A stretch of DNA of 64,000 bases, taken from assembly GCA_965178125.1 (NCBI GenBank), contig OZ237767.1, forward strand, positions 62,001 to 126,000. The letters are read 5' to 3'. Made by a program: the position numbers and the translations under genes. Within the stretch, counting starts at the first letter, position 1. Each line of letters begins with the position of its first letter. The notes under the pieces were generated by a model. The model was not told the DNA's origin and made no database searches. It saw only the letters and a list, made by a program, of their open reading frames with translations. This stretch comes from Bilabrum cf. latius. Its lineage: Eukaryota. This document shows positions 1 through 64,000 of the stretch, piece by piece.

Positions 1-1910
1 CGGGATTACGCATGCCAGGCAGTGGGTGATGGCAGACGGCAAACTGAACGGCCTGGGCATTTGTGACCAAAGCACACTTCGAACACCTCTGTCCCACAGT
101 GGAGCGATGCACGGGCGAAGCATCCAGAAGGCCAGAGCACCCAGGCAAGCCAGCACGTGCGGCGTGCTTCTATGAAGCAGTGCGGACTGCACCTGCTCGT
201 CGTCCAAGTCCAAACCAGCACCACCTGAAGAATCATCTGCCTCAGCTATGATCAGGCTAAACTGCATCATGGCCATGGGCATGGCACTGACCGCAACGGC
301 AACAACCAGCCATGCAACGAGCAGAAGGCCGGCGATGGCCGAGCTTGCCCTGCACCAGGTCAGCATGCGATACCCAGTCCCCAGCTGCATCAGCCGTTTG
401 CCCTCTTCCAGCTTCTCCTGAAGCCTCTCTCTCGAGCTGCGCTCCTCGCTGAGCGCACGATCTCGCTTTTGCTGCGTGCTCGCGACAGCAGCGGCAGTCA
501 GGCGCATTGCGACTGAGCGATCGATCCCTTGGCCTTTGAGCATGTATTCGGGCAGACTGCGAGAGGCTGGATCGGGACCAGCACCTGCACTGGGCCGAAG
601 TGGTGACGCAGCGGGTAGTCCGGGTACATCTGAGGGAGCTAATGCCCCTGTCATTGGGTCTGACGACGACGAAGCAGCCGGCTCGCTTGCAGCGTGAGGG
701 GAGCTTGAGATGGAGCCCGTCCGAGAGGACTCCTGTCGCACGACTGCTTGTGTCCGCGAGCATCTGCCTGTTGCTTGATGCCTCCACTGCTTGGTTGGGC
801 ATTCCGATCTGCGAGCCAAGATCGATTGCTCGTTCGCAATATATCCGATCCAGTCCGGCAGCTGCTTGTCCTTGCCTGGTGTCCCAAGATCCATGCTAGG
901 CTTCCTGTGCATTGTGGCCGCTGTCTAGTGCATGCCGATCGCCTTGCCAATCTCGATGCACTCGAGTCTCGCCCAAAGCAAGACAGCATCTCGCAGTTGG
1001 TGGAGAGGAAGCGAAACAAGACATGCCATGGCGACAGGTCGCCCGCCCTCTTCAGCGCCATCCTCGTGGCCTGCGAGTGCGACACGAGGCAGCTCTGAGC
1101 CCGCTTTCTATTCATCTCCTCGATCACTCCTACCAGCGGTGCCGCCATCCAATGCACCTGCCCCGCGGCCCTTCGGTGCTGCTGCAGCCCTGTCGACAGC
1201 CTCGATATCGACGGGACCGTTATGCAGCAAGCCCACGAGGCCTTCCTGCTCCTGGAGGATTCCCCGGAGGGCAACAGCAGCGGGCGAGTCGTCCTCATCT
1301 TTCAGCTCTAGAATTTCACACGGAGAGAGCAATCGTCTGCCCCTTGCCGCTGCTCTCTGGTGCAAGGAGCGGCAGATTACGGCTCCCAGCCTGGTTTGGA
1401 AGGCCAGACACACAAGCTTCTCGGTCTGCCCCGGCAACTGCTGCAGCAACCGAAACAGTTTGTGCTTGTACGACATTTCAATTTGTCCGAATGAAGCTGC
1501 AATTGGTGCTGCATCTGCCAGAGGATCTCTGATCAGTACTGCGAGAACGTGAGCGAGTACCTGAACCCGACGCACCGCAGCAAACCCCCTTAGAGCAGCT
1601 GCAGGCATCTCAGCCCTCTATTGGCTCGATAAATCATACTGGCGCATCAATGCATTGCGCCAGTACGTGTCTAGCAGCTTTGCAGATGATACGCAGCGAA
1701 GAGTTGTACATGTAGCCTCGAGGCGGGCCACGTCTGGCAGCTCCAGCATGTGGTAAATCCTAGCAACAATAGCTGCGACACTTAAGTCAATTTGAGATTG
1801 TACAAGCTTGGCGCAGGATCCTTAGTAATGCAAGTACTGTCTTTGAATTCAAAATGAACCTCACCAGGCTTGAACTGGGTAAATCGCTCCAAGATGCATT
1901 GAGAAGCCAT
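1..1910 (-). CDS. F-box-like N-terminus plus transmembrane protein (family A, paralog 0), runs off the left edge
   Basis: ATG at 1910 and a 44-nt GTGAG..TAAG intron (1864-1821), then one frame open to base 1 apart from TAGs at 1618, 1108 and 925. N-terminus DLSVAAIVARIYHMLELPDVARLEATCTTLR..YW resembles an F-box. Hydrophobic segment near 330-250. Confidence 0.6.
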
Positions 1911-2196
1911 TGTCTCTGTCAAAGCACAGTACAGTCCCACTGATATAGCCGATAGTAATACAAGAGATGTACGGTATCTAACTCAATTTGGCTGCAGGCC
2001 TAGACTAGGCCAAACAATCCAAACCGGATTTTGCCACCATTAATGAATGAAGAAGATAAAACAACGATTTCCGGATTCCAGGCAGTGGAGACAGAGTTTG
2101 CTTCGTTGCTGACGCCACATGAGATGAGCGTCTGTGCGCTCTGTGAAGGTGAGATCACACATTGTACTGCACCCTAATCGCGCAGGCAGACGAACC

Positions 2197-2690
2197 AAAA
2201 CTGGCGAGCGCTGCCCCTCAGCGCCCGAATAGCACGCGGCTTGATCGCCGCTCCAGCCTAGATTGCGACCTCCCAACTTCCACATCTGCATGTGGTCGGG
2301 TGATCTGATCTGATCCTTTGATCTGAGTCACTCATCAACCACACGACCACACCTCCACCTGCCCGGTCTGTGCCTCCTCCTCCCAATCCGCCGTATCAAC
2401 CAGATGACCACACCAATCATCTTCTCCTCGACTACTCCCTTTCCCGGTTGGTTAACCGTTGCCCCACTCTACTCCGCCCTCACTCCCCCCCCCCCCCCCC
2501 CCCCCTCGCCCTTCCCTAGCTGCCGCTCCTGCTCTTCGTCGCTAACCTTGCCTCATTAACCGCGCTCTCTCCCCTTCGCTTCGCCGCGCCGCATCTGATC
2601 CTGCACCTCGAGCGGGTACCGCGCCCATCGCGCGACCTCAATCCCACAAACCTTGTTGACTTCACCAACGGAGAACGCGGCGAACGCCTA
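2197..2690. repeat. Dispersed repeat, inverted homolog of about 11730-12190; contains a poly-C run
   Basis: aaaactggcgagcgctgcccctcagcgcccgaatagcacgcggcttgat... matches the reverse complement of 12190 leftwards; similarity decays through the C-rich/G-rich tract. Confidence 0.75.
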
Positions 2691-2696
2691 GTCACA

Positions 2697-2845
2697 AGGT
2701 GGGAAGAGGCATTGTAGCGTTAGACATCGTAATCTGATTAACGGAAGGGGCAGGCCACGAAGAGTGGAGGTTGGTATTTGTCCAGTCACTCGCCTCCGTT
2801 CGGGGTGAGAGAGCTCAGGACTGGTAGGTCGTCTTGAATTCTTCT
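2697..2845. repeat. About 150-bp dispersed repeat, also at 27240-27393 (inverted) and 28948-29101
   Basis: Shared block ggtgggaagagg..ttgtagcgtt.gacatcgtaatctgattaacggaag...gagctcaggactg...cgtcttgaattct. Confidence 0.8.
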
Positions 2846-3450
2846 TCCAACCGAGCTCTCCAATGCAACGGATGATGCAGCCCGATCTCCATCCTATACA
2901 AGCTCCACCAGGTGCAAGGCCTCCCATTCGCCCCCAACGTACGGAATGGCATCGTATCTGTCTTCCCTTTCGTCATCACCTTGGCCCTAGCCTCTCAGCT
3001 TGCACATAAAGGTCCTGGCCGTAACACCATGCTCCCCATCCATCCACTCGCCTGTTGACGTTCTGCACGCTGCTGGCCATGCAGCCCGCTGCCACTCGCG
3101 TCTCCCTCGTGCCTGGCACCTGGAGCCCCCTTCCTCCCGTTGTGATTCTCCCTATCGACACCGCACTGTCGTCACATGTGCCGGTGTCCCCCTCTTCTCC
3201 CTCTTAACCTCCTTTCCACATGCAAGCGCCTGGTCTTTCGACTAATCTCCGCTTCCCATCGGTTCAATCCTGATGTCCAAGCTCATCCGGATTACCAAAG
3301 CGTTGGACGAGGGTCCGTGGGATATCTCAAGGGTGGCGATGACAATTGATTGCGATGGCTGCTCTGCAGATGCGGAGGCGTCAATAATGAGCAGATCGGA
3401 CCCGAAATGACATATATTGGCCAGCCGAACTTGAGGGATGCATTGAGCCT

Positions 3451-6400
3451 TCATCTCGCCTAATCACGCAGCAAGGCCATGAAGATACCAGGCGCCCAGA
3501 ACCACGCCGTCGACTCTAGAAGGGCTTGCAAGCCAGCAAAATTGATTGGCCTTTGCTAGAACTCACTGGTACCTAGCACGCCCGATACTGGCATTGAGGT
3601 CTTGAGTCCTCGCGGGTACCTCGGCATGTCGGCACACGCCCCCACAATCCACCGGTTGATCGTTCCTCGCTCGCGCCATCCAGTACGTAGTCGGGCCAGA
3701 TGCTTCAATACGTGGCTGCATGATACAGATTGAAAGCCAGATGCTGGGGTCGGGTCGCTCGCAGATGCATTCTACTGTGCAGCTGCATCGGCACTAGAGC
3801 AGTCTTCATGGCAGTCCGGTGGCAGCACCTCTGCCAAGTTGTGCACCCGCTGCATCCACTAGAGCCATACAAACCGCGATGTTAACCACTCGTGATGAAG
3901 ATTCGGGTCCCTTGTCGCATTTGCTTGATGCAGCTGTATCAGGCGTACGAGTCGTGCTTTCAATACCTGGAATTTGTCCCGGATCGATGCGCAGATGGAC
4001 CCGATCGGAACTGCTGGCGACAACCACCATGGAATCGCAAAGCTATTGCTCTCAAACACAAATACGATGCCGATCTGCTGACCTTCAACCACAAGTTCTG
4101 TCTGAGACTGGCCTAAGTCATATCGCGAGTTCACGTCGTGCTTGCGATCGACCTCGATCGGCTCCATCGGTTTCATGTAGTACGTCAGGGCCCTTTCAGC
4201 AGCACGCCGTGCTATATCAAGAAGAAGCGGACTATTACAGTACTGCTATGACGCATACAAGACGTAAAAGCTACTATGGGTTACGATCCACGCGGCGAGA
4301 CCCAACAGCCCTGATATTAAGGCCGCATACGCCAGGTCAATCGATGCGAAATGGGCGAGTGCTGTGCCCACACCAAGAAGAAGGAAGACGCAAGTTGGCA
4401 CAATCATGCGTGGTGAGCAGATCAAACCGGTCGAGGGATCCTATGTCACCGTGTGCTATTCCGTAGGGGTCAGCGCACCGCGTGAACTTGACTTGCCGCA
4501 CCTCTTCATGCAGCGCGTTTGCGCCTCGATCACAATGCCAAAGAATCCCAGCATCCACACGGCAAGTCCAGCAGCGATGCCCCACGCCCATGCACCGCCT
4601 GTTGAGAGGCTTGCCATCGATAAAAACGCTAGAAGCCAGAAAGTCAGGGCCAGGCACGCCGTAGTCCAAGGTCCGAAGTGGAACGCGGCTCGATCCGAAC
4701 ACAGCCATCCCACCGGTTCGCTGATACGTACGCTTTGACGCCCCCGTGGATGAGTACCCTCGTCCTCCCCGCGTTGTGCCGATACCCCTGCAGCTAAACG
4801 CGATTTCATTTTTTCGATCATTTGCATATGCCTGGGCACACCGTACAGCGACATCAGAGCAACACCACCCAGCGCAAATCCACTAGCCAGGAAACTGGTG
4901 CCGACTCCCATGTCAAGCGATCGCACGCATTTCATTCGCCAATCAATGTGACCATTCTACTCGGAAACGTTTGCCGCGTATTCCTCAAGACTGTAGTTGC
5001 CAGGCCCTCCTGCAGGAGTGCTCAGTCGTTCACTGACACAGTCTGCTGCGATCCCGACACTGCCGGCAATGCCAAGTGTACAGCACGAAATCGACACGGT
5101 AACTCCGAGGATCAAGTGCAGAGCATGCTGCAGGTATGGGAGCCACGTAACCGCTGTCAATTCCTGAAACCTGCCGATGGCGCGCTTGCTAGAATACTGT
5201 TGCAGCAGCTCCCAAGTACACTCGGACATGATATTGAAATCAGACTCGATACTGCCATGCGTGCATTCGGGCGCTTCCCTGCAAGGTAGCCCACAGTACT
5301 GGTTACCATGGTTCGTGCTTCGCCGGCGTAGGGTGGTGCTGCTAGATGGCTGCTGCGAATGCTGCTGGTGTTGATGCTGCTGATGCTGCAACGTACTTGC
5401 AGCGCTGCCGCGCACTCTGCTTGGCACAGGCCCCCGCCTGCAATAAATAGACGCCATCATAGCAACCGAAAATACCGCTATCAATACAAATGATACCATA
5501 AATAACAGCGAAGATCGCTCAAGAAGTGCAGCCTCGTCGCTCACGCACTCCGAGGAATTGTCAAAACCGTATGCTGCACCTCTATGTGTCACATTTACGC
5601 AACTAGAGTCTAGCCGGCTTTCGTTTTCGTTCAGCTCCTCGACAATTGTTGCCTGAGGTCTCTACTACTCTGCAAAGAAAATTCCAAGAACCCCAAGAGC
5701 AATGACAAAGCACAGTCCGCCGAGTGCCTGCATCCATGCCCGGCACTGCGTCGCGGTGCTCCAGCGGGTCAGCTCGCTCTCAAACTTATTTAAGTGTCTC
5801 CAGCGCCCATACTGACCGGCTCTCAGCTGCAGCTTCTCTTCGATGGCAGGCTAAAGATCAGACATCATGGCCTGCCTTGCATCCAGCACCTCCTTGCGCA
5901 AGCTCTGGGTGTAGAGCGACCAGAGGACGCCAGTTCCATGAAGGAGATAGTGCCCTGGGCCAGTGCTGCGGGCAAGGATTTCTCCATTGTGGTGAGCAGC
6001 TAATGCCCCTTCATCCAGCACTGGATCAATGCACCCTTGATCGATGCTTTGAAGATCAATTGTTGCACTTGCAGTCCCATTCATCCACGGTGGCGTTGTA
6101 CCTGGATGGTAGCTGTTGCCAAGATGCTCAGCTGTGTATTTCGTGGTTCCAATCACGGCATTGCAAACATCCCCACCGCTAGAATTGTTGCTAGAGTCAT
6201 CGCTGGAGGCTTCGCTAGTGTTGTCACTCACTTCTGCGCAGGAGCGTGCGGCATACTTGGTCCGATGGCGCTCCCTCGGAACTCGATACTTCGCTGCTCC
6301 CCTCGGCTCTTGCCAGTGGCCGTGCTGAAGCTCTGTGAGCACAGATAGTCCGCCAGCATCGCAAGCAGCGGTTGGCCTAGTCCTACTGCGCTGCACACCG

Positions 6401-7672
6401 ATACCCGTCGTTTGCTGTCTACTTGCTGAGCTGCCGATCATGCCCTACAGCTCAACTGGGACCACGGGATACGCGCGAGCTGGCTCACACGCCCAGTACC
6501 TCCGGTAGGTGTCCCGGCGACGGCTAGCCTCCAGTTCGATTTGTCTCCACCACCCACCGGATCGCACGTGCAGGTCGCAGCTCCCAGTCTCTGGTAGATG
6601 GGCCAGGCCCTCCTGAATAGACTTGAGCTCGAAGCTGGCCCATAGCAGGAGAGAATCGTGCAGATCGTACGGTGCAAGGGAATGGAGCGTCATGGTCCGA
6701 CGAACTTTGTTCCCCGATGCAGCATGTGATGATGGTATTGGTGAGGGCATTGCTTGACCCTTGGCGGCAACTCCAGAACTACAGCAAGGAGCCGCCGAGT
6801 CTACTCTATGCTGCTATGTCGATGCGACATTGCAAGCGAGAGGCACTCGAAGCATGCTAGACTGCTCGTGCATGACCACCGAGAGCGGCTTTACCCGTGA
6901 ATGTGGGCTATTTTTAGGCTGCCAATAAGCCCCAAGTGATTGTCCGCAACTGTCGCCCTCGCCCACTCCCCAGCCCTTGCCCCTGGTGTTGCTCTCGCCC
7001 TCGACCGAGCTGCTGCTGCGTTGACTACCGCGCCCAAGTTGGGACACGGGGTCATGAACGGCTTCGCCCGGCGAGTTGCACTCCACTACACTGGAGTCAC
7101 GGTGTACGAGGTCCTCAGAAGCTGCCTGGTTGCAGAACTAGTTCCATGCGACAGCGCCGAGCCTTGCCTGTTCGGCCAGTCGATCGGCAGCGAGCTCCCA
7201 AGCCGGCACCGAAGCTAGCAGCGCGAGAACGTCTTTGCTCTATCCATGTGTACGCATGCTGCCATTCTAGTGGATATCGCTAGCGCACCGATCCGGGCGG
7301 GCATGGATGGCGTGCTAGAGGGCCTAGCAGATTCTGGCGAGCAGCTCGAGCCTGTACGACGTTGCAAGCAGCATGTGCTCATGCAGGATTGAGCGCGATG
7401 TCATGCAAGTATCACCCCACGCTTCATCCAAGTGATATTTCCAATAAGAACTCAGCACTGTGCTTTTGCAAAATGCGTGCATGCCTTTGCAGCATAAACT
7501 CATTCGTACAACATCAGCTGGTTGGAGCTGAACAGCCACATTCGCAAGTATGGCTGCGTAGCAAGACAACTAAGAAATTGACAAGAGACCGTAGAAAGAA
7601 ACGCACACGTTGAATCAGATTTACATCCATGAACAAGGTCATACCTGGAAAGTGCAGGAGCAGGAAATCCAT
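3451..7672 (-). CDS. About 1,390-aa F-box-like, multi-transmembrane protein (family A, full copy)
   Basis: ATG at 7672 and a 55-nt intron (7624-7570). Seven track ORFs (7324-7569, 6814-7086, 6445-6750, 5851-6441, 4957-5592, 4456-4935, 3859-4176) share one frame and are separated only by TAG (about 18, including TAG-TAG at 5662-5667). The first TGA is at 3451-3453. Several hydrophobic helices. Confidence 0.8.
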
Positions 7673-8062
7673 CTTGTCTTAGAAGTAGAGCTAATGCCTT
7701 GTTACAAACGATTTGCAGGCAATTATTGGCTTCAATTGATACTTAATGTCAAACAGAAGCTGCTTAGTGTCTCAGAATCACATAGATCAATGCTACTTGT
7801 GCAGAACAGCACTTTCTGCCACATGATGACGATTGCAGACCACCACTCTCACCTTTGGACAAGCAGCAGTCTCACTGCGAGCCCACCCTGCCTCGGGGTC
7901 ATCCAAGCCGGCGCAAGAGCGGAGTCGGCTTGAATCAGTCTATTCTGCAGAAAAGTAGCAGGCAACTACAGTTGCATCAAGCCGGACCATTGGACAGCTC
8001 TAGGCGATCCTTCTCGCGACATGTGGGCTATGCATCACAACATCAATCGATCGATGCCCGTA

Positions 8063-9383
8063 TCACACCTCTGGCAGATCCTCGCACATCATCAGAGGAT
8101 CCTCACGAATCTCCCCCAGCACACCCACCGCATCCCCCACAGCCACCTCCCAGCAGCCCCTCCCACCGCCATCCCGCCGCTTCAGATACCAGTCCGCATC
8201 CCGCACGCCGTGCGCCAGTGCCAGCACGCACTCTCCGTGGCCTCCAGCACATGCAGCAGTCAGCGCATTCCAGCCCGCCCCATCCGCGGCTTCGTGCCCG
8301 CCAGCTAGCCTGCCCAGCCTCAGGCGCTTGGCCAGCTCCATGGGCCTGCCCTCGCTGGCCATCTGCATCACCATGCCCGCGTCCCTGTGCGCGTCATGGG
8401 CGTGTCTCCAGTGCAGCATGTGTCTCATCCTGCGCCGGAACGGGTTGTAGTACTGCACGCCCCATAGCTCTCGAGGGTCCACACCACGGAAGAGTGCTTC
8501 GAGCAGCTTGGGAGGGTCGTAGCCGTGCTCTTCGAGGGCCTTGGTCATGACTGGAATGAACGTGCATGGCTACTGGTGCCTCTTAGCCATCATGCGAGGG
8601 ACCCAGGGAAGCTGCTCGAGCAGGAGCGACATGTGGGTGCGATCCATGCATTCAATCCACTGTCTGAGGATGATGCCGGAGTGAAGAATGGCTGCAGTTC
8701 GCCTTGAGCTCGCCCACGGGTCATTATCGAACGTATATTTGAAACCAGACTCAATGAATGCGTAATGTATATAGCTGCTGCTCTGCTCATCCTGCGCAAC
8801 AGGAACTCAATTTGGACACCGACACGCATACAACTCCTTCGCGACCGCAGTCCAGTACTTAGGCATCATACCACACTTACAGAATACATCATGAAATACT
8901 TTCTCCTGAAAAATAGCATAAGCTCGAAGGACTCCTGCTGTCCGCGAGTGAATTCGAACAAATCAGGCATATATCCATTCCATTCCTTCTCGATTCGTCC
9001 ATGATCTTCACCGTACTCGTGGACTGCCTTCGTATATGCTTTCTAGCTCTCTATACGGTGCTGTTTGTTGCACGCAAGCTCGAGCAACTCAGCAGGTGCA
9101 GCCCACACCTGCTCGGCCATCTCGAGGTTATACTAGTGCTGGTCGCCACGAATGCTCTGCGCGGTTTGCAGGCTGTCTCAATCTTGATAATAATGGTTGC
9201 TTCCAATGTGTGATTCGCAAAACTTCCCGCTGAAAAACTCACCGAATCTTGCAGTAGAAGCCGGCTTGCCGGTCGGCAGCAAACGGTTAGCAACTCAATG
9301 GACTGAGGCAATTTGTGGGCATCCCTACCGCTAGCCTCTACGATTTTAGATATGGAAGAACACCTTCTGGCAAACGGATTCAT
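8063..9383 (-). CDS. Uncharacterised intron-containing gene (family B, copy 1); 5' exon structure unresolved
   Basis: Near-identical to copies at 24521-25839 and 34729-36048. Last exon ...WVPRMMAKRHQ(TAG 8570)PCTFIPVMTKALEEHG...CEDLPEV ends at TGA; GTAAGT donor near 8879. Confidence 0.6.
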
Positions 9384-9469
9384 TTCAGTGTGGTAATGGC
9401 ACTTGCACGATACTCAGGATTGGGATACTGGAAAATTAGTGTGGTCAAAGCACACGCAACTCTTCTCGG

Positions 9470-10147
9470 ACGGAGCTTAAGCTGGCCAGCTACGGCTGGC
9501 TCGTCGACCTCGGAGCGCTCGGCGTTCGGATCGGAGGAGAAGGCAAGTGGTGTCCAGGGACTGTGAGTACACAGAAAGGGGCGGTGCGTAGTGGCGTGCG
9601 GGTCGTACCCTTTGTGGTAGACGTGTTGGGGGGGATCGGGGAGAAGTCGGGTGAGGTCCTGCAGGTGCTCGACAAGTTGCGGAAGAAGCGGTAGGAGGAC
9701 AAGGGGCGGCGGGTTTCGACTCGTCAGGCCAACGCACGCCTCTCGTGGTCTTCTGTGGCAAAGGCTCGCCTCTCCGTCGCCGCCTAGCACCAGCACGTGC
9801 GCGGGGAACAGCGTGTGTACCACATTATGTACTCACGGGTCATGCAGGACCACTCAAGGGTCCTCGATTTTGTCTCGAAGGGATCGAGGAGGGCTGCAGC
9901 GAAGGCCAAACGGGCGCTCCCAAGGGCGGTCCGGGAGGACTTTGCCAGCCTGGCTGTAGGGGCAGCCGAAAACAACAACCTCGCCGTGGCGATCGCCAAC
10001 GTCAAGGCAGGGTTGGCTCAGAACGGGCAGCAGGACGGGGTGCCAGCAGCGGGCGCCGGAGGGAACGTGAATGCTGACGCTCCCCAGGGGGAAATGGGTC
10101 CTCAGGGTGGAGCTTAGGTGGTTTAGGCCATTGCAGCTGAAGTGTGA
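9470..10147 (+). mobile_element. 3' fragment of a non-LTR retrotransposon (restriction-like endonuclease C-terminus)
   Basis: VRVVPFVVDVLGGIGEKSGEVLQVL...ARLSVAA(TAG)H resembles the F.PFVVE..G.WG..A..FL / RLSVALQ region of RLE-type elements. It is followed by an Ala/Gly-rich tail and ends at TGA 10145-10147. Confidence 0.55.
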
Positions 10148-10249
10148 AGTCTGGTAGGTCCCGGGCCCTCGTTTCAGATGTTTCTTCGTGATAGCGTGCG
10201 CTTTTGAGTTGAGTCCACAAAATATCAGGACCCCCCCGGAATGCTTGGC

Positions 10250-12190
10250 CAAGTCGATAAGTCACGTGGCATGAATGAAGTGCAAGGGTCGAGAGGCTCG
10301 AAATGGAGGGAAATGTGAACAAGATGGAAGGGGTGAATGAAGCAGGAGGCATAGACAGGAAGTAATGTGGAAAGGGGGCGGTTGATGGGGGCTGAACCCA
10401 CCCCTATTGAGGGTTCATACGACGGGCTGAGGCACCCCTACGGCAAGAATCTCTTGGATAGCAAGCCAAGCGACCTGCCTCTCAGGTTCAAGATCTGGGT
10501 GTCCCAGGCATCGAGGTTCATGTGGCTGTACAAAGACGTGGTTGTACATCTGCTGTCAGTGACTGCAATCAGCTTGGGTGCGTGCGATGGATAGGAGTCA
10601 TGGACAAAAATGGGAACAACCCTTGGTAACTTTCAGAAGCCTGTTGGGTTTGCATGCCTGGTCTGGACTTCAGCAGCCCGACCCTTGTCTCGTCTCACCA
10701 TCCATGGCAAAGACCACAATCTAGCTGAAGATCTCACCCGTATGTCTCCCCTGATACTCGCCCCTTGGACAGCAGCAGCTCGCATATGGCGGCATGGCCA
10801 TTCCTGGCAGCCAGTGCGAGAGGCGTGTATCCATCCTGCAAGGGAACTCACATCACACTGTGGACAGCTAGTAGGGGCTCTAGATTAGGATTGGGGTGAT
10901 AGAAGAGGCTATAATTCTCCCGTCCAGATACCGTCATCAAAAGTTGGTTGCAGCGCTACAGCTTGATGCGATAAGAGAGCAAGGTGGGGCACTCTGAATA
11001 TTGTTGCCTGCAAGATCTAGTCAAGTGGTGTTCTAGTCACCTTTTCCACATTCTACTTGCCGCCTACCCAGGCCCGCCGGCACCAGACCTACGGGTATGG
11101 TGGCAATGGTTGATGGGAAAACTATTACATCGGCTTACCGGCGGCTACCTCGGGAGCTGTCACATGCAGTACAATCGCAGCGCATATGTGGGCAGCGCCT
11201 GGGTGGCTGCACCTCCAGCTGTCATCCCTTCGGGCAATGCTTTGGGGTGCCGAGCCATTTTGTCGTAGTATTGACTCCTCCTTGTTCCCTGGAAAAGGTT
11301 GCGGTCGAAAACTTGGCGTAGCCCTTGTAGATGCCGACGCTATTCTTTTTGAACGCACGTCTGAAACGAAGTGAGGGCTCCGCCAGGGAGGGACACAGCA
11401 GCAGAGTGCAGGCAGGTGGACAGTAGCGATGGGAGGAGACGGTAGATCAACTAGGTGGGGTGGATAGGCTATAGAGGAGGGCAATGGAGACTGGTGGAGG
11501 TCAAAATAGAGTGAAGGGTGTGCGATGGGCGGCAGGGATGGGGTAAGGCGGGGGAAGGGAAGGACAGGGGGACATTCCAAGATGAACGGGAGCGGGTCCG
11601 TGATTTGGCCATTAGGCATGTAAAAGGAGCACTCGTTAATTCGCAGCAGAATTCATTGTATTGAATGAGGCACTCTCTGAAACTTTCAAGCATCAGTTGA
11701 GAAAGTGCTCTTATCCATCGGATCGGTTCAACTCACAGTTGGTGAGGCCAGCAAGGTCTCTGAGATTGAGGTCGCTCGGTGGGCGCAGGACCCGCTCGAG
11801 GAGCAGGCTCAGATGCGACGTAGCGATGCGGAGGAGTGAGAGAGAGAGCAGCTAGGGGGGGGGGGGGAGCAGGGGCGGGGTGGGGGGGGGGCGAATGGGG
11901 GGGTTGGGGAGAGTAGAGCAGAGGGAGGGGGGGACGACGGTTCACCGGAACGGAGGAAGTAGTGGAGGAGAAGATGATCGGTGGGGTCATTGGGTTGATG
12001 AGGCGGATAGGAAGGGGGAGGCACAGGCCGGGCAGGTGGGGATTGGGCATGTGTGACGAGTGACTCGGATCAAGGGGATCGGATCACCCAACCACATGCG
12101 GATATGGAAGTTGAGAGGTCACAATTAGACTCGAGCGGCAATCAAGCCGCGTGCTATTCGGGCGCTGAGGGGCAGCGTTCGCCAGTTTTC
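10250..12190. repeat. Degenerate repeat or transposon debris, partly shared with 26320-26780 and 2197-2690
   Basis: Patchy matches such as gagcaaggtggg.cac/ttctgaatattgttgcctgca (about 10977 vs 26733) and atggaggg.aatgtgaacaagatg (about 10303 vs 26378). Confidence 0.55.
10738..10835 (-). pseudogene. Isolated single ankyrin-repeat exon with a 1-nt deletion
   Basis: cag|DGYTPLALAARNGHAAICELLLSKG(A)SIRGDIR|gtgag: canonical ankyrin TPLxxAAxxGH..LL..GA motif; 98 nt rather than 99. Confidence 0.7.
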
Positions 12191-12931
12191 GCTTTATTAA
12201 CCTCTTGCTCTACTATGGATTCAAGTTAGGCATCACAGAAGCGCACAGAGCGCGCTGAACGTCGGGCGGCATCAAAGAGCCGGTCCAATTCTGTATCTTC
12301 TGTCGGGGCCCAGGCGGCCGCCGCGGCGTCCCCAGCGCCGCAGGCCAGCCCATCTGCTGTTCCTACTGCTAGTCTTGGCCCGAGACCGGCGGTAGGTGCA
12401 AGGCTGCCCGCGATGCGGCCAGGTCCAGGTCCGGTAAGTGGACGGCGCCCGGCGGGTGCAGAAGGTGCGGCGGCTGCCCGCTCTCGTGCCGTGGCCTTCA
12501 GCTTCCCCGGCCGCCCTCCGCTGGCACGCGTGACGAATAGTTCGAAGACGCACAGAGAGATCATGACAGCCACACTAAACAGCAGCAAAGGCATCCACAG
12601 GTAAAGTGCCAGGTGCCACAGCTCTAGTAGCAGTCGTTAAGCAGGCCAAAGGTGAAGCTGACCAGCGGCAGGGAGCAATTGCGGTCGCAGTCAACCTGCA
12701 TAGTAGAGCCCGGGGAGGTGCAGCCGTAGCTGCTGACACCAGATAGTTACCTTCTCAGCGGATCGATCCCCCGGTTCCACGAGTCCAGCTGCATCACAAC
12801 CCCACCCCGTTGGAGTATAGACTAAGGAAGGAGTAATAAATATAGGCCTATGTGATTCAAACTACACGCTACCCAGGCTAAGAAGTCACCCAAAAGCTAC
12901 TTCAACCGGGAGGAACATCTCACTAATCAGC

Positions 12932-13604
12932 TCAAGCCATGGGGGCTGCCAGCTGTGCTGCTTCTCCGTGGAGGTTCTGCACATCTAGAGCTCCCACCGC
13001 AGGTGCTGGGGGATGTATAAGACCGGCATGGTCAGGGTCAAGGCCGTCTGCCTCGTCCCCAGCGTCTCCAACCCCTCCAGCTGGTAGCACTCCTGCCGGG
13101 TTCGCTGCCTGCACTACCTCCGCTTGTGCTGCCGCTTGCGCCGCCTCGGGGGCCATAGCTCCTGCTGGACCCGCTCCCTGCACCACTCTCGCTTCCCGTA
13201 GCCCTGACATGTTCCGCACCTTAAGGTTGAATTGAATCGTGCGGCATGCGCTCAGCATGGAAACTCCTTTGGCGATCACTCGCGCCCAGATACTGACCTG
13301 GGCCTCCACCGACCTGCTGCGGGCCACCCCCAGCCTCTTGCGTCGGATTCGGGCCAACAGGCGCTGCAGTCCGCGTGCCCCGTCGCCCAAGCGTCCTGTC
13401 GGCAGGACAACAAAGTCCTGGAAAACGACCTGGTTCCTGTTCTTGATGGACCTGACCCTCTCCGCGGCCGTTCCAGGTGCCCTTCGCCCTCCCATCAACC
13501 GATGGGGATGGATGGCCTCATTGATCTCTTACCACTTCCTCCCGGCTGCTCGTGCTCCCGCTGCTTCGTCCTGAGTGGGGTCGGATCATTGATCCGACCC
13601 CACT
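12932..13604 (-). mobile_element. RLE-like retroelement C-terminal fragment
   Basis: VVFQDFVVLPTGRLGDGARGLQRLLARIRR..RSVEAQVSIWAR is homologous to 27958-28650 (IFRDFVVLHTGKLGTGAWKVLEELARIRR..KSVDAQVRTWAR). Ala/Gly-rich tail; TGA stop. Confidence 0.55.
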
Positions 13605-13894
13605 GGTGCACCAGGGAAGTGCCTGTCCCCATTATCCTACCTCCTGTTGATCTGAGACAGTCCGCACTTGGCATGCGGGTCAAAAAAAGAAGGAAGGAAG
13701 GAAATTCTGGTTTAAGATGCAATTCACGATAATGTAACAAACACACAACCCGAAAATCCGAGTAACTACTCGTACTGTGCGGTAGAACACCTAACATAGT
13801 AAAAGCAGAAATCCAAACAGGCGGGTTGTTGCGGGACAAGCCCTCGCACCCAACCACAGCGGTCGCTGTGGCACCGGTATCCCCCAAAACTGCT

Positions 13895-15931
13895 TTAGTA
13901 TCTGGGGAACGCGAACGGTGAGGGGCAGATCGCGATTGATGCTGCCTGCACCGTCAATGTTTCAGGGCGCCGCCACCACGCACGTCGGCGTGATAGAGTG
14001 GCCATGAATTCGTCTCTGAGTCGTGAGGTGGTAAATGCTGCCGAGGCGAGCCGAACTGTCCATGCCTTGTCGAGTCGGCGTTCTAGTCGTCTGAGCACCT
14101 TGCGCTAGGTAGAGCCAGAGGACCACGATCCAATGTTTGTCTCCACCCCGGGTATCTGACAGGAGATAGCCAGCGGTAAGGGTATTCCCAGGGAAAGTGC
14201 CTTGCGGCGAACAGTCGGAGGCTCCTCAAGGAAGGCTTGTACAGCTGCAATCTGCGGGCAAGTAGTGTCCAGCTCCGGATTCCTTGCGAGGAAGTGTCGA
14301 ATGAGACGTCTCAAAGACCACGTACTGCGGCGATCCACCTCACTCAGCTTCTCCCGGATTGTGGGTTCATTCGCGAGCCATGGGTCCGTGCTTGTCACGC
14401 TGTTGATCCACATTTTCCTGCCTGCCTCAGTGGCCTGCCATGGGATTGTTGAAGCGTTGTGCAGGGACTCTGCTTGCGTCATGCATTCCAGGACGTGTTC
14501 CTTGGTCTTGTCCGAGGCACTGCAGGCCCTAGGGTAGTATCCTGTCAGTCTTCGGAGGAGGCGACGAGAATCAGCTCCCGGCAGTCCCGTACGTACCGTT
14601 CGTGGGATGCATTTTGGACCAAACCATTGTGCATGGGAGACTCCAAGTAGGTCGCATAGTCCCGCACGCCTTCCACCTGGGTGTTTATCGAAGAACCTTG
14701 CGTACTTTTCGGCATGCGAGCTTGTCTCGTGCATTTTCGGGCACTGTCTATCCAGACTGCGATGGTGCAGCACGGCCTTGAAGCTCTCGGTATGGACCGC
14801 TCGGTCTGTCTTGGTGGTTGTCCTTAGATTGAGCACCTACAGGGCATTGCCATGTGTCTGCACGAGAATGGCTGCCATGTTTCTGAGGGGCCCACATGGA
14901 AGGTTGGTCCCCTAGATTTCGTTCGTTTCCATCAACTTCCACAGTGAGTATCTAATGAGGTCGAAGGAGTCCTCACTGATCCGGTCCACTGCTGCCCGGT
15001 ATGTAGCGAGATCCGCTCTTGTCAGGGCGCTCGGTGCCCAGATGAAGTGTCGGAGCATGGTGGCCCCAAGGAACATGGTGTCCACACGTTGTGGGCGTTC
15101 ACAGCCTATGCCGGAGGCAATGGCATGGCGGGCGGTGTCCAGAGTTTTCTGAATCCTGCTGATAGCCTTGCTGTTGTACCTTGGCTTGTAGTTGTGTGAG
15201 CCGTCCTTCTTCGTACCAGTTTGCTAGTCCTTGTAAGATTCTGGTCTTCGCACCTCGAGGGGGTCCGTGCACGCGGCCACCGCGTGGATGCCGTCTAGGG
15301 CAGTTCCCACTACTGCTTGGAAGAGGATGGTGGAGAACTGCTCGATGCTCCAGCCGCTGTTGATTGCAGCGTTGGATATTCTCTTGATGCTGGTCTCAGC
15401 CATCGCGCAGCGCCTATGCACGTGCGGCATGAGGTCAAGCAGCCGCAGTGTCTCTTGGGATCCATCGGTATGGTTCACTTCCACCGGCTTGGTAGAGATG
15501 AGGACGCCTAGGTAGTCGTATGAGAGCACCATCGGAATCTCTTCGAAGACGGGCGTGAGTTGGGCTGGGTTCAGGCCTTTCGCATTCAGTTCTTCCAGTG
15601 CCTGCTTCTGGTCCTCGATGGAGATAGCAGTCGCTCCCGAGCGGACTTGGTCCTCCGCGAGTCCGAATGAGTTGAATGCTCTACCTGTGGCAAGGATGGC
15701 CGTCTTGCTTCCCTTGCCGTTCTTGGGCTTTCGATACCCGAGCTTTCCCCCGGACAGTTCGTGATTGAGTTGTGCGGCGACCGTAGCGATAGCAGCGCCT
15801 CGCTTGTCTTGCACAATGGCTCTTTCATCATCTGCGTAGGACACCAAGGTATCTTCCGCATTGTTCGGGGGTGGTGCTCCTGATACCAGTGGCGGGATGT
15901 CCACGTCCGCCTGGATCGGGCAGGGTGTCAA
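13895..15931 (-). mobile_element. 5'-truncated non-LTR retrotransposon reverse transcriptase ORF
   Basis: SYADD catalytic motif, YDYLGVLI motif and a C-terminal C..KEHVLEC knuckle-like motif. Three track ORFs share one frame and are joined by four TAGs; the frame ends at TAA 13895-13897. Truncated at the duplication breakpoint near 15930. Confidence 0.85.
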
Positions 15932-16059
15932 CTGTTTGCTCGCGAACGCTCAGCTAACCAATTTGTAAGGCTATATTTCATGATTTTAGAATTACAGTTT
16001 TCTGTTGCGACCATTGATGATCATTAACCAACAGGCAGCAAACACAACTGAACACCACC

Positions 16060-19000
16060 ATGAAGTACCCAACTCCGATGATTCTGGCTATTTTGTGTCT
16101 GGCAACTGCTGTGGCAACTAGCGATGGGGCTCGCCACAATCGCCAATTAAACAAGCTCACGCGGATTGAAAGCCAGCACGAGGCCACAATACTCCATGCT
16201 GATGCGGGCTCAACAACATTGAGCTAGTTTGGTGGCTTCGATTTCGAGAACTATCGCAATGTTCGATTCGATGCTATGGACATTGCTGTTACATCAGACG
16301 GTGTAGTCCTTTCTGGCCCAGTCTCCTTCACTGGCGGACGAGACGCAAAATGCGTCATCAGCGCCATTGCAACATCCGCGAATGACGTTTCGAAAGCTGC
16401 TACTATACTGCTATAGACAGTTAAACGCCTGGATCAGGCAACTGGTGCAGTGGGACTGGCCTCGTCGACACAGTCCTCTCAAATTACCACAGCACCCGGT
16501 AAGTCCCACTTGAACAGTCATTGTCAAAACTGGCACCAACACTCACCCCACTATGTAACGACAGATACAAATAAGGATAAATTGAATTAAGTCAAAAGTA
16601 TCGCCTTGGAATTTGCTCGCAGGCACTCAAAGTGCGACCGTACTTGGCGCAGCTCGACGAGCCGTGCAAGAAGGCCACCCTGACCATGATGCCACAATGA
16701 TTGTGGTCGAGGCCATCAACCAGTGCATTCAAGCCAGATCTCATGCCGCGCTTCAAGTTGGACCGGTAGATCCGATGGCTGTGCATGGTGCCCCCGGCCC
16801 GACAGGGACCAGCACTCTCGCAGCGCGAGCAGCCGGTCCTTCGAGTCGCAGCGTCGATGAGGAGTCGAGTGGCAAGGGTCCTATGGCCGCTGCAGGATCT
16901 GTAGACCCTGTATCCCGCGGTGATGCTCCCTCTTACAGCCCCACTGAAGGAGCAGGTGGCCAAGGTGGATCTGCAGGGCCGCAGAGTCAATCTTTGTACC
17001 GGCCTGGTTTCTCGGATGCAGTGGGAACAGGGCGGCCGGGTGAGGACCAGGACAAAGGTGCATCTCATGGATCTGGCCCACAGCATGCTAGCAGGGGCAT
17101 GTCCGTGGACTGGACTGGTCCTGACATCCGGATCGACGAAGCGCGCCGTGATGGGTCTCCTGGTTCCGGTTCTTCTGGTGAGACGAGACAGAGCAGTACG
17201 TCGCTTGGATCTGGCGCCCACACCGTTTCGCTACAACCCGGTCATGGTCAACCTCCGAGCGTACCAGGAGGCGACCCACCAGCTGTGCATGTGAGTCATG
17301 GTGCGTCAGGGGGGACAAGCAGGGCGGACATGGTTTCACAGGCCAACCGGGTTACGGCGATGCGGCTGACCATCTCCAAGCTGCGGCATAGCAAGTAGAC
17401 CAATGGCAACACTAGTACCAGCCTCAGCAAGGCACCCCTCCTGCTCCGGGTGCGAATGTACCCCCAAATGCGCCCCCACCTACCGAATGGGACTCGATAC
17501 CGGCATCACAAATGACGCGGCGCACCATTGGGGCAGCGCTCGCAGACGCGGGCCAAGCGGCTAGGAACGGTCGAGTCGACAGGTCGACCTCGCCAGACCT
17601 GCGCCAATGGGGCACAGCCACTTGGCTTGATGAAGATAACAAGGCACCTGATCTCAAGGAATGGTCTTCGCTTGTACCCCAGGAAAGCACCGAATCTTCA
17701 TTCGAGAATCTTGCGGATGCACCTGACGCTGTGCAGGACCTGCAGCACGCGCTTGACGGGTCTGATACGAGCTCTGAGGCCTCACAGGACAGCGTGCACT
17801 CAGACCATGCAAGGGGTTCGCATTCAGGCGAGCGGCTGAAATCTGGGCGAGGAACCGGAGAGGTAGATGCGATGGACTAAAACTCTCAAAGAGCTCCTCA
17901 GACGGATGGGTCTGCACCTGCGACCCTGCACCCGGTTGTCCTGAGAGGAAACAGCATCGCGACTCAGGCCACCGCAGCTCAGCAGCATGCATCCGGTCAA
18001 CAGTCACCAGACTGGGGCAGTGCACCGGACCTGAGCATGGGCATGGGCATGGGCATGCCAGGTCTTCCTGGACTCAACTCCGAGAAGGAGGGGGAGGAGG
18101 AGGACAAGGACTCATCTGAGGCCATGCAAGACTAGAGCTCCGCGTCGACAAGGCCTATTTCAGGCGGCAGCACCTAGCAAGCAGCTGCCCAAAGCTCATT
18201 ACCAGCACAGGCTGTGCTGGGATCCGCACGAATGGGGGTGCTTCCACCAAGCAATCTCTCGCACCAGGCCAAATCAAGCAGCAGTGATCACGGTTGGCTC
18301 GTGCAGACCCAATCGCAGGGGCGGGGTCCTGACGATACCAACTCTCCTCCTGAGGGCGAAGCTCGCGTAGGATCCGACCCTGGCCAGGCCCCCTCAAGCG
18401 ATCATCGCGAGGTCGAAGCTCAAGAGGAGCACGAAGGATCCGGCCCCGACCAGACCCAGACCCACTCCCGCTCCCATCGTGAGGGCGAAGCTCAAGAGAA
18501 GCACGAAGGATCCGGCCCTGGCCAGGCCCCCTCAAGCGATCATCGTGACGGCGAAGCTCAAGAGGAGCACGAAGGATCCGGCCCCGACCAGACCCAGACC
18601 CACTCCCGCTCCCATCGTGAGGGCGAAGCTCAAGAGAAGCACGAAGGATCCGGCCCTGGCCAGGCCCCCTCAAGCGATCATCGTGACGGCGAAGCTCAAG
18701 AGGAGCACGAAGGATCCGGCCCCGACCAGACCCAGACCCACTCCCGCTCCCATCGTGAGGGCGAAGCTCAAGAGGAGCACGAAGGATCCGGCCCTGGCCA
18801 GGCCCCCTCAAGCGATCATCGTGACGGCGAAGCTCAAGAGGAGCACGAAGGATCCGGCCCCGACCAGACCCAGACCCACTCCCTCTCCCATCGTGAGGGC
18901 GAAGCTCAAGAGGAGCACGAAGGATCCGGCCCCGACCAGGCCCCCTCAAGCGATCATCGTGAGGGCGAAGCTCAAGAGGAGCACGAAGGATCCGGCCCCG

Positions 19001-19782
19001 ACCAGACCCAGACCCACTCCCTCTCCCATCGTGACGGCGAAGCTCAAGACGAGCACGAAGGATCCGGCCCCGACCAGACCCAGACCCACTCCCGCTCCCA
19101 TCGTGAGGGCGAAGCTCAAGAGGAGCACGAAGGATCCGGCCCCGACCAGACCCAGACCCACTCCCTCTCCCATCGTGAGGGCGAAGCTCAAGAGGAGCAC
19201 GAAGGATCCGGCCCCGACCAGACCCAGACCCACTCCCGCTCCCATCGTGAGGGCGAAGCTCAAGAGGAGCACGAAGGATCCGGCCCCGACCAGGCCCCCT
19301 CAAGCGATCATCGTGAGGGCGAAGTTCAAGAGGAGCACGAAGGATCCGGCCCCGACCAGACCCAGACCCACTCCCTCTCCCATCGTGACGGCGAAGCTCA
19401 AGACGAGCACGAAGGATCCGGCCCCGACCAGGCCCCCTCAAGCGATCATCGTGAGGGCGAAGCTCAAGAGGAGCACGAAGGATCCGGCCCCGACCAGACC
19501 CAGACCCACTCCCTCTCCCATCGTGAGGGCGAAGCTCAAGACGAGCACGAAGGATCCGGCCCCGACCAGACCCAGACCCACTCCCGCTCCCATCGTGACG
19601 GCGAAGCTCAAGAGGAGCACGAAGGATCCGGCCGTGACCAGACCCAGACCCACTCCCGCTCCCATCGTGAGGGCGAAGTTCAAGAGGAGCACGAAGGATC
19701 TGACCCTGGCCAGGTGCATTCTCCTGGTGGGTTGCGAGGTAGGCATGGGCGCCCCCGCGATGATCGTAAAGACGGTCAATGA
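16060..19782 (+). pseudogene. Secreted low-complexity His/Glu/Asp repeat protein (family C, copy 1); 1-nt frameshift near 17341
   Basis: Signal peptide MKYPTPMILAILCLATAVATS, intron 16499-16622 and in-frame TAGs. It reads cacaggcc where copy 2 reads cacagggcc (a real deletion or a sequencing error). Ends at TGA. Confidence 0.6.
18346..19713 (+). repeat. Coding tandem array of about 20 units of 66 or 72 nt
   Basis: Units encode HREGEAQEEHEGSGPDQTQTHSRS (24 aa) or HRDGEAQEEHEGSGPGQAPSSD (22 aa). Confidence 0.95.
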
Positions 19783-21435
19783 TGGGGCTCAATTGATCCA
19801 CATATGATCCATACGGATATCACTCTCCCGATTAGGCTTCTTGGAGCTGGCTGCGAGTTGCCTCGCTTTGGTCGGCTGGACTTCAGTGGCCTGATTTTAT
19901 GCTGCTTGCTTTGCTATAGGATCAGAAGGAGTATCGCTAATCTACCACAGTGCCACAGACTGGTCGATTCCTCCCTCACCCCTCATTCCTCATATACCAC
20001 CTATCATCCAAGGATCCCTCAGAATGGCGGTATTCTGTCAGTCCAATCTCAGCGCATACACCATCAGAATTTGTTTGATATGTCTTGCATCCGGGATCGC
20101 ATTTATTCCCCCGCCCTTGGTCTGCTCCGTGCGGTACTGGGCATGCAGCCTAAAGTCACTCGTGTTTTGCCTGGCCTTTGCACGACGCCTAGAGACCCAC
20201 CTCATACCTCGATGTAGGTCCGTTGACATCGTCGCATGTGCCGGTTTCACCGATGCTGTCTCCACCTCGTTTTGGTCGGAGTCTGCAGAATGCCTTGGGT
20301 TGTACCAGTCAAATGATTCGTAGTCACCAAATCCAGTTTTTGCGTAGTATGATAGGCGCGACATTCGCAACAAGCAGACTCTAGGTTTTGGCAGTGGCTG
20401 GCCCAAAACGCCTTTAGCCGTTTTCCCCTCTCATATCCATTGACCCAGGCAGATTTAATGCCTCTTCCTTTCGAAAACACTCACGGTTCTACGGTAGCTA
20501 CACAGGGACTTTTTGTTTCAGTCACATAATGTCACAAGTGACTGGCGGTATCCGCACTCCGGCATTGACGGATAACAGGCAGATCCGCAGAGTTCGCTTC
20601 ACCTCGCAGGCTCTGCACCCGCATTTATGGTGTAGATCTAGGGCTACTCGACTGCACAATAGCATTCGCTCGAGCCTGAGCTCGCCGGTTCCACTAACTT
20701 GGTGAACAGCATGGTCGCATGAAGCCTCGTTGCCTGGCAGTAGTCCTGCAATCTATCGACCACCAGCTGTGTTGTTAACCCAAGCACTTCATACTCGCGG
20801 GTTCAAGGCCTGCTATTGGGCCAGCTGTATCGCGGCTCGGTGTCGATTGGGGCAATATTGTGAGGGCCATATGGTGGTAAAAGGGCCTATGACCACTTGT
20901 GCTAGCTTTACGATTCAGCTGACATCAAGGTTTCCGAAAGTGCATAAACACTTTTTAGACAGAGTACTCGATGATAGTCTTTAAGTTGCGAGTCAACTTG
21001 CGACCAGGGTGCCGGATCCGGAATCCGGATCTATTCATCACGGAAGCTCACCTGAGGTGAGGCAGGGGGTGAGAGGAGCTCAGGGGTAGTTGTGCGCTTG
21101 TGGTGTCCATCAGCACATCCCGGATTGGTAGAACCAGACGCTGGAGCTTTTTGGCTAGATAGCTTGGAAAAAAATAATATCCATTACGGTATAAAAGGAT
21201 GCGTACGTACACGCAGCATCAACACATTAAGTATCTGGATTATGCACCCATTTCACCGGGCGAAACTATCGTTAGATACGGTAGGGATTCAAAACCAACA
21301 CGCAAAAACAAGCCGCTGTTTGGAGTAAGTAACCGCTACTGGAAGGGTCTCCATGATGACTTGATGTAGGCAAAAGTGCAGCACCTGCTCGGTACCGTTC
21401 ATGAATCGCAAACCCTTGTGTCACGCACTTGGACC

Positions 21436-23670
21436 TTACCCTTGGAACGAGTCCATCATCTCGCCGACATCTTGCTGCCCCCCTTGCAGCCCAGATTTCC
21501 TCGCGACTGCCAGCACCCCGTCGTCCGATGGGCTGTCCGAGACTGGCACGGACACTTTGGTCTCCACCGTGGTGTTTGTTCCCCGGGGAACAGTGGCAGG
21601 GTCAAGCTCTGCCACCACCCGCACGACGATCGGCCCCCCCGAGGGGCACGCGACCCCTGTTCCCTGGCCCGCGATGAGCGTCCTGGCCCCCGAGTCCACG
21701 TCGATCTGCATGGATAGCGCGCGGTTGGGGGTCGTGCAGTCGGCCGTGACCTGCACCAGCACCCTCGCCAGCCCGCCGTAGGTCCCGCAGGACTCGCTGC
21801 CCGGCTGGCACTTGCAGGCCGGGTCTCCGCTGCCCACGCCCAGCACGCGCCCGGGCCCCGACTCGATCGTGGCGCTGACGTTGGCAACCGCCGTGCTCCT
21901 CAAGCTGCCCTGCCCGTCGGCGAGCATGACCCGGAGCAAGGCAGTGTCCTCCCCGTCAAGTAGCAGGGCACTGCCGGTCCCCGAGGCGGGGCTGGGAACG
22001 TCTGTAATACCCATAAGTAGCGTGTCATTTCCAGAAGGCGCGAGGACGGTGTGCCGGGACTCCACGGTGCTGCCGTCCCCGGCCAGGCCCAGCACAGTGA
22101 GGTTCGCGATCGTGTTGCCCGGTGCCATGGGCCTGCCCCCACCGACCCAGGGGCCCTGTGCGCTGGGCCCGCACTGGTTCTGCTGCACGTTGCCGGCCCA
22201 GCAGCCGTGCGTGTCGGACCACTGCCACACGGTGCAGCCGGGAAGCTCGCAGCACTGCGTCCTGCACGTGGCCGTGCCGTTGGCGTCGTCGATCTTCTTC
22301 AGGCCGTGGCACTGCACGTTCGACAGGTTCGTAGGGAACACGCACTGGCTTGGGACTGGCTCGACAGGCACATGCCAGCTGGACATCTGCACCTAGTCTG
22401 GGTACGTCTGGCTGGCCGTGGGCAGCTTGCCCATGCTCTTCCCGTCTGCGAGGAGCTCCGCGATGGCACTCGTGCTGATGGCCCGGACGTTTGCCACGAC
22501 TCCTCCACTGATTGACCCGGGCTCTATGGCGAGCTGGTCGGGCAGGTCCAAGACCCTGGTCAAGTTAGCGGGAGGCTGCAGCGGCTTGCCCGGGTCCGTG
22601 CTAGGCCGCTTGTGGAGCCAGTTGGCCCTGTACCAGAACGCGTGCGGCTTGGGCATCCCTGCGATGTCGAACTGGCCGTACGGACTGCTCACCTGCGGCC
22701 AGCTGTGAGACTCGCCGTAGTAATCGAAGCTGGTCCAGACCCCGAGGGAGCCGAGCACGTAGGGAAGCAGGCCAGGCGAGTTCTGGTCCTCGATGCAGTC
22801 GGGCAGCATGCGGCTCCCCGACGGCAATCTCTGGCTGGTGCAGGAACAGCACTCTGAGAGCACCTAAGGAACACCGGGGTGGTCCTGGTGGAAGCTCGCG
22901 AAGGTCTTGTTCCCCGAATGGGAGTGTCCCTGGACGTCGATTCCGTCCGTGTTTCCGTTGGCAGCAGTGAGCAGGTGAGGGGCAAGCGCCTTGGAGACGT
23001 TCCTGAAGGAGAGGCCCGTGGTTGGCTCGCCGCTCCCGCACGCGTACTCGTTGCAGTACCCGGCCATCACGATGGAGGGCCTGTTCCTGTCTCTCTTCAC
23101 CATGGCGTGCATGCCAGGGAGGTAGCTGAACCCCTGCACCCCGAACGGCGCCTCATTGCTTGACGGCCCGAACACTCCATAGTCCCTGTGCTCGTCCCAC
23201 ATGACCATCCCGATCCTGTCGGTCAGCTGGTACAGCTCCCGCCGGTAGGGGTTGTGTGAATTCCTCCAGATGTTGGCGCCCATGGCCCTGGCCTGCTGCA
23301 CCCTGTACAGCTCGAATCGGGGGGACAAGGCCGTCCCCAGCTGTGTGAAGGAGTTGTGGTGGGAGAACCCCCTGAGCTTGAAAGCCTCCCCGTTCAGGAC
23401 CAGGCCCTCCGTCAGAGAGGCAGACACAGTCCTGAACCCGACCTCCTCCGAGTACATGTCCATCGCGCCGGCGTCCTCAGGCCGTTGAGACGCGGGCAAC
23501 CCACCCATGGTGGTGGAGGGTACGACTGTGGCGTTCACTCTGTACAGCCCGAGCGTGTCGCGCACTGACCAGGCCTTCAGCACGCCGGGCGCGAGTGACA
23601 CGTTCGCGCGGAGCACGGTTGCCATGGGTCGCCAGCCGTCCAGCACCGCAACCGATCCGGCTGCGTTCGA
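21436..23670 (-). pseudogene. 5'-truncated duplicate of the GH2 gene
   Basis: Nearly identical to 36511-38741; homology stops at ...ggctgcgttcg near 23669. In-frame TAGs at 22864 and 22393. Confidence 0.85.
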
Positions 23671-23673
23671 TTT

Positions 23674-24122
23674 CGAGAACGTCTTCGCTCTATCCGTGTG
23701 TACGCATGCTGCTATTCTACTGGATATCGCTAGCGCACCAATCTGGGCGGGCGTGGATGGCGCGCTAGAGGGCCTAGCAGATTCTGGAGAGCAGCTCAAG
23801 CCTGTACGACGTTGCGGGCAGCATGCGCTCATGCAGGATTGAGCGCGATGTCATGCAGGTATCACCCCACGCTTCACCCAAGTGATATCTCCAATAAGAA
23901 CTCAGCACTGTGTTTTTGCAAAATGCGTGCATGCCTTTGCAGCATAAACTCATTCGTACAACATCAGCTGGTTGGAGCTGAACAGCCACATTCGCAAGTA
24001 TGGCTGCGTAGCAAGACAGCTACGAAATTGGTAAAAGATCTAAGGAAGAAACGTACGCGTTAATTCAGATGTACATCCATGAACAAGGTCAAACCTGGAA
24101 AGTGCAGGAGCAGGAAATCCAT
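23674..24122 (-). pseudogene. 5' stub of the family A F-box-like gene, joined out of frame to the GH2 fragment
   Basis: Matches 7223-7672, including the ATG and short intron; the sequence switches to GH2 at about 23670. Confidence 0.8.
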
Positions 24123-24520
24123 CTTGTCTAAGACGTAGACCTAATGCCTTGTCACAATCAAATTGCAGGCAACTGTTGGCTTCAATTGATACTAAGTATC
24201 AAACAGAACCTGCTTAGTGTCTCGGAATCATATAGATCAATGCTTCTTGTGCAGAACAGCACTTTCTGCCACATGATGACGATTGCAGACCACCACTCTA
24301 AACCTGTGCATTCCAACTCCACTACAACAGCCGAGTCGGCTTGAATCAGTCTATTCTGCAGAAAAGAAGCAGGCATTCAGCTTGCTTTGCGCCACCATCT
24401 TGGCTTCAGTAGCAACTACAGTTGTATCAAGCCGGACCATTGGACCGCTCTAGGCGATCCCTCTCATGAGAAAGCGACATGTGGGCTATGCATCACAACA
24501 TCAATCGATCGATGCCCGTA

Positions 24521-25839
24521 TCACACCTCTGGCAGATCCTCGCACATCATCAGAGGATCCTCACGAATCTCCCCCAGCACACCCACCGCATCCCCAACAG
24601 CCACCTCCCAGCAGCTCCTCCCACCGCCATCCCGCCGCTTCAGGTACCAGTCCGCATCCCGCACGCCGTGCGCCAGTGCTAGCACGCACCCCCCGTGACC
24701 TCCAGCACACGCAGCTGTCAGCGCGTTCCAGCCCGCCCCATCCACGGCTTCGTGCCCGCCAGCTAGCCTGCCCAGCCTCAGGCGCTTGGCTAGCTCCATG
24801 GGCCTGCCCTCGCTGGCCATCTGCATCACCAAGCCCGCGTCCCTATGCGCGTCATGGGCGTGTCTCCAGTGCAGCATGTGTCTCATCCTGCGCCGGAACG
24901 GGTTGTAGTACTGCACTCCCCATAGCTCTCGAGGGTCCACATCGCGGAAGAGCGCTTCGAGCAACTTGGGAGGGTCGTAGCCGTGCTCTTCGAGGGCCTT
25001 GGTCATGACTGGAATGAATGTGCATGGCTGCTGGTGCCTCTTAGCCATCATGCGAGGGACCCAGGGAAGCTGCTCGAGCAGGAGCGACATGTGGGTGCGA
25101 CTCTTGAATTCATGCCACTGTCCGAGGATGATGCCGGAGTGAAGAATGGCTGCAGTTCGCCTTGAGCTCGCCCACGGGTCATTATCGAACGTATATTTGA
25201 AACCTGACTCAACGAATGCGTCATGTATATAGCTGCTGCTCTGCTTTTCCTGCGCAACAAACACTCAATTTGGAACCGACACGCATTCAACTCCTTCGCG
25301 ACCGCAGTCCAGTACTTTAGCATCACACCATACTTACAGAATACATCATGAAATACTTTCTTCTGAAAAATAGCATGAGCTCGAAGGACTCCTGCTGTCC
25401 GCGAGTGAATTCGAACAAGTCAGGCATATATCCATCCCATTCCTTCTCGATTCGTCCACGATCTTCACCGTACTCTTGGACTGCCTTCATATATGCCTTC
25501 TAGCTCTCTATGAGGTGCTGTTTGTTGCACGCAAGCTCGAGCAACTCAGCAGGTGCAGCCCACACCTGCTCGGCCATCATGAGATTATACTAGTACTGGT
25601 CCCCACGAATGCTCTGCGCGGTCTACAGGCAGTCTCAATCTCGATAATAGTGGATGTTTGCATTGTACATAATGCAAACTTTCCGCTGATAAACATACCG
25701 AATCTTGCAGTAGAAGCCGGCTTGCCGGTCGGCAGCAAACGATTAGCAACTCAATGGACTGAGGCAATTTGTGGGCATCCCTACCGCTAGCCTCAACAAT
25801 GTTTGAAATGGAAGAACACCTTTTGGCAAACGGATTCAT
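24521..25839 (-). CDS. Family B copy 2
   Basis: Paralog of 8063-9383; CAG at 25028-25030 where copy 1 has TAG; TGA stop. Confidence 0.55.
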
Positions 25840-27239
25840 TATAGGTGTGGTAGTGGCGCTTGAATGATACTCGAAATTAGGAAATCAGTGTGGTCAAAGT
25901 TAAAGCACACACAACCCTTCTCGCTGCACCGGACGTGCATGCTCGCCTCTCTGAAGGATCGTGAGACGCAGAGACGGTCATGGAGGAGGAAATGGTGGGT
26001 CCCGACCGGGGACCCCGATGTGGGACTGGACCGCGCCTTGTGCCGGGCACACGCTCCGCACCTGTATGCTTTCTCCTTGTGAAGGCAACAGGCTGGGGGC
26101 CTGTGGGGGACCACACTGATGGCGAAGAATGGGAACTCGGCGGCATAGGCTGAGAACGGGGGGCCTTTGGCCTGAAAGGGTCGAGGGTCTTGTAGTCCTT
26201 GCTTTAGGGCTCCTCTGGATCTTGGTGATCACCCAAACCCCTTCGGGGGCGACGGTGCATCTGGGTGCTTACGGAATCTTTACCCGACAATGTATTTGTG
26301 TATTTCCGGACCTAATGCTTAGCTGAGTCGACAAGTCGTGTGGCATAATTGAGGTGAGGGGAAAAGGGAGGTTTGGAATGGAGGGGAATGTGAACAAGAT
26401 GTATGGGGTGAATCCGGAGGAAGCAAGAGGGACAGACAGGAAGGCATCTCGGAAGGGGGCGTTCGGAGATCATGATTGACGCGACGGGGAACAGAGATGA
26501 GCCAGAAGAATAGGCGGGCACAGGCGGAGAGGAGGTGAAGATGAAGAAGAGGGCCTGCCTGACATTGGTCTCGTCTCACTTCATACGGGTATACTGTGGG
26601 CAACTACTAAGGGTTCCAAATTTTTGATTGGGGGAATAGAAGAGGGTACAGTCTTCCCGTTCAGACATCGTCATTGGAAGAATAGGCAGTCGCAGATAAG
26701 TTGGTTGCATCGCTACAACGACATGCGACTAGAGAGCAAGGTGGGACATTCTGAATATTGTTGCCTGCACCTACTCGGTCCCAATTTGCAATAATACGAA
26801 GGCATAATAATTCTCTGTTCAACCTGTCCGTTGGTATTTGCTGAGAAAGACGGCGATGGGGACGGAATAAGCTGGCCCGCACCGGTCTAAGGCTGCCGGC
26901 CTCGGCAGCAGCCGAACACCATATTGATGCTACTCGGACGGCAGGAGGGCCCGTCCGTTGTCCTCTCGCCATTCTGACTCACACTTAGAACTTAGCTTCC
27001 GCCTGCTTAAAAGCCAAGGCTACGCCCACCACCCTGGTCAAGTGGTCCTTGCTCATGTAGTACACGGCGTTTTCCAACTGACATCGTGACTTCCATGAAA
27101 GCTTCTTTTACAGACTCAACCACCCAAATACAACCAGACATGGCATCGAACACAGAGCCGTCGCCATGTGCCTGAATCCACCGATGGATTTGTCCACCAG
27201 CGGAGACACACAACGAATTCTCCGGGCCCGGGCGGGTGG

Positions 27240-29101
27240 GAAAAGAATTCAAGACGATCTGTCAGTCCTGAGCTCTTCCACCCCGAATGGAGGCGATTGA
27301 CTGGAGAAATGCCAACCTCCACTCTTCGTGGCCTGCCTCTTCCGTTAATCAGATTACGATGTCTAACGCTACAATTCCTCTTCCCACCTACGGACAAGGT
27401 GTTGCGGCGTTCTCCTTCTTCGCAGAGCCATCCTCATCGCACAGACGCTTATCATCTCATTTGACGTCAACAACGAATCAGACTCTGTCTCCTTAATACC
27501 AGACTTCCAGTCGGCTTGCTTGCACAGGTCCTCCACTGACATACCCCCTACGGCGGCGAATGTTGCGCCCGTTCGTCTGCACGAGTGCGTGGTGAAGAAC
27601 TCCGTGACCTCTCTCAGACCCGTGCAGTACTCTTCCATCCTCCTCCGGATAGCTGTCGTCCAGCTTGTCGTCTGCCAACGCTTTGTCCTCTTGGCGTCTG
27701 GATTCATGGTATTCAGGAGACAGAGTCTGATTCGTTGTTGGCGTCAAATGAGATGATAAGCGTCTGTGCGATGAGAATGGCTCTGCGAAGAAGGAGAACG
27801 CGGTAACACCTTGTCCGTAGGAGACTACAAATCGTAAGGTGCTAAAGTTGCAGCAGCCGCCGCCCAGAATTTGTACTTGGGCGATTTTTCGCTCGTCTTA
27901 GCGCATCCATAATTAATAACCAGAATAATTTGTAGGGTAAAGAAACCACACAAAGTAATGTGCAACCACGAATGGCTGCAGATGTACTACCAACCCAAGG
28001 ACCAGACGAGGCTGATCGCAGGACAGGTGCCGGTGGGAGGCAACGCGCCCAGCGAGAAGGTCTGCAAACACCTGAAGTACCCGGAGAGGTACATTTTCCG
28101 AGACTTCGTCGTTCTACACACCGGGAAACTTGGTACCGGCGCATGGAAGGTCTTAGAGGAACTGGCGAGGATCAGGCGAGAGCGTGTTGGGCCAGAACAG
28201 AGCAAGAGCGTGGACGCACAGGTCAGGACGTGGGCCAGGCGCATCACGATGAGTTTGGCAACGACACGGGCGAAGTACATGAACGACTATTACAAACATG
28301 TTCAGCTGGTTACTACGCGCCGTGCCATTGCCGAGGAGGAGAAGAAGAGGGAGGACGCAGAGAGAGCGGAACAGCAACAGGAAGCAGCAGCAATGGCAGC
28401 GGCAGGTGAGGCGGCAGAGGCCGCAGCACTCGCAGCAGTCGTTGAACAGACCGAAGCTGAAGCCGACCAGCAGCAGGGAGAACTGCCGGTCGCACTCAAC
28501 CTGCAGGGCGGAGCCCGGGGAGGAGCAGTCGCAGCTGCTGACCCTGGCGAAGCACCTCCTCAAGGGATCGAGCCCGAGGATCCAGGAGCTCCAGCTGCAG
28601 CACAACCCCACCACGGCGGGGTATAGGTGCTTCTGGATCATCCTGAGTGAACTCGGGAGTCTCGATGAGTGCCACAGAGATTAAGAGTTGGACGAGGGTC
28701 CGGTGCGAAATCTCGAAGGTGATGATGATGATTGAATGTAACGATACGACTTTTCACGAATGGCTGTCACGTCACACCCCCAGGGTGGGCCCATCAAAGA
28801 TGACCTCAGAGAACAACGCGATCAAAAGACCCGCAGCTCCCCCCCTAGAGCAAAGGCCAAAGCCTCAAGAGAAAGAAAATGAAAGAAAGAAGAACCCCTC
28901 GTCCCGAAGAGGATTTCCAAACCATCATAGTGCTACACATACCGAGACCGTAGGTGGGAAGAGGAATTGTAGCGTTGGACATCGTAATCTGATTAACGGA
29001 AGAGGCAGGCCACGAAGAGTGGAGGTTGGCATTTCTCCAGTCAATCGCCTCCATTCGGGGTGGAAGAGCTCAGGACTGACAGATCGTCTTGAATTCTTTT
29101 T
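27240..29101. mobile_element. Fold-back structure: inverted arms of about 260 bp around a tyrosine-recombinase fragment, with the right arm split by an insertion
   Basis: 27387-27501 is the reverse complement of 27707-27821, and 27240-27393 is the reverse complement of 28948-29101. Between the arms, the minus strand encodes FTTHSCRRTGATFAAVGGMSVEDLCKQADWKS (HxxR..W motif of tyrosine recombinases). Confidence 0.8.
27822..28947 (+). mobile_element. Truncated RLE-like retroelement insertion with a 7-bp target-site duplication
   Basis: CCGTAGG directly repeated at 27815-27821 and 28948-28954. The ORF 27958-28650 (KHLKYPERYIFRDFVVLHTGKLG) reads through a TAG to a TGA. Confidence 0.7.
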
Positions 29102-29369
29102 GTTATGGTCCAATGGCTTCGGGTGCAGGTGCAGATATGGCCCACCCGGCGTCGCGCTCAGGCGTGATGGCCCGGCTCTAGCAGTTCTGGCGTGGCATAT
29201 TCACGACGTTGGCCTTGAAAGAACTTGGTCCGACAGGGTCAACTGTTCGTTCGCGAACGTTCAGCTAACTAGTTTGTAAGGCGATATTTCATGATTATAG
29301 AATTACAGTTTTCTGTTGCGACCTTGATGATCATTGACCAACAGGCAGCAAACACAACTGAGCATTGCC

Positions 29370-32300
29370 ATGAAGTACCCAACTCCGATGATTCTGGCTA
29401 CTTTGTGTGTGGCAACTGCTGTAGCCACTAGCGATGGGGCTCGCCACAATCGCCAATTGAACAAGCTCACGCGGATTGAAAGCAAGCAGATGACCAAAAT
29501 GATCCACGCTGATGCGGGCTCAACAACCTAGAGTGGGCTTGATGGTTTTCGATTCGATGAGTATCGCAATGTTAGATTCGATGCCATGGAGATTGCTATT
29601 ACATCAGAAGGTGTAGTCCTATCTGGCCCCGTTTCCTTCATTGGCGGACGAGACGCAAAATGCGTCATCAGCGCTATTACAACATCCGCGAATGACGTTT
29701 ATAGAGCTGCTACTATACTACTATAGACAGTTAAGCGCCTGGATCAGGCAACTGGTGCAGTGGGACTGGCCTCGTCGACACAATCTTCTCAAATTACCAC
29801 AGCACCCGGTAAGTCCTACTTGAATAGTAATTGTCAAAACTGGCACCAACACTCACCCCACTATGTAACGTCAGATACAAATAAGGATAACTTGAATTGA
29901 GGCATAACTCTCACCTTGAAATTTGCTCGCAGGCACTCAAAGTGCGACCGTACTTGGCGCAGCTCGACGAGCCGTGCAAGAAGGCCACCCTGACCATGAT
30001 GCCACAATGATTGTGGTCGAGGCCATCAACCAGTGCATTCAATCCAGATCTCATGCCGCGCTTCAAGTTGGACCAGCAGATCCGATGGCTATGCATGGTG
30101 CCCCCGGCCCGACAGGGACCAGCACTCTCGCAGCGCGAGCAGCCGGTCCTTCGAGTCGCAGCGTCGATGAGGAGTCGAGTGGCAAGGGTCCTATGGCCGC
30201 TGCAGGATCTGTAGACCCTGTATCCCGCGGTGATGCTCCCTCTTACAGCCCCACTGAAGGAGCAGGTGGCCAAGGTGGATCTGCAGGGCCGCAGAGTCAA
30301 TCTTTCTACCGGCCTGGTTTCTCGGATGCAGTGGGAACAGGGCGGCCGGGTGAGGACCAGGACAAAGGTGCATCTCATGGATCTGGCACACAGCATGCTA
30401 GCAGGGGCATGTCCGTGGACTGGACTGGTCCTGACATCCGGATCGACGAAGCGCGCCGTGATGGGTCTCCTGGTTCCGGTTCTTCTGGTGAGACGAGACA
30501 GAGCAGTACGTCGCTTGGATCTGGCGCCCACACCGTTTCGCTACAACCCGGTCATGGTCAACCTCCGAGCGTACCAGGAGGCGACCCACCAGCTGTGCAT
30601 GCGAGTCATGGTGCGTCAGGGGGGACAAGCAGGGCGGACATGGTTTCACAGGGCCAACCGGGTTACGGCGATGCGGCTGACCATCTCCAAGCTGCGGCAT
30701 AGCAAGTAGACCAATGGCAACACTAGTACCAGCCTCAGCAAGGCACCCCTCCTGCTCCGGGTGCGAATGTACCCCCAAATGCGCCCCCACCTACCGAATG
30801 GGACTCGACACCGGCATCACAAATGACGCGGCGTACCATTGGGGCAGCGCTCGCAGACGCGGGCCAAGCGGCTCGGAACGGTCGAGTCGACAGGTCGACC
30901 TCGCCAGACCTGCGCCAATGGGGCACAGCCACTTGGCTTGATGAAGATAACAAGGCACCTGATCTCAAGGAATGGTCTTCGCTTGTACCCCAGGAAAGCA
31001 CCGAATCTTCATTCGAGAATCTTGCAGATGCACCTGACGCCGTGCAGGACCTCCAGCACGCGCTTGACGGGTCTGATACGAGCTCTGAGGACTCACAGGA
31101 GAGCGTGCACTCAGACCATGCAGGTGATTCGCATTCAGGCGAGCGGCTCAAATCTGGGCGTGGAGCCGGAGAGGTAGATGCGATGGACTAAAGCTCTCAA
31201 AGAGCTCCTCAGACGGATGGGTCTGCACCTGCGACCCTGCACCCGGTTGTCCTGAGAGGAAATAGCGTCCCAAATCAGGCCACCGCAGCTGAGCAGCGTG
31301 CATCCGGTCAACACTCACCAGACTGGGGTAGTGCACCGGACCTGAACCTGGGCATGGGCATGGGCATGCCAGGTCTTCCTGGGCTCAACTCCGAGAAGGA
31401 GGAGGAGGAGGAGGAGGACTCATCTGAGGCCATGCAAGATTAGAGCTCCGCGTCAACAGGGCCTATTCCAGGAGGCAGCATCTAGCAAGAAGCCAACCAA
31501 GGCCCACTGCAAGCACAGCCTGTGCTGGGATCATCGCGCATGGGGGTGCTTACACCAAGCAACCTCTGGCGCCAGGACGAATCAAGCGGCAGTGGTCACG
31601 GTTGGCTCGTGCAGACCCAATCACGGAGGCGGCGTCCTAGCGATACCAACTCTCCTCCTGAGGGCGAAGCTCAAGACGAGCACGAAGGATCCGGACTACA
31701 CCAGACCCAGGCCCCCTCAAGCTCACATCGTGATGGTGAAGCTCAAGACGAGCACGAAGGATCCGGACCAGACCAGACCCAGACCCACTCCCGCTCCCAT
31801 CGTGATGGCGAAGCTCAAGACGAGCACGAAGGATCCGGACCAGACCAGACCCAGACCCACTCCCGCTCCCATCGTGATGGTGAAGCTCAAGACGAGCACG
31901 AAGGATCCGGACTACACCAGACCCAGGCCCCCTCAAGCTCACATCGTGATGGTGAAGCTCAAGACGAGCACGAAGGATCTGGCCCCGGCCAGGCCCCCTC
32001 AAGCTCCCATCGTGATGGCGAAGCTCAAGACGAGCACGAAGGATCCGGACTACACCAGACCCAGGCCCCCTCAAGCTCCCATCGTGATGGTGAAGCTCAA
32101 GACGAGTACGAAGGATCCGGACTACACCAGACCCAGGCCCCCTCAAGCTCCCATCGTGATGGTGAAGCTCAAGACGAGCACGAAGGATCTGGCCCCGGCC
32201 AGGCCCCCTCAAGCTCCCATCGTGATGGTGAATCTCAAGACGAGCACGAAGGATCTGGCCCCGGCCAGGCCCCCTCAAGCTCCCATCGTGATGGTGAATC

Positions 32301-32646
32301 TCAAGACGAGCACGAAGGATCCGGACCAGACCAGACCCAGGCCCCCTCAAGCTCCCATCGTGATGGTGAAGCTCAAGACGAGCACGAAGGATCTGGCCCC
32401 GGCCAGGCCCCCTCAAGCTCCCATCGTGATGGTGAATCTCAAGACGAGCACGAAGGATCTGGCCCCGGCCAGGCCCCCTCAAGCTCCCATCGTGATGGTG
32501 AAGCTCAAGACGAGCACGAAGGATCCGGACTACACCAGACCCAGGCCCCCTCAAGCTCCCATCGTGATGGAGAACAGCATGGTCGCATGAAGCCTCGTTG
32601 CCTGGCAGTAGTCCTGCTATCTATCGACCACCAGCTGTGTTGTTAA
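29370..32646 (+). CDS. Secreted His/acidic repeat protein (family C, copy 2)
   Basis: Signal peptide, the same first intron as copy 1 (29809-29932), TAGs in a Gln-rich context (AAA*QVDQWQH*YQPQQG) and a probable 39-nt intron near 31174-31212. The 3' end is altered by a deletion of about 1 kb relative to copy 1. Confidence 0.65.
31660..32570 (+). repeat. Coding tandem array of about 13 units of 66 or 72 nt
   Basis: HRDGEAQDEHEGSGLHQTQAPSSS and HRDGEAQDEHEGSGPGQAPSSS units. Confidence 0.95.
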
Positions 32647-33348
32647 CCCAAGCACTTCATACTCGCAGGTTAAAGGCCTGCTATTCAGCCAGCTGTGTCG
32701 CGGCTCGGTGTCGATTGGGGCAGTTTTGTGAGGGCCATTTGGTGGTATTAGGGCCTATGACCATTTATGCTAGTTTTACGATTCAGCTGACATCAAGGTT
32801 TCCGAAAGTTCATAAACACGTTTTAGACAGAGTACTCGATGATAGTCTATAAGTTGCGAGTCAACTTGCGACCAGGGTGCCGGATCTGGCCCAAAGATCA
32901 TCTGGGATCCGGATTCCGGATCCATTCACCGAGGCTTTCCAGATCTCACCTGAGATGAGGCAGGGGATGAGAGGAGCTCAAGGGTAGTTGCGCGCTTGTG
33001 GTGTCCATCAGCACATTGGTGGAACCAGACGCTGGAGCTAGCTTGGAAAAAAATAAAAAATAGGATGCGTACACGCAGCATCCGGATCAACACATAAGTA
33101 TCTGGATTATGCACCCGTTTCACCGGGCGAAACTATCGTTGGATACGATAGGGATTCAAAACCAACACGCAAAAACAAAATAAAAAACGGCCACCTCCCA
33201 GCGCCGCTGTTTGGAGTAAGTAACCGCTACTGGAAGGGTCTCCATGGTGAATTGAAGTAGGCAAAAGTGCAGCACCTGCTCGGCACCGTTCATGAATCGC
33301 AAACCCTTATGTCACGCACAAATCAGCGCTGATCGCTCGACTTGGACC

Positions 33349-33790
33349 TTACCCTTGGAACGAGTCCATCATCTCGCCGACATCTTGCTGCCCCCCTTGG
33401 AGCCCAGATTTCCTCGCAACTGCCAGCACCCCGTCGTCCGATGGGCTGTCCGAGACTGGCACGGACACCTTGGTCACCACCGTGGTGTTTGTTCCCCGGG
33501 GAATAGTGGCAGGGTCAAGCTGTGCCACCACCCGCACGACGATCGGCCCCCCAGAGGGGCAAGGGACCCCTGTTCCCTGGCCCGCGATGAGCGTCCTGGC
33601 CCCCGAGTCCACGTCGATCTGCTTGGATAGCGCGCGGTTGGGGGTCGTACAGTCGGCCGTGACCTGCACCAGCACCCTCGCCAGCCCGCCGTAGGTCCCG
33701 CAGGACTCGCTGCCCGGCTGACACTTGCAGGCCGGGTCTCCGCTGCCGACGCCCAGCACGCGCCCGGGCCCCGACTCGATCGTGGCGCTG
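33349..33790 (-). pseudogene. 3' stub of the GH2 gene (third copy)
   Basis: Matches the last 440 nt or so of the GH2 CDS; homology breaks at ...cgtggcgctga near 33790. Confidence 0.85.
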
Positions 33791-34728
33791 AGAAAAGGCT
33801 ACAGAATCAGAGCCAGAGACCCAAGCAGCAGCAAGTGTATCAACACCAACGGCTATCAACACGTTCACCGGCGAGGAGGATCCCGACCAATCGCGGTCTT
33901 CGCACACTAACCCTCCAGCGGGCCAGGTAAAACTGGAGGAGTGCACAACCACCACAAATCTAGGCTACGCCGAGATCGACAATATCAAGGCCCGGAGAGG
34001 GGCCAGTGGCAGTTGGGCTGCCGCTGCAGGAGAGCCACTGGAAGCTGATGCGGATGGGTACATCAAGGGGGCGGAGGGCGCTGCTTGGGGCAGGTCTCCA
34101 GAAGGCGAGTCAGACCAGCAGAACGGGGATGGGGCAGGAAGGTCGGGGCGTCCTACCCGCATGGCCCGATAGAGACGGGAATGGGGAAATGGGTGCAATG
34201 GACTGGTGGAGTCCGCACTCAATGGTCATCACGACACCTCCTGCACAGCAGATGGTGCCCATGACTCGGCTAAACTATTAATCTCTACGAGCCGAGTTCA
34301 TGGAGCTGTCGTCTTGCCTGTGTTGGAGAACGCGCGAGGCTTCCGGCGGATGTAAAACTGGTAACAGCTTGCACAGAGCCGGAATCGGAAAGGAGCTGGC
34401 ATACCGATGGTCGAAAAGCCCTACTCTGGGTATCGAGCCCGAGGCTTCAGGTGTTTCAGTTGCGCCACAGCCTCACCACCTGATGACGATGGCAGACCAC
34501 CACTCTCACCTGTACTTTCAAACTCCACTACAACAGCCGAGTCGGCTTGAATCAGTCTATTCTGCAGAAACGAAGCAGGCATTCAGCTTGCTTTGCGCCA
34601 CCATCTTGGCTTCAGTAGCAACTACAGTTGTATCAAGCCGGACCATTGGACAGCTCTAGGCGATCCCTCTCACATGAGAAAGCGACACGTGGGCTATGCA
34701 TCACAACATCAATCGATCGATGCCCGTA

Positions 34729-36048
34729 TCACACCTCTGGCAGATCCTCGCACATCATCAGAGGATCCTCACGAATCTCCCCCAGCACACCCACCGCATC
34801 CCCAACAGCCACCTCCCAGCAGCCCCTCCCACCGCCATCCCGCCGCTTCAGGTACCAGTCCGCATCCCGCACGCCGTGCGCCAGTGCCAGCACGCACTCC
34901 CCGTGACCTCTAGCACACGCAGCTGTCAGCGCGTTCCAGCCCGCCCCATCCACGGCTTCGTGCCCGCCAGCTAGCCTGCCCAGCCTCAGGCGCTTGGCCA
35001 GCTCCATGGGCCTGCCCTCGCTGGCCATCTGCATCACCAAGCCTGCATCCCTATGCGCGTCATGGGCGTGTCTCCAGTGCAGCATGTGTCTCATCCTGCG
35101 CCGGAACGGGTTGTAGTACTGCACGCCCCATAGCTCTCGAGGGTCCACATCGCGGAAGAGCGCTTCGAGCAGCTTGGGAGGGTCGTAGCCATGCTCTTCG
35201 AGCGCCTTGGTCATGACTGGAATGAATGTGCATGGCTGCTGGTGCCTCTTAGCCATCATGCGAGGGACCCAGGGAAGCTGCTCGAGCAGCAGCGACATGT
35301 GGGTGCGATTCTTGAATTCATGCCACTGTCTGAGGATGATGCCGGAGTGAAGAATGGCTGCAGTTCGCCTTGAGCTCGCCCACGGGTCATTATCGAACGT
35401 ATATTTGAAACCTGACTCAATGAATGCGTAATGTATGTAGCTGCTGCTCTGCTTTTCCTGCGCAACAGGAACTCAATTTGGACACCGACACGCATACGAC
35501 TCCTTCGCGACCGCAGTCCAGTACTTAGGCATCATTCCATACTTACAGAATACATCATGAAATACTTTCTTCTGAAAAATAGCATGAGCTCGAAGGACTC
35601 CTGCTGTCCGCGAGTGAATTCGAACAAGTCAGGCATATATCCATTCCATTCCTTCTCGACTCGTCCATGATCTTCACCGTAATCTTGGCATGCCTTCATG
35701 TACGCCTTCTAGCTCTCTATGAGGTGCTGTTTGTTGCACGCAAGCTCGAGCAACTCAGCAGGTGCAGCCCACACCTGCTCGGCCATCTCGAGATTATACT
35801 AGTATTGGTCGCCACGAACGCTCTGCGCGGTCTGCAGGCAGTCTCAATCACGATAATAGTGGTTGTTTGCATTGTACATAATGCAAACTTTCCGTTGAAA
35901 AACTCACCGAATCTTGCAGTAGAAGCCGGCTTGCCGGTCGGCAGCAAACGGTTAGCAACTCAATGGACTGAGGCAATTTGTGGGCATCCCTACCGCTAGC
36001 CTCTACAATGTTTGATATGAAAGAACACCTTCTGGCAAACGGATTCAT
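34729..36048 (-). CDS. Family B copy 3
   Basis: Paralog of 8063-9383 and 24521-25839; TGA stop. Confidence 0.55.
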
Positions 36049-36510
36049 TTCAGTGTGGTAGTGGCACTTGCATGATCCGGATACTCGAGAAATCAGTGTG
36101 GTCAAAGCACACGCAATTATGGTTTATTCTCGGAAGCAATGCTCGGCTGACTCACTGAGCCTTTCACCGGAGCTCAAAGACTGTTGTGCGCTTGTGGTGT
36201 GCATCAGCACATTGGTGGAACTAGACGCCGGAGCACCAACACATTAAGTATCCTGGGTCTGTGCACCCATTTCACCTGGCGAAACTATCGCTGGATTCGA
36301 TCACTGATGGCATGATCAGATTCAGTATCGGATGCCAGCCAAGTTACCAACAAGCAAAAACAAAACAAAAAACGGCCACCTCCCAGCGCCGCTGTTTGGA
36401 GTAAGTAACCGCTACTGTAGGGTCTCCATGGTGAATTGAAGTAGGCAAAAGTACAGCACCTGCTCGGTACCGTTCATGAATCGCAAACCCTTATGTCACG
36501 CACTTGGACC

Positions 36511-39500
36511 TTATCCCAGGAACGAGTCCATCATCTCGCCGACATCTTGCTGTCCCCCTTGGAGCCCAGATTTCCTCGCAACTGCCAGCACCCCATCATC
36601 CGATGGGCTGTCCGAGACTGGCACGGACACCTTAGTCACCACCGTGGTGTTTGTTCCCCGGGGAACAGTGGCAGGGTCAAGCTCTGCCACCACCCGCACG
36701 ACGATCGGCCCCCCCGAGGGGCACGCGACCCCTGTTCCCTGGCCCGCGATGAGCGTCCTGGCCCCCGAGTCCACGTCGATCTGCTTGGATAGCGCGCGGT
36801 TGGGGGTCGTGCAGTCGGCCGTGACCTGCACCAGCACCCTCGCCAGCCCGCCGTAGGTCCCGCAGGACTCGCTGCCCGGCTGGCACTTGCAGGCCGGGTC
36901 TCCGCTGCCGACGCCCAGCACGCGCCCGGGCCCCGACTCGATCGTGGCGCTGACGTTGGCAACCGCCGTGCTCCTCAAGCTGCCCTGCCCGTCGGCGAGC
37001 ATGACCCGGAGCAGGGCAGTGTCCTCTCCATCGAGGAGCAGGGCGGTGCCGGTCCCCGAGGCGGGGCTGGGGACGTCTGTAATACCCATAAGTAGCGTGT
37101 CATTTCCAGAAGGCGCGAGGACGGTGTGCCGTGACTCCACGGTGCTGCCGTCCCCGGCCAGACCCAGCACGGTGAGGTTCGCGATCGAGTTGCCCGGTGC
37201 CATGGGCCTGCCGCCACCGACCCAGGGGCCCTGTGCGCTGGGCCCGCACTGGTTCTGCTGCACATTGCCGGCCCAGCAGCCGTGCGTGTCGGACCACTGC
37301 CACACGGTGCAGCCGGGCAGCTCGCAGCACTGCGTCCTGCACGTGGCCGTGCCGTTGGCGTCGTCGATCTTCTTCAGGCCGTGGCACTGCACGTTCGACA
37401 GGTTCGTAGGGAACACGCACTGGCTTGGGACTGGCTCGACAGGCACATGCCAGCTGGACATCTGCACCTAGTCTGGGTACGTCTGGCTGGCCGTGGGCAG
37501 CTTGCCCATGCTCTTCCCGTCTGCGAGGAGCTCGGCGAAGGCACTCGTGCTGATGGCCCGGACGTTTGCCACGACTCCTCCACTGATTGACCCGGGCTCG
37601 ATGGCGAGCTAGTCAGGCAGATCCAGGACCCTGGTCAAGTTGGCAGCAGGCTGCAGCGGCTTGCCCGGGTCCGTGCTGGGCCGCTTGTGGAGCCAGTTGG
37701 CCCTGTACCAGAACGCGTGCGGCTTGGGCATCCCTGCGATGTCGAACTGGCCGTACGGACTGCTCACCTGCGGCCAGCTGTGAGACTCGCCGTAGTAATC
37801 GAAGCTGGTCCAGACCCCGAGGGAGCCGAGCACGTAGGGAAGCAGGCCAGGCGAGTTCTGGTCCTCGATGCAGTCTGGCAGCATGCGGCTCCCAGACGGC
37901 AATCTCTGGCTGGTGCAGGAGCAGCACTCTGAAAGCACCTGGGGAACACCGGGGTGGTCCTGATGGAAGCTCGCGAAGGTCTTGTTCCCCGAATGGGAGT
38001 GTCCCTGGACGTCGATTCCGTCCGTGTTTCCGTTGGCAGCAGTGAGCAGGTGAGGGGCAAGCGCCTTGGAGACGTTCCTGAAGGAGAGGCCCGTGGTTGG
38101 CTGGCCGCTTCCGCACGCGTACTCGTTGCAGTACCCGGCCATCACGATGGAGGGCCTGTTCCTGTCTCTCTTCACCATGGCGTGCATGCCGGGGAGGTAG
38201 CTGAACCCCTGCACCCCGAACGGCGCCTCGCTGCTTGACGGCCCGAACACTCCATAGTCCCTGTGCTCGTCCCACATGACCATTCCGATCCTGTCGGTCA
38301 GCTGGTACAGCTCACGCCGGTAGGGGTTGTGTGAGTTCCTCCAGATGTTGGCGCCCATGGCCCTGGCCTGCTGCACCCTGTACAGCTCGAAGCGGGGGGA
38401 CAAGGCCGTCCCCAGCTGCGTGAAGGAGTTGTGGTGGGAGAATCCCCTGAGCTTGAAGGCCTCCCCGTTCAGGACCAGGCCCTCCGTCAAAGAGGCAGAC
38501 ACGGTCCTGAACCCGACCTCCTCCGAGTACATGTCCATCGCGCCGGCGTCCTCAGGCCGTTGAGACGCGGGCAGCCCACCGGTGGTGGAAGGTGCGACTG
38601 TGGCGTTGACTAGGTACAGCCCGACCGTGTCGCGCACGGACCAGGCCTTCAGCACGCCGGGCGCGAGTGACACGTTCGCGCGGAGCACAGTTGTCATGGG
38701 TCGCCAGCCGTCCAGCACCGCAATCGATCCGGCTGCGTTCGGCTGCGACGGCGGCACGGCGACACTGGTGCTGAAGCTGCCGAGGAGGGGCCCGTCCACG
38801 CTGGAGACAGACAGCGTGACGTGCACTTCCGCGGGGTCGCTGCCGTGGTTCTCCAGCTCAACTGACACGGGAACCACCACGTCCTGAGCACTCGTCACGC
38901 CGTGATCACTCGTCACATCGAGCTCGGGAGAGGCGAAGAGGCCTCCCTCCACCACGTGCACCGGGGGGGCCCTCACCAGCTGCACACCGCGGTACATGCC
39001 GGCGCCTTCGTACCAGTGCCCGGAGCCGAAGGATCCATCCACGCGGACGGCCAGCACGTTGGGCTGGGAAGCGCCGTACCGCAGTGCAGAGCAGTTGTCC
39101 AGCCGGACGGTGAACTCCGAGTACCCGCCCTCCTGGGAGCCGTGCTGGCCGAGGTACTGCCCGTTCAGCCAGATCTACGAGAGGTGAAATATGCCTTCGA
39201 ATCGGATGAATATCGTGCTGTTGAACCCTGCAATGGACGGTCGCCATTCCTCGGGCATGACGAACTGCTTTCTGTACCACCCGGTCGAGTTGCGAGGCAC
39301 AAACCCGTGATGGGTGTCAGTGATGTCGGCGAACGTAGAATTCCGAATCAGGAAATCGTGCGGAGCATCGACGCTTTCCCATGTTTCCGCCTCTGGGACG
39401 TCTTCCTGAGCCCACGGGTAGTCGGTTCGGATCGGCTGCTGGGCCTGCTCGATGCTTCGCGTGCCGCCGAACGGAAAATCTTGGTTGCCGGTCGTGTCCA

Positions 39501-39876
39501 ATGACGATGGAGAGCACTAATATCCTTTGAACCCCCAAGCGCAATGCCTCGAACTAGGGTTCATCTGCCAGGCGAGACAGCTCGGCTCATACGCGCAGCC
39601 AGTTGCACAATCCGATGGCGTGAAGCGATTCTCGTTGGCCATCAACGGCGATCCATCCGCCTGATAGCACGAGAGTCCGGATATGTTCTTCCAGTACCCT
39701 TCAAATATGCTAGGCGAATCGCCATATGGTCCCGGAAGGCAATTTGGGTTTGACGGATCAGTCAGAGCGTCGCAATACTGGAATCTCCACCCGTACTGGA
39801 AGGGGATCGTTTCGCGCGACACATCCCCTGCAAAACTATACTACACGGCAGCTACTACTAGCACAAGGGCAATCAT
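36511..39876 (-). CDS. Secreted glycoside hydrolase family 2 (beta-galactosidase-like), 1,121 aa, with two Cys-rich PAN/apple-like inserts
   Basis: Single frame with five TAGs (39841, 39517, 39175, 37609, 37468) and a TAA stop. Signal peptide MIALVLVVAAV*YSFAG. GH2 motifs GWYRKQF, FEGIF..*IWLNG, WYEGAGMYR, MGANIWRNSHNP, RDRNRPSIV..CNE (acid/base), SEC (nucleophile region) and WTSFDYYGE. Confidence 0.93.
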
Positions 39877-40047
39877 CCCTGCAAACTGTCAGATCTGCAC
39901 CCAAATTGGGAAGACCAGTCTGTATTGACATTAAACACGCGTTACATACTAAATAGCTTCATCTTTATTTAATGTATCCACTCGTCACATGGACATTCGT
40001 GGTCCAGGGGTGGGTCTGATTTTTCCGCCTCATAACCACAGCACAGG

Positions 40048-42526
40048 ATGGCGGCAACAGCTGATAACAAACCTTCCCTGGCCCATAAACCATCCGTGTC
40101 TAGAATACGCTACTCTAACCGGAACCTTGAGGTCAACGAAAGGAAGCGTACCTCTGCAAGCTCTGCAAAAGGCTCAGGATGTGACAGCCTTGCGCTCGCT
40201 GGGATTATTGCTGCTGCCATGCTTGTTGCAGTGATTATCGCGATGGCAGTAGTATACACCAACGATGAGGATTCGCCTTTATCGTTTCAAGTGGATAGAA
40301 GCTTCAACCCGTTCGCGGATACCGAGCAGGCCTTCTGCACTGCCGACTTTGTGGCGGCAAGCGGGTTCAACTAGAGGCAGCACTACGCCCGGCTTGAGAT
40401 TGGAACCGTAGCTGACGGAGAGACTCTCTCTTGTGATAGTGTAGCATCGATCAACAATGCGACCGCCGTTGCCCTGGGTGTATTGCCGTCCCAGGTGCTC
40501 CTCGTCGCAGAGCAAGTGGCGGAACCTGCAACCCGGCGCCTTGTTGGGCGCAAGACGCAGCAGAGTGACCGCCGCAGGCGTCTGCTTCATCTTCTATTTG
40601 CAATGAACCTGCAGGCCGCAGAGTCGATCGCGGCGAGCATCGATTCCGCGACAGCGGCCACCGTGCAGGCATCTCTGCAACTGGCCGCAACTGGCGCCGG
40701 CATCCCGGTTGCCACGGCAGAGTTCAGTGTGCAGATACCCGACACGATCGGGACAATATCAGGCGTACCGTCGAGCAGCCCTTCTGTGTCGCCGGTGAGA
40801 TCGTGCATTGCATTGCATTGTATCGCATTGCTCGCGACTCTCCCCAAGTTTGCCTGTCAATTCGATCGTGCCTCCCTGTGCGACCGCCCGCAAGGTCTCG
40901 ACTCGTCTCGCGACGAGGCGTTGCGGTGCAGTGCAGTGCACAGCGGAGCGTGAACTTGGGGTGGATTGCATTCATGCTGCTACGCATGCGTAGTTTTCGC
41001 GCTCTCTTTCGCAGTCCCCGTCCACGACGCCGTCTACCTCCGGTTCGACCAGCCCCACCCCCAGCACGTCGCCGACGCCCACAGCCAGTGTCACGGCCAG
41101 TCCAAGCAACAGCCCCACGCCCAGCATCACGGCTAGCTCCAGCAGCACTCCCACCCCCAGCACGAGCAGCAGCCCCTCCGCCAGCCCCACGCCTTCCAAC
41201 TCTGCAAGCCCAAGCCCGACACCCTCGGCTTCGCCCAGCAGCTCGCCCGTCCCGATCAACCTGCTGCTAGGGGACCACTTCCCGGGAGCCGACGACGCGA
41301 TCGCGGACGAGGAGAGGGTGGCTGCTGGCCAGGGCTCCAACGGCTACTATTTCACCCTTTAGTACGGCGAGTTATCCGACCGGTTCCTGTACAGGTGCAC
41401 GGGGAACAGCACTAGGGGCAGCCAGAACCGCCCGTCATGTGCCCGCGTGGGCGATTTCTGGGAGGGCTACCACTTCACGGTGCTGGGGAACAAGACGTTT
41501 TTCTCTGGTTCGAGTGACTCCGAGGGGGGCACCTATGGGAGGGAGCTGTACGCGTGCGAGGGGGATGACGAGTGCGGTCTCGTTCTGGATATCGAGCCCG
41601 GGATCTTCGGCGCGCCCGTGGACGAGATGGTGGCGGTGGGGGATCGAGTGTGGTTCGCTGCAACCAATGGGGACTTCGGATCGGAGCTGTGGTCGTGCTT
41701 CGAGAACGGCACCTGTCAGGCCCATGACCTGGTGCCTGGTTCCGTCGGCTCCAGCCCGATGAATCTGGCCGCGATCGGAGACAGGCTTTACTTCAGCGCG
41801 ACAGGGCCTTCGTCCAACGGGCGGGAACTGTGGTCCTGCGGGGTCAACGGTGCCTGCGCGATCGTGGCAGATATCCGAGCTGGGTCTAGCAGCAGCTCAC
41901 CGGCCTTCTTGACCGAGTTTAACGGAGAGGTATGGTTCAGGGCTAATGACGGTACCAGCACCGGCATGTGGAAGTGCACGATGGGTGATGTGTGCAGCAA
42001 GGTGAATGACACCATCTCGATCCCTGCTCATAGCTCGACACCGCCGTTTGTCGTGTTCGCTGGCCGGCTGGTGTTCGCTGGGAACGAGGGAGCGTTCGGC
42101 ACGGAGCCGTATTCGTGCACTGCGGCCGGAGACTGCGCGATCATGACGGACATTCGCCCCGGCACTAGCACATCCAACCCCAATGAGTTCACAGTGGCGG
42201 GCGACCGGCTGTACATGCAAGCCTCACCGCCGGGTTTCATCTCGCTGGTCAGCTGCGGCACCGACTTCCAATGCGCACAGCACCCGAACTCGCGCTTCAA
42301 CGCTAGAAACCTGCAAGCATTCAAAGGGGAGGTGTTCATGTCGGCCAACAGGTTCGGCAACGAGCCCGTGAGATGTGACGCTATTGGCTGCGAGGCTGTG
42401 CAAGACGTAAACCCAGGGTCCGCGGGAAGCAGCTGGCCGCAGTTCTACCCCAGCCAGGACGCATTGTACCTGACGGCGGAAGTTGCGGATAGTGGCAGGG
42501 AGTTGTACTCGTACGTGGAGGTATGA
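40048..42526 (+). CDS. Type II membrane protein with a Ser/Thr/Pro stalk and C-terminal ELWxxDGT-like repeats (about 752 aa)
   Basis: N-terminal TM segment LAGIIAAAMLVAVIIAMAVVY, TAGs at 40372 and 41360, a phase-0 intron 40795-41014, repeats G.ELW/Y..C....C....DI.PG..SSP, and a TGA stop. Confidence 0.85.
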
Positions 42527-42662
42527 TATTTGCCACCGGATCCGCAGTCGGGCGCGGTAACGGAGGTGCGTGCGGGCGAGCTCGACGCGCGGCTCAGCGG
42601 GCTGCGGAACCGGCCACTGGCAGGCTCATGGGGCAAACTGCAACAGACATTGTAGGAGCGCA

Positions 42663-45600
42663 ATGGACAGTGAATTCGATGGTCTTTTGATTCTGTGTGG
42701 TCACCGTCGCACTGATGATTCAATTTCACTGTCAGATGACGAGGTTCAGGAGTTTCGCAGCCGTGCTCACCTTTGGGGCCTGCTGGGCCTGATCACGCAG
42801 CATGATACGGGCTCACCCACAGGTCATTAGGGTATCGACGAGTGCATCAATGTACTTTTTAGTGTTTTTGATCGTGTCCGGCAACACAATGTGGCAGGCG
42901 TGAGTTGTAGATCCGTGCAGTAGAGCCATGCGCTGCCTCCCGCCGAGTCAGCAGCTCGCCACAACACCGTGCGGTTCACGGCGACCAATTCCGTACGTTT
43001 CGCAGGAATCGTTTTCAAGCAGGGACGTACATGGCGCAGCACTATCGGTAGATGTTTCGGTGTCGCTGTCTGGCGTGCATGAGACCTTGAACCTGCGACT
43101 GGCAGATTTGTGGCGAACGTACCTTCCAATGGCAATCTGGATGCTGCGTCAAACTGGCTCTGATCCTTACTGGCAATCCCAGGAAGGTAAAACAAGCTCG
43201 GTGCCGCCGCCAGTCAGCCCTATTCGCCCAGCCTCCCCCGGGGCAAGCAAGACGGCCACCCAAAAGAGGCGCGTGATGATCGGGCTGTGCGGCCCCGCCG
43301 GCAGCGGGAAGACCTTCTTGGCCCAGGTTCTTCGCATCGTTGTGAACGCATACCACGCCGTGGGAACCGCACGCCTTGGTGCCTCAGGTGCGACGGGCGA
43401 CTCGGAGGGGGAAGCGGCACCCTCGACATCGTCGGCTGGTCCCGCGGTGGGCCGCCCGCACTCGTCACACCCTGACCACGGCGACGTGTGCGTGGCTGTC
43501 AGCATGGACGCGTACCACTACCCCAACGCCCGCCTCGAGGCCACGCCCCTTGCAGTGCAATGCGGTGCATCTGAAGAGGCGCTGCAAGCAGGAGCCGACC
43601 ATGAACCGTCGGATGAGGCTGATCTGGCTGCTAGTGGACATGCGCAGAGGGTCGCGGCGGGCGACGAAGGAAGGGACGCAGGCAGCGGAAGCAGGCCCGC
43701 CGCAGCTGCTGGATCAGGCACCTTTGCTTCCTCCTCCTCCACCTCCTCCTCTCCGAGCTCTCTCCGGAGGTACAAGGGCAGGCTGGACACGATCGACGCC
43801 CCGGCCTTCGCAGCCGACCTGGTGAGGGTCAGTCAATCGGTTGCAACCGATGTGACCCTGCCCGAGTACGACAGGGGTGTGCATGACCCGGTGCCTGGCC
43901 GAGTGCTCGTGCAGCCTTGTCACAGGGTGGTCATAGTGGAGGGGCTGTACCTGCTGGTGGGCGCCGGGGAGGCGGAGAACGATGTGGATAATGGTTATGA
44001 TGACGGCGATGGTGACGAGGAGATGAAGCAGACAAGCACGAATGAGGACGGTGTGACACCAGGTTCCGCAGAGAGCGGTGCCGCGCAATCAGGGCACGAA
44101 GGATCCACAGCAGCGCACAGCAGCCAATCCACGGCGCCGGTTCCGCTACTGGGCTCGGGCTCCGCCTACCGCCGGCAGTGGGGCAAAGTGTGGCGGCAGC
44201 TGGACGGTGTTGTCTACCTCGCGGTCCCGGAGGCCATCCGCCGCGCGAGGGTGGTTCGTAGGAAGGCGGGCGGCGGCAGGCGCGTGATGGACGCGGAGTA
44301 GCACTACCTGCGCGTGGATCTGCCCACCGGAATGGCGCTGGAGAGCACTGGCCTGGCCCTCGCCGATGCCGTGGTCGAACAGGACGGGTCGGGCAACGCG
44401 GTGCGGGCGGTGCGGGTGCAGCAGGGGCTGCCGGGCACAGGGGCAGAGGCTGTAGTTAGCAGGGATGGTAGTGTGACGAGTGATGCAGTTGGTGTGACGA
44501 GTGGGAGTGGGCGCGGGGTTCTGTTCCTGGGGCCCTCTCCTGCCCTGCAGCGGCAGATGCTCCTGCATCCAGGGAGCAACGGTCATTTCGGCTCCGAGTC
44601 GCACCAGCCGCAGCAGCAGGTGAGACGGGCGCAGTGGAAGGGCCTGCAGGTCGGGGGCAAGGGGCAGAACGCCGCCGCTGCTCTTGCCTCCGTGCCTGAC
44701 CTGGCGCAGAGTGCGGGGCTGGTCACTGCCATGCAGCCGCTGGGCGGGCTGGCGGGCGAGCAGGCGCTGCGCATCCTCGGGAAAACCAAGGGGCTGCAGG
44801 TGGTGGTACCCGGGGCAACCGACCGCGCTACTGATGTGGACGCCGGCGCCGTGTGTGACGAGTGGGAGACCCGGACGTGCGTGACTGTGCTGGAGGCAAC
44901 CCAGGCTGGCCGTGGCAAAGCCAAGGCAGGGAACAGGAACCGCAGCGATGGCGCCCTGCGGGTGACCGAGCTGGTGGAGGAGTCGGCTCCGATGCCCAGA
45001 GAACACGTGAAACTGCTTTCGGAAGCAGCAGTCGCCGCCTGCACCGGGGGCGACGAGAAGGATGAGGGGGGTTCGATGAGACGTCCTCCCAGCGTGCTGG
45101 CCCTCTGCGGCAGCGTGCCTACCGGCTGCCAGGGGCTCTACCAGGAGGTCTGCGAGGCGGTTGCGGAACATAGAAGGCGCCGCGCATCACCGCTCGCTTC
45201 CAAGGGGACTCACTAGATCCATCCACCGGTGGATTGGGTGGTCATGGACAGCAAGGGGCAGGCGGCCGAGGAATCCTTGTGGACGGGGGCCGTGGACGCG
45301 ATCAAGTGCAACTTCGAGGAGCTGTGTTCCCTGGCGGGGGATGCGACTGCCCGGATCATGGCCAGTAGGCACAGCGGCAGCTTTGAAGGGTCAGCAGCAG
45401 CCGGCAAGGCGCCTGCAACAGGTGCAGGCTCACCACCTACCGCGGGGACGGGGCCAGCGCCTCCAAGCGCCGACACATCCGCCGCCGCCACAGTGCGCGC
45501 CGCATTGGGGCTTGGACCAGACGCGAGCGGTGCACTGGGCGGGGGCGCGTCTCGGCTGGACCACGCGAAGGAGTGCGCCAATGCCCTCCACCGGCGGCAC

Positions 45601-46134
45601 GGAGTCAAGCTCGTGGCCGTGACGGACGGGCCCAGGTCCGCGTACTTGTTCCAGTTTGAGAACGCCACCAGCGGCTCTGCGGATGGCGAGGCATCGGCGC
45701 CGCGCACGACGGTGTTCCGCATGCCCACTCTAGGGGTCCTCCTCCAAGCAGCACGCGATCTGGCAGGAACAGGGACGGGGGCAGGCGGGGCCGTTCTCGA
45801 CCTCGGGGCCGGGGAGGAAGCCGCCAGGAAGGCCCTGGGAGACGCGATGGCAGGAAGTGCTTCCGGTGGTGGCAAGCACGGAGCTCCGGCTGCTGCCGAT
45901 GTTCCCTGCGGATCGCCGATCGGGGCCGGAGACGCTGTGTGCGGGGTGATGTGCGGTGCGCTTGCGGCTGGCCTCGGAGCCGTGGATGCGTTCCGACTGG
46001 GCCTGGCGGCTGGCTGCGCTTCTTGCCTGCGGGTGGAGATGGGCAACGTCGGAAGCGTCGAGCTGCGTGCTGCTCTGGACCTGGTGAGGGCTGTCGCCTG
46101 GAAGGAGACCGTTGTGGACGGGAGCGGTCTGTGA
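42663..46134 (+). CDS. Fusion of a P-loop kinase (uridine/pantothenate kinase-like, YggC/Yfh7 type) with a PfkB-family sugar kinase (about 1,120 aa)
   Basis: Intron 42900-43005; TAGs at 42828, 44299 and 45214. P-loop kinase motifs GLCGPAGSGKT, SMDAYH, PEYDRGVHDP and VEGLYLL; PfkB motifs GGKGQNAA, VTDG and PIGAGD. TGA stop. Confidence 0.85.
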
Positions 46135-46359
46135 ATCCGGATCGGTTCGTCTAGCCTACATCGGATCGGATGGGAGACCATTTTGAATGGGCCTCGGTTG
46201 AACTTTGGTGTTGTTTTGACTGTAAATTGTATTGTCTTGCTGTTTTAGATTAGTTCTGCCTTGTCAGAGAACCCATCAAGACCAAGAGGGTACGTACTGG
46301 ATCCATATAAATGGATAGCTCTCCAATGCTACCCGCTCAGGATTTACGGCGGGACTTCT

Positions 46360-49300
46360 TTAAATAATACTGTCACCACGGGATTGGCGACTACTTTCAT
46401 TCCCTTCGTCACTGTGAAGTGACTGGGAGGACAGCCCCGCACCTCGCAAAGGCGTCAACACGTGCCTCGGTGTTGGGCAAGCTGCGGCACCGTGCTGCAC
46501 GTCAGCCTCCGAGCGAGCAGAGACTGACGCAACCGAACCAATAGTGCCCCCGCTCACTAGGGCCGTTCCATGCAGCGCACCATACCGAGCATCCTGGTCG
46601 GACGACTCTGAAATAGGAGAAACTGCCAGATTTGGCGTACCTACCTAAATTGTTGAAGTGCTCAGCTGCTGCATGCCACTCCCAAATATCGGATTTCGGC
46701 TGCCAATGCTGCCCCACGCTGTGACCGAGTTTCGCAAGCTGCCACCAGAGCTGAGCGTGGCACCTGGCAGCGTTTTCCTGGCAGCGTGGATCCTGTCTCT
46801 GCGGGACGAGCCCAAGTGCAGCTGAACCGGATTGCTCGTGGCAGTGTCAGTCTTGGGCCCGATGATCTTGGGTCCGCTTGTGGCCAAATCCGAATCTGAC
46901 AGCTCCAGCTGACTCAGCAAGGAACTGAGCACATGACGCAGTAGGTTGGCCGCCGTGAAAAAGAGAGCGATCAGCACCACCAGCGACCGGCCCCCGAACA
47001 CACTCGATGACAGCGATATAACCACGATCTGAAGCGCAAACTGCACCAGGTCCTCGGATACCAGCTGTCCGATGCTGAGCATGCGCACCCGGTGCGAAAG
47101 CATTCTTTTTCTCGCGATGTCCAACTAGCTCTCCGTCCCGTATAAGCTGAGCGCTTCCAACCCGAACATGTTGGAAGTCATCAGCTCGAGCGACTTTAGC
47201 CCGAACAGAGCCAGGAACGACGTAGCTGCCACAATACTCCAGTGCTTGCTCATGTGCTCGCGCATACCTTCTACCCTCCAAAACTGAAGCAGCGCCACGA
47301 TCAGGAACACGTTCAGCACCACGGCTCCGCCCACGGACCCAAGTCCGATGAGCACTAGCCCAGGCCTCTCGCACCACCTCTCCTGCGCCAGCTGATACAC
47401 GAACCCAACATCGCTCAAGACGTCTGCAATCTACATGCCGGTTCCTGCGAGCGTCATGGCCCCAGACAGCTTCACTTGACCCACGGCAAGTAACGACGCC
47501 GCTGCCACCGCGCATAGCGCGAACAGCACCAGCGTCCCTATCGCGAAAGGGCGGGTATCCGAGGTCACCACCGGGCAGCTCAAGTCCAGCTCGGGCACCT
47601 GCCAGGCCCCCGGGTAGCACCTGCATGGATATGCCATGGGGGCACCCGCAGACAGCACAATGGTCAGTCCTGCCGTTGAATTGAACAGCACTTCTCCCCT
47701 AGTACCACCCGTCTGCAACACTCGTGGGCGTGCCGCTCCGGCGAATGGTTTCTACTGTAGCCTCGACGCGTGGGGGTGCGTCAGCGTCACCTGACCCAAT
47801 CTCCTTCTCCCCCCGGCATCTACTCGCCTCGTTATAGCCCTCGCGATGAGCCTCTCATCGGCGAGCTGACGCAGGGCCAGGGCATCGACAGGGGCGAGAG
47901 CCGGGTCCTAATCCACCAATGGATTGTCTCCGGCCATGCCGGGGTCCACTGCCCCGAACTATAGCAGGACTTTGACCCGGCCGGCCTGCGCATCGTCTCC
48001 CCGAATGCCTGCTACAGCCAGCCGGTCGGACCAGCCGCTTCCAATGAGACCCACTGGCAGTCCGTGGGTCCCTCTAATTCCCTGGAAATCGGCAGCATCT
48101 GCCACAGCCAGCGGCACTGCTCGCAGCAGAAGAGCATCGTCTAGCACAGGCACGTCTGGAGGTCCTTGCTTGCCAAGAAGCCGACCGATGATGGTCACTT
48201 CAGCGTGTGATTTGGCACCAAAACTGATCCGCACAGGGATGGCAGTCGGGGTTGCGCTGGGCGAAGCTGACGTGGATGGAGTTGGGGTGGCCGGTGGAGT
48301 CGGGCTGTTGGAGGCGGACGCACTTGAGGTGCTGCTTGGGGTCGGCGAAGCTGATCGCGTGCTGCTGGGCGTAGGCGTGCTGGTAGCACTGGTGCTGGGG
48401 GTCGCTGTGGCTGTTGGCGTGCTGCTGGGGACAGGTGTTGGCCTGGCAGTCTCGTTATACTACCACAGCATCCTTCTTGATGTGCTAGCGACGCCCCCTT
48501 CGGCCTTAATCTCGGTTCTTGCACTGAAGTATAGGAGCGGCTCATCAGCACTTTCTGGTTGGAAGAAGGCGAAGTAGCTCGGGTTTGATGATTCGGACCC
48601 ATACCATACATCAGCGGCCAGCATGGGAAAACTCTCCTGAGTCTCGTCCCACAGCAGCAGCTCAGATCCGAAGTATCCTTCCACATCCGGGCTGCCCAGC
48701 GTGCTGGAGAAATACACAGCTTTGGATGGCGTACCGTCCGGTCGCGGCTTCACTATAAGGTCCAAGACTGACGACGCGGTTGGAGAGATGACTGCGGGGC
48801 TGGCGGTCCGGTCTGCAAGCGTTGCAAGCGACAAGTAATTCTCAGCCAGGGAACCCGATCGTGGAGGAACAACTAGAAAATAAAACCAGTCGCCGTCCGC
48901 ATCCGCAATAAAATTAGGGAACGTGTAAGCTTCCGATACGTTGAGCGGCTCCCTGCCGTCCAAGCCTCCCCTGAAGAACAACTAAGGCTGCTGTGGGCTC
49001 GCACCTGGCCCGGTCTCCCCCTCTGCGAGCATATAGAGCCTCAGTCGGCTGTCTTGTCCAATGCTTCCGTCTGACACGGTAAATAGAAGAAACGAAGAGC
49101 CGTTAGCAGCGCGCATCACGGTCATATCCCTTGGAGTCGACGACGATGTGCCTGGAGCGATTTCGATCAGTTGCACGCCTCCAGTGCCGTTGTAACAGTA
49201 CAGCTCAGATCCAGCAAAAAAAGACGTTGCCTGGAAGAACAGCTTATCATCAAATACGACGAGGTCCGATGGGCTGCCACTGTCCCGGGGCCAAACGGAC

Positions 49301-49965
49301 GCGATGTCGGCCACAAGCTCTGGCATCGCACCCACAGTCCCGTTGTGCCGGTACAGCTCCCTGCCTATGTCCCCTCCGAGATTCAATGCCATGTAAATCC
49401 ATCCAGGAGAGCTGCTTGCCCTGTCTATGCTGCTCTAATACACGCACAGGTCTGACGGTTGCGAATCTTCGAGGCCTTGCACGGCGTCAACAACGAGGGT
49501 TGCGTTGTAGCCTGGATCGTTGGGGCCGGCCTGCGGGTCGACAAAGAACAGCTCTCGACCAAACAGCTCGTCCGTTGCGGCAAAGTAAAGGAGCCCATTG
49601 AACGGTGTGAGGTGCAATGGGGAGCTGCTTTCTGCTCCAGGCATCGCGTCACCGGCCATGCGGAGAGTGCGACCATCAAACGCGAAGAGCTCCGTGCCGT
49701 GCGACCTCGATTCGGCGCTGATCCACAGGAAGCCACCAAAATCCACCATTTCTGTCTACACCGAGACATCAGCTACAATACTGGCACCTCCGATCCCAGT
49801 AGTATTGGCTGCAGCCAGCTGCCGACTGCCCGACGATGGAGTAGTTGGCACGTGGCTCAAAGCAGAACCTACCTGAGTCCCAGAATGGCGGGCTGCAGTC
49901 TAGCTATATGCGCTAGCAATTGTTAACCCTACAATGAACCACATGGGGGGTACAATACCGGGCAT
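46360..49965 (-). CDS. Secreted-type ELWxxDGT-repeat protein with a Ser/Thr/Pro stalk and multi-TM C-terminus (about 1,200 aa)
   Basis: One 3.6-kb frame with 11 TAGs (49900, 49756, 49435, 48982, 48460, 47959, 47908, 47752, 47431, 47125, 46645) and no TAA/TGA until TAA 46360. Signal peptide; repeats HGTELFAFDG, FGRELF, IGRELYRHNGT, AGSELYCYNGT. Confidence 0.88.
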
Positions 49966-50998
49966 TTGAGGCTATATCACGGAGTTTGTGGACCGACGTG
50001 GTAATCTTGTGGTTGGTGTCCAACTGCTGTTGTGCCATACTCCGTACCCCATAGAACCAAGTGCCAGAATGTATGGTCCTGCACTTCGAACAATAAATGA
50101 AAGATCACCAACCCGATAAAGTATGCGCTAAATCGAGCCAGAACGGAGCACAAAGGCCGAAATATTTAACGCGTGCACCGTTGGATCAATGGCAGCTTCA
50201 CCTAGTGCTGGCGTAAAGTTTGCCGATAGCGGTGTGAGTAGTAGTGCAAGCTGTGATCTTGTCGATTGTACGAATGATCAATCAACGGAGAGGAAATCAA
50301 GCGCTGTTCTATTCAACGTTTCCGGTAGCCGTTATGGCTCCGAGTGCCATAGACGTGTGTTCAGGTCATCGGCCCAAACCACAGGCGACCCGGTTGGGTT
50401 CGTGCAGATGAACGACGTATCCGGCAACCACGGATTCCAGACATTGAGGCCCCTCCTCAAGCCCCCACGTCAGTTCGGTGACTCGCCGGAGCCCCTCAAA
50501 GCCTCGGACCTCCGAGTCAGATGCCCGGCTGACACGTCCGGTTGAAGCCTTGCTGCCTAGAATAGTCAATCCGATTGTGTAAGGTGCCTGCTCGCCTGGC
50601 CCATGGGCAAACAGAGGGGATTCATTGATCCCTTGCATGCCTGCTGTGACGACTGGTTGTGTAATTCCTTCCTTCCGTTCTCGCTCACAGGTCGGTCGGT
50701 CGGTCGTTCAGTTTAGACGTGTCACGGATGCGCCAGAAGGCAGCGGGCAGTTGCCATAGGACCGAGTGAGTACCGCTCTAGATCCAGCTACGAGGCGAAC
50801 CAGCTCTCACCCTAGACCTGCCACCCTCACTGCTCCCATCACCCGGTATTCGCACTAACACTTGTTGCATGCAATGCATACGAGAAAGTAGCACGCTATG
50901 TACACCATGGTGGACGCTGTGTCCACCATGGTAGACGGATCGCCTCATTTGCGTGCTACTGCCTGGCTCCACCACTAAAAAGTCAGATATAAAAAGGT

Positions 50999-51597
50999 TC
51001 AGCCGAGGAAATCGTCCTCTGGTGTTGACTGGGACGCCTAAGGTGTGATACCACCGCTCGCAATGCACATAAATACTCCTACTATAACTAAGAACGGAAC
51101 TACTGCTATCTGCAGCATCTGCGCAAACGCACTTTGGACCGCTTCGCAAGCCTCTCTATTTTCGACGCCTTGGATGCAGGCAGTGTCCTGCTGCGTGTCA
51201 ATCGTGATCCCATAGATTAAGCTTATGAGCCCAAGAAGCATGTATAATACGCTATGCTGCGGATTGCATTGAAAACGGTGCAATTATGATTGAGAAGGCT
51301 TGGGAGGACATCTGCGACTTGTGGAATACGCGCACAGCTACCATGGCTCACCACAATCACAGTATAGTACTCGCGCCGAAGTGCGGCACTTGAAAGATCC
51401 AATGATACCAATGTAAGCGCCATGCTCCAGCTAATACCAATCCAGTTTCGCACAAAAATGGCAGCCACAATCCCGATTACAACGCCCGTCGCACCGACGG
51501 CTCGAATCATAGTCACGGCGACATCTTGAACAAGTTTCTGGGCGCGATCCACGCAAGAACGTAAATACCCGCAGCATCCCACCGCGGAGCTACTCAT
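50999..51597 (-). CDS. Small multi-TM hypothetical protein (about 167 aa)
   Basis: Phase-0 intron 51351-51257 joins two hydrophobic ORFs; TAG at 51038, then ASQSTPEDDFLG and TGA. Confidence 0.65.
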
Positions 51598-51698
51598 TTG
51601 CCGTTGATTTTAGATATTGTGCGAGTGAAACACTGCTGTTTGGTTACGACCGCTCCGCCGACACGCTCTCCAAAGGCAACTGCAGTCAACAACTCGGC

Positions 51699-54600
51699 AT
51701 GGACGTCCAATTTTCAGCACGTGCACGTGAGTTTTGCCTCAAAAACACTGGGTGCCGGTTGACCTCGGCTGCTGATAGCGTCCGAGGTAAAGGAAGAGGC
51801 GTAGTCGCCGCCAGGGACATTCAAGCTGGGGAAGTAGTGCTGAGTGAAGTGGCACTAGCATGCTCACCGCTGCTGCAGTCTGCGTCACAGTCTGCTTCAC
51901 GAAGGCCAAGGTGTTCTTCATGTCGATCGGACGCACGCGTGGGTGGGATTCGTTCAAAGTCGTCCCCCCAGGTGATACCAGCGTGCCCTGACTGCGCCGA
52001 CTGGATTGTCCAGTCCGGCTTCGTCGAGTTCCTGCATCGCGAGACACAGTTTGCAAAAGATAATCAGCACGCGCTTTCGGCCGAGCTGGCCGCGCAAGCG
52101 TGCCTCGCTGCTCGCCTGCTGTGGCATTTGGCGAACGACGCGACGCTCGCACCGGCCTCTGGGGCGAAGAGCAAGGTGGCCGGAGCAGCTGTTTCCGCCG
52201 ACATCGCCGGATCATAGGCCAGTGGGACGTCATATGCCGAAGGAGACGCAGGCCCGTATTTTCCTGTAGTCGACGATGTTGCGCTCATGCAGACGTTCTC
52301 GGAGGGCAGCGTGCCGGCCGGCATCACGCACGCAGATGTAACCCGCAAGTTCCGCGAGTCCAAGGGGGGCAGGGTCGGAGGCGTGGAATCGGACGCAGCG
52401 GAGGTCTCCAAGGCCCTCGAGAACCTTTCCAAGCAGCGACTTCCCGTGGTGCAGCGCGCTGCGGTGCTGTTGCTCGTGGGCAGCCAGCCCCGGGGCAAGG
52501 GCGGTGCCAGGGCGCCGCCGCTGGTGCAGAGGGAGTGGTTGCGGGCGCTCAGGGAGGCAAGCGGTGTGACGAGTGATGTAGATGGTGTGACGAGTGAGGA
52601 GTCGGCGTCGCTGCCGGAGGTACCAGGCGTGCCCGAGGTTGTCGTCGAGCCGGGCTCCGCAAGTGGCGGCGGCGCCGCGCACACGCTGGCTCAGGACGCC
52701 GCACTGCTGAGCCGACTGATCCTGGCATTCGACCTGAACAACTTCGCGGCCACGGGGGACGATCTCAGCCAGCACTCTGACGCCGTGTGCCCCTTGCTGG
52801 CCGCCCTGAACCACGACTGCTCCCCCAACTGCGCCGTGGAGTGGGCCGTGCTACCTCCCCCAGAGGGGGCGACCGAACCCGGGAAGGAACCTTCGCTGAG
52901 CAGGGCCAGACTAGTTGGTCGCATGCGGGCGTTGAGGAACGTTCGTGAAGGCGAGGAGCTGACGCACAGCTTCTGCGACCCCACCGACGACGTGGTGTCC
53001 AGGGCGGATCGGCTGGCGCACCTGCACGGCTTTGCCTGCGCGTGCGACCGGTGCGCGGAGGGTGTGACGAGTGCGATGTGCGCTGGCATGCCGCCGGTGC
53101 ACGGCTGGGCGGGGAAGGAAGAAGCCGCCCTCCGTCGCGTGCTGGAGGGCGAGGGTGCATTGCATGGAGGTGCTACCTCCTCGGAGCGAGACCTCGGGCG
53201 GTGGGCCGTGGATGTAGCCGGGCAGGTGTTTGCCATGGATTGTGCTGCTGGTGCTGGTGCGGACGCTGCTAGTGGTGACGCGGGTGGTGATACTGAGCTC
53301 ATCCGCATGGTTTCACTCGTCACACCAGGTGATGGGAGCTCACCGAGGAGGAGGCCGTTCGGGCCGCTGCTGCCTCTTTTGCCGCCTTTGGAAGCAAGGT
53401 CCTCGGTGGCAGCGGCGGGCGCTTCGGCGGATCCGTCGGCTTGCTCCTCGGCTGCTGAAGGGCAGTCCTCGCCATTGCTTCAGACCTCGAGGGATGCAGC
53501 ACCTGAGCCAAAGGCGGGTAGCAAGCCGAAAAGCAAGGGCAAGAGCAGGGGCAGAGGCAGGGGCAGGAGAGGCAGGAGGGGCAAAACGGCAGGGGCATCT
53601 GCATCTGCAATGTCCTCCTCATCCCCGTCGTCAGAGTCGCCAGCGTCGGCATATGCCCCATCTGCAACCTCCTCTGCCTCCACTGCAACCGCCAAGGATC
53701 TGTCAGCAGACCTGGACAAGGCGTGGTCCATCCTGCGGCGGGGCGCCGAGGCGGCCGCCCTCTCCTCTCAGTCGGATGCCGGGGAGATTCTCGGGATCGT
53801 AGGGGCGCCGTGTGTTCCCCAGGGAACAAAATCGAGGTGCCTGCGGACCCACGCAGCGCTGTGTCACACGGCCAGGCAGGTGTTCATCAAGCTCATGCCC
53901 GACGATGACGATGACCAGGAGGACGAGGAGCGCAAGCGGAAGGAGAAGGAAGATAAAAGCAAGGGGAATGGGGAGGCTGCCGGCGAGCCGTCCGGAGCCG
54001 ACGATAAAACCGGAAGAGGCAAATCCTGGTCGGCCGGGCAGGTTGCCATCCTGTCACTTGCGGCAGGCCACATTCGTAGGGCGGGCCAGCTGCTCGACTC
54101 AGCGGGAGAGGAGATGCGAAGGAGCAGTCAGGGAACAAAAGCATGGGCCTGGGCCGCGGAACAGGTGGGTAAAGTGGCGACAGGTTCCGCTGCGGCGTCG
54201 GCGGGTGGCACTTCGGCCGAGAGCACCGGTGCAATGGAGTCTGGAACCGGATCCACCTCCGAAGATCGGATCAAGGTGTGTTCTCTGGGAGAGGGTATCG
54301 ACCCGCGGGACGCCATGACTGCCCTGCGCGTGCTGGAGGGAGTTTCGGTGTGCCAGCAGGCCGAGAAGGCCATGTCGCTTGTTGCAACGAGGACGCAGTC
54401 GCTGTGCGAGGCGGCGGGAGTGGCCCTGTGGATGTTCGTCACAGCGAGGATATGCCTCCTGGTGTCAGGGGTGTCGCCCACGTCTGCACTGGGGGGATCC
54501 ATGGCCAAGGCAGTGCTCGACGAGGGGCTGCTTTGCCTCTCTGCTCAGCAGAGGCAAGGGTCGTACGGGGTGCTTGCAGCGGGTGTGAAGGGGGTGCACG

Positions 54601-54833
54601 GGGGCGTGAACGAATGGGTGGACGCATCCATGGGAGCGTGGGTCGGAGCTGGGATGGCCTCGTGCCACTCGTCACACCCCGCGGTACGGATTCGCGCCAC
54701 TGTGATGAGTGAGGCCAGGGCGATGATGGCAGCGAGCAGGCTGGGAGATGCGCTCGGCGGCGGCGGCGGGAATGCATCCAAGGGGGAAGCGGCAGGGGCA
54801 TCTGCAGCGGCGACACCAGGCGCCGAGAGATGA
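51699..54833 (+). CDS. SMYD-type split SET-domain lysine methyltransferase (about 1,044 aa)
   Basis: KGRGVVAARDIQAGEVVLSE, a degenerate CxxC..CxxC, LNHDCSPNC, GEELTHSF and post-SET GFACACDRC. One TAG (52215) joins the two SET halves; TGA stop. Confidence 0.88.
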
Positions 54834-55322
54834 GACGCGCTTCTGATTTGGGGCGCAGCCCAGAGCGAGGAGGCGCCCGCTGCCACGTGATGCTTGTGCG
54901 CTTGTCGATCGTGTGCAGTGGCGCAGCGGACACTAGATCTAATCTCGATGCTCGGTTCGATGCCCAACTGGGAAATTTATTCTGCATAGTTATCGATTGC
55001 TGCTGCAGTAGAATGAAACATGGCTTGCTGCAGTCGTAGCACCTCCACGCCCGACCCGATAATAACACATAGAACTGAGCTCTGCTGCTTCAGCAGAAAC
55101 TCGCGACCGGTGCCAGTGTCTGCCTCGAAACCAACGCGCCGGTCTACACAGCACATCCTCACTCCTGTGCTAAAGAGCACGTGGAACTTTCAGATGGGGT
55201 GAGAACAGGCACGCCGACTGGCGGGTACACGGCATCTGTTGTTGTGGTAACGAGAAACGCTCGCGACACCGCACCGCAATGAAGTGCACCTTACCATCCA
55301 ACGATACACACTGGGTCAGCGC

Positions 55323-57722
55323 TCAGAAGCCGCCGCCTGAGCCCGTCCCCGGCCCGCCCATCGACCCGTACCCAGCTGGCATGCCCGCATCCGCTCCCGC
55401 GCCAGTGGGCGTATCTCCGCTCATCGCTGCCTGCCCGCTGCCTGTTCCCGCGGGAGGCCCAGCACCGGCACCGCCCCTGCCCGACCCGCCAGATCGCGCG
55501 CCGCCTCTACCTGACCCTCGTGCACTGCCGCGAAGCGTCCAGTCGGCGGGGAGGCTCCTCGGGTTGTACACGGCGATCTCCTGCACCACGAGTTCGCGAA
55601 TGTTCTCTCGGTTCACCTCGGGGAACACGATCCGCCGAGGGGCGTTGATCTCGTCCTTGGGCCTGCGGATGGTCTCGAAAAAAGGATGCGCCAGCGCGGC
55701 GTCCACCCGGATTCGATCCTCGGGTACGAACCGCAGGAGCCGCTGGAGGAGATCCAGCGCATCGTGACCCGCCCTCGGATATCTGGCCGTGAGATCGATG
55801 GGGTGCCTGGGCCTGAGTCTCCTGAGCCACTCCTGCGCCTCCACCGTCCTCACCTTGGCGATTTCCCTGTCCACTGGGGTGCCCATGACATCGAAGATGA
55901 CCTGCAGCTGGTCCTGCTTCGCCTTGGAAGAGGCCCTCCGGTCGGGGTTTCCCCTAGAGAGCGGGTAGCATGACCCCCCGGGGAAGAAGGCCTTGCGGTT
56001 CGTGATCTGCCCTGGCCTCCCCGATGGCAGCATGGTCATGATCTCTGCGTGGATGCACCCGACCGACCACACATCGATGGCAGCTGTGTACAGCCCGTCG
56101 TTGTAGAGGGGCAGCTCGGGTGCCCTGTACCAGCGGGTCACCACGTGCTTCTGCGGGGAAGGGCATGGAAAAGGGGGGCATGGGGGGGAGGGGTTGTGGC
56201 GTCCCTCTTGGCAGCTGGAATACGGGATGGAGTAGCACAGATCTGCAGTCGACAGCTATTTCACAACGATGCAAGGGGACGTGTAAGGCAGGAAGGCCCT
56301 GCCTCTCATTGTTGTCGTGTATACTCGACACGCGATGCGGTTGCATTGTGCTTGATCGTCTCGAGGGGGTACGTAAGCACGCTGTGTGACGTGTGCACGC
56401 GGTGTCACATGCCCAATGGGAAGCGATCCGGGGGAGCAATAGTCGAACAGGTCACCGATCTCACCGTCATCTATCTCTTGATTGGGCCCTTCGAGCGCGC
56501 CTCTGCAGCCACAACTGGGCCCGAAGCACCTGCTCCGTCCATGGGAGCAGCACCAGCCGAGCCGGCCTCTGAAGCGATCGTGTTGTCCTGGTCCACACCA
56601 GCGAAAGAAGAGGCCATATCCTCCGTGACGCTGCTGGAAACGGGCCTTGCCAGGCCAAAGTCGCAGATCTTCAGGTCGCAAGCTTCCGTGAGCAAAATGT
56701 TGGCGGGCTTTAGGTCACGGTGGATCACTCCAGCCGAGTGGATGTACTTCATGCCGAGCAGGAGCTGGTACAGGAACCAGCGGACGTGCTGCACTGTCAG
56801 TTCCTGGTCAGTATCTTTTATAAGTTTTCCCATGTCGGTATCTAGTAGCTCGAAAACCACGTAGAGGTCACTGAACGTGCTAGGATCAGACGGCAGCTGC
56901 AGGTGCGTCAGCTTCACCACGTTCGGGTGGTCGAGCTCGCGCAAGATCCTAATCTCCCGGTAAATGCGCTTCGCATTTTCAAAAATATCAAACACTCCGG
57001 GGATGCGCTTGATCGCAACCTTCTGCGGAGAGGGACCGCTTCTGGGGCGATGGTCGAGTGCCTCCACAACCGAGCCGTACGAGCCTGCGCGATGAAGCAA
57101 GCAATTAAGTCAATGAAAGGAAGTGATTTATGAATACAATCTAGTTGACTTGGTGCAAATATGAGCCAGAATGGACAAGGGGAAGGTTTCCCCGTTCTTG
57201 CCAGCCAGATCCCCGCAGCACAATGCTCATTCGCCCCGGAAAACAAGCAGCGGTTCGTGGTATGACCGTAATTTGCAATGATCATGCAAACGGTTCGGCC
57301 TGTACGGATACTGCCCTGGTTTACTCCTTAACGCAGACATAGATGCACCAGCTGCCGAGCGACCGGGCCAAGGGGCAGCAGACACCCGTCTCACCTTTTC
57401 CAACAAGCTTCTTCAGCTCAAATCGAGTAGTGTCAATTTCCCAATCACGAAATTGAGATGGCAAGCGGAAATGGTGAGCAGAAGAGGATGGTGCATGGCC
57501 CGAGTGCCCCGGGCCAGCGCCGGCGTATCTCGGGCCACTGCTATCGTCTACCATCGCTGCGCCAGTCCCACTGGGGGGATCTCCTGGAGGATCCTCTCCC
57601 ATACTGCCATGATCAGGTGGAGGACCGCCTCTTGCAGCCATGGCTCTCGCATCCTCAGGATCAGCGCGAGGAGTCGGCGTACGTATTCCCAGTGCCTCAT
57701 CTGTCTCCATACGCTCGGACAT
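55323..57722 (-). CDS. Mitogen-activated protein kinase with atypical TKH activation motif (about 591 aa)
   Basis: Exons 57722-57395, 57084-56465 and 56150-55323. Motifs GKGSYG, VAIKRI, HRDLKPANIL, DFGLAR and KR(TAG)MTKHVVTRWYRAPE; TGA stop. Confidence 0.93.
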
Positions 57723-58079
57723 GGTAGCAATACCTCAAAATCTGAATTAAAAGTATAGTTCTAGAAGCAAAGCCTCGTTCGAAGCTATAAAAAGTCGAGC
57801 TGCCTCGCGCAAGGGAGCTAAACAATGAAAGCACTTCGCCTCCAAAACAAGAATCGCCACTTTTTCATCATTGTAGCGTCCAGTTTTGGAATGTTCGTCG
57901 CCTTGCCTGCTTGCTCGATACCTGGGTTTTGAGAGCTGCGCTGCTGCAGAGTGCTCGCTAGGTAAAGTAACCGGCATTGAGCGCATGATCAAGTACCCCT
58001 CCCTGTTGGTGTGCGCCTGTCAAACCCCCGTGCGCGGGAAGCATTTCGGCCGCTCTGTGGCACTCTCCTGCTCCACTCG

Positions 58080-58121
58080 CCTCCTCCTCCTCCTCCTCCT
58101 CCTCCTCCTCCTCCTCCTCCT
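58080..58121. repeat. (CCT)n microsatellite just downstream of the PH-domain gene
   Basis: About 13 perfect CCT units. Confidence 0.9.
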
Positions 58122-58133
58122 GCCTTTGGTTCC

Positions 58134-60781
58134 TCAGACGGACCTCACGGCTGCCAGCCAGCGCAGCATCTCTCCCACGGATTCGAGGCAGAGTGCGGTC
58201 ACTCGCCCGGGCGCTGCGATGGTGATCACGTACGGCGTGGGCAGCGCCGCCCGTAGGCCTACCGGTGGACCGACGGTTGCAACCGCTCCGTCAAGCAGGA
58301 GCTCTCCCTTGCAGTTGCTCCGATCTTCACCCTTGTAGTAGGTCGCCCGCCCCAGGATCGGATCAAGGCACACGAACCTTCGCTTGAAGTCCTCTAGGCC
58401 GGAGCCCGTCTTGTGAGCCCAGCCGCTGAGCTCCCCCCCCTGCCGCGGCGCGTGGTCTGTTCCCTGGAGGGCGAGTTCGAGGTCCGGCTCGGGTAATTTA
58501 GCTCCGAGTCGTATGGTGGCGAGCAGCTCCAGGAGGGCGGGCTCGGTGCGGGTGCACAGCATTGCGGTGCGAGGGCGCACCATCGCGGCTGTCCGGGCCC
58601 GGGCCCTCTAGTCGTAGCCCCCTGGTTGGGGGCCTATGGCGTCATGATCCCCGGGGGAAATCCCCTGGGGCCCCTCGTCGGGGTCGGTCCCCGCCCCTAG
58701 GATGCCACCGAGGAACGAGCGCACCATCTGCATCCCCGACTTGCCAGCGGCGGGCCCCTCCTTGCTTCCCTCAGCTCGGTCTCTTGCCCCCGCCCTATGC
58801 ATGGAGTCTTCCCGTTGTCCTTGTCCGCTGCTGCTGCTTCCCTGTGTCTCTTTCCCCGCGACGTGCTGTTCCCCGCGAGGCATGGGGGACACTGCCTGCA
58901 CCGCAGTGGCCCGCATGTGCACAGGGGCCTCATGGCATGGGCACGCCTGAACACCCCGCAGCGGTAGCAAGATCTCCAGAGCCCCGGAATTGGGATTTCC
59001 GTCGCTGGCAGGGTCATCTGCCAGCGGGTCTCGATCCCCGGCGCCGTCGTCCTCAACCACTCGCAGCAGACCGACTCCGGGCAGGACCTCCAGGCGGGCC
59101 TCCACCCATGACCACCCGTCCACCGATGCATTGATGCCTCGTGTGACGAGTGCCGGCTCCATGGGGTGGATGTGTGCCCTGGGGAACACGCTTAGGATCC
59201 TCGATTCAAGCCTCAGCAGCGATCGCAGCACGTGCGATGCGGGTCCACCTCCAGCCTCGGTGGAGGCGCTCTTCGCAGTGCCTGAAGCACCACTGCCTGA
59301 AGGCGCCTAACCAGAGCCAGAGCCAGCACCGCCAGCCGCAGCCGCTGCAGCAGCCGCAGCTCGTACCATGGGGTTAGCCTGCTCTATTGTCAGGCTGCCT
59401 CCCGCCATGCCCGCGACGTCCTTCGTGGACTCGGAGCCGAAAATCGGCCCCCCTCCGTCATGAGCAAACAGCACTCGGGATCGGCTGGGCAGCGGTGCTC
59501 CCGTGACGGTCTTGCTCCCTTGCGGTCGGGGTGCTTGCGAACGTTCCTTAAGAGTTCGATGGGCCCTGGTCACGGCTGCGTGCCAGGCGCGCCTGTCTTG
59601 CTTGGTGTCGAAGCACAGCGCCGTGGCCCTCTCCCGCGTGACGAGTGCAAATGAGTGATCGGTGCGCATGCGCTTGGCTACTTTCGATTCCAGGTCTGCG
59701 AGTGGCTCGATCGTGGCAGCGAGATGAAGCACGCCGTATGGCTTGCTCTGCACTCCGTACTTGTCCAGCGAGGACAGCGGGCTGTCGCCGTAGTACTCAA
59801 GGGCACCGGATCGGAGCAACGCACCGAACCTTCGCTTCGAGTTCGCCACGGAAGAGGCGTCTGTTTTGCTCTTGCGGAACCAGCCCTGGTGCAGGATACT
59901 CGCCTATGACAGCTGCTGGGTTGCAGAGGACCCTGCTCGCTCCAAGCCGGTCGCAAGCTCCTACACGAGCTCGATCAGCCGCTGCCTCGCGATAGCTGCC
60001 TTCCCACTCGCGTCCGCTGGAGCGTGTATAACCCTTGAGACTCTCCCTCCCAGGGGGAGATGCCACTGAGTTTCTTTGGTTCCGTGTTTCTAGAAGAACT
60101 CCACGCCGTCGGACCGAATGACATGCTTCCAGCGACCTGCGCTGTGCAGTGTCAGGCTGTGGAGAGGTCCTACTGCGTGTAATGGAGAAAGTATGATTGC
60201 AGTTGCGGTTGCGGAAGTGCTGCCCGAAGCGTTGAATCGCGGACTTTGTGCTTGAACCTGCAACGCTGACAGTGCCGCAAGCTGTCGGCATTTGGTTCGT
60301 CTAGCTCACAGAATTTAAACTCCTCCGGCCTTTCTTCCGCGATTGAATATGCGTCGGAAACCTAGTCGTGCTCAACAAATATCATTTTGCCTGTCATTTG
60401 ATGCAATAGAACTGCGCCAACAGGTGCTCGATGGATGTGAGCATCCTGCGGGGCGAGCTCTGACGCCTCTGCACCAGCCATAGGCTACGATGAAACAACA
60501 AGCTAATCTTCACGAGCAGGCAAACCATCCCCGGTTTTAACGTGATTGTCGTCAGAATCTTCTTCATCGGGAGCGACAGCATCATCGCTGTCCGACTACT
60601 CTTCGTCCTCCGGTGCTTCTGAGCCGCTGTCTTGCTCAAACATAGCACCCTATTGTCCTGATAAATCATACGTACTGTCAGTTTCCGGCATAGTTGACGG
60701 ATCTGCGTCGACCTGTTCAGGATCTCTGTTGCCGATAGACTCTTCAGAATCACCAGAGTTCACGCTCGAAGCATCCGACAT
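58134..60781 (-). CDS. Multi-PH-domain protein with an acidic N-terminus (about 836 aa)
   Basis: Probable intron 60309-60173; 10 TAGs. PH motifs ILHQGWFRK..KRRFGALL..LEYY..DRRAWHAAV and LSGWAHK..FKRRFVCL..TYYK..KGELLL..EMLRWLAAV; TGA stop. Confidence 0.8.
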
Positions 60782-61889
60782 AGATGAAATCTGCAGGGGG
60801 ATCTATTGGAAAATTAATTAGATTGTTACTTTGCTGTCTAGCGCACGGATCCAAACAACGATCTTTGTGTGAGCTTCTTCATTGGAGGGGAGCGCAGCGG
60901 TAGCGCCGCGCGCTTACAATTGCAGTGCGGAACCTGTCACACGTCTGGGCATTCAAGGTGGGATGCACTAGTACTTTAGTGGTGGGTATTCCACCTCACC
61001 ACCCACCCCAGTGTATGTTTGTTTGGGCCCCTACGGCTGACCTGGGTAGTCCGAGGCTACGCCGCGCGTCTGCGCGCTAGGCCCGGACCGGCCCAGATTT
61101 GCTGTAGGGGAAATGGACCCTGGTGGAGGCCCGAGGGTGGACGGTGGGATTAATGAAGGCGAAGGGAATACACACGACATGTTGACCCCCATGCCTTACC
61201 TTTGTACGGCTGGGGTCTGCTGTATTTACGAAGGAGTGGGGCGCGCAGGGTTAGTGCCTGCGTAAAGTAACGTGCCATTCCCTCTAGAATGCAATATAGC
61301 CTACAGCGATAAGCACATTCAAGGTGGGATGCACTAGTACTTTAGTGGTGGGTATTCCACCTCACCACCCACCCCAGTGTATGTTTGTTTGGGCCCCTAC
61401 GGCTGACCTGGGTAGTCCGAGGCTACGCCGCGCGTCTGCGCGCTAGGCCCGGACCGGCCCAGATTTGCCACTATGTCTGTGCGTGGGGCCCCAAACTATT
61501 GCGGGTTACGCTCGCCGCGCTGCATGGCGGGGCGCGTCATGAAGAGGAGCGTGCCGCCGAGGCATGGAGGCAGAGCAGGAAGTAGGTGTGTGCCAGGCTA
61601 CAGGAGTGGGCAGCTACCCTGTTGGCGTGCGCCTGTGCATACACCATGTGTAGTTGCAAAGGAAAATACTTATCCGAAGTATAATAAATTAAGCTGCAAG
61701 CGCCGATCCCCTCAAGGGACCTGAAATCACATTAGCCACCAGTCCAGAGTGGGCGCTTGTGTGCACCACGAATGGCTGCACAGCACGGATTCATAGCAGA
61801 TGTGTGGTATGTCCCGTGCTGCCAAAGGTTAATCACTAGTAGATGTTCGTCGGTCGACTAGTCCGTCCGGGGCGTCATCCATGACTAGG

Positions 61890-62740
61890 ACGAGGCCAGT
61901 ACATGGCCGAGGCAATCAAGGCAAGCAGCGATCCAAGGATCAGCTGCACCGCGAACCTCTCGAGACGAGCCAGCACGAGGCCAGTACATGGCCGAGCCAA
62001 TCAAGGCAAGCAGCGATCCAGGGATCAGCTGCACCGCGAGGCTCTCGTGCTGAGCCAGCACGAGGCCAGTACATGGCCGAGCCAATCAAGGCAAGCAGCG
62101 ATCCAGGGATCAGCTGCACCGCGAGGCCAGTACATGGCCGAGCCAATCAAGGCAAGCAGCGATCCAGGGATCAGCTGCACCGCGAGGTCAGTACGTGGCC
62201 GAGCCAATCAAGGCAAGCAGCGATCCAGGGATCAGCTGCATTGCGAGGCCGGTACATGGCCGAGCCAATCAAGGCAAGCAGCGATCCAGGGATCAGCTGT
62301 ACTTTGAGGCCAGTACATGGCCGAGGCAATCAAGGCAAGCAGCGATCCAGGGATCAGCTGTACTTTGAGGCCAGTACATGGCCGAGCCAATCAAGGCAAG
62401 CAGCGATCCAGGGATCAGCTGCACCGCGAGGCCAGTACGTGGCTGAGCCAATCAAGGCAAGCAGCGATCCAGGGATCAGCTGCACCGCGAGGCTCTCGAG
62501 ACGAGCCAGCACGAGGCCAGTACATGGCCGAGCCAATCAAGGCAAGCAGCGATCCAGGGATCAGCTGCAGTGCGAGGCCAGTACATGGCCGAGCCAATCA
62601 AGGCAAGCAGCGATCCAGGGATCAGCTGCACCGCTCTCGAGCCGAGCCAGCACGAGGCCGGTACATGGCCGAGTCAATCAAGGCAAGCAGCGATCCAGGG
62701 ATCAGCTGCACTGTGGGGTTATCGAGCCAGCACGAGGCCA
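61890..62740. repeat. 61-nt minisatellite (about 12 units, some with an insert of about 20-24 nt)
   Basis: Unit gaggccagtacatggccgagccaatcaaggcaagcagcgatccagggatcagctgcaccgc. Confidence 0.95.
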
Positions 62741-63261
62741 TCATGCGATGGGTGAGGAGCGTAGGTCCGTGATCGGGTGTTGCCGATTGGTGGAGCGTAT
62801 GCTTGATAGCCTTTCGCAGCGGATGCTTGCTGCACAAGACCCTTGGCGTTTCCCGGGACTGGGCCAGCGACCGCGTGGCATGCGGCCCGGTTGCAGACCG
62901 CATTCCCGTTATGGTGCGTCCCGCATTGGCGGACCCAGGGTCCAAACAAGCGCCTGATACATTTTTGACATGACCGAACGTTTCTGTGGCTAAGCGCCGT
63001 GCCAGGTGCGCAGGGTGCGACAAAAGGGGGTAAGCAACCCCAGCCGCCCAACAGAGGAATTATTTACACGCTATCATAGCGGTATTTGAACCCGAGGTTC
63101 AGCGGCTGGCACCGTGGTAGGCGCACAGCCGGGCTACGGACCGGCACGGCCCGATAGCTCAGAAATGTGTCTTGTAGGTAAGAGTGGCACGAATGGTCCG
63201 GCGTGCTTGGCTCGGAAAACCATGCAACGCCAAACGCATGCTGAAGTCAAAATAACCCGAC

Positions 63262-63642
63262 CCATCCTAGTACGGACAGGGGCACAGCGGCCAGGGAACC
63301 TCGGGGCTAAGCGCGCCCATGCAGGGAGTCGAGCAGGGAGGCTGGGAGTCGAGTCTAGCATGACTCCTCCACAAACCATCACCACAAGAACACCATTTCT
63401 AGAAAATAGAACCCAATCCATCCTAGCACGGACAGGGGCACAGCGGCCAGGGAACCTCGGGGCTAAGCGCGCCCATGCAGGGAGTCGAGCAGGGAGGCTG
63501 GGAGTCGAGTCTAGCATGACTCCTCCACAAACCAGCACCACAAGAACACCCATCCAAAAATAAGTAGAAATAGAACCCAATCCATCCTAGCACGGACAGG
63601 GGCACAGCGGCCAGGGAACCACGGGGCTAAGCGCGCCCATGC
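63262..63642. repeat. About 2.4 tandem copies of a unit of about 156-163 nt
   Basis: ccatcctag.acggacaggggcacagcggccagggaacc.cggggctaagcgcgcccatgc starts near 63262, 63418 and 63581. Confidence 0.9.
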
Positions 63643-64000
63643 GAAAGCGGAGCACAGAGCTACTGAAACACACGCAATCTCGGCCCGCAGGGCCGAGCAC
63701 AAACAGACAACCCAAGATTAATGAAGGCGAAGGGAATACACACGACATGTTGACCCCCATGCCTTACCTTTGTACGGCTGGGGTCTGCTGTATTTACGAA
63801 GGAGTGGGGCGCGCAGGGTTAGTGCCTGCGTAAAGTAACGTGCCATTCCCTCTAGAATGCAATATAGCCTACAGCGATAAGCACCTCTGCCGCGGTCCAT
63901 GTAGATGAATCGGTCGTTTTACTGCATCAATGCGTTTAACTACTATATTTGTATCGATTAGCTCCAGGAATCGATTCAGGGTTGTCGAATTCGGTCAGGT

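What the first reader, a model, noticed from the sequence alone, without database searches (positions are those of the whole stretch)
1..60781. Non-standard nuclear genetic code: UAG reassigned to a sense codon (Gln) while UGA and UAA remain stops
Seen directly: every recognisable gene on both strands is cut only by in-frame TAG, and the protein continues in the same frame afterwards. Counts are GH2 5, ELWxxDGT genes 2 and 11, kinase fusion 3, SET 1, MAPK 1, PH 10, F-box-like about 18 and RT 4, more than 60 in total. Random pseudogenisation would also give TAA, TGA and frameshifts. Inferred gene ends use TGA (3451, 8063, 42524, 46132, 50999, 54831, 55323, 58134) or TAA (13895, 36511, 46360), never TAG. 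Established knowledge: UAA and UAG are nearly always reassigned together in nuclear codes. UAG-only reassignment is known from very few lineages (the fornicate Iotanema spirale UAG=Gln, a rhizarian UAG=Leu, some ciliates) and corresponds to NCBI table 15. Inference: this GC-rich genome looks like none of those, so it may be an independent, undescribed origin.
Basis: partly seen in the sequence, partly recalled or inferred. Interest (0 to 1): 0.97.

Follow-up and report, generated by a model that had tools for sequence, protein, structure and literature searches.

The report
UAG read as glutamine in protist
This stretch comes from a GC-rich single-celled eukaryote, apparently a relative of the flagellate Cafeteria, that reads the stop codon UAG as glutamine and keeps UAA and UGA as stops, a rare change to the genetic code.

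Summary
Under the standard code 1 ORF reaches 600 aa; with TAG as sense there are 10, and with TAA as sense 1. About 9,800 codons of recognisable genes hold 52 in-frame TAG, 0 TAA and 0 TGA.

Three runs from two studies hold intron-less, spliced contigs that keep the TAGs unchanged. This rules out introns, editing and a base-calling artefact of one data set.

An independent metagenome contig (L001) carries orthologues of three window genes and shows the same TAG-only interruption. In window/L001 codon alignments TAG pairs with CAG in 9 of 9 highly conserved contexts, and behaves like CAG/CAA and unlike seven other codons. L001 has TAG at columns where homologues have Q in 90 of 101 and in 35 of 40.

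UAA is not sense: 0 seen against 15.9 expected, and the GH2 gene ends with TAA exactly at the family's C-terminus.

The closest named relative, from one gene only, is Cafeteria. Seven literature searches found no stramenopile with this code. The tRNA-Gln(CUA) and eRF1 could not be examined because no genome is held.

The code type is known (Iotanema, some ciliates); the lineage appears to be new.

The parts
36511..39888 (-). GH2 beta-galactosidase-like gene (P0003, 1,125 codons). It has 5 in-frame TAG and no intron, and ends with TAA at 36511-36513.
   Evidence: Pfam Glyco_hydro_2_N, Glyco_hydro_2_C and Glyco_hydro2_C5. Homologues of 1,053-1,059 aa cover 100% of the read-through protein at 46-47% identity. 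The TAA lies at the family's C-terminus.
21436..23850 (-). Truncated paralogous GH2 copy with 2 in-frame TAG, ending in TAA.
   Evidence: 96.6% DNA identity to 36388-38741. TAG and CAG swap between the two copies at codons 650 and 760, and TAG is shared at codon 807.
42904..46134 (+). Nucleoside-kinase-like / PfkB fusion gene (P0004). In-frame TAG at 44299-44301 and 45214-45216; ends with TGA.
   Evidence: Pfam PfkB and NCBIfam PRK09270-type kinase. The L001 orthologue ends at the same alignment column with TGA. One X5 contig with 0 other letters covers the gene.
46360..50277 (-). ELWxxDGT-repeat gene (P0002). It has 13 TAG in the ORF, 12 of them after the first ATG, and ends with TAA.
   Evidence: NCBIfam TIGR04534. 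X5 pieces cover 10 of the 12 TAGs and X6 pieces 12 of 12, unchanged.
40799..42526 (+). Second ELWxxDGT-repeat ORF, ending with TGA. TAG at 40991 and 41360, both upstream of its first ATG; its 5' structure is unresolved.
   Evidence: NCBIfam TIGR04534.
50999..51597 (-). Small membrane-protein gene of 167 codons. Intron 51257-51351, 1 TAG at 51038-51040, TGA at 50999-51001.
   Evidence: Contigs lacking the intron in X5, X7 and X8; coordinates.
51435..54833 (+). SET-domain gene (P0005). One TAG after the first ATG, at 52215-52217; ends with TGA.
   Evidence: Pfam SET. The TAG is covered by X5 and X8 pieces with no change.
55323..57722 (-). MAPK gene with a TKH activation loop. Introns 56151-56464 and 57084-57393; 1 TAG at 56471-56473; TGA at 55323-55325.
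   Evidence: Pfam Pkinase on both exons. Contigs of X5, X7 and X8 skip both introns, with GT..AG ends on the coding strand, and keep the TAG.
58134..60781 (-). PH-domain gene. Intron 60173-60309, 10 in-frame TAG, TGA at 58134.
   Evidence: Pfam PH. The joint appears in one X5 contig, and the frame runs on across it.
3451..7614 (-). It has 19 TAG in a 1,387-codon ORF free of TAA and TGA, and ends with TGA.
   Evidence: No Pfam family. Among 1.84 billion representatives only two fragment hits, 259 and 100 aa at 72-73% identity, each listed as seen on one contig of 5,493 bp.
1..1821 (-). 3 TAG.
   Evidence: Its likeness to P0001 was judged by eye from the two translations, not by an alignment.
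13895..15949 (-). Identity unknown.
   Evidence: No Pfam or NCBIfam family.
8063..8806 (-). Ankyrin-like 247-codon ORF. This is one of three copies; the others are at 24521-25264 and 34729-35472. TAG at codon 79 here, CAG in both other copies.

Best explanation
The window is nuclear DNA of a GC-rich, gene-dense, intron-poor eukaryote in which UAG is an ordinary sense codon for glutamine. UAG makes up about 13% of Gln codons in these genes. UAA and UGA still end translation.

Shown here: the TAGs are in frame, kept in mature mRNA, under purifying selection, interchange with CAG, and are shared as a phenomenon with a related organism.

Inferred from established knowledge of such codes (passages of PMC5304391): a tRNA-Gln with anticodon CUA reads UAG but not UAA, and eRF1 has lost or weakened its recognition of UAG while keeping UAA and UGA.

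On one gene, the organism is closest to the bicosoecid stramenopile Cafeteria. That would make this an origin separate from all published UAG-only lineages.
For: 1. TAG-only interruption. In 9,799 codons of 15 ORFs or spliced CDS there are 52 TAG, 0 TAA and 0 TGA. P is about 1e-16 under random nonsense mutation. The read-through GH2 is covered 100% by full-length homologues.

2. RNA. Contigs of X5, X7 and X8 (two studies) skip 51257-51351, 56151-56464 and 57084-57393, with CT..AC ends on the + strand. That is GT..AG on the coding strand. The only other letter reported in 17.5 kb is 56638 A>G, in X7. The listed pieces cover these TAGs unchanged: X5 14 of 26, X6 19 of 26, X7 2 of 26, X8 2 of 26. 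The MAPK TAG lies in the spliced contig of all three RNA-like runs.

3. Independent relative. L001 (9,496 bp) has GH2, kinase-fusion and MAPK orthologues. Its longest ORFs are 287 aa under the standard code and 1,123 aa (13 TAG) and 703 aa (4 TAG) with TAG as sense.

4. Purifying selection. Differences per codon position 1/2/3 are 0.26/0.17/0.58 (GH2), 0.40/0.36/0.69 (kinase fusion) and 0.16/0.12/0.61 (MAPK exon 3).

5. The amino acid.
- The partner of TAG is CAG in 11 of 18 sites with at least 6 of 14 flanking identities, and in 9 of 9 with at least 10 of 14.
- With TAG masked as X during alignment, its partner is a Gln codon in 7 of 14. The same figure is 42 of 72 for CAG and 7 of 10 for CAA. 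For other codons it is GAG 4 of 93, TCG 3 of 43, AGC 2 of 40, AAG 0 of 47, CTG 1 of 91, TGG 0 of 41 and TAC 0 of 53. The BLOSUM62 sum is best for Q (37), next E (22).
- L001 has TAG at the MAPK alpha-E column (a helix name I recall, not from a call). Q stands there in 90 of the 101 hits that matched the motif, out of 120 hits. L001 also has TAG at GH2 column 506, where Q stands in 35 of 40 homologues.
- Window TAG at GH2 238: Q is the commonest residue, 18 of 40.
- Paralogues swap TAG and CAG at 3 sites.

6. UAA and UGA are stops. TAA is seen 0 times against 15.9 expected if it were used like TAG (P about 1e-7). Reading TAA as sense adds no long ORF. The GH2 TAA lies at the homologues' C-terminus. 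The kinase-fusion TGA is at the same column in the window and in L001.
Against: - No tRNA gene is in the window or in L001, no genome is held, and eRF1 was not seen. The mechanism is therefore inferred. No protein-level evidence exists.
- Several TAG columns are not Q in relatives. GH2 124 has T or S in homologues and TCG in L001. Kinase-fusion 466 pairs with ACC. The MAPK column is S in 3 of the 6 closest hits and Q in the other 3. P0001 positions 1053, 1058 and 1123 face R, K and Y in fragment P0272. These are variable positions.
- The tool itself labels X5 'RNA? (probably DNA)' and X7 and X8 'RNA?', as guesses. It also warns that contigs drop rare variants.
- Two genes have a TAG 3 and 13 codons before their TGA. 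An additional stop role for some UAGs cannot be excluded, because an ORF read through TAG hides such ends.
- The placement near Cafeteria rests on one kinase and an unfinished quick tree.
Confidence: 0.92

Rival explanations
1. The genes are decaying pseudogenes, or were hit by a CpA>TpA (RIP-like) mutation process that makes TAG from CAG and TGG.
For: TAG and CAG differ by one transition, and paralogues differ at such sites. Part of the window is duplicated DNA.
Against: - There are 0 TAA, 0 TGA and no frameshifts in 9,799 codons. Random nonsense mutation would give TAG only about half the time.
- Third-position differences far exceed first- and second-position differences between the window and L001.
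- TGG never pairs with a Gln-type codon or TAG (0 of 41).
- The genes appear as spliced transcripts.
- GC is 53-65% throughout, so the DNA is not AT-enriched.
Confidence: 0.02
2. The TAGs are removed or changed before translation, by introns or U-to-C editing, or they are a systematic sequencing error for CAG.
For: Introns do exist here: 4 joints with GT..AG ends on the coding strand.
Against: - The contigs that lack the introns still carry the TAGs. Only one other letter is reported in 17.5 kb, and it is not at a TAG.
- Runs of three further studies give the same letters.
- A separate metagenome contig, L001, has TAGs of its own at other positions.
- Real introns here run into TGA or TAA quickly; for example the exon-2 frame ends at 56408.
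Confidence: 0.02
3. UAG is sense but codes another residue (Glu, Ser or Leu, as in other lineages), or both UAG and UAA code Gln (the table-6 type, as reported for Amoeboaphelidium).
For: Some TAG columns hold S or T. TAA is rare in GC-rich DNA, so its absence could partly reflect base composition.
Against: - Partner codons: CAG 7 of 14, TCG 2, GAG 1, and no Leu codon.
- Conserved-Q columns carry TAG in L001.
- CAA is used 81 times, so TAA was expected about 16 times and was seen 0 times.
- A TAA ends GH2 at the conserved C-terminus.
Confidence: 0.03
4. The code is ambiguous: UAG is Gln inside genes but also ends some genes, depending on context (Condylostoma- or karyorelict-like).
For: A TAG lies 3 codons before the TGA of P0001 and 13 codons before the TGA of the small membrane gene. 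Reading ORFs through TAG cannot reveal TAG ends.
Against: All 3 ends that homology anchors are TAA or TGA. With TAG at about 0.6% of codons, one or two TAGs within the last 15 codons of some 14 genes is what chance gives.
Confidence: 0.06

Closest known systems
Iotanema spirale (Metamonada, Fornicata): UAG=Gln, with UAA the main stop
   Same: It has the same codon table: UAG is Gln, and UAA and UGA are stops (abstract and passages of PMC5304391). The same mechanism is expected: a tRNA-Gln(CUA), which reads UAG and not UAA, plus an altered eRF1. For Iotanema the paper reports a T32G change in the GTS motif of eRF1.
   Different: It belongs to a different supergroup and is an anaerobic endobiont known from a transcriptome. 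Here there is a GC-rich (53-65%) genome whose MAPK groups with Cafeteria. The eRF1 and tRNA of this organism were not seen.
Ciliates with UAG-only=Gln: Protocruzia tuzeti and two phyllopharyngean lineages (NCBI table 15 type)
   Same: UAG is Gln while UAA is not reassigned to Gln (passages of PMC11687900).
   Different: The window's MAPK does not group with the one ciliate sequence in the tree (Stentor). That ciliate genomes are mostly AT-rich is my recollection, not a result of a call.
UAR=Gln codes (table 6): Amoeboaphelidium protococcarum, hexamitin diplomonads, some ulvophytes, oxymonads, many ciliates
   Same: A stop codon becomes Gln, presumably through a tRNA-Gln with a mutated anticodon (passages of PMC5304391, PMC6299283 and PMC11687900).
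   Different: In those codes UAA is also Gln. Here TAA is absent from 9,799 coding codons and ends genes.
Other UAG-only reassignments: rhizarian exLh (Leu), Scotinosphaera (Ser), Oligohymenophorea sp. (UAG=Glu, UAA=Lys)
   Same: UAG and UAA have different meanings (passages of PMC11687900).
   Different: The amino acid differs. Here the evidence points to Gln.
Cafeteria (Bicosoecida, Stramenopiles), the closest named relative
   Same: The top MAPK hit among 5.8 billion proteins belongs to a cluster holding Cafeteria roenbergensis proteins, at 69% identity. In the tree the window and L001 are sister to the clade holding it, with SH-aLRT 97.
   Different: The Cafeteria MAPK is filed as a full 453-aa protein and has Q at the window's TAG column, so that gene needs no TAG read-through. 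Whether Cafeteria uses the standard code genome-wide was not tested here.

Membership tests
Nuclear code with UAG=Gln and UAA/UGA as stops (NCBI table 15 type) | In-frame UAG inside conserved, expressed genes | tested here: met
   There are 52 TAG in 9,799 codons. The read-through GH2 is covered 100% by homologues. The TAGs are kept in spliced contigs.
Nuclear code with UAG=Gln and UAA/UGA as stops (NCBI table 15 type) | UAG corresponds to Gln at conserved columns | tested here: met
   TAG pairs with CAG in 9 of 9 highly conserved contexts. With TAG masked, its partner is a Gln codon in 7 of 14, against at most 7% for seven other codons. L001 has TAG at columns where Q stands in 90 of 101 and in 35 of 40 homologues.
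Nuclear code with UAG=Gln and UAA/UGA as stops (NCBI table 15 type) | UAA is not used as a sense codon | tested here: met
   TAA is seen 0 times against 15.9 expected. Reading TAA as sense adds no ORF of 600 aa or more.
Nuclear code with UAG=Gln and UAA/UGA as stops (NCBI table 15 type) | UAA and UGA end genes at homology-anchored C-termini | tested here: met
   The GH2 TAA is at the family's C-terminus. The kinase-fusion TGA is at the same column in the window and in L001, and the MAPK ends with TGA in both. Only 3 genes could be anchored in this way.
Nuclear code with UAG=Gln and UAA/UGA as stops (NCBI table 15 type) | A tRNA-Gln with anticodon CUA | not testable with these tools
   No tRNA gene is in the window or in L001, and no genome is held.
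Nuclear code with UAG=Gln and UAA/UGA as stops (NCBI table 15 type) | eRF1 N-domain altered so that UAG is no longer recognised | not testable with these tools
   eRF1 is not in the window, and no genome is held.
UAR=Gln code (table 6) | Both TAA and TAG in frame at Gln positions | tested here: not met
   No TAA in 9,799 codons although CAA is used 81 times.
Codes with all three stops as sense, or context-dependent stops (Condylostoma, Blastocrithidia, Amoebophrya) | In-frame UGA and UAA as well as UAG | tested here: not met
   No in-frame TGA or TAA. A context-dependent stop role for UAG itself remains inconclusive.
UAG=Leu or UAG=Ser codes (rhizarian exLh, Scotinosphaera) | TAG aligned with Leu or Ser in orthologues | tested here: not met
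   The partners of TAG are TCG in 2 of 14 and no Leu codon. CTG pairs with a Gln-type codon or TAG in 1 of 91.
Bicosoecida (Stramenopiles) as the source lineage | Phylogenetic placement with bicosoecids on several markers or on 18S | tested here: inconclusive
   One marker only. The MAPK's best hit is the Cafeteria cluster, at 69% identity. The quick ML tree gives SH-aLRT 97 for (window, L001) with (P0127, (Cafeteria cluster, P0149)). The GH2 and kinase-fusion searches gave no informative named neighbour.

The most novel reading that the evidence does not exclude
This would be the first stop-codon reassignment in a nuclear genome of a stramenopile. It would be an independent origin of the rare UAG-only (Gln) code in a Cafeteria-related clade with at least two members, the window organism and the organism behind L001. 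The genome is GC-rich, so UAG cannot have been lost first through AT pressure. Identical DNA and spliced RNA occur in runs of four studies, so a living strain is probably in culture. It could serve as a tractable model for how eRF1 and tRNA-Gln(CUA) separate UAG from UAA.
Probability: 0.5. Interest if true: 0.8.

Novelty: new member of a known kind. Interest (0 to 1): 0.7.

Why it matters
UAA and UAG almost always change meaning together. Only a handful of nuclear lineages are in print with UAG alone reassigned (passages of PMC5304391 and PMC11687900). Another origin, in a different supergroup and in a GC-rich genome, tests ideas on how such codes arise. Codon loss under AT pressure does not fit a genome where TAG makes up about 13% of Gln codons.

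It also matters in practice. Standard-code gene callers cut these genes to pieces. The P0001 family appears among 1.84 billion protein representatives only as two fragments. Proteins of this organism and its relatives in public collections are therefore probably truncated, and they may be filed under other organisms' names.

Tried and rejected
- The whole genome is not held. No genome-wide codon profile, tRNA-Gln(CUA) search, eRF1 inspection or 18S placement was possible.
- tRNA and Rfam scans of the window found nothing. ARAGORN with introns allowed found nothing in the window or L001.
- The look-up of sequencing runs listed no holder on record as RNA. The RNA nature of X5, X7 and X8 is inferred from their intron-less contigs. 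Parts of the laid stretch without listed cover, such as the PH gene in X5, X7 and X8, say nothing either way.
- The homologue search with the kinase fusion P0004 gave 1 hit, at 25% identity, which did not help with taxonomy.
- The representative search with the first 1,200 aa of P0001 gave only 2 fragments. Their residues at three window TAG columns (R, K, Y) are uninformative because the positions are variable.
- Cluster look-ups gave names for few hits: Cafeteria roenbergensis; Symbiodinium sp. KB8 for a sequence beside Cafeteria; diplonemids and a choanoflagellate for GH2.
- My recollection that Amoeboaphelidium was a UAG-only case was wrong. Papers report TAG and TAA both as Gln.
- A green-alga origin, suggested by MAPK hits at about 55% identity, was rejected. 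Those hits are TDY-type paralogues and fall outside the TxH clade.
- The careful tree search did not finish within the time limit; only the quick tree is reported. In that script the L001 row lost its exon-2 part through a slicing error, so L001 filled 42% of the columns.
- In one search the small membrane gene was counted on the wrong ORF. One search gives the right one (167 codons, 1 TAG). The totals change by at most one TAG.
- Supplements of papers were closed. The eRF1 alignment figure of PMC5304391 was not seen.

Full report
WHAT IS IN THE WINDOW

The window is 53-65% GC. Under the standard code it has 1 ORF of at least 600 aa. With TAG read as sense it has 10 (1,387, 1,305, 1,132, 1,125, 1,076 aa and so on). 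With TAA as sense it still has 1. Reading TGA as sense also opens long frames (11 of at least 600 aa). These lie in many overlapping frames on both strands and carry up to 29 TGAs each. TGA is simply the commonest stop triplet in this DNA.

The frames opened by TAG are recognisable genes:
- A GH2 glycosidase, a nucleoside-kinase/PfkB fusion and a SET protein.
- A protein kinase and a PH-domain protein.
- Two ELWxxDGT-repeat proteins.

IS THE INTERRUPTION REALLY TAG-ONLY, AND IS IT MORE THAN CHANCE?

Counted from the first ATG, 15 ORFs or spliced CDS make 9,799 codons, with 52 TAG, 0 TAA and 0 TGA.

The count is not circular for genes whose extent is set by homology. The read-through GH2 (5 TAG) is covered 100% by homologues of 1,053-1,059 aa at 46-47% identity.

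From the codon make-up of these genes, random nonsense mutation would give TAG only 49-52% of the time. P(52 of 52) is then about 1e-16.

ARE THE TAGS IN THE mRNA?

Four runs from three further studies were laid on 42900-60400. X5, X7 and X8 (two studies) hold contigs that skip 51257-51351, 56151-56464 and 57084-57393. One X5 contig also skips 60173-60309. The skipped parts have CT..AC ends on the + strand. That is GT..AG on the minus strand, where those genes lie. With those parts removed, the MAPK, PH and small-gene frames close up.

These contigs are therefore spliced RNA, although the tool only guesses 'RNA?' and marks X5 'probably DNA'. The X5 pieces are gene-sized and differ in depth from gene to gene.

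Across 17.5 kb the only other letter reported is 56638 A>G in X7, which is not at a TAG. The listed pieces cover these TAGs unchanged: X5 14 of 26, X6 (long, DNA-like contigs of a third study) 19 of 26, X7 2 of 26, X8 2 of 26. The MAPK TAG at 56471-56473 lies in the spliced contig of all three RNA-like runs.

Introns, RNA editing and a base-calling artefact of a single data set are thus excluded for these genes. One caveat remains: contigs drop rare variants.

AN INDEPENDENT RELATIVE SHOWS THE SAME THING

A scan of metagenome contigs with MAPK exon 2 found L001 (9,496 bp, 55% GC), which is 78% identical over all 206 residues. It carries orthologues of three window genes in similar order: GH2 (70% identity over 628 aa), the kinase fusion (39% by BLASTP) and the MAPK (about 80%).

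Its longest standard-code ORF is 287 aa. With TAG as sense it has ORFs of 1,123 aa (13 TAG) and 703 aa (4 TAG). TAA or TGA as sense give 322 and 362 aa.

Differences between the window and L001 concentrate at third codon positions: 0.26/0.17/0.58, 0.40/0.36/0.69 and 0.16/0.12/0.61. The frames that carry the TAGs are therefore under purifying selection.

WHICH AMINO ACID?

In window/L001 codon alignments, the partner of a TAG is CAG in 11 of 18 sites with at least 6 of 14 identical flanking residues, and in 9 of 9 sites with at least 10 of 14.

I repeated this with TAG masked as X, so that the alignment could not favour Q. The partner of TAG is then a Gln codon in 7 of 14. The figure is 42 of 72 for CAG and 7 of 10 for CAA. 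It is 4 of 93 for GAG, 3 of 43 for TCG, 2 of 40 for AGC, 0 of 47 for AAG, 1 of 91 for CTG, 0 of 41 for TGG and 0 of 53 for TAC. The BLOSUM62 sum is best for Q (37), then E (22).

L001 has TAG at two strongly conserved glutamines:
- The MAPK column in the ...LYQ... motif. Q stands there in 90 of the 101 hits that matched the motif, out of 120 hits. The helix name 'alpha-E' is my recollection.
- GH2 column 506, where Q stands in 35 of 40 homologues.

For the window's own TAGs:
- GH2 238: Q is the commonest residue, 18 of 40. GH2 760: Q is the commonest, 11 of 40.
- The MAPK TAG faces CAG in L001, and Q in 19 of 40 TxH-type hits.
- Paralogues swap TAG and CAG at GH2 650 and 760 and at codon 79 of the ankyrin-like ORF.

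Against this, some columns are not Q:
- GH2 124 has T or S in homologues and TCG in L001.
- GH2 16 lies at the variable N-terminal end.
- Kinase-fusion 466 pairs with ACC.
- The MAPK column is S in 3 of the 6 closest hits.
- P0001 positions 1053, 1058 and 1123 face R, K and Y in fragment P0272.

All of these are variable positions. CAG sites also face non-Gln codons in 30 of 72 cases.

UAA AND UGA

CAA is used 81 times and CAG 265 times. If TAA were used relative to CAA as TAG is relative to CAG (ratio 0.196), about 15.9 TAA would be expected. None is seen (P about 1e-7).

GH2 ends with TAA exactly where its homologues end...DSFLG against ...DFQG and ...DFVG. The kinase fusion ends with TGA at the same column in the window and in L001, and the MAPK ends with TGA in both.

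No gene end could be shown to be TAG. Reading through TAG would hide such ends, and two genes have a TAG 3 and 13 codons before their TGA. A minor, context-dependent stop role for UAG is therefore not excluded. I give it about 6%.

MECHANISM (INFERRED)

A tRNA with anticodon CUA reads UAG but not UAA. This was shown for Tetrahymena tRNA-Gln(CUA). eRF1 must also lose its grip on UAG; Iotanema has T32G in the GTS motif. Both points are from passages of PMC5304391. Neither the tRNA nor eRF1 could be examined here. There is no tRNA gene in the window or in L001, and no genome is held.

WHO IS IT?

The best of 5,318 MAPK hits belongs to a 90% cluster that holds Cafeteria roenbergensis proteins, at 69% identity.

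A quick ML tree of 47 rows puts the window and L001 together (SH-aLRT 100). It makes them sister to (P0127, (Cafeteria cluster, P0149)) with SH-aLRT 97. The Emiliania, Triparma, Stentor and green-algal rows fall elsewhere. The careful search did not finish, and the L001 row was incomplete.

This is one gene. The other searches gave no informative named neighbour. I take 'a stramenopile near the bicosoecids' as likely, about 0.6, but not shown.

WHAT IS KNOWN, AND IS THIS NEW?

From passages read in PMC11687900, PMC5304391 and PMC6299283:
- UAG-only=Gln is in print for Iotanema spirale, Protocruzia tuzeti and two phyllopharyngean ciliate lineages.
- UAG=Leu is in print for a rhizarian.
- UAG=Ser is in print for Scotinosphaera.
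- UAR=Gln is in print for Amoeboaphelidium and others.

The code type is therefore known.

Seven full-text searches (and a term search within a 2024 stramenopile overview) found no report of a nuclear stop-codon reassignment in a bicosoecid or any other stramenopile. That library lacks most subscription journals, and supplements were closed.

VERDICT

UAG=Gln with UAA and UGA as stops: confidence 0.92. It is a new member of a known kind of code. It probably arose independently in a lineage where no such change has been described (about 0.5). Interest 0.7.

Noticed in passing
window 15927-25900 and 29238-39000: There is a segmental duplication of about 10 kb at 83-97% DNA identity. It includes a truncated second GH2 copy (21436-23850). 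A third copy of one sub-segment lies at 7224-9459. Each of the three carries a 247-codon ankyrin-like ORF.
   Followed up: partly
window 17881-19819 and 31192-32656: These are tandem arrays of a unit of about 69 bp that stay open in three or more frames on both strands. One frame reads as an acidic, Glu- and His-rich repeat protein. No Pfam family reached its curated score.
   Followed up: no
window 61833-62957: Another tandem-repeat ORF (374 codons, no TAG), with repeat copies 83-86% alike. Only weak Pfam matches below the cut-off.
   Followed up: no
window 42900-60400 (runs X1-X8): Eight runs hold the stretch or part of it, filed under four organism codes in four studies. In the four runs that were laid (X5-X8, three studies, three organism codes), one other letter was reported in 17.5 kb. 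One strain may be filed under several names, or be a co-cultured or contaminant flagellate. In the same vein, a MAPK next to Cafeteria's in the tree sits in a cluster with a protein filed under Symbiodinium sp. KB8.
   Followed up: partly
window 55323-57722: The MAPK has a T-K-H activation-loop motif instead of T-x-Y, preceded by an Ala/Gly/Ser-rich insert. The TxH type is shared with the Cafeteria, Emiliania and Triparma hits.
   Followed up: partly
window 3451-7614: The gene richest in TAG (P0001) has, among 1.84 billion protein representatives, only two hits. They are fragments of 259 and 100 aa at 72-73% identity, each listed as seen on one contig of 5,493 bp. This fits a relative's gene cut at its own TAGs by a standard-code gene caller.
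   Followed up: partly
window 53917-53950: Contigs of X5, X7 and X8 all carry the same 32 extra letters at a backward joint (53950 to 53917) inside the SET gene. This may be a length difference in a low-complexity stretch or an assembly effect (table 5c).
   Followed up: no

Follow-up and report, generated by a model that had tools for sequence, protein, structure and literature searches.

To our knowledge, UAA and UAG have nearly always been reassigned jointly and are uncoupled in only a handful of nuclear genomes, most of which are uncultured or represented by transcriptomes that provide no tRNA. The code in which UAG alone becomes glutamine (NCBI table 15) is itself already known from Iotanema, three ciliates and phages. 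According to the available part of its description (PMC5304391), Iotanema spirale reads UAG as Gln with UAA and UGA as stops, so that UAG is uncoupled from UAA as in the Bilabrum genome analyzed here, but it belongs to the Fornicata and is unrelated to the bicosoecid Bilabrum. The ciliates Hartmannula sinica, Trochilia petrani and Protocruzia tuzeti likewise read UAG as Gln and still use UAA as a stop; these are alveolates, and H. sinica and T. petrani yielded no suppressor tRNA (accessible sections of PMC11687900). The list of cases in those sections names no stramenopile, bicosoecid or Bilabrum. The code 15 crAss-like phages have the same TAG = Gln table (PMC9523058, in the part available) but use bacterial hosts and release factors, whereas Bilabrum has a eukaryotic nuclear genome with introns. 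UAG alone has also been reassigned in the rhizarian exLh and phyllopharyngean MAGs, but to Leu, and in Scotinosphaera, but to Ser. In the UAR = Gln codes (table 6; many ciliates, hexamitins, ulvophytes and Amoeboaphelidium), a tRNA(CUA) reads UAG as Gln as in Bilabrum; UAA is also Gln in these codes, whereas it ends 7 of 38 genes in Bilabrum. A literature search returned no report of nuclear UAG = Gln for stramenopiles.

The genome is very probably that of a Bilabrum-like bicosoecid, a marine bacterivorous flagellate, in which nuclear UAG encodes Gln and UAA and UGA are the sole stops. Two of its rhodopsins are near identical to sequences assigned to Bilabrum (Bicosoecida, Stramenopiles), with 6 differences in about 250 residues between L057 and published B1ChR2 and a close match between L061 and B1ChR1 in by-eye comparisons; the assignment of the published rhodopsins rests on an 18S common to contaminated assemblies. 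It is established at the sequence level that UAG is a sense codon, lies at Gln positions, is kept in spliced transcripts and does not terminate the examined genes. The decisive evidence for Gln comes from outside the window, the 64-kb stretch of DNA in which paralogs with exchanged TAG and CAG codons were first noticed:

36511..39876, minus strand: full-length GH2 glycoside hydrolase, 1121 aa (PF02837, PF02836, PF18565), ending in TAA
39841, 39517, 39175, 37609 and 37468, minus strand: the five in-frame TAGs of the full-length GH2
21436..23669, minus strand: GH2 copy truncated at its 5' end and lacking the N-terminal sugar-binding domain, TAG at 22864 and 22393, ending in TAA
22864..22866, minus strand: TAG in the truncated GH2; the full-length copy (37939) and the outgroup L205 have CAG
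37609..37611, minus strand: TAG in the full-length GH2; the truncated copy (22534) and L205 have CAG
37468..37470 (equivalent to 22393), minus strand: TAG common to both GH2 copies; CAG in L205
33088..33791, minus strand: third GH2 fragment, 3' end only, spanning no TAG site
8063..8806, minus strand: family B copy 1, TAG at 8570; multicopy family with a weak ankyrin-like match below the cut-off
24521..25264, minus strand: family B copy 2, CAG at 25028
34729..35472, minus strand: family B copy 3, CAG at 35236

The exchanges reported in the preliminary description are all present on the minus strand (TAG 22864 with CAG 37939, TAG 37609 with CAG 22534, and TAG 8570 with CAG 25028 and 35236). Its view that they run in both directions is not borne out, since the GH2 paralog L205 carries CAG at all three GH2 sites; each GH2 TAG is most simply read as a CAG-to-TAG change. 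The TAG present in both GH2 copies (22393/37468) had been missed. The two copies are 96.6% identical (21312–23669 vs 36388–38741), and TAG and CAG are exchanged at 2 of 31 YAG sites, compared with synonymous C/T changes at 8 of 130 two-fold NNY sites and at 4 of 31 first-position Leu YTR sites. By themselves, the three swaps are weak evidence for TAG = Gln, because all polarize from CAG to TAG, a direction also expected from C-to-T decay, and one of the GH2 copies lacks its 5' end. Nonsense mutation in dead or dying copies was also how a Bilabrum channelrhodopsin TAG allele was interpreted by its authors, who filed it as a pseudogene in 2022 (PMC9733931 supplement). This explanation has a negligible probability here. 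Decay is excluded because dN/dS is low downstream of the TAGs (0.04–0.10) and because of evidence from other contigs. With TAG read as Gln, the GH2 pair has a dN/dS of 0.053 over the collinear stretch and 0.073 downstream of the TAG common to both copies, where 23 differences are synonymous and 5 non-synonymous; family B has 0.078–0.098 downstream of its TAG. Elsewhere in the genome, TAG without TAA or TGA is found in the only eRF1 found, in 19 of 19 dyneins and in many Rabs, and these essential genes refute the confinement of TAG to dead copies.

Further TAG-bearing frames in the window are as follows:

3451..7503, minus strand: 1350-codon frame with 18 TAGs, no internal TAA or TGA and no Pfam match
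30007..31191, plus strand: open reading frame that includes a Gln-rich tract; TAGs at 30700 and 30724; no Pfam match
42928..46134, plus strand: kinase fusion with a PfkB domain, two TAGs, ending in TGA
46360..50052, minus strand: 1230-codon frame with 12 TAGs, including 49900, ending in TAA, no Pfam match
51699..54833, plus strand: SET-domain protein with one TAG, ending in TGA

The TAGs that had been placed in a Gln-rich tract are indeed there (30700 and 30724, plus strand), and TAG also occurs in the paralogous block (17389 and 17413).

In the dynein heavy chains, all 20 stop triplets inside 28 AAA_6 matches are TAG, with no TAA or TGA, and 19 frames of 2,403–3,333 codons together contain 271 TAGs. 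In columns conserved to at least 70%, Q lies opposite TAG in 22 of 32 cases, a proportion that can be set beside 184 of 262 for CAG and 19 of 27 for CAA. The 164 TAG sites compared with an outside profile (built from 70 of 91 proteins with at least 3,600 aa, with 80 of 150 homologues left out and low-confidence alignment columns excluded) gave log-likelihoods of +112.6 for Q, +40.9 for E, −95.6 for Y and −133.2 for L, so that Q beats E by 71.7 nats. The same test assigned 61 of 61 sense codons correctly. Taken one by one, 17 of the 19 genes favor Q, and the other two, with 1 and 11 sites, prefer D and E, respectively, by less than 1 nat. The catalytic Gln of switch II is encoded by TAG in 8 of 18 Rab/Ras genes, by CAG in 6 and by CAA in 4. 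The 65 Ras matches contain three TAA or TGA triplets, and the one inspected (L098) sits at the first codon of its match. These data make it highly improbable that UAG specifies a residue other than Gln, such as Glu, Leu (its meaning in exLh) or Tyr (by way of a Tyr-like tRNA), or a Gln/Tyr mixture, although one TAG of eRF1 falls at a position that is Leu in 111 of 117 homologues and the tRNA(CUA) has a Tyr-like acceptor stem. The claim that TAG encodes Gln, made from the window, thus holds genome-wide in the dynein, Rab/Ras and eRF1 comparisons: in-frame UAG occurs within these conserved essential genes opposite Gln, and UAA and UGA stay out of the dynein domains and serve as stops at 38 of 38 ends.

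The 38 defined gene ends comprise 31 TGA, 7 TAA and no TAG, which sets an upper bound of about 8% on terminal TAG; the main stop in Iotanema is instead UAA (PMC5304391, available part). Prenylation motifs define 20 of these ends (16 TGA and 4 TAA; 10 of the 30 Ras loci end in an intron or lack the motif at their end and were excluded), dyneins provide 17 (15 TGA and 2 TAA, with L136 and L140 excluded), and eRF1 terminates in TAA. An ambiguous code, with UAG as Gln internally and as a stop at some ends as in Condylostoma or Blastocrithidia, is improbable. The eRF1 retains T32, E55, S70 and the YxCxxxF motif, and therefore some UAG recognition may remain. Against such a code, TAG is found at none of the defined ends, although the sample is small; in L118 a TAG lies 11 codons ahead of the stop, upstream of the terminal prenylation motif; and the leaky context, a C at +4 after TAG, shows no excess (81 observed vs 83 expected) and thus no sign of selection.

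The eRF1 gene is the only one found, as another hit reads as Pelota-like, and it carries two in-frame TAGs. Among 117 homologues (3 fused hits of 120 were dropped), the residue at the first, position 44, is Q in 115, and that at the second, position 69, is Leu in 111 and Q in 4. Position 69 is also altered in exLh (L69A). The first TAG lies at an exon edge, as might be expected if U-to-C editing or splicing eliminated TAG from the transcript. This possibility deserves almost no weight: the joint yields TAG whichever cut applies, and in three spliced contigs from two studies (X1–X3) three GT..AG introns are absent and both TAGs are intact with no alternative letters. None of the three is recorded as RNA; they were taken as such by guess and because of their splice joints, and rare variants do not show in contigs. 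A published Bilabrum transcript in which one Gln site is TAG in one allele and CAG in another (PMC9733931) and the presence of a cognate tRNA(CUA) gene also argue against removal. Unusual eRF1 substitutions are R28K, G29A, N30D and S60V; T32 is kept, whereas Iotanema has T32G (PMC5304391, available part). Through these changes, located next to the GTS loop and within TASNIKS, eRF1 would have lost most UAG recognition. They may instead simply reflect a fast-evolving lineage; the eRF1 of another bicosoecid (P0164) is standard-looking.

A single-copy tRNA gene with a CUA anticodon, the only nuclear one found, is located at C23:907607-907679, whereas that of Iotanema is predicted only (PMC5304391, available part). 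The list of tRNAs draws on the 63 that were scored among 780 candidates, and no tRNA gene was found within the window. A metagenome contig whose flanks are dissimilar also preserves the tRNA(CUA) gene, in which a stem has undergone a compensatory change. Code 6 was rejected, as UAA terminates genes and no tRNA(UUA) was found among the candidates examined, as was a code 16-like UAG = Leu, with Leu at −133 nats in dyneins and a tRNA(CUA) variable loop of 5 nt, not a long arm. The sequence signals for the charging identity of the tRNA(CUA) are mixed. The D arm, anticodon arm, G73 and A37 are Gln-type; the D arm and the 5' anticodon stem recur together in 24 tRNAs, all of them Gln(UUG), one of which also carries C1:G72. 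The acceptor stem shares 12 of 14 bases, C1:G72 among them, with the organism's own tRNA-Tyr and 6 or fewer with every other tRNA. Whole-tRNA similarity is 41 of 60 aligned positions for Tyr vs 36 for Gln-CUG, a value of 41 being reached by 9 of 284 unrelated pairs in a comparison that omitted mitochondrial tRNAs, tRNA-Ser, tRNA-Cys and one Met variant. This similarity pointed to tRNA-Tyr as the origin of the entire molecule, a view weakened by the 24 Gln look-alikes. A73 and G34, listed among eukaryotic Tyr determinants (PMC9976931 Table 1), are both absent, which also speaks against Tyr as the residue. In the GlnRS (L120), compared with the human enzyme only, Gly occupies the position of a human Arg in the anticodon-binding region, from which no inference was drawn.

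Under the preferred reading of UAG as Gln, this tRNA(CUA), most likely derived from tRNA-Gln, would be charged by GlnRS and read UAG, and would be unable to wobble onto UAA. A more elaborate scheme is possible but doubtful: a first stramenopile nuclear code change by a new route, in which a mosaic or re-identified tRNA(CUA) (Tyr acceptor stem and 5-nt variable loop; Gln D arm, G73 and A37) came to be charged by GlnRS instead of TyrRS, and eRF1 dropped UAG alone via R28K/G29A/N30D, S60V and L69Q with T32 kept, its own two UAGs providing a possible feedback if residual UAG termination remains.

Bilabrum represents an independent origin of UAG = Gln in Stramenopiles for which a chromosome-scale genome, the tRNA gene and eRF1 are all available. 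Eukaryotic amber suppression calls for an eRF1 that recognizes UAA and UGA while ignoring UAG, and the four or five changes seen here are therefore directly testable. Annotation with the standard code truncates or discards Bilabrum genes, as in the channelrhodopsin allele already classed as a pseudogene (PMC9733931). Ten proteins (8 translated with TAG as Gln, 2 lacking TAG) were sought by exact match in a 15-billion collection; none was present, a result that is uninformative on public code annotation. After reassignment, CAG-to-TAG transitions would spread TAG as an ordinary synonymous codon, a spread that the paralog swaps in the window would record. The TAG share declines as GC3 rises (rho −0.84) and remains close to the shares of TTG and TAT.

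The assignment of UAG to glutamine, which the preliminary description had proposed from paralogs within the window, is borne out across the genome by dyneins, Rab/Ras GTPases and position 44 of eRF1, and is very probably real and genome-wide. All 20 stops inside 28 dynein AAA_6 matches are TAG. With TAG read as Gln, 19 dynein frames are open over 2,403–3,333 codons and contain 271 TAG in 61,977 codons; these frames were selected for being open, so that TAA and TGA are absent by construction, and 18 of them span nearly the full 10 kb retrieved. In conserved columns among the dynein paralogs, Gln stands opposite TAG at 22 of 32 sites, compared with 184 of 262 for CAG and 19 of 27 for CAA. An external profile built from 70 outside dyneins, with TAG masked as X, decoded sense codons correctly in 61 of 61 cases and assigned TAG to Gln over 164 sites (Q +112.6, E +40.9, K +34.5, Y −95.6 and L −133.2 nats), with 17 of the 19 genes favoring Gln. 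The switch-II Gln of Rab/Ras GTPases is catalytic, and it is encoded by TAG in 8 of 18 cases. In eRF1, the TAG at human position 44 corresponds to Gln in 115 of 117 homologues. The second TAG, at position 69, corresponds to Leu in 111 and Gln in 4 of the 117, and is the sole site pointing away from Gln. Among the Rab/Ras loci (L090–L119), TAG accounts for about 21 of the 121 remaining Gln codons of the same domains.

The stop codons are UAA and UGA. Prenylation motifs close 20 of 30 Ras loci, and the codon after the motif is TGA in 16 and TAA in 4; the 17 dynein ends resolved out of 19 carry TGA (15) or TAA (2), and eRF1 terminates with TAA. No terminal TAG was found at these 38 gene ends, which sets an upper bound near 8%.

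In the dyneins, TAG represents 10.7% of YAG codons, beside 16.2% for TTG/YTG and 14.7% for TAT/TAY, and its share drops as GC3 rises (rho −0.84, 19 genes). An excess of C at +4 following TAG was not found in these genes. This usage fits complete reassignment with near-neutral drift from CAG to TAG. In the same genes (L065–L083), TAG is commoner than expected before A (76 vs 52) and scarcer after G (99 vs 148); as a guess, the latter may reflect avoidance of splice-donor-like GTAG.

All codons named in the preliminary description are present in the window. Those at 30700 and 30724 are read on the plus strand, the others (GH2, family B, 49900) on the minus strand. The GH2 copies are 96.6% identical and share an additional TAG (22393/37468); the match of the left copy ends at 23669, without the N-terminal domain. 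With TAG as Gln, 52 of the differences in the collinear stretch are synonymous and 9 are non-synonymous (dN/dS 0.053); 3' of the common TAG the numbers are 23 and 5 (dN/dS 0.073), and family B 3' of its TAG has a dN/dS of 0.078–0.098. The suggestion that TAG/CAG swaps behave like synonymous changes holds (2 of 31 YAG sites differ, vs 8 of 130 synonymous C/T changes). That they run in both directions is not supported: another GH2 paralog, the third, carries CAG at 3 of 3 TAG sites and thereby polarizes each GH2 change as CAG to TAG. Taken alone, the swaps would not exclude decay. Family B copies outside the contig of the window (L186–188, L194) carry TAG at a conserved Gln. This family is multicopy (46 matches, tandem arrays), with a conserved C-terminal and a variable N-terminal part. 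Mosaic segmental duplications interleave GH2 and family B at 7224–9468, 15927–19257, 20700–25923 and 29238–36953.

Repeated features of the window and further family B loci
8063–8806, family B locus
24521–25264, family B locus
34729–35472, family B locus
Contigs C32, C13, C22 and C40, further family B loci
13895–15949, degraded retroelement-like frames within the mosaic duplications
18342–19714, long tandem repeat within the mosaic duplications
31650–32574, long tandem repeat within the mosaic duplications

One nuclear tRNA with anticodon CUA was identified (C23:907607-907679) in a tRNA list for which 63 of 780 candidates were scored. It is single-copy, folds as a cloverleaf and is the sole YUA tRNA among 6 matches (control, 5) to a pattern that overlooks intron-bearing tRNAs. 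This tRNA recurs on a metagenome contig whose flanks are different, there with a compensatory change at 6:67. The D and anticodon arms are of Gln type, their look-alikes in viral contigs being Gln(UUG) in 24 of 24 cases, and the D stem and G73 are common to the organism's own tRNA-Gln(UUG). The acceptor stem matches the organism's tRNA-Tyr at 12 of 14 bases, including C1:G72, and that of the metagenome copy does so at 10; the other 24 tRNAs match at no more than 6, and 12 is reached by 2 of 284 unrelated pairs. Eukaryotic Tyr identity elements are A73, C1-G72, G34 and U35, and U35 is central to GlnRS recognition (available text of PMC9976931, including Table 1). A73 and G34 are missing from tRNA(CUA). 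A Gln origin is probable, and likelier than a Tyr or mosaic one. In E. coli, an amber version of tRNA-Tyr that carries G73 reportedly inserts Gln.

The two Gln isoacceptors are alike at just 33 of 60 positions, and both tRNA-Gln(CUG) genes (L037, L038) have an A4-A69 acceptor-stem mismatch. In the anticodon-binding region of GlnRS (L120, C33), Gly replaces an Arg of human GlnRS. Several near-identical, low-GC tRNA-Met-like genes (L022, L032, L036, L044–L046) resemble a tRNA-Pro(UGG) adjoining one of them, which is odd for an initiator tRNA.

The eRF1 retains GTS, E55, NIKS, S70 and YxCxxxF, and carries R28K, G29A, N30D and S60V. A29 and D30 occur in 0 of 110 and V60 in 0 of 117 of the homologues listed, which are top matches of a word search rather than a sample of close kin; a named bicosoecid homologue (P0164) is canonical. 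According to the available text of PMC5304391, eRF1 has T32G in Iotanema and L69A in exLh, a rhizarian with UAG=Leu, whereas Bilabrum has the four changes above and TAG at position 69; the route in Bilabrum thus differs. The predicted decoding machinery would combine tRNA(CUA) with the altered eRF1.

In a Bilabrum transcript, one Gln codon exists in two alleles, TAG and CAG, and the TAG allele was labelled 'premature stop-codon, pseudo' by its authors (PMC9733931); the terms 'genetic code' and 'UAG' are absent from the text and supplements of that paper. Contigs from sequencing runs X1–X3 (studies P1 and P2) omit the GT..AG introns of eRF1, and those from X4 keep them. In the X1–X3 contigs, which we guess to be RNA and which lose rare variants, no letters other than the genomic ones were found in eRF1. 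UAG remains in the message.

The Bilabrum table is code 15, which is also used by phages. An earlier report that ties Bilabrum to a non-standard code may exist, though this is less likely than not. The same table is shared by the nuclear cases Iotanema, Hartmannula, Trochilia and Protocruzia (available text of PMC11687900). Bilabrum is an independent addition to this rare set of codes, and comes with the tRNA gene and eRF1 both identified. It is apparently the first nuclear reassignment within Stramenopiles: none was found in the literature searched, which covered few subscription journals and included the available parts of PMC11412368, PMC10553269 and PMC12153298, and the main text of a Halocafeteria preprint (10.64898/2026.06.25.734631) does not mention a code. 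Literature found to name Bilabrum consists mainly of channelrhodopsin papers, plus a review.

The window (C33:62001-126000) belongs to an assembly of 48.6 Mb in 111 contigs, in which spliceosomal introns are present. A lineage look-up places Bilabrum among bicosoecid stramenopiles, and the 18S array on C12 is presumably stramenopile. A second, distinct 18S gene on a small contig (C95:6099-7900), which we take to be dinoflagellate-like, probably comes from a co-cultured organism. The AT-rich contig C111, with clustered tRNAs (L001, L016), is apparently the mitochondrion, and a tRNA(UCA) on it suggests UGA=Trp there. A microbial rhodopsin search recovered L057, which by eye differs from B1ChR2 at 6 of ~250 residues, and L061, which is close to B1ChR1; both proteins are attributed to Bilabrum sp. 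(PMC9733931 supplement). Several further rhodopsins were found (L058 and L059 on C13, L054, L055, L056 and L060), two of which are fused to long C-terminal regions resembling sensor kinases.
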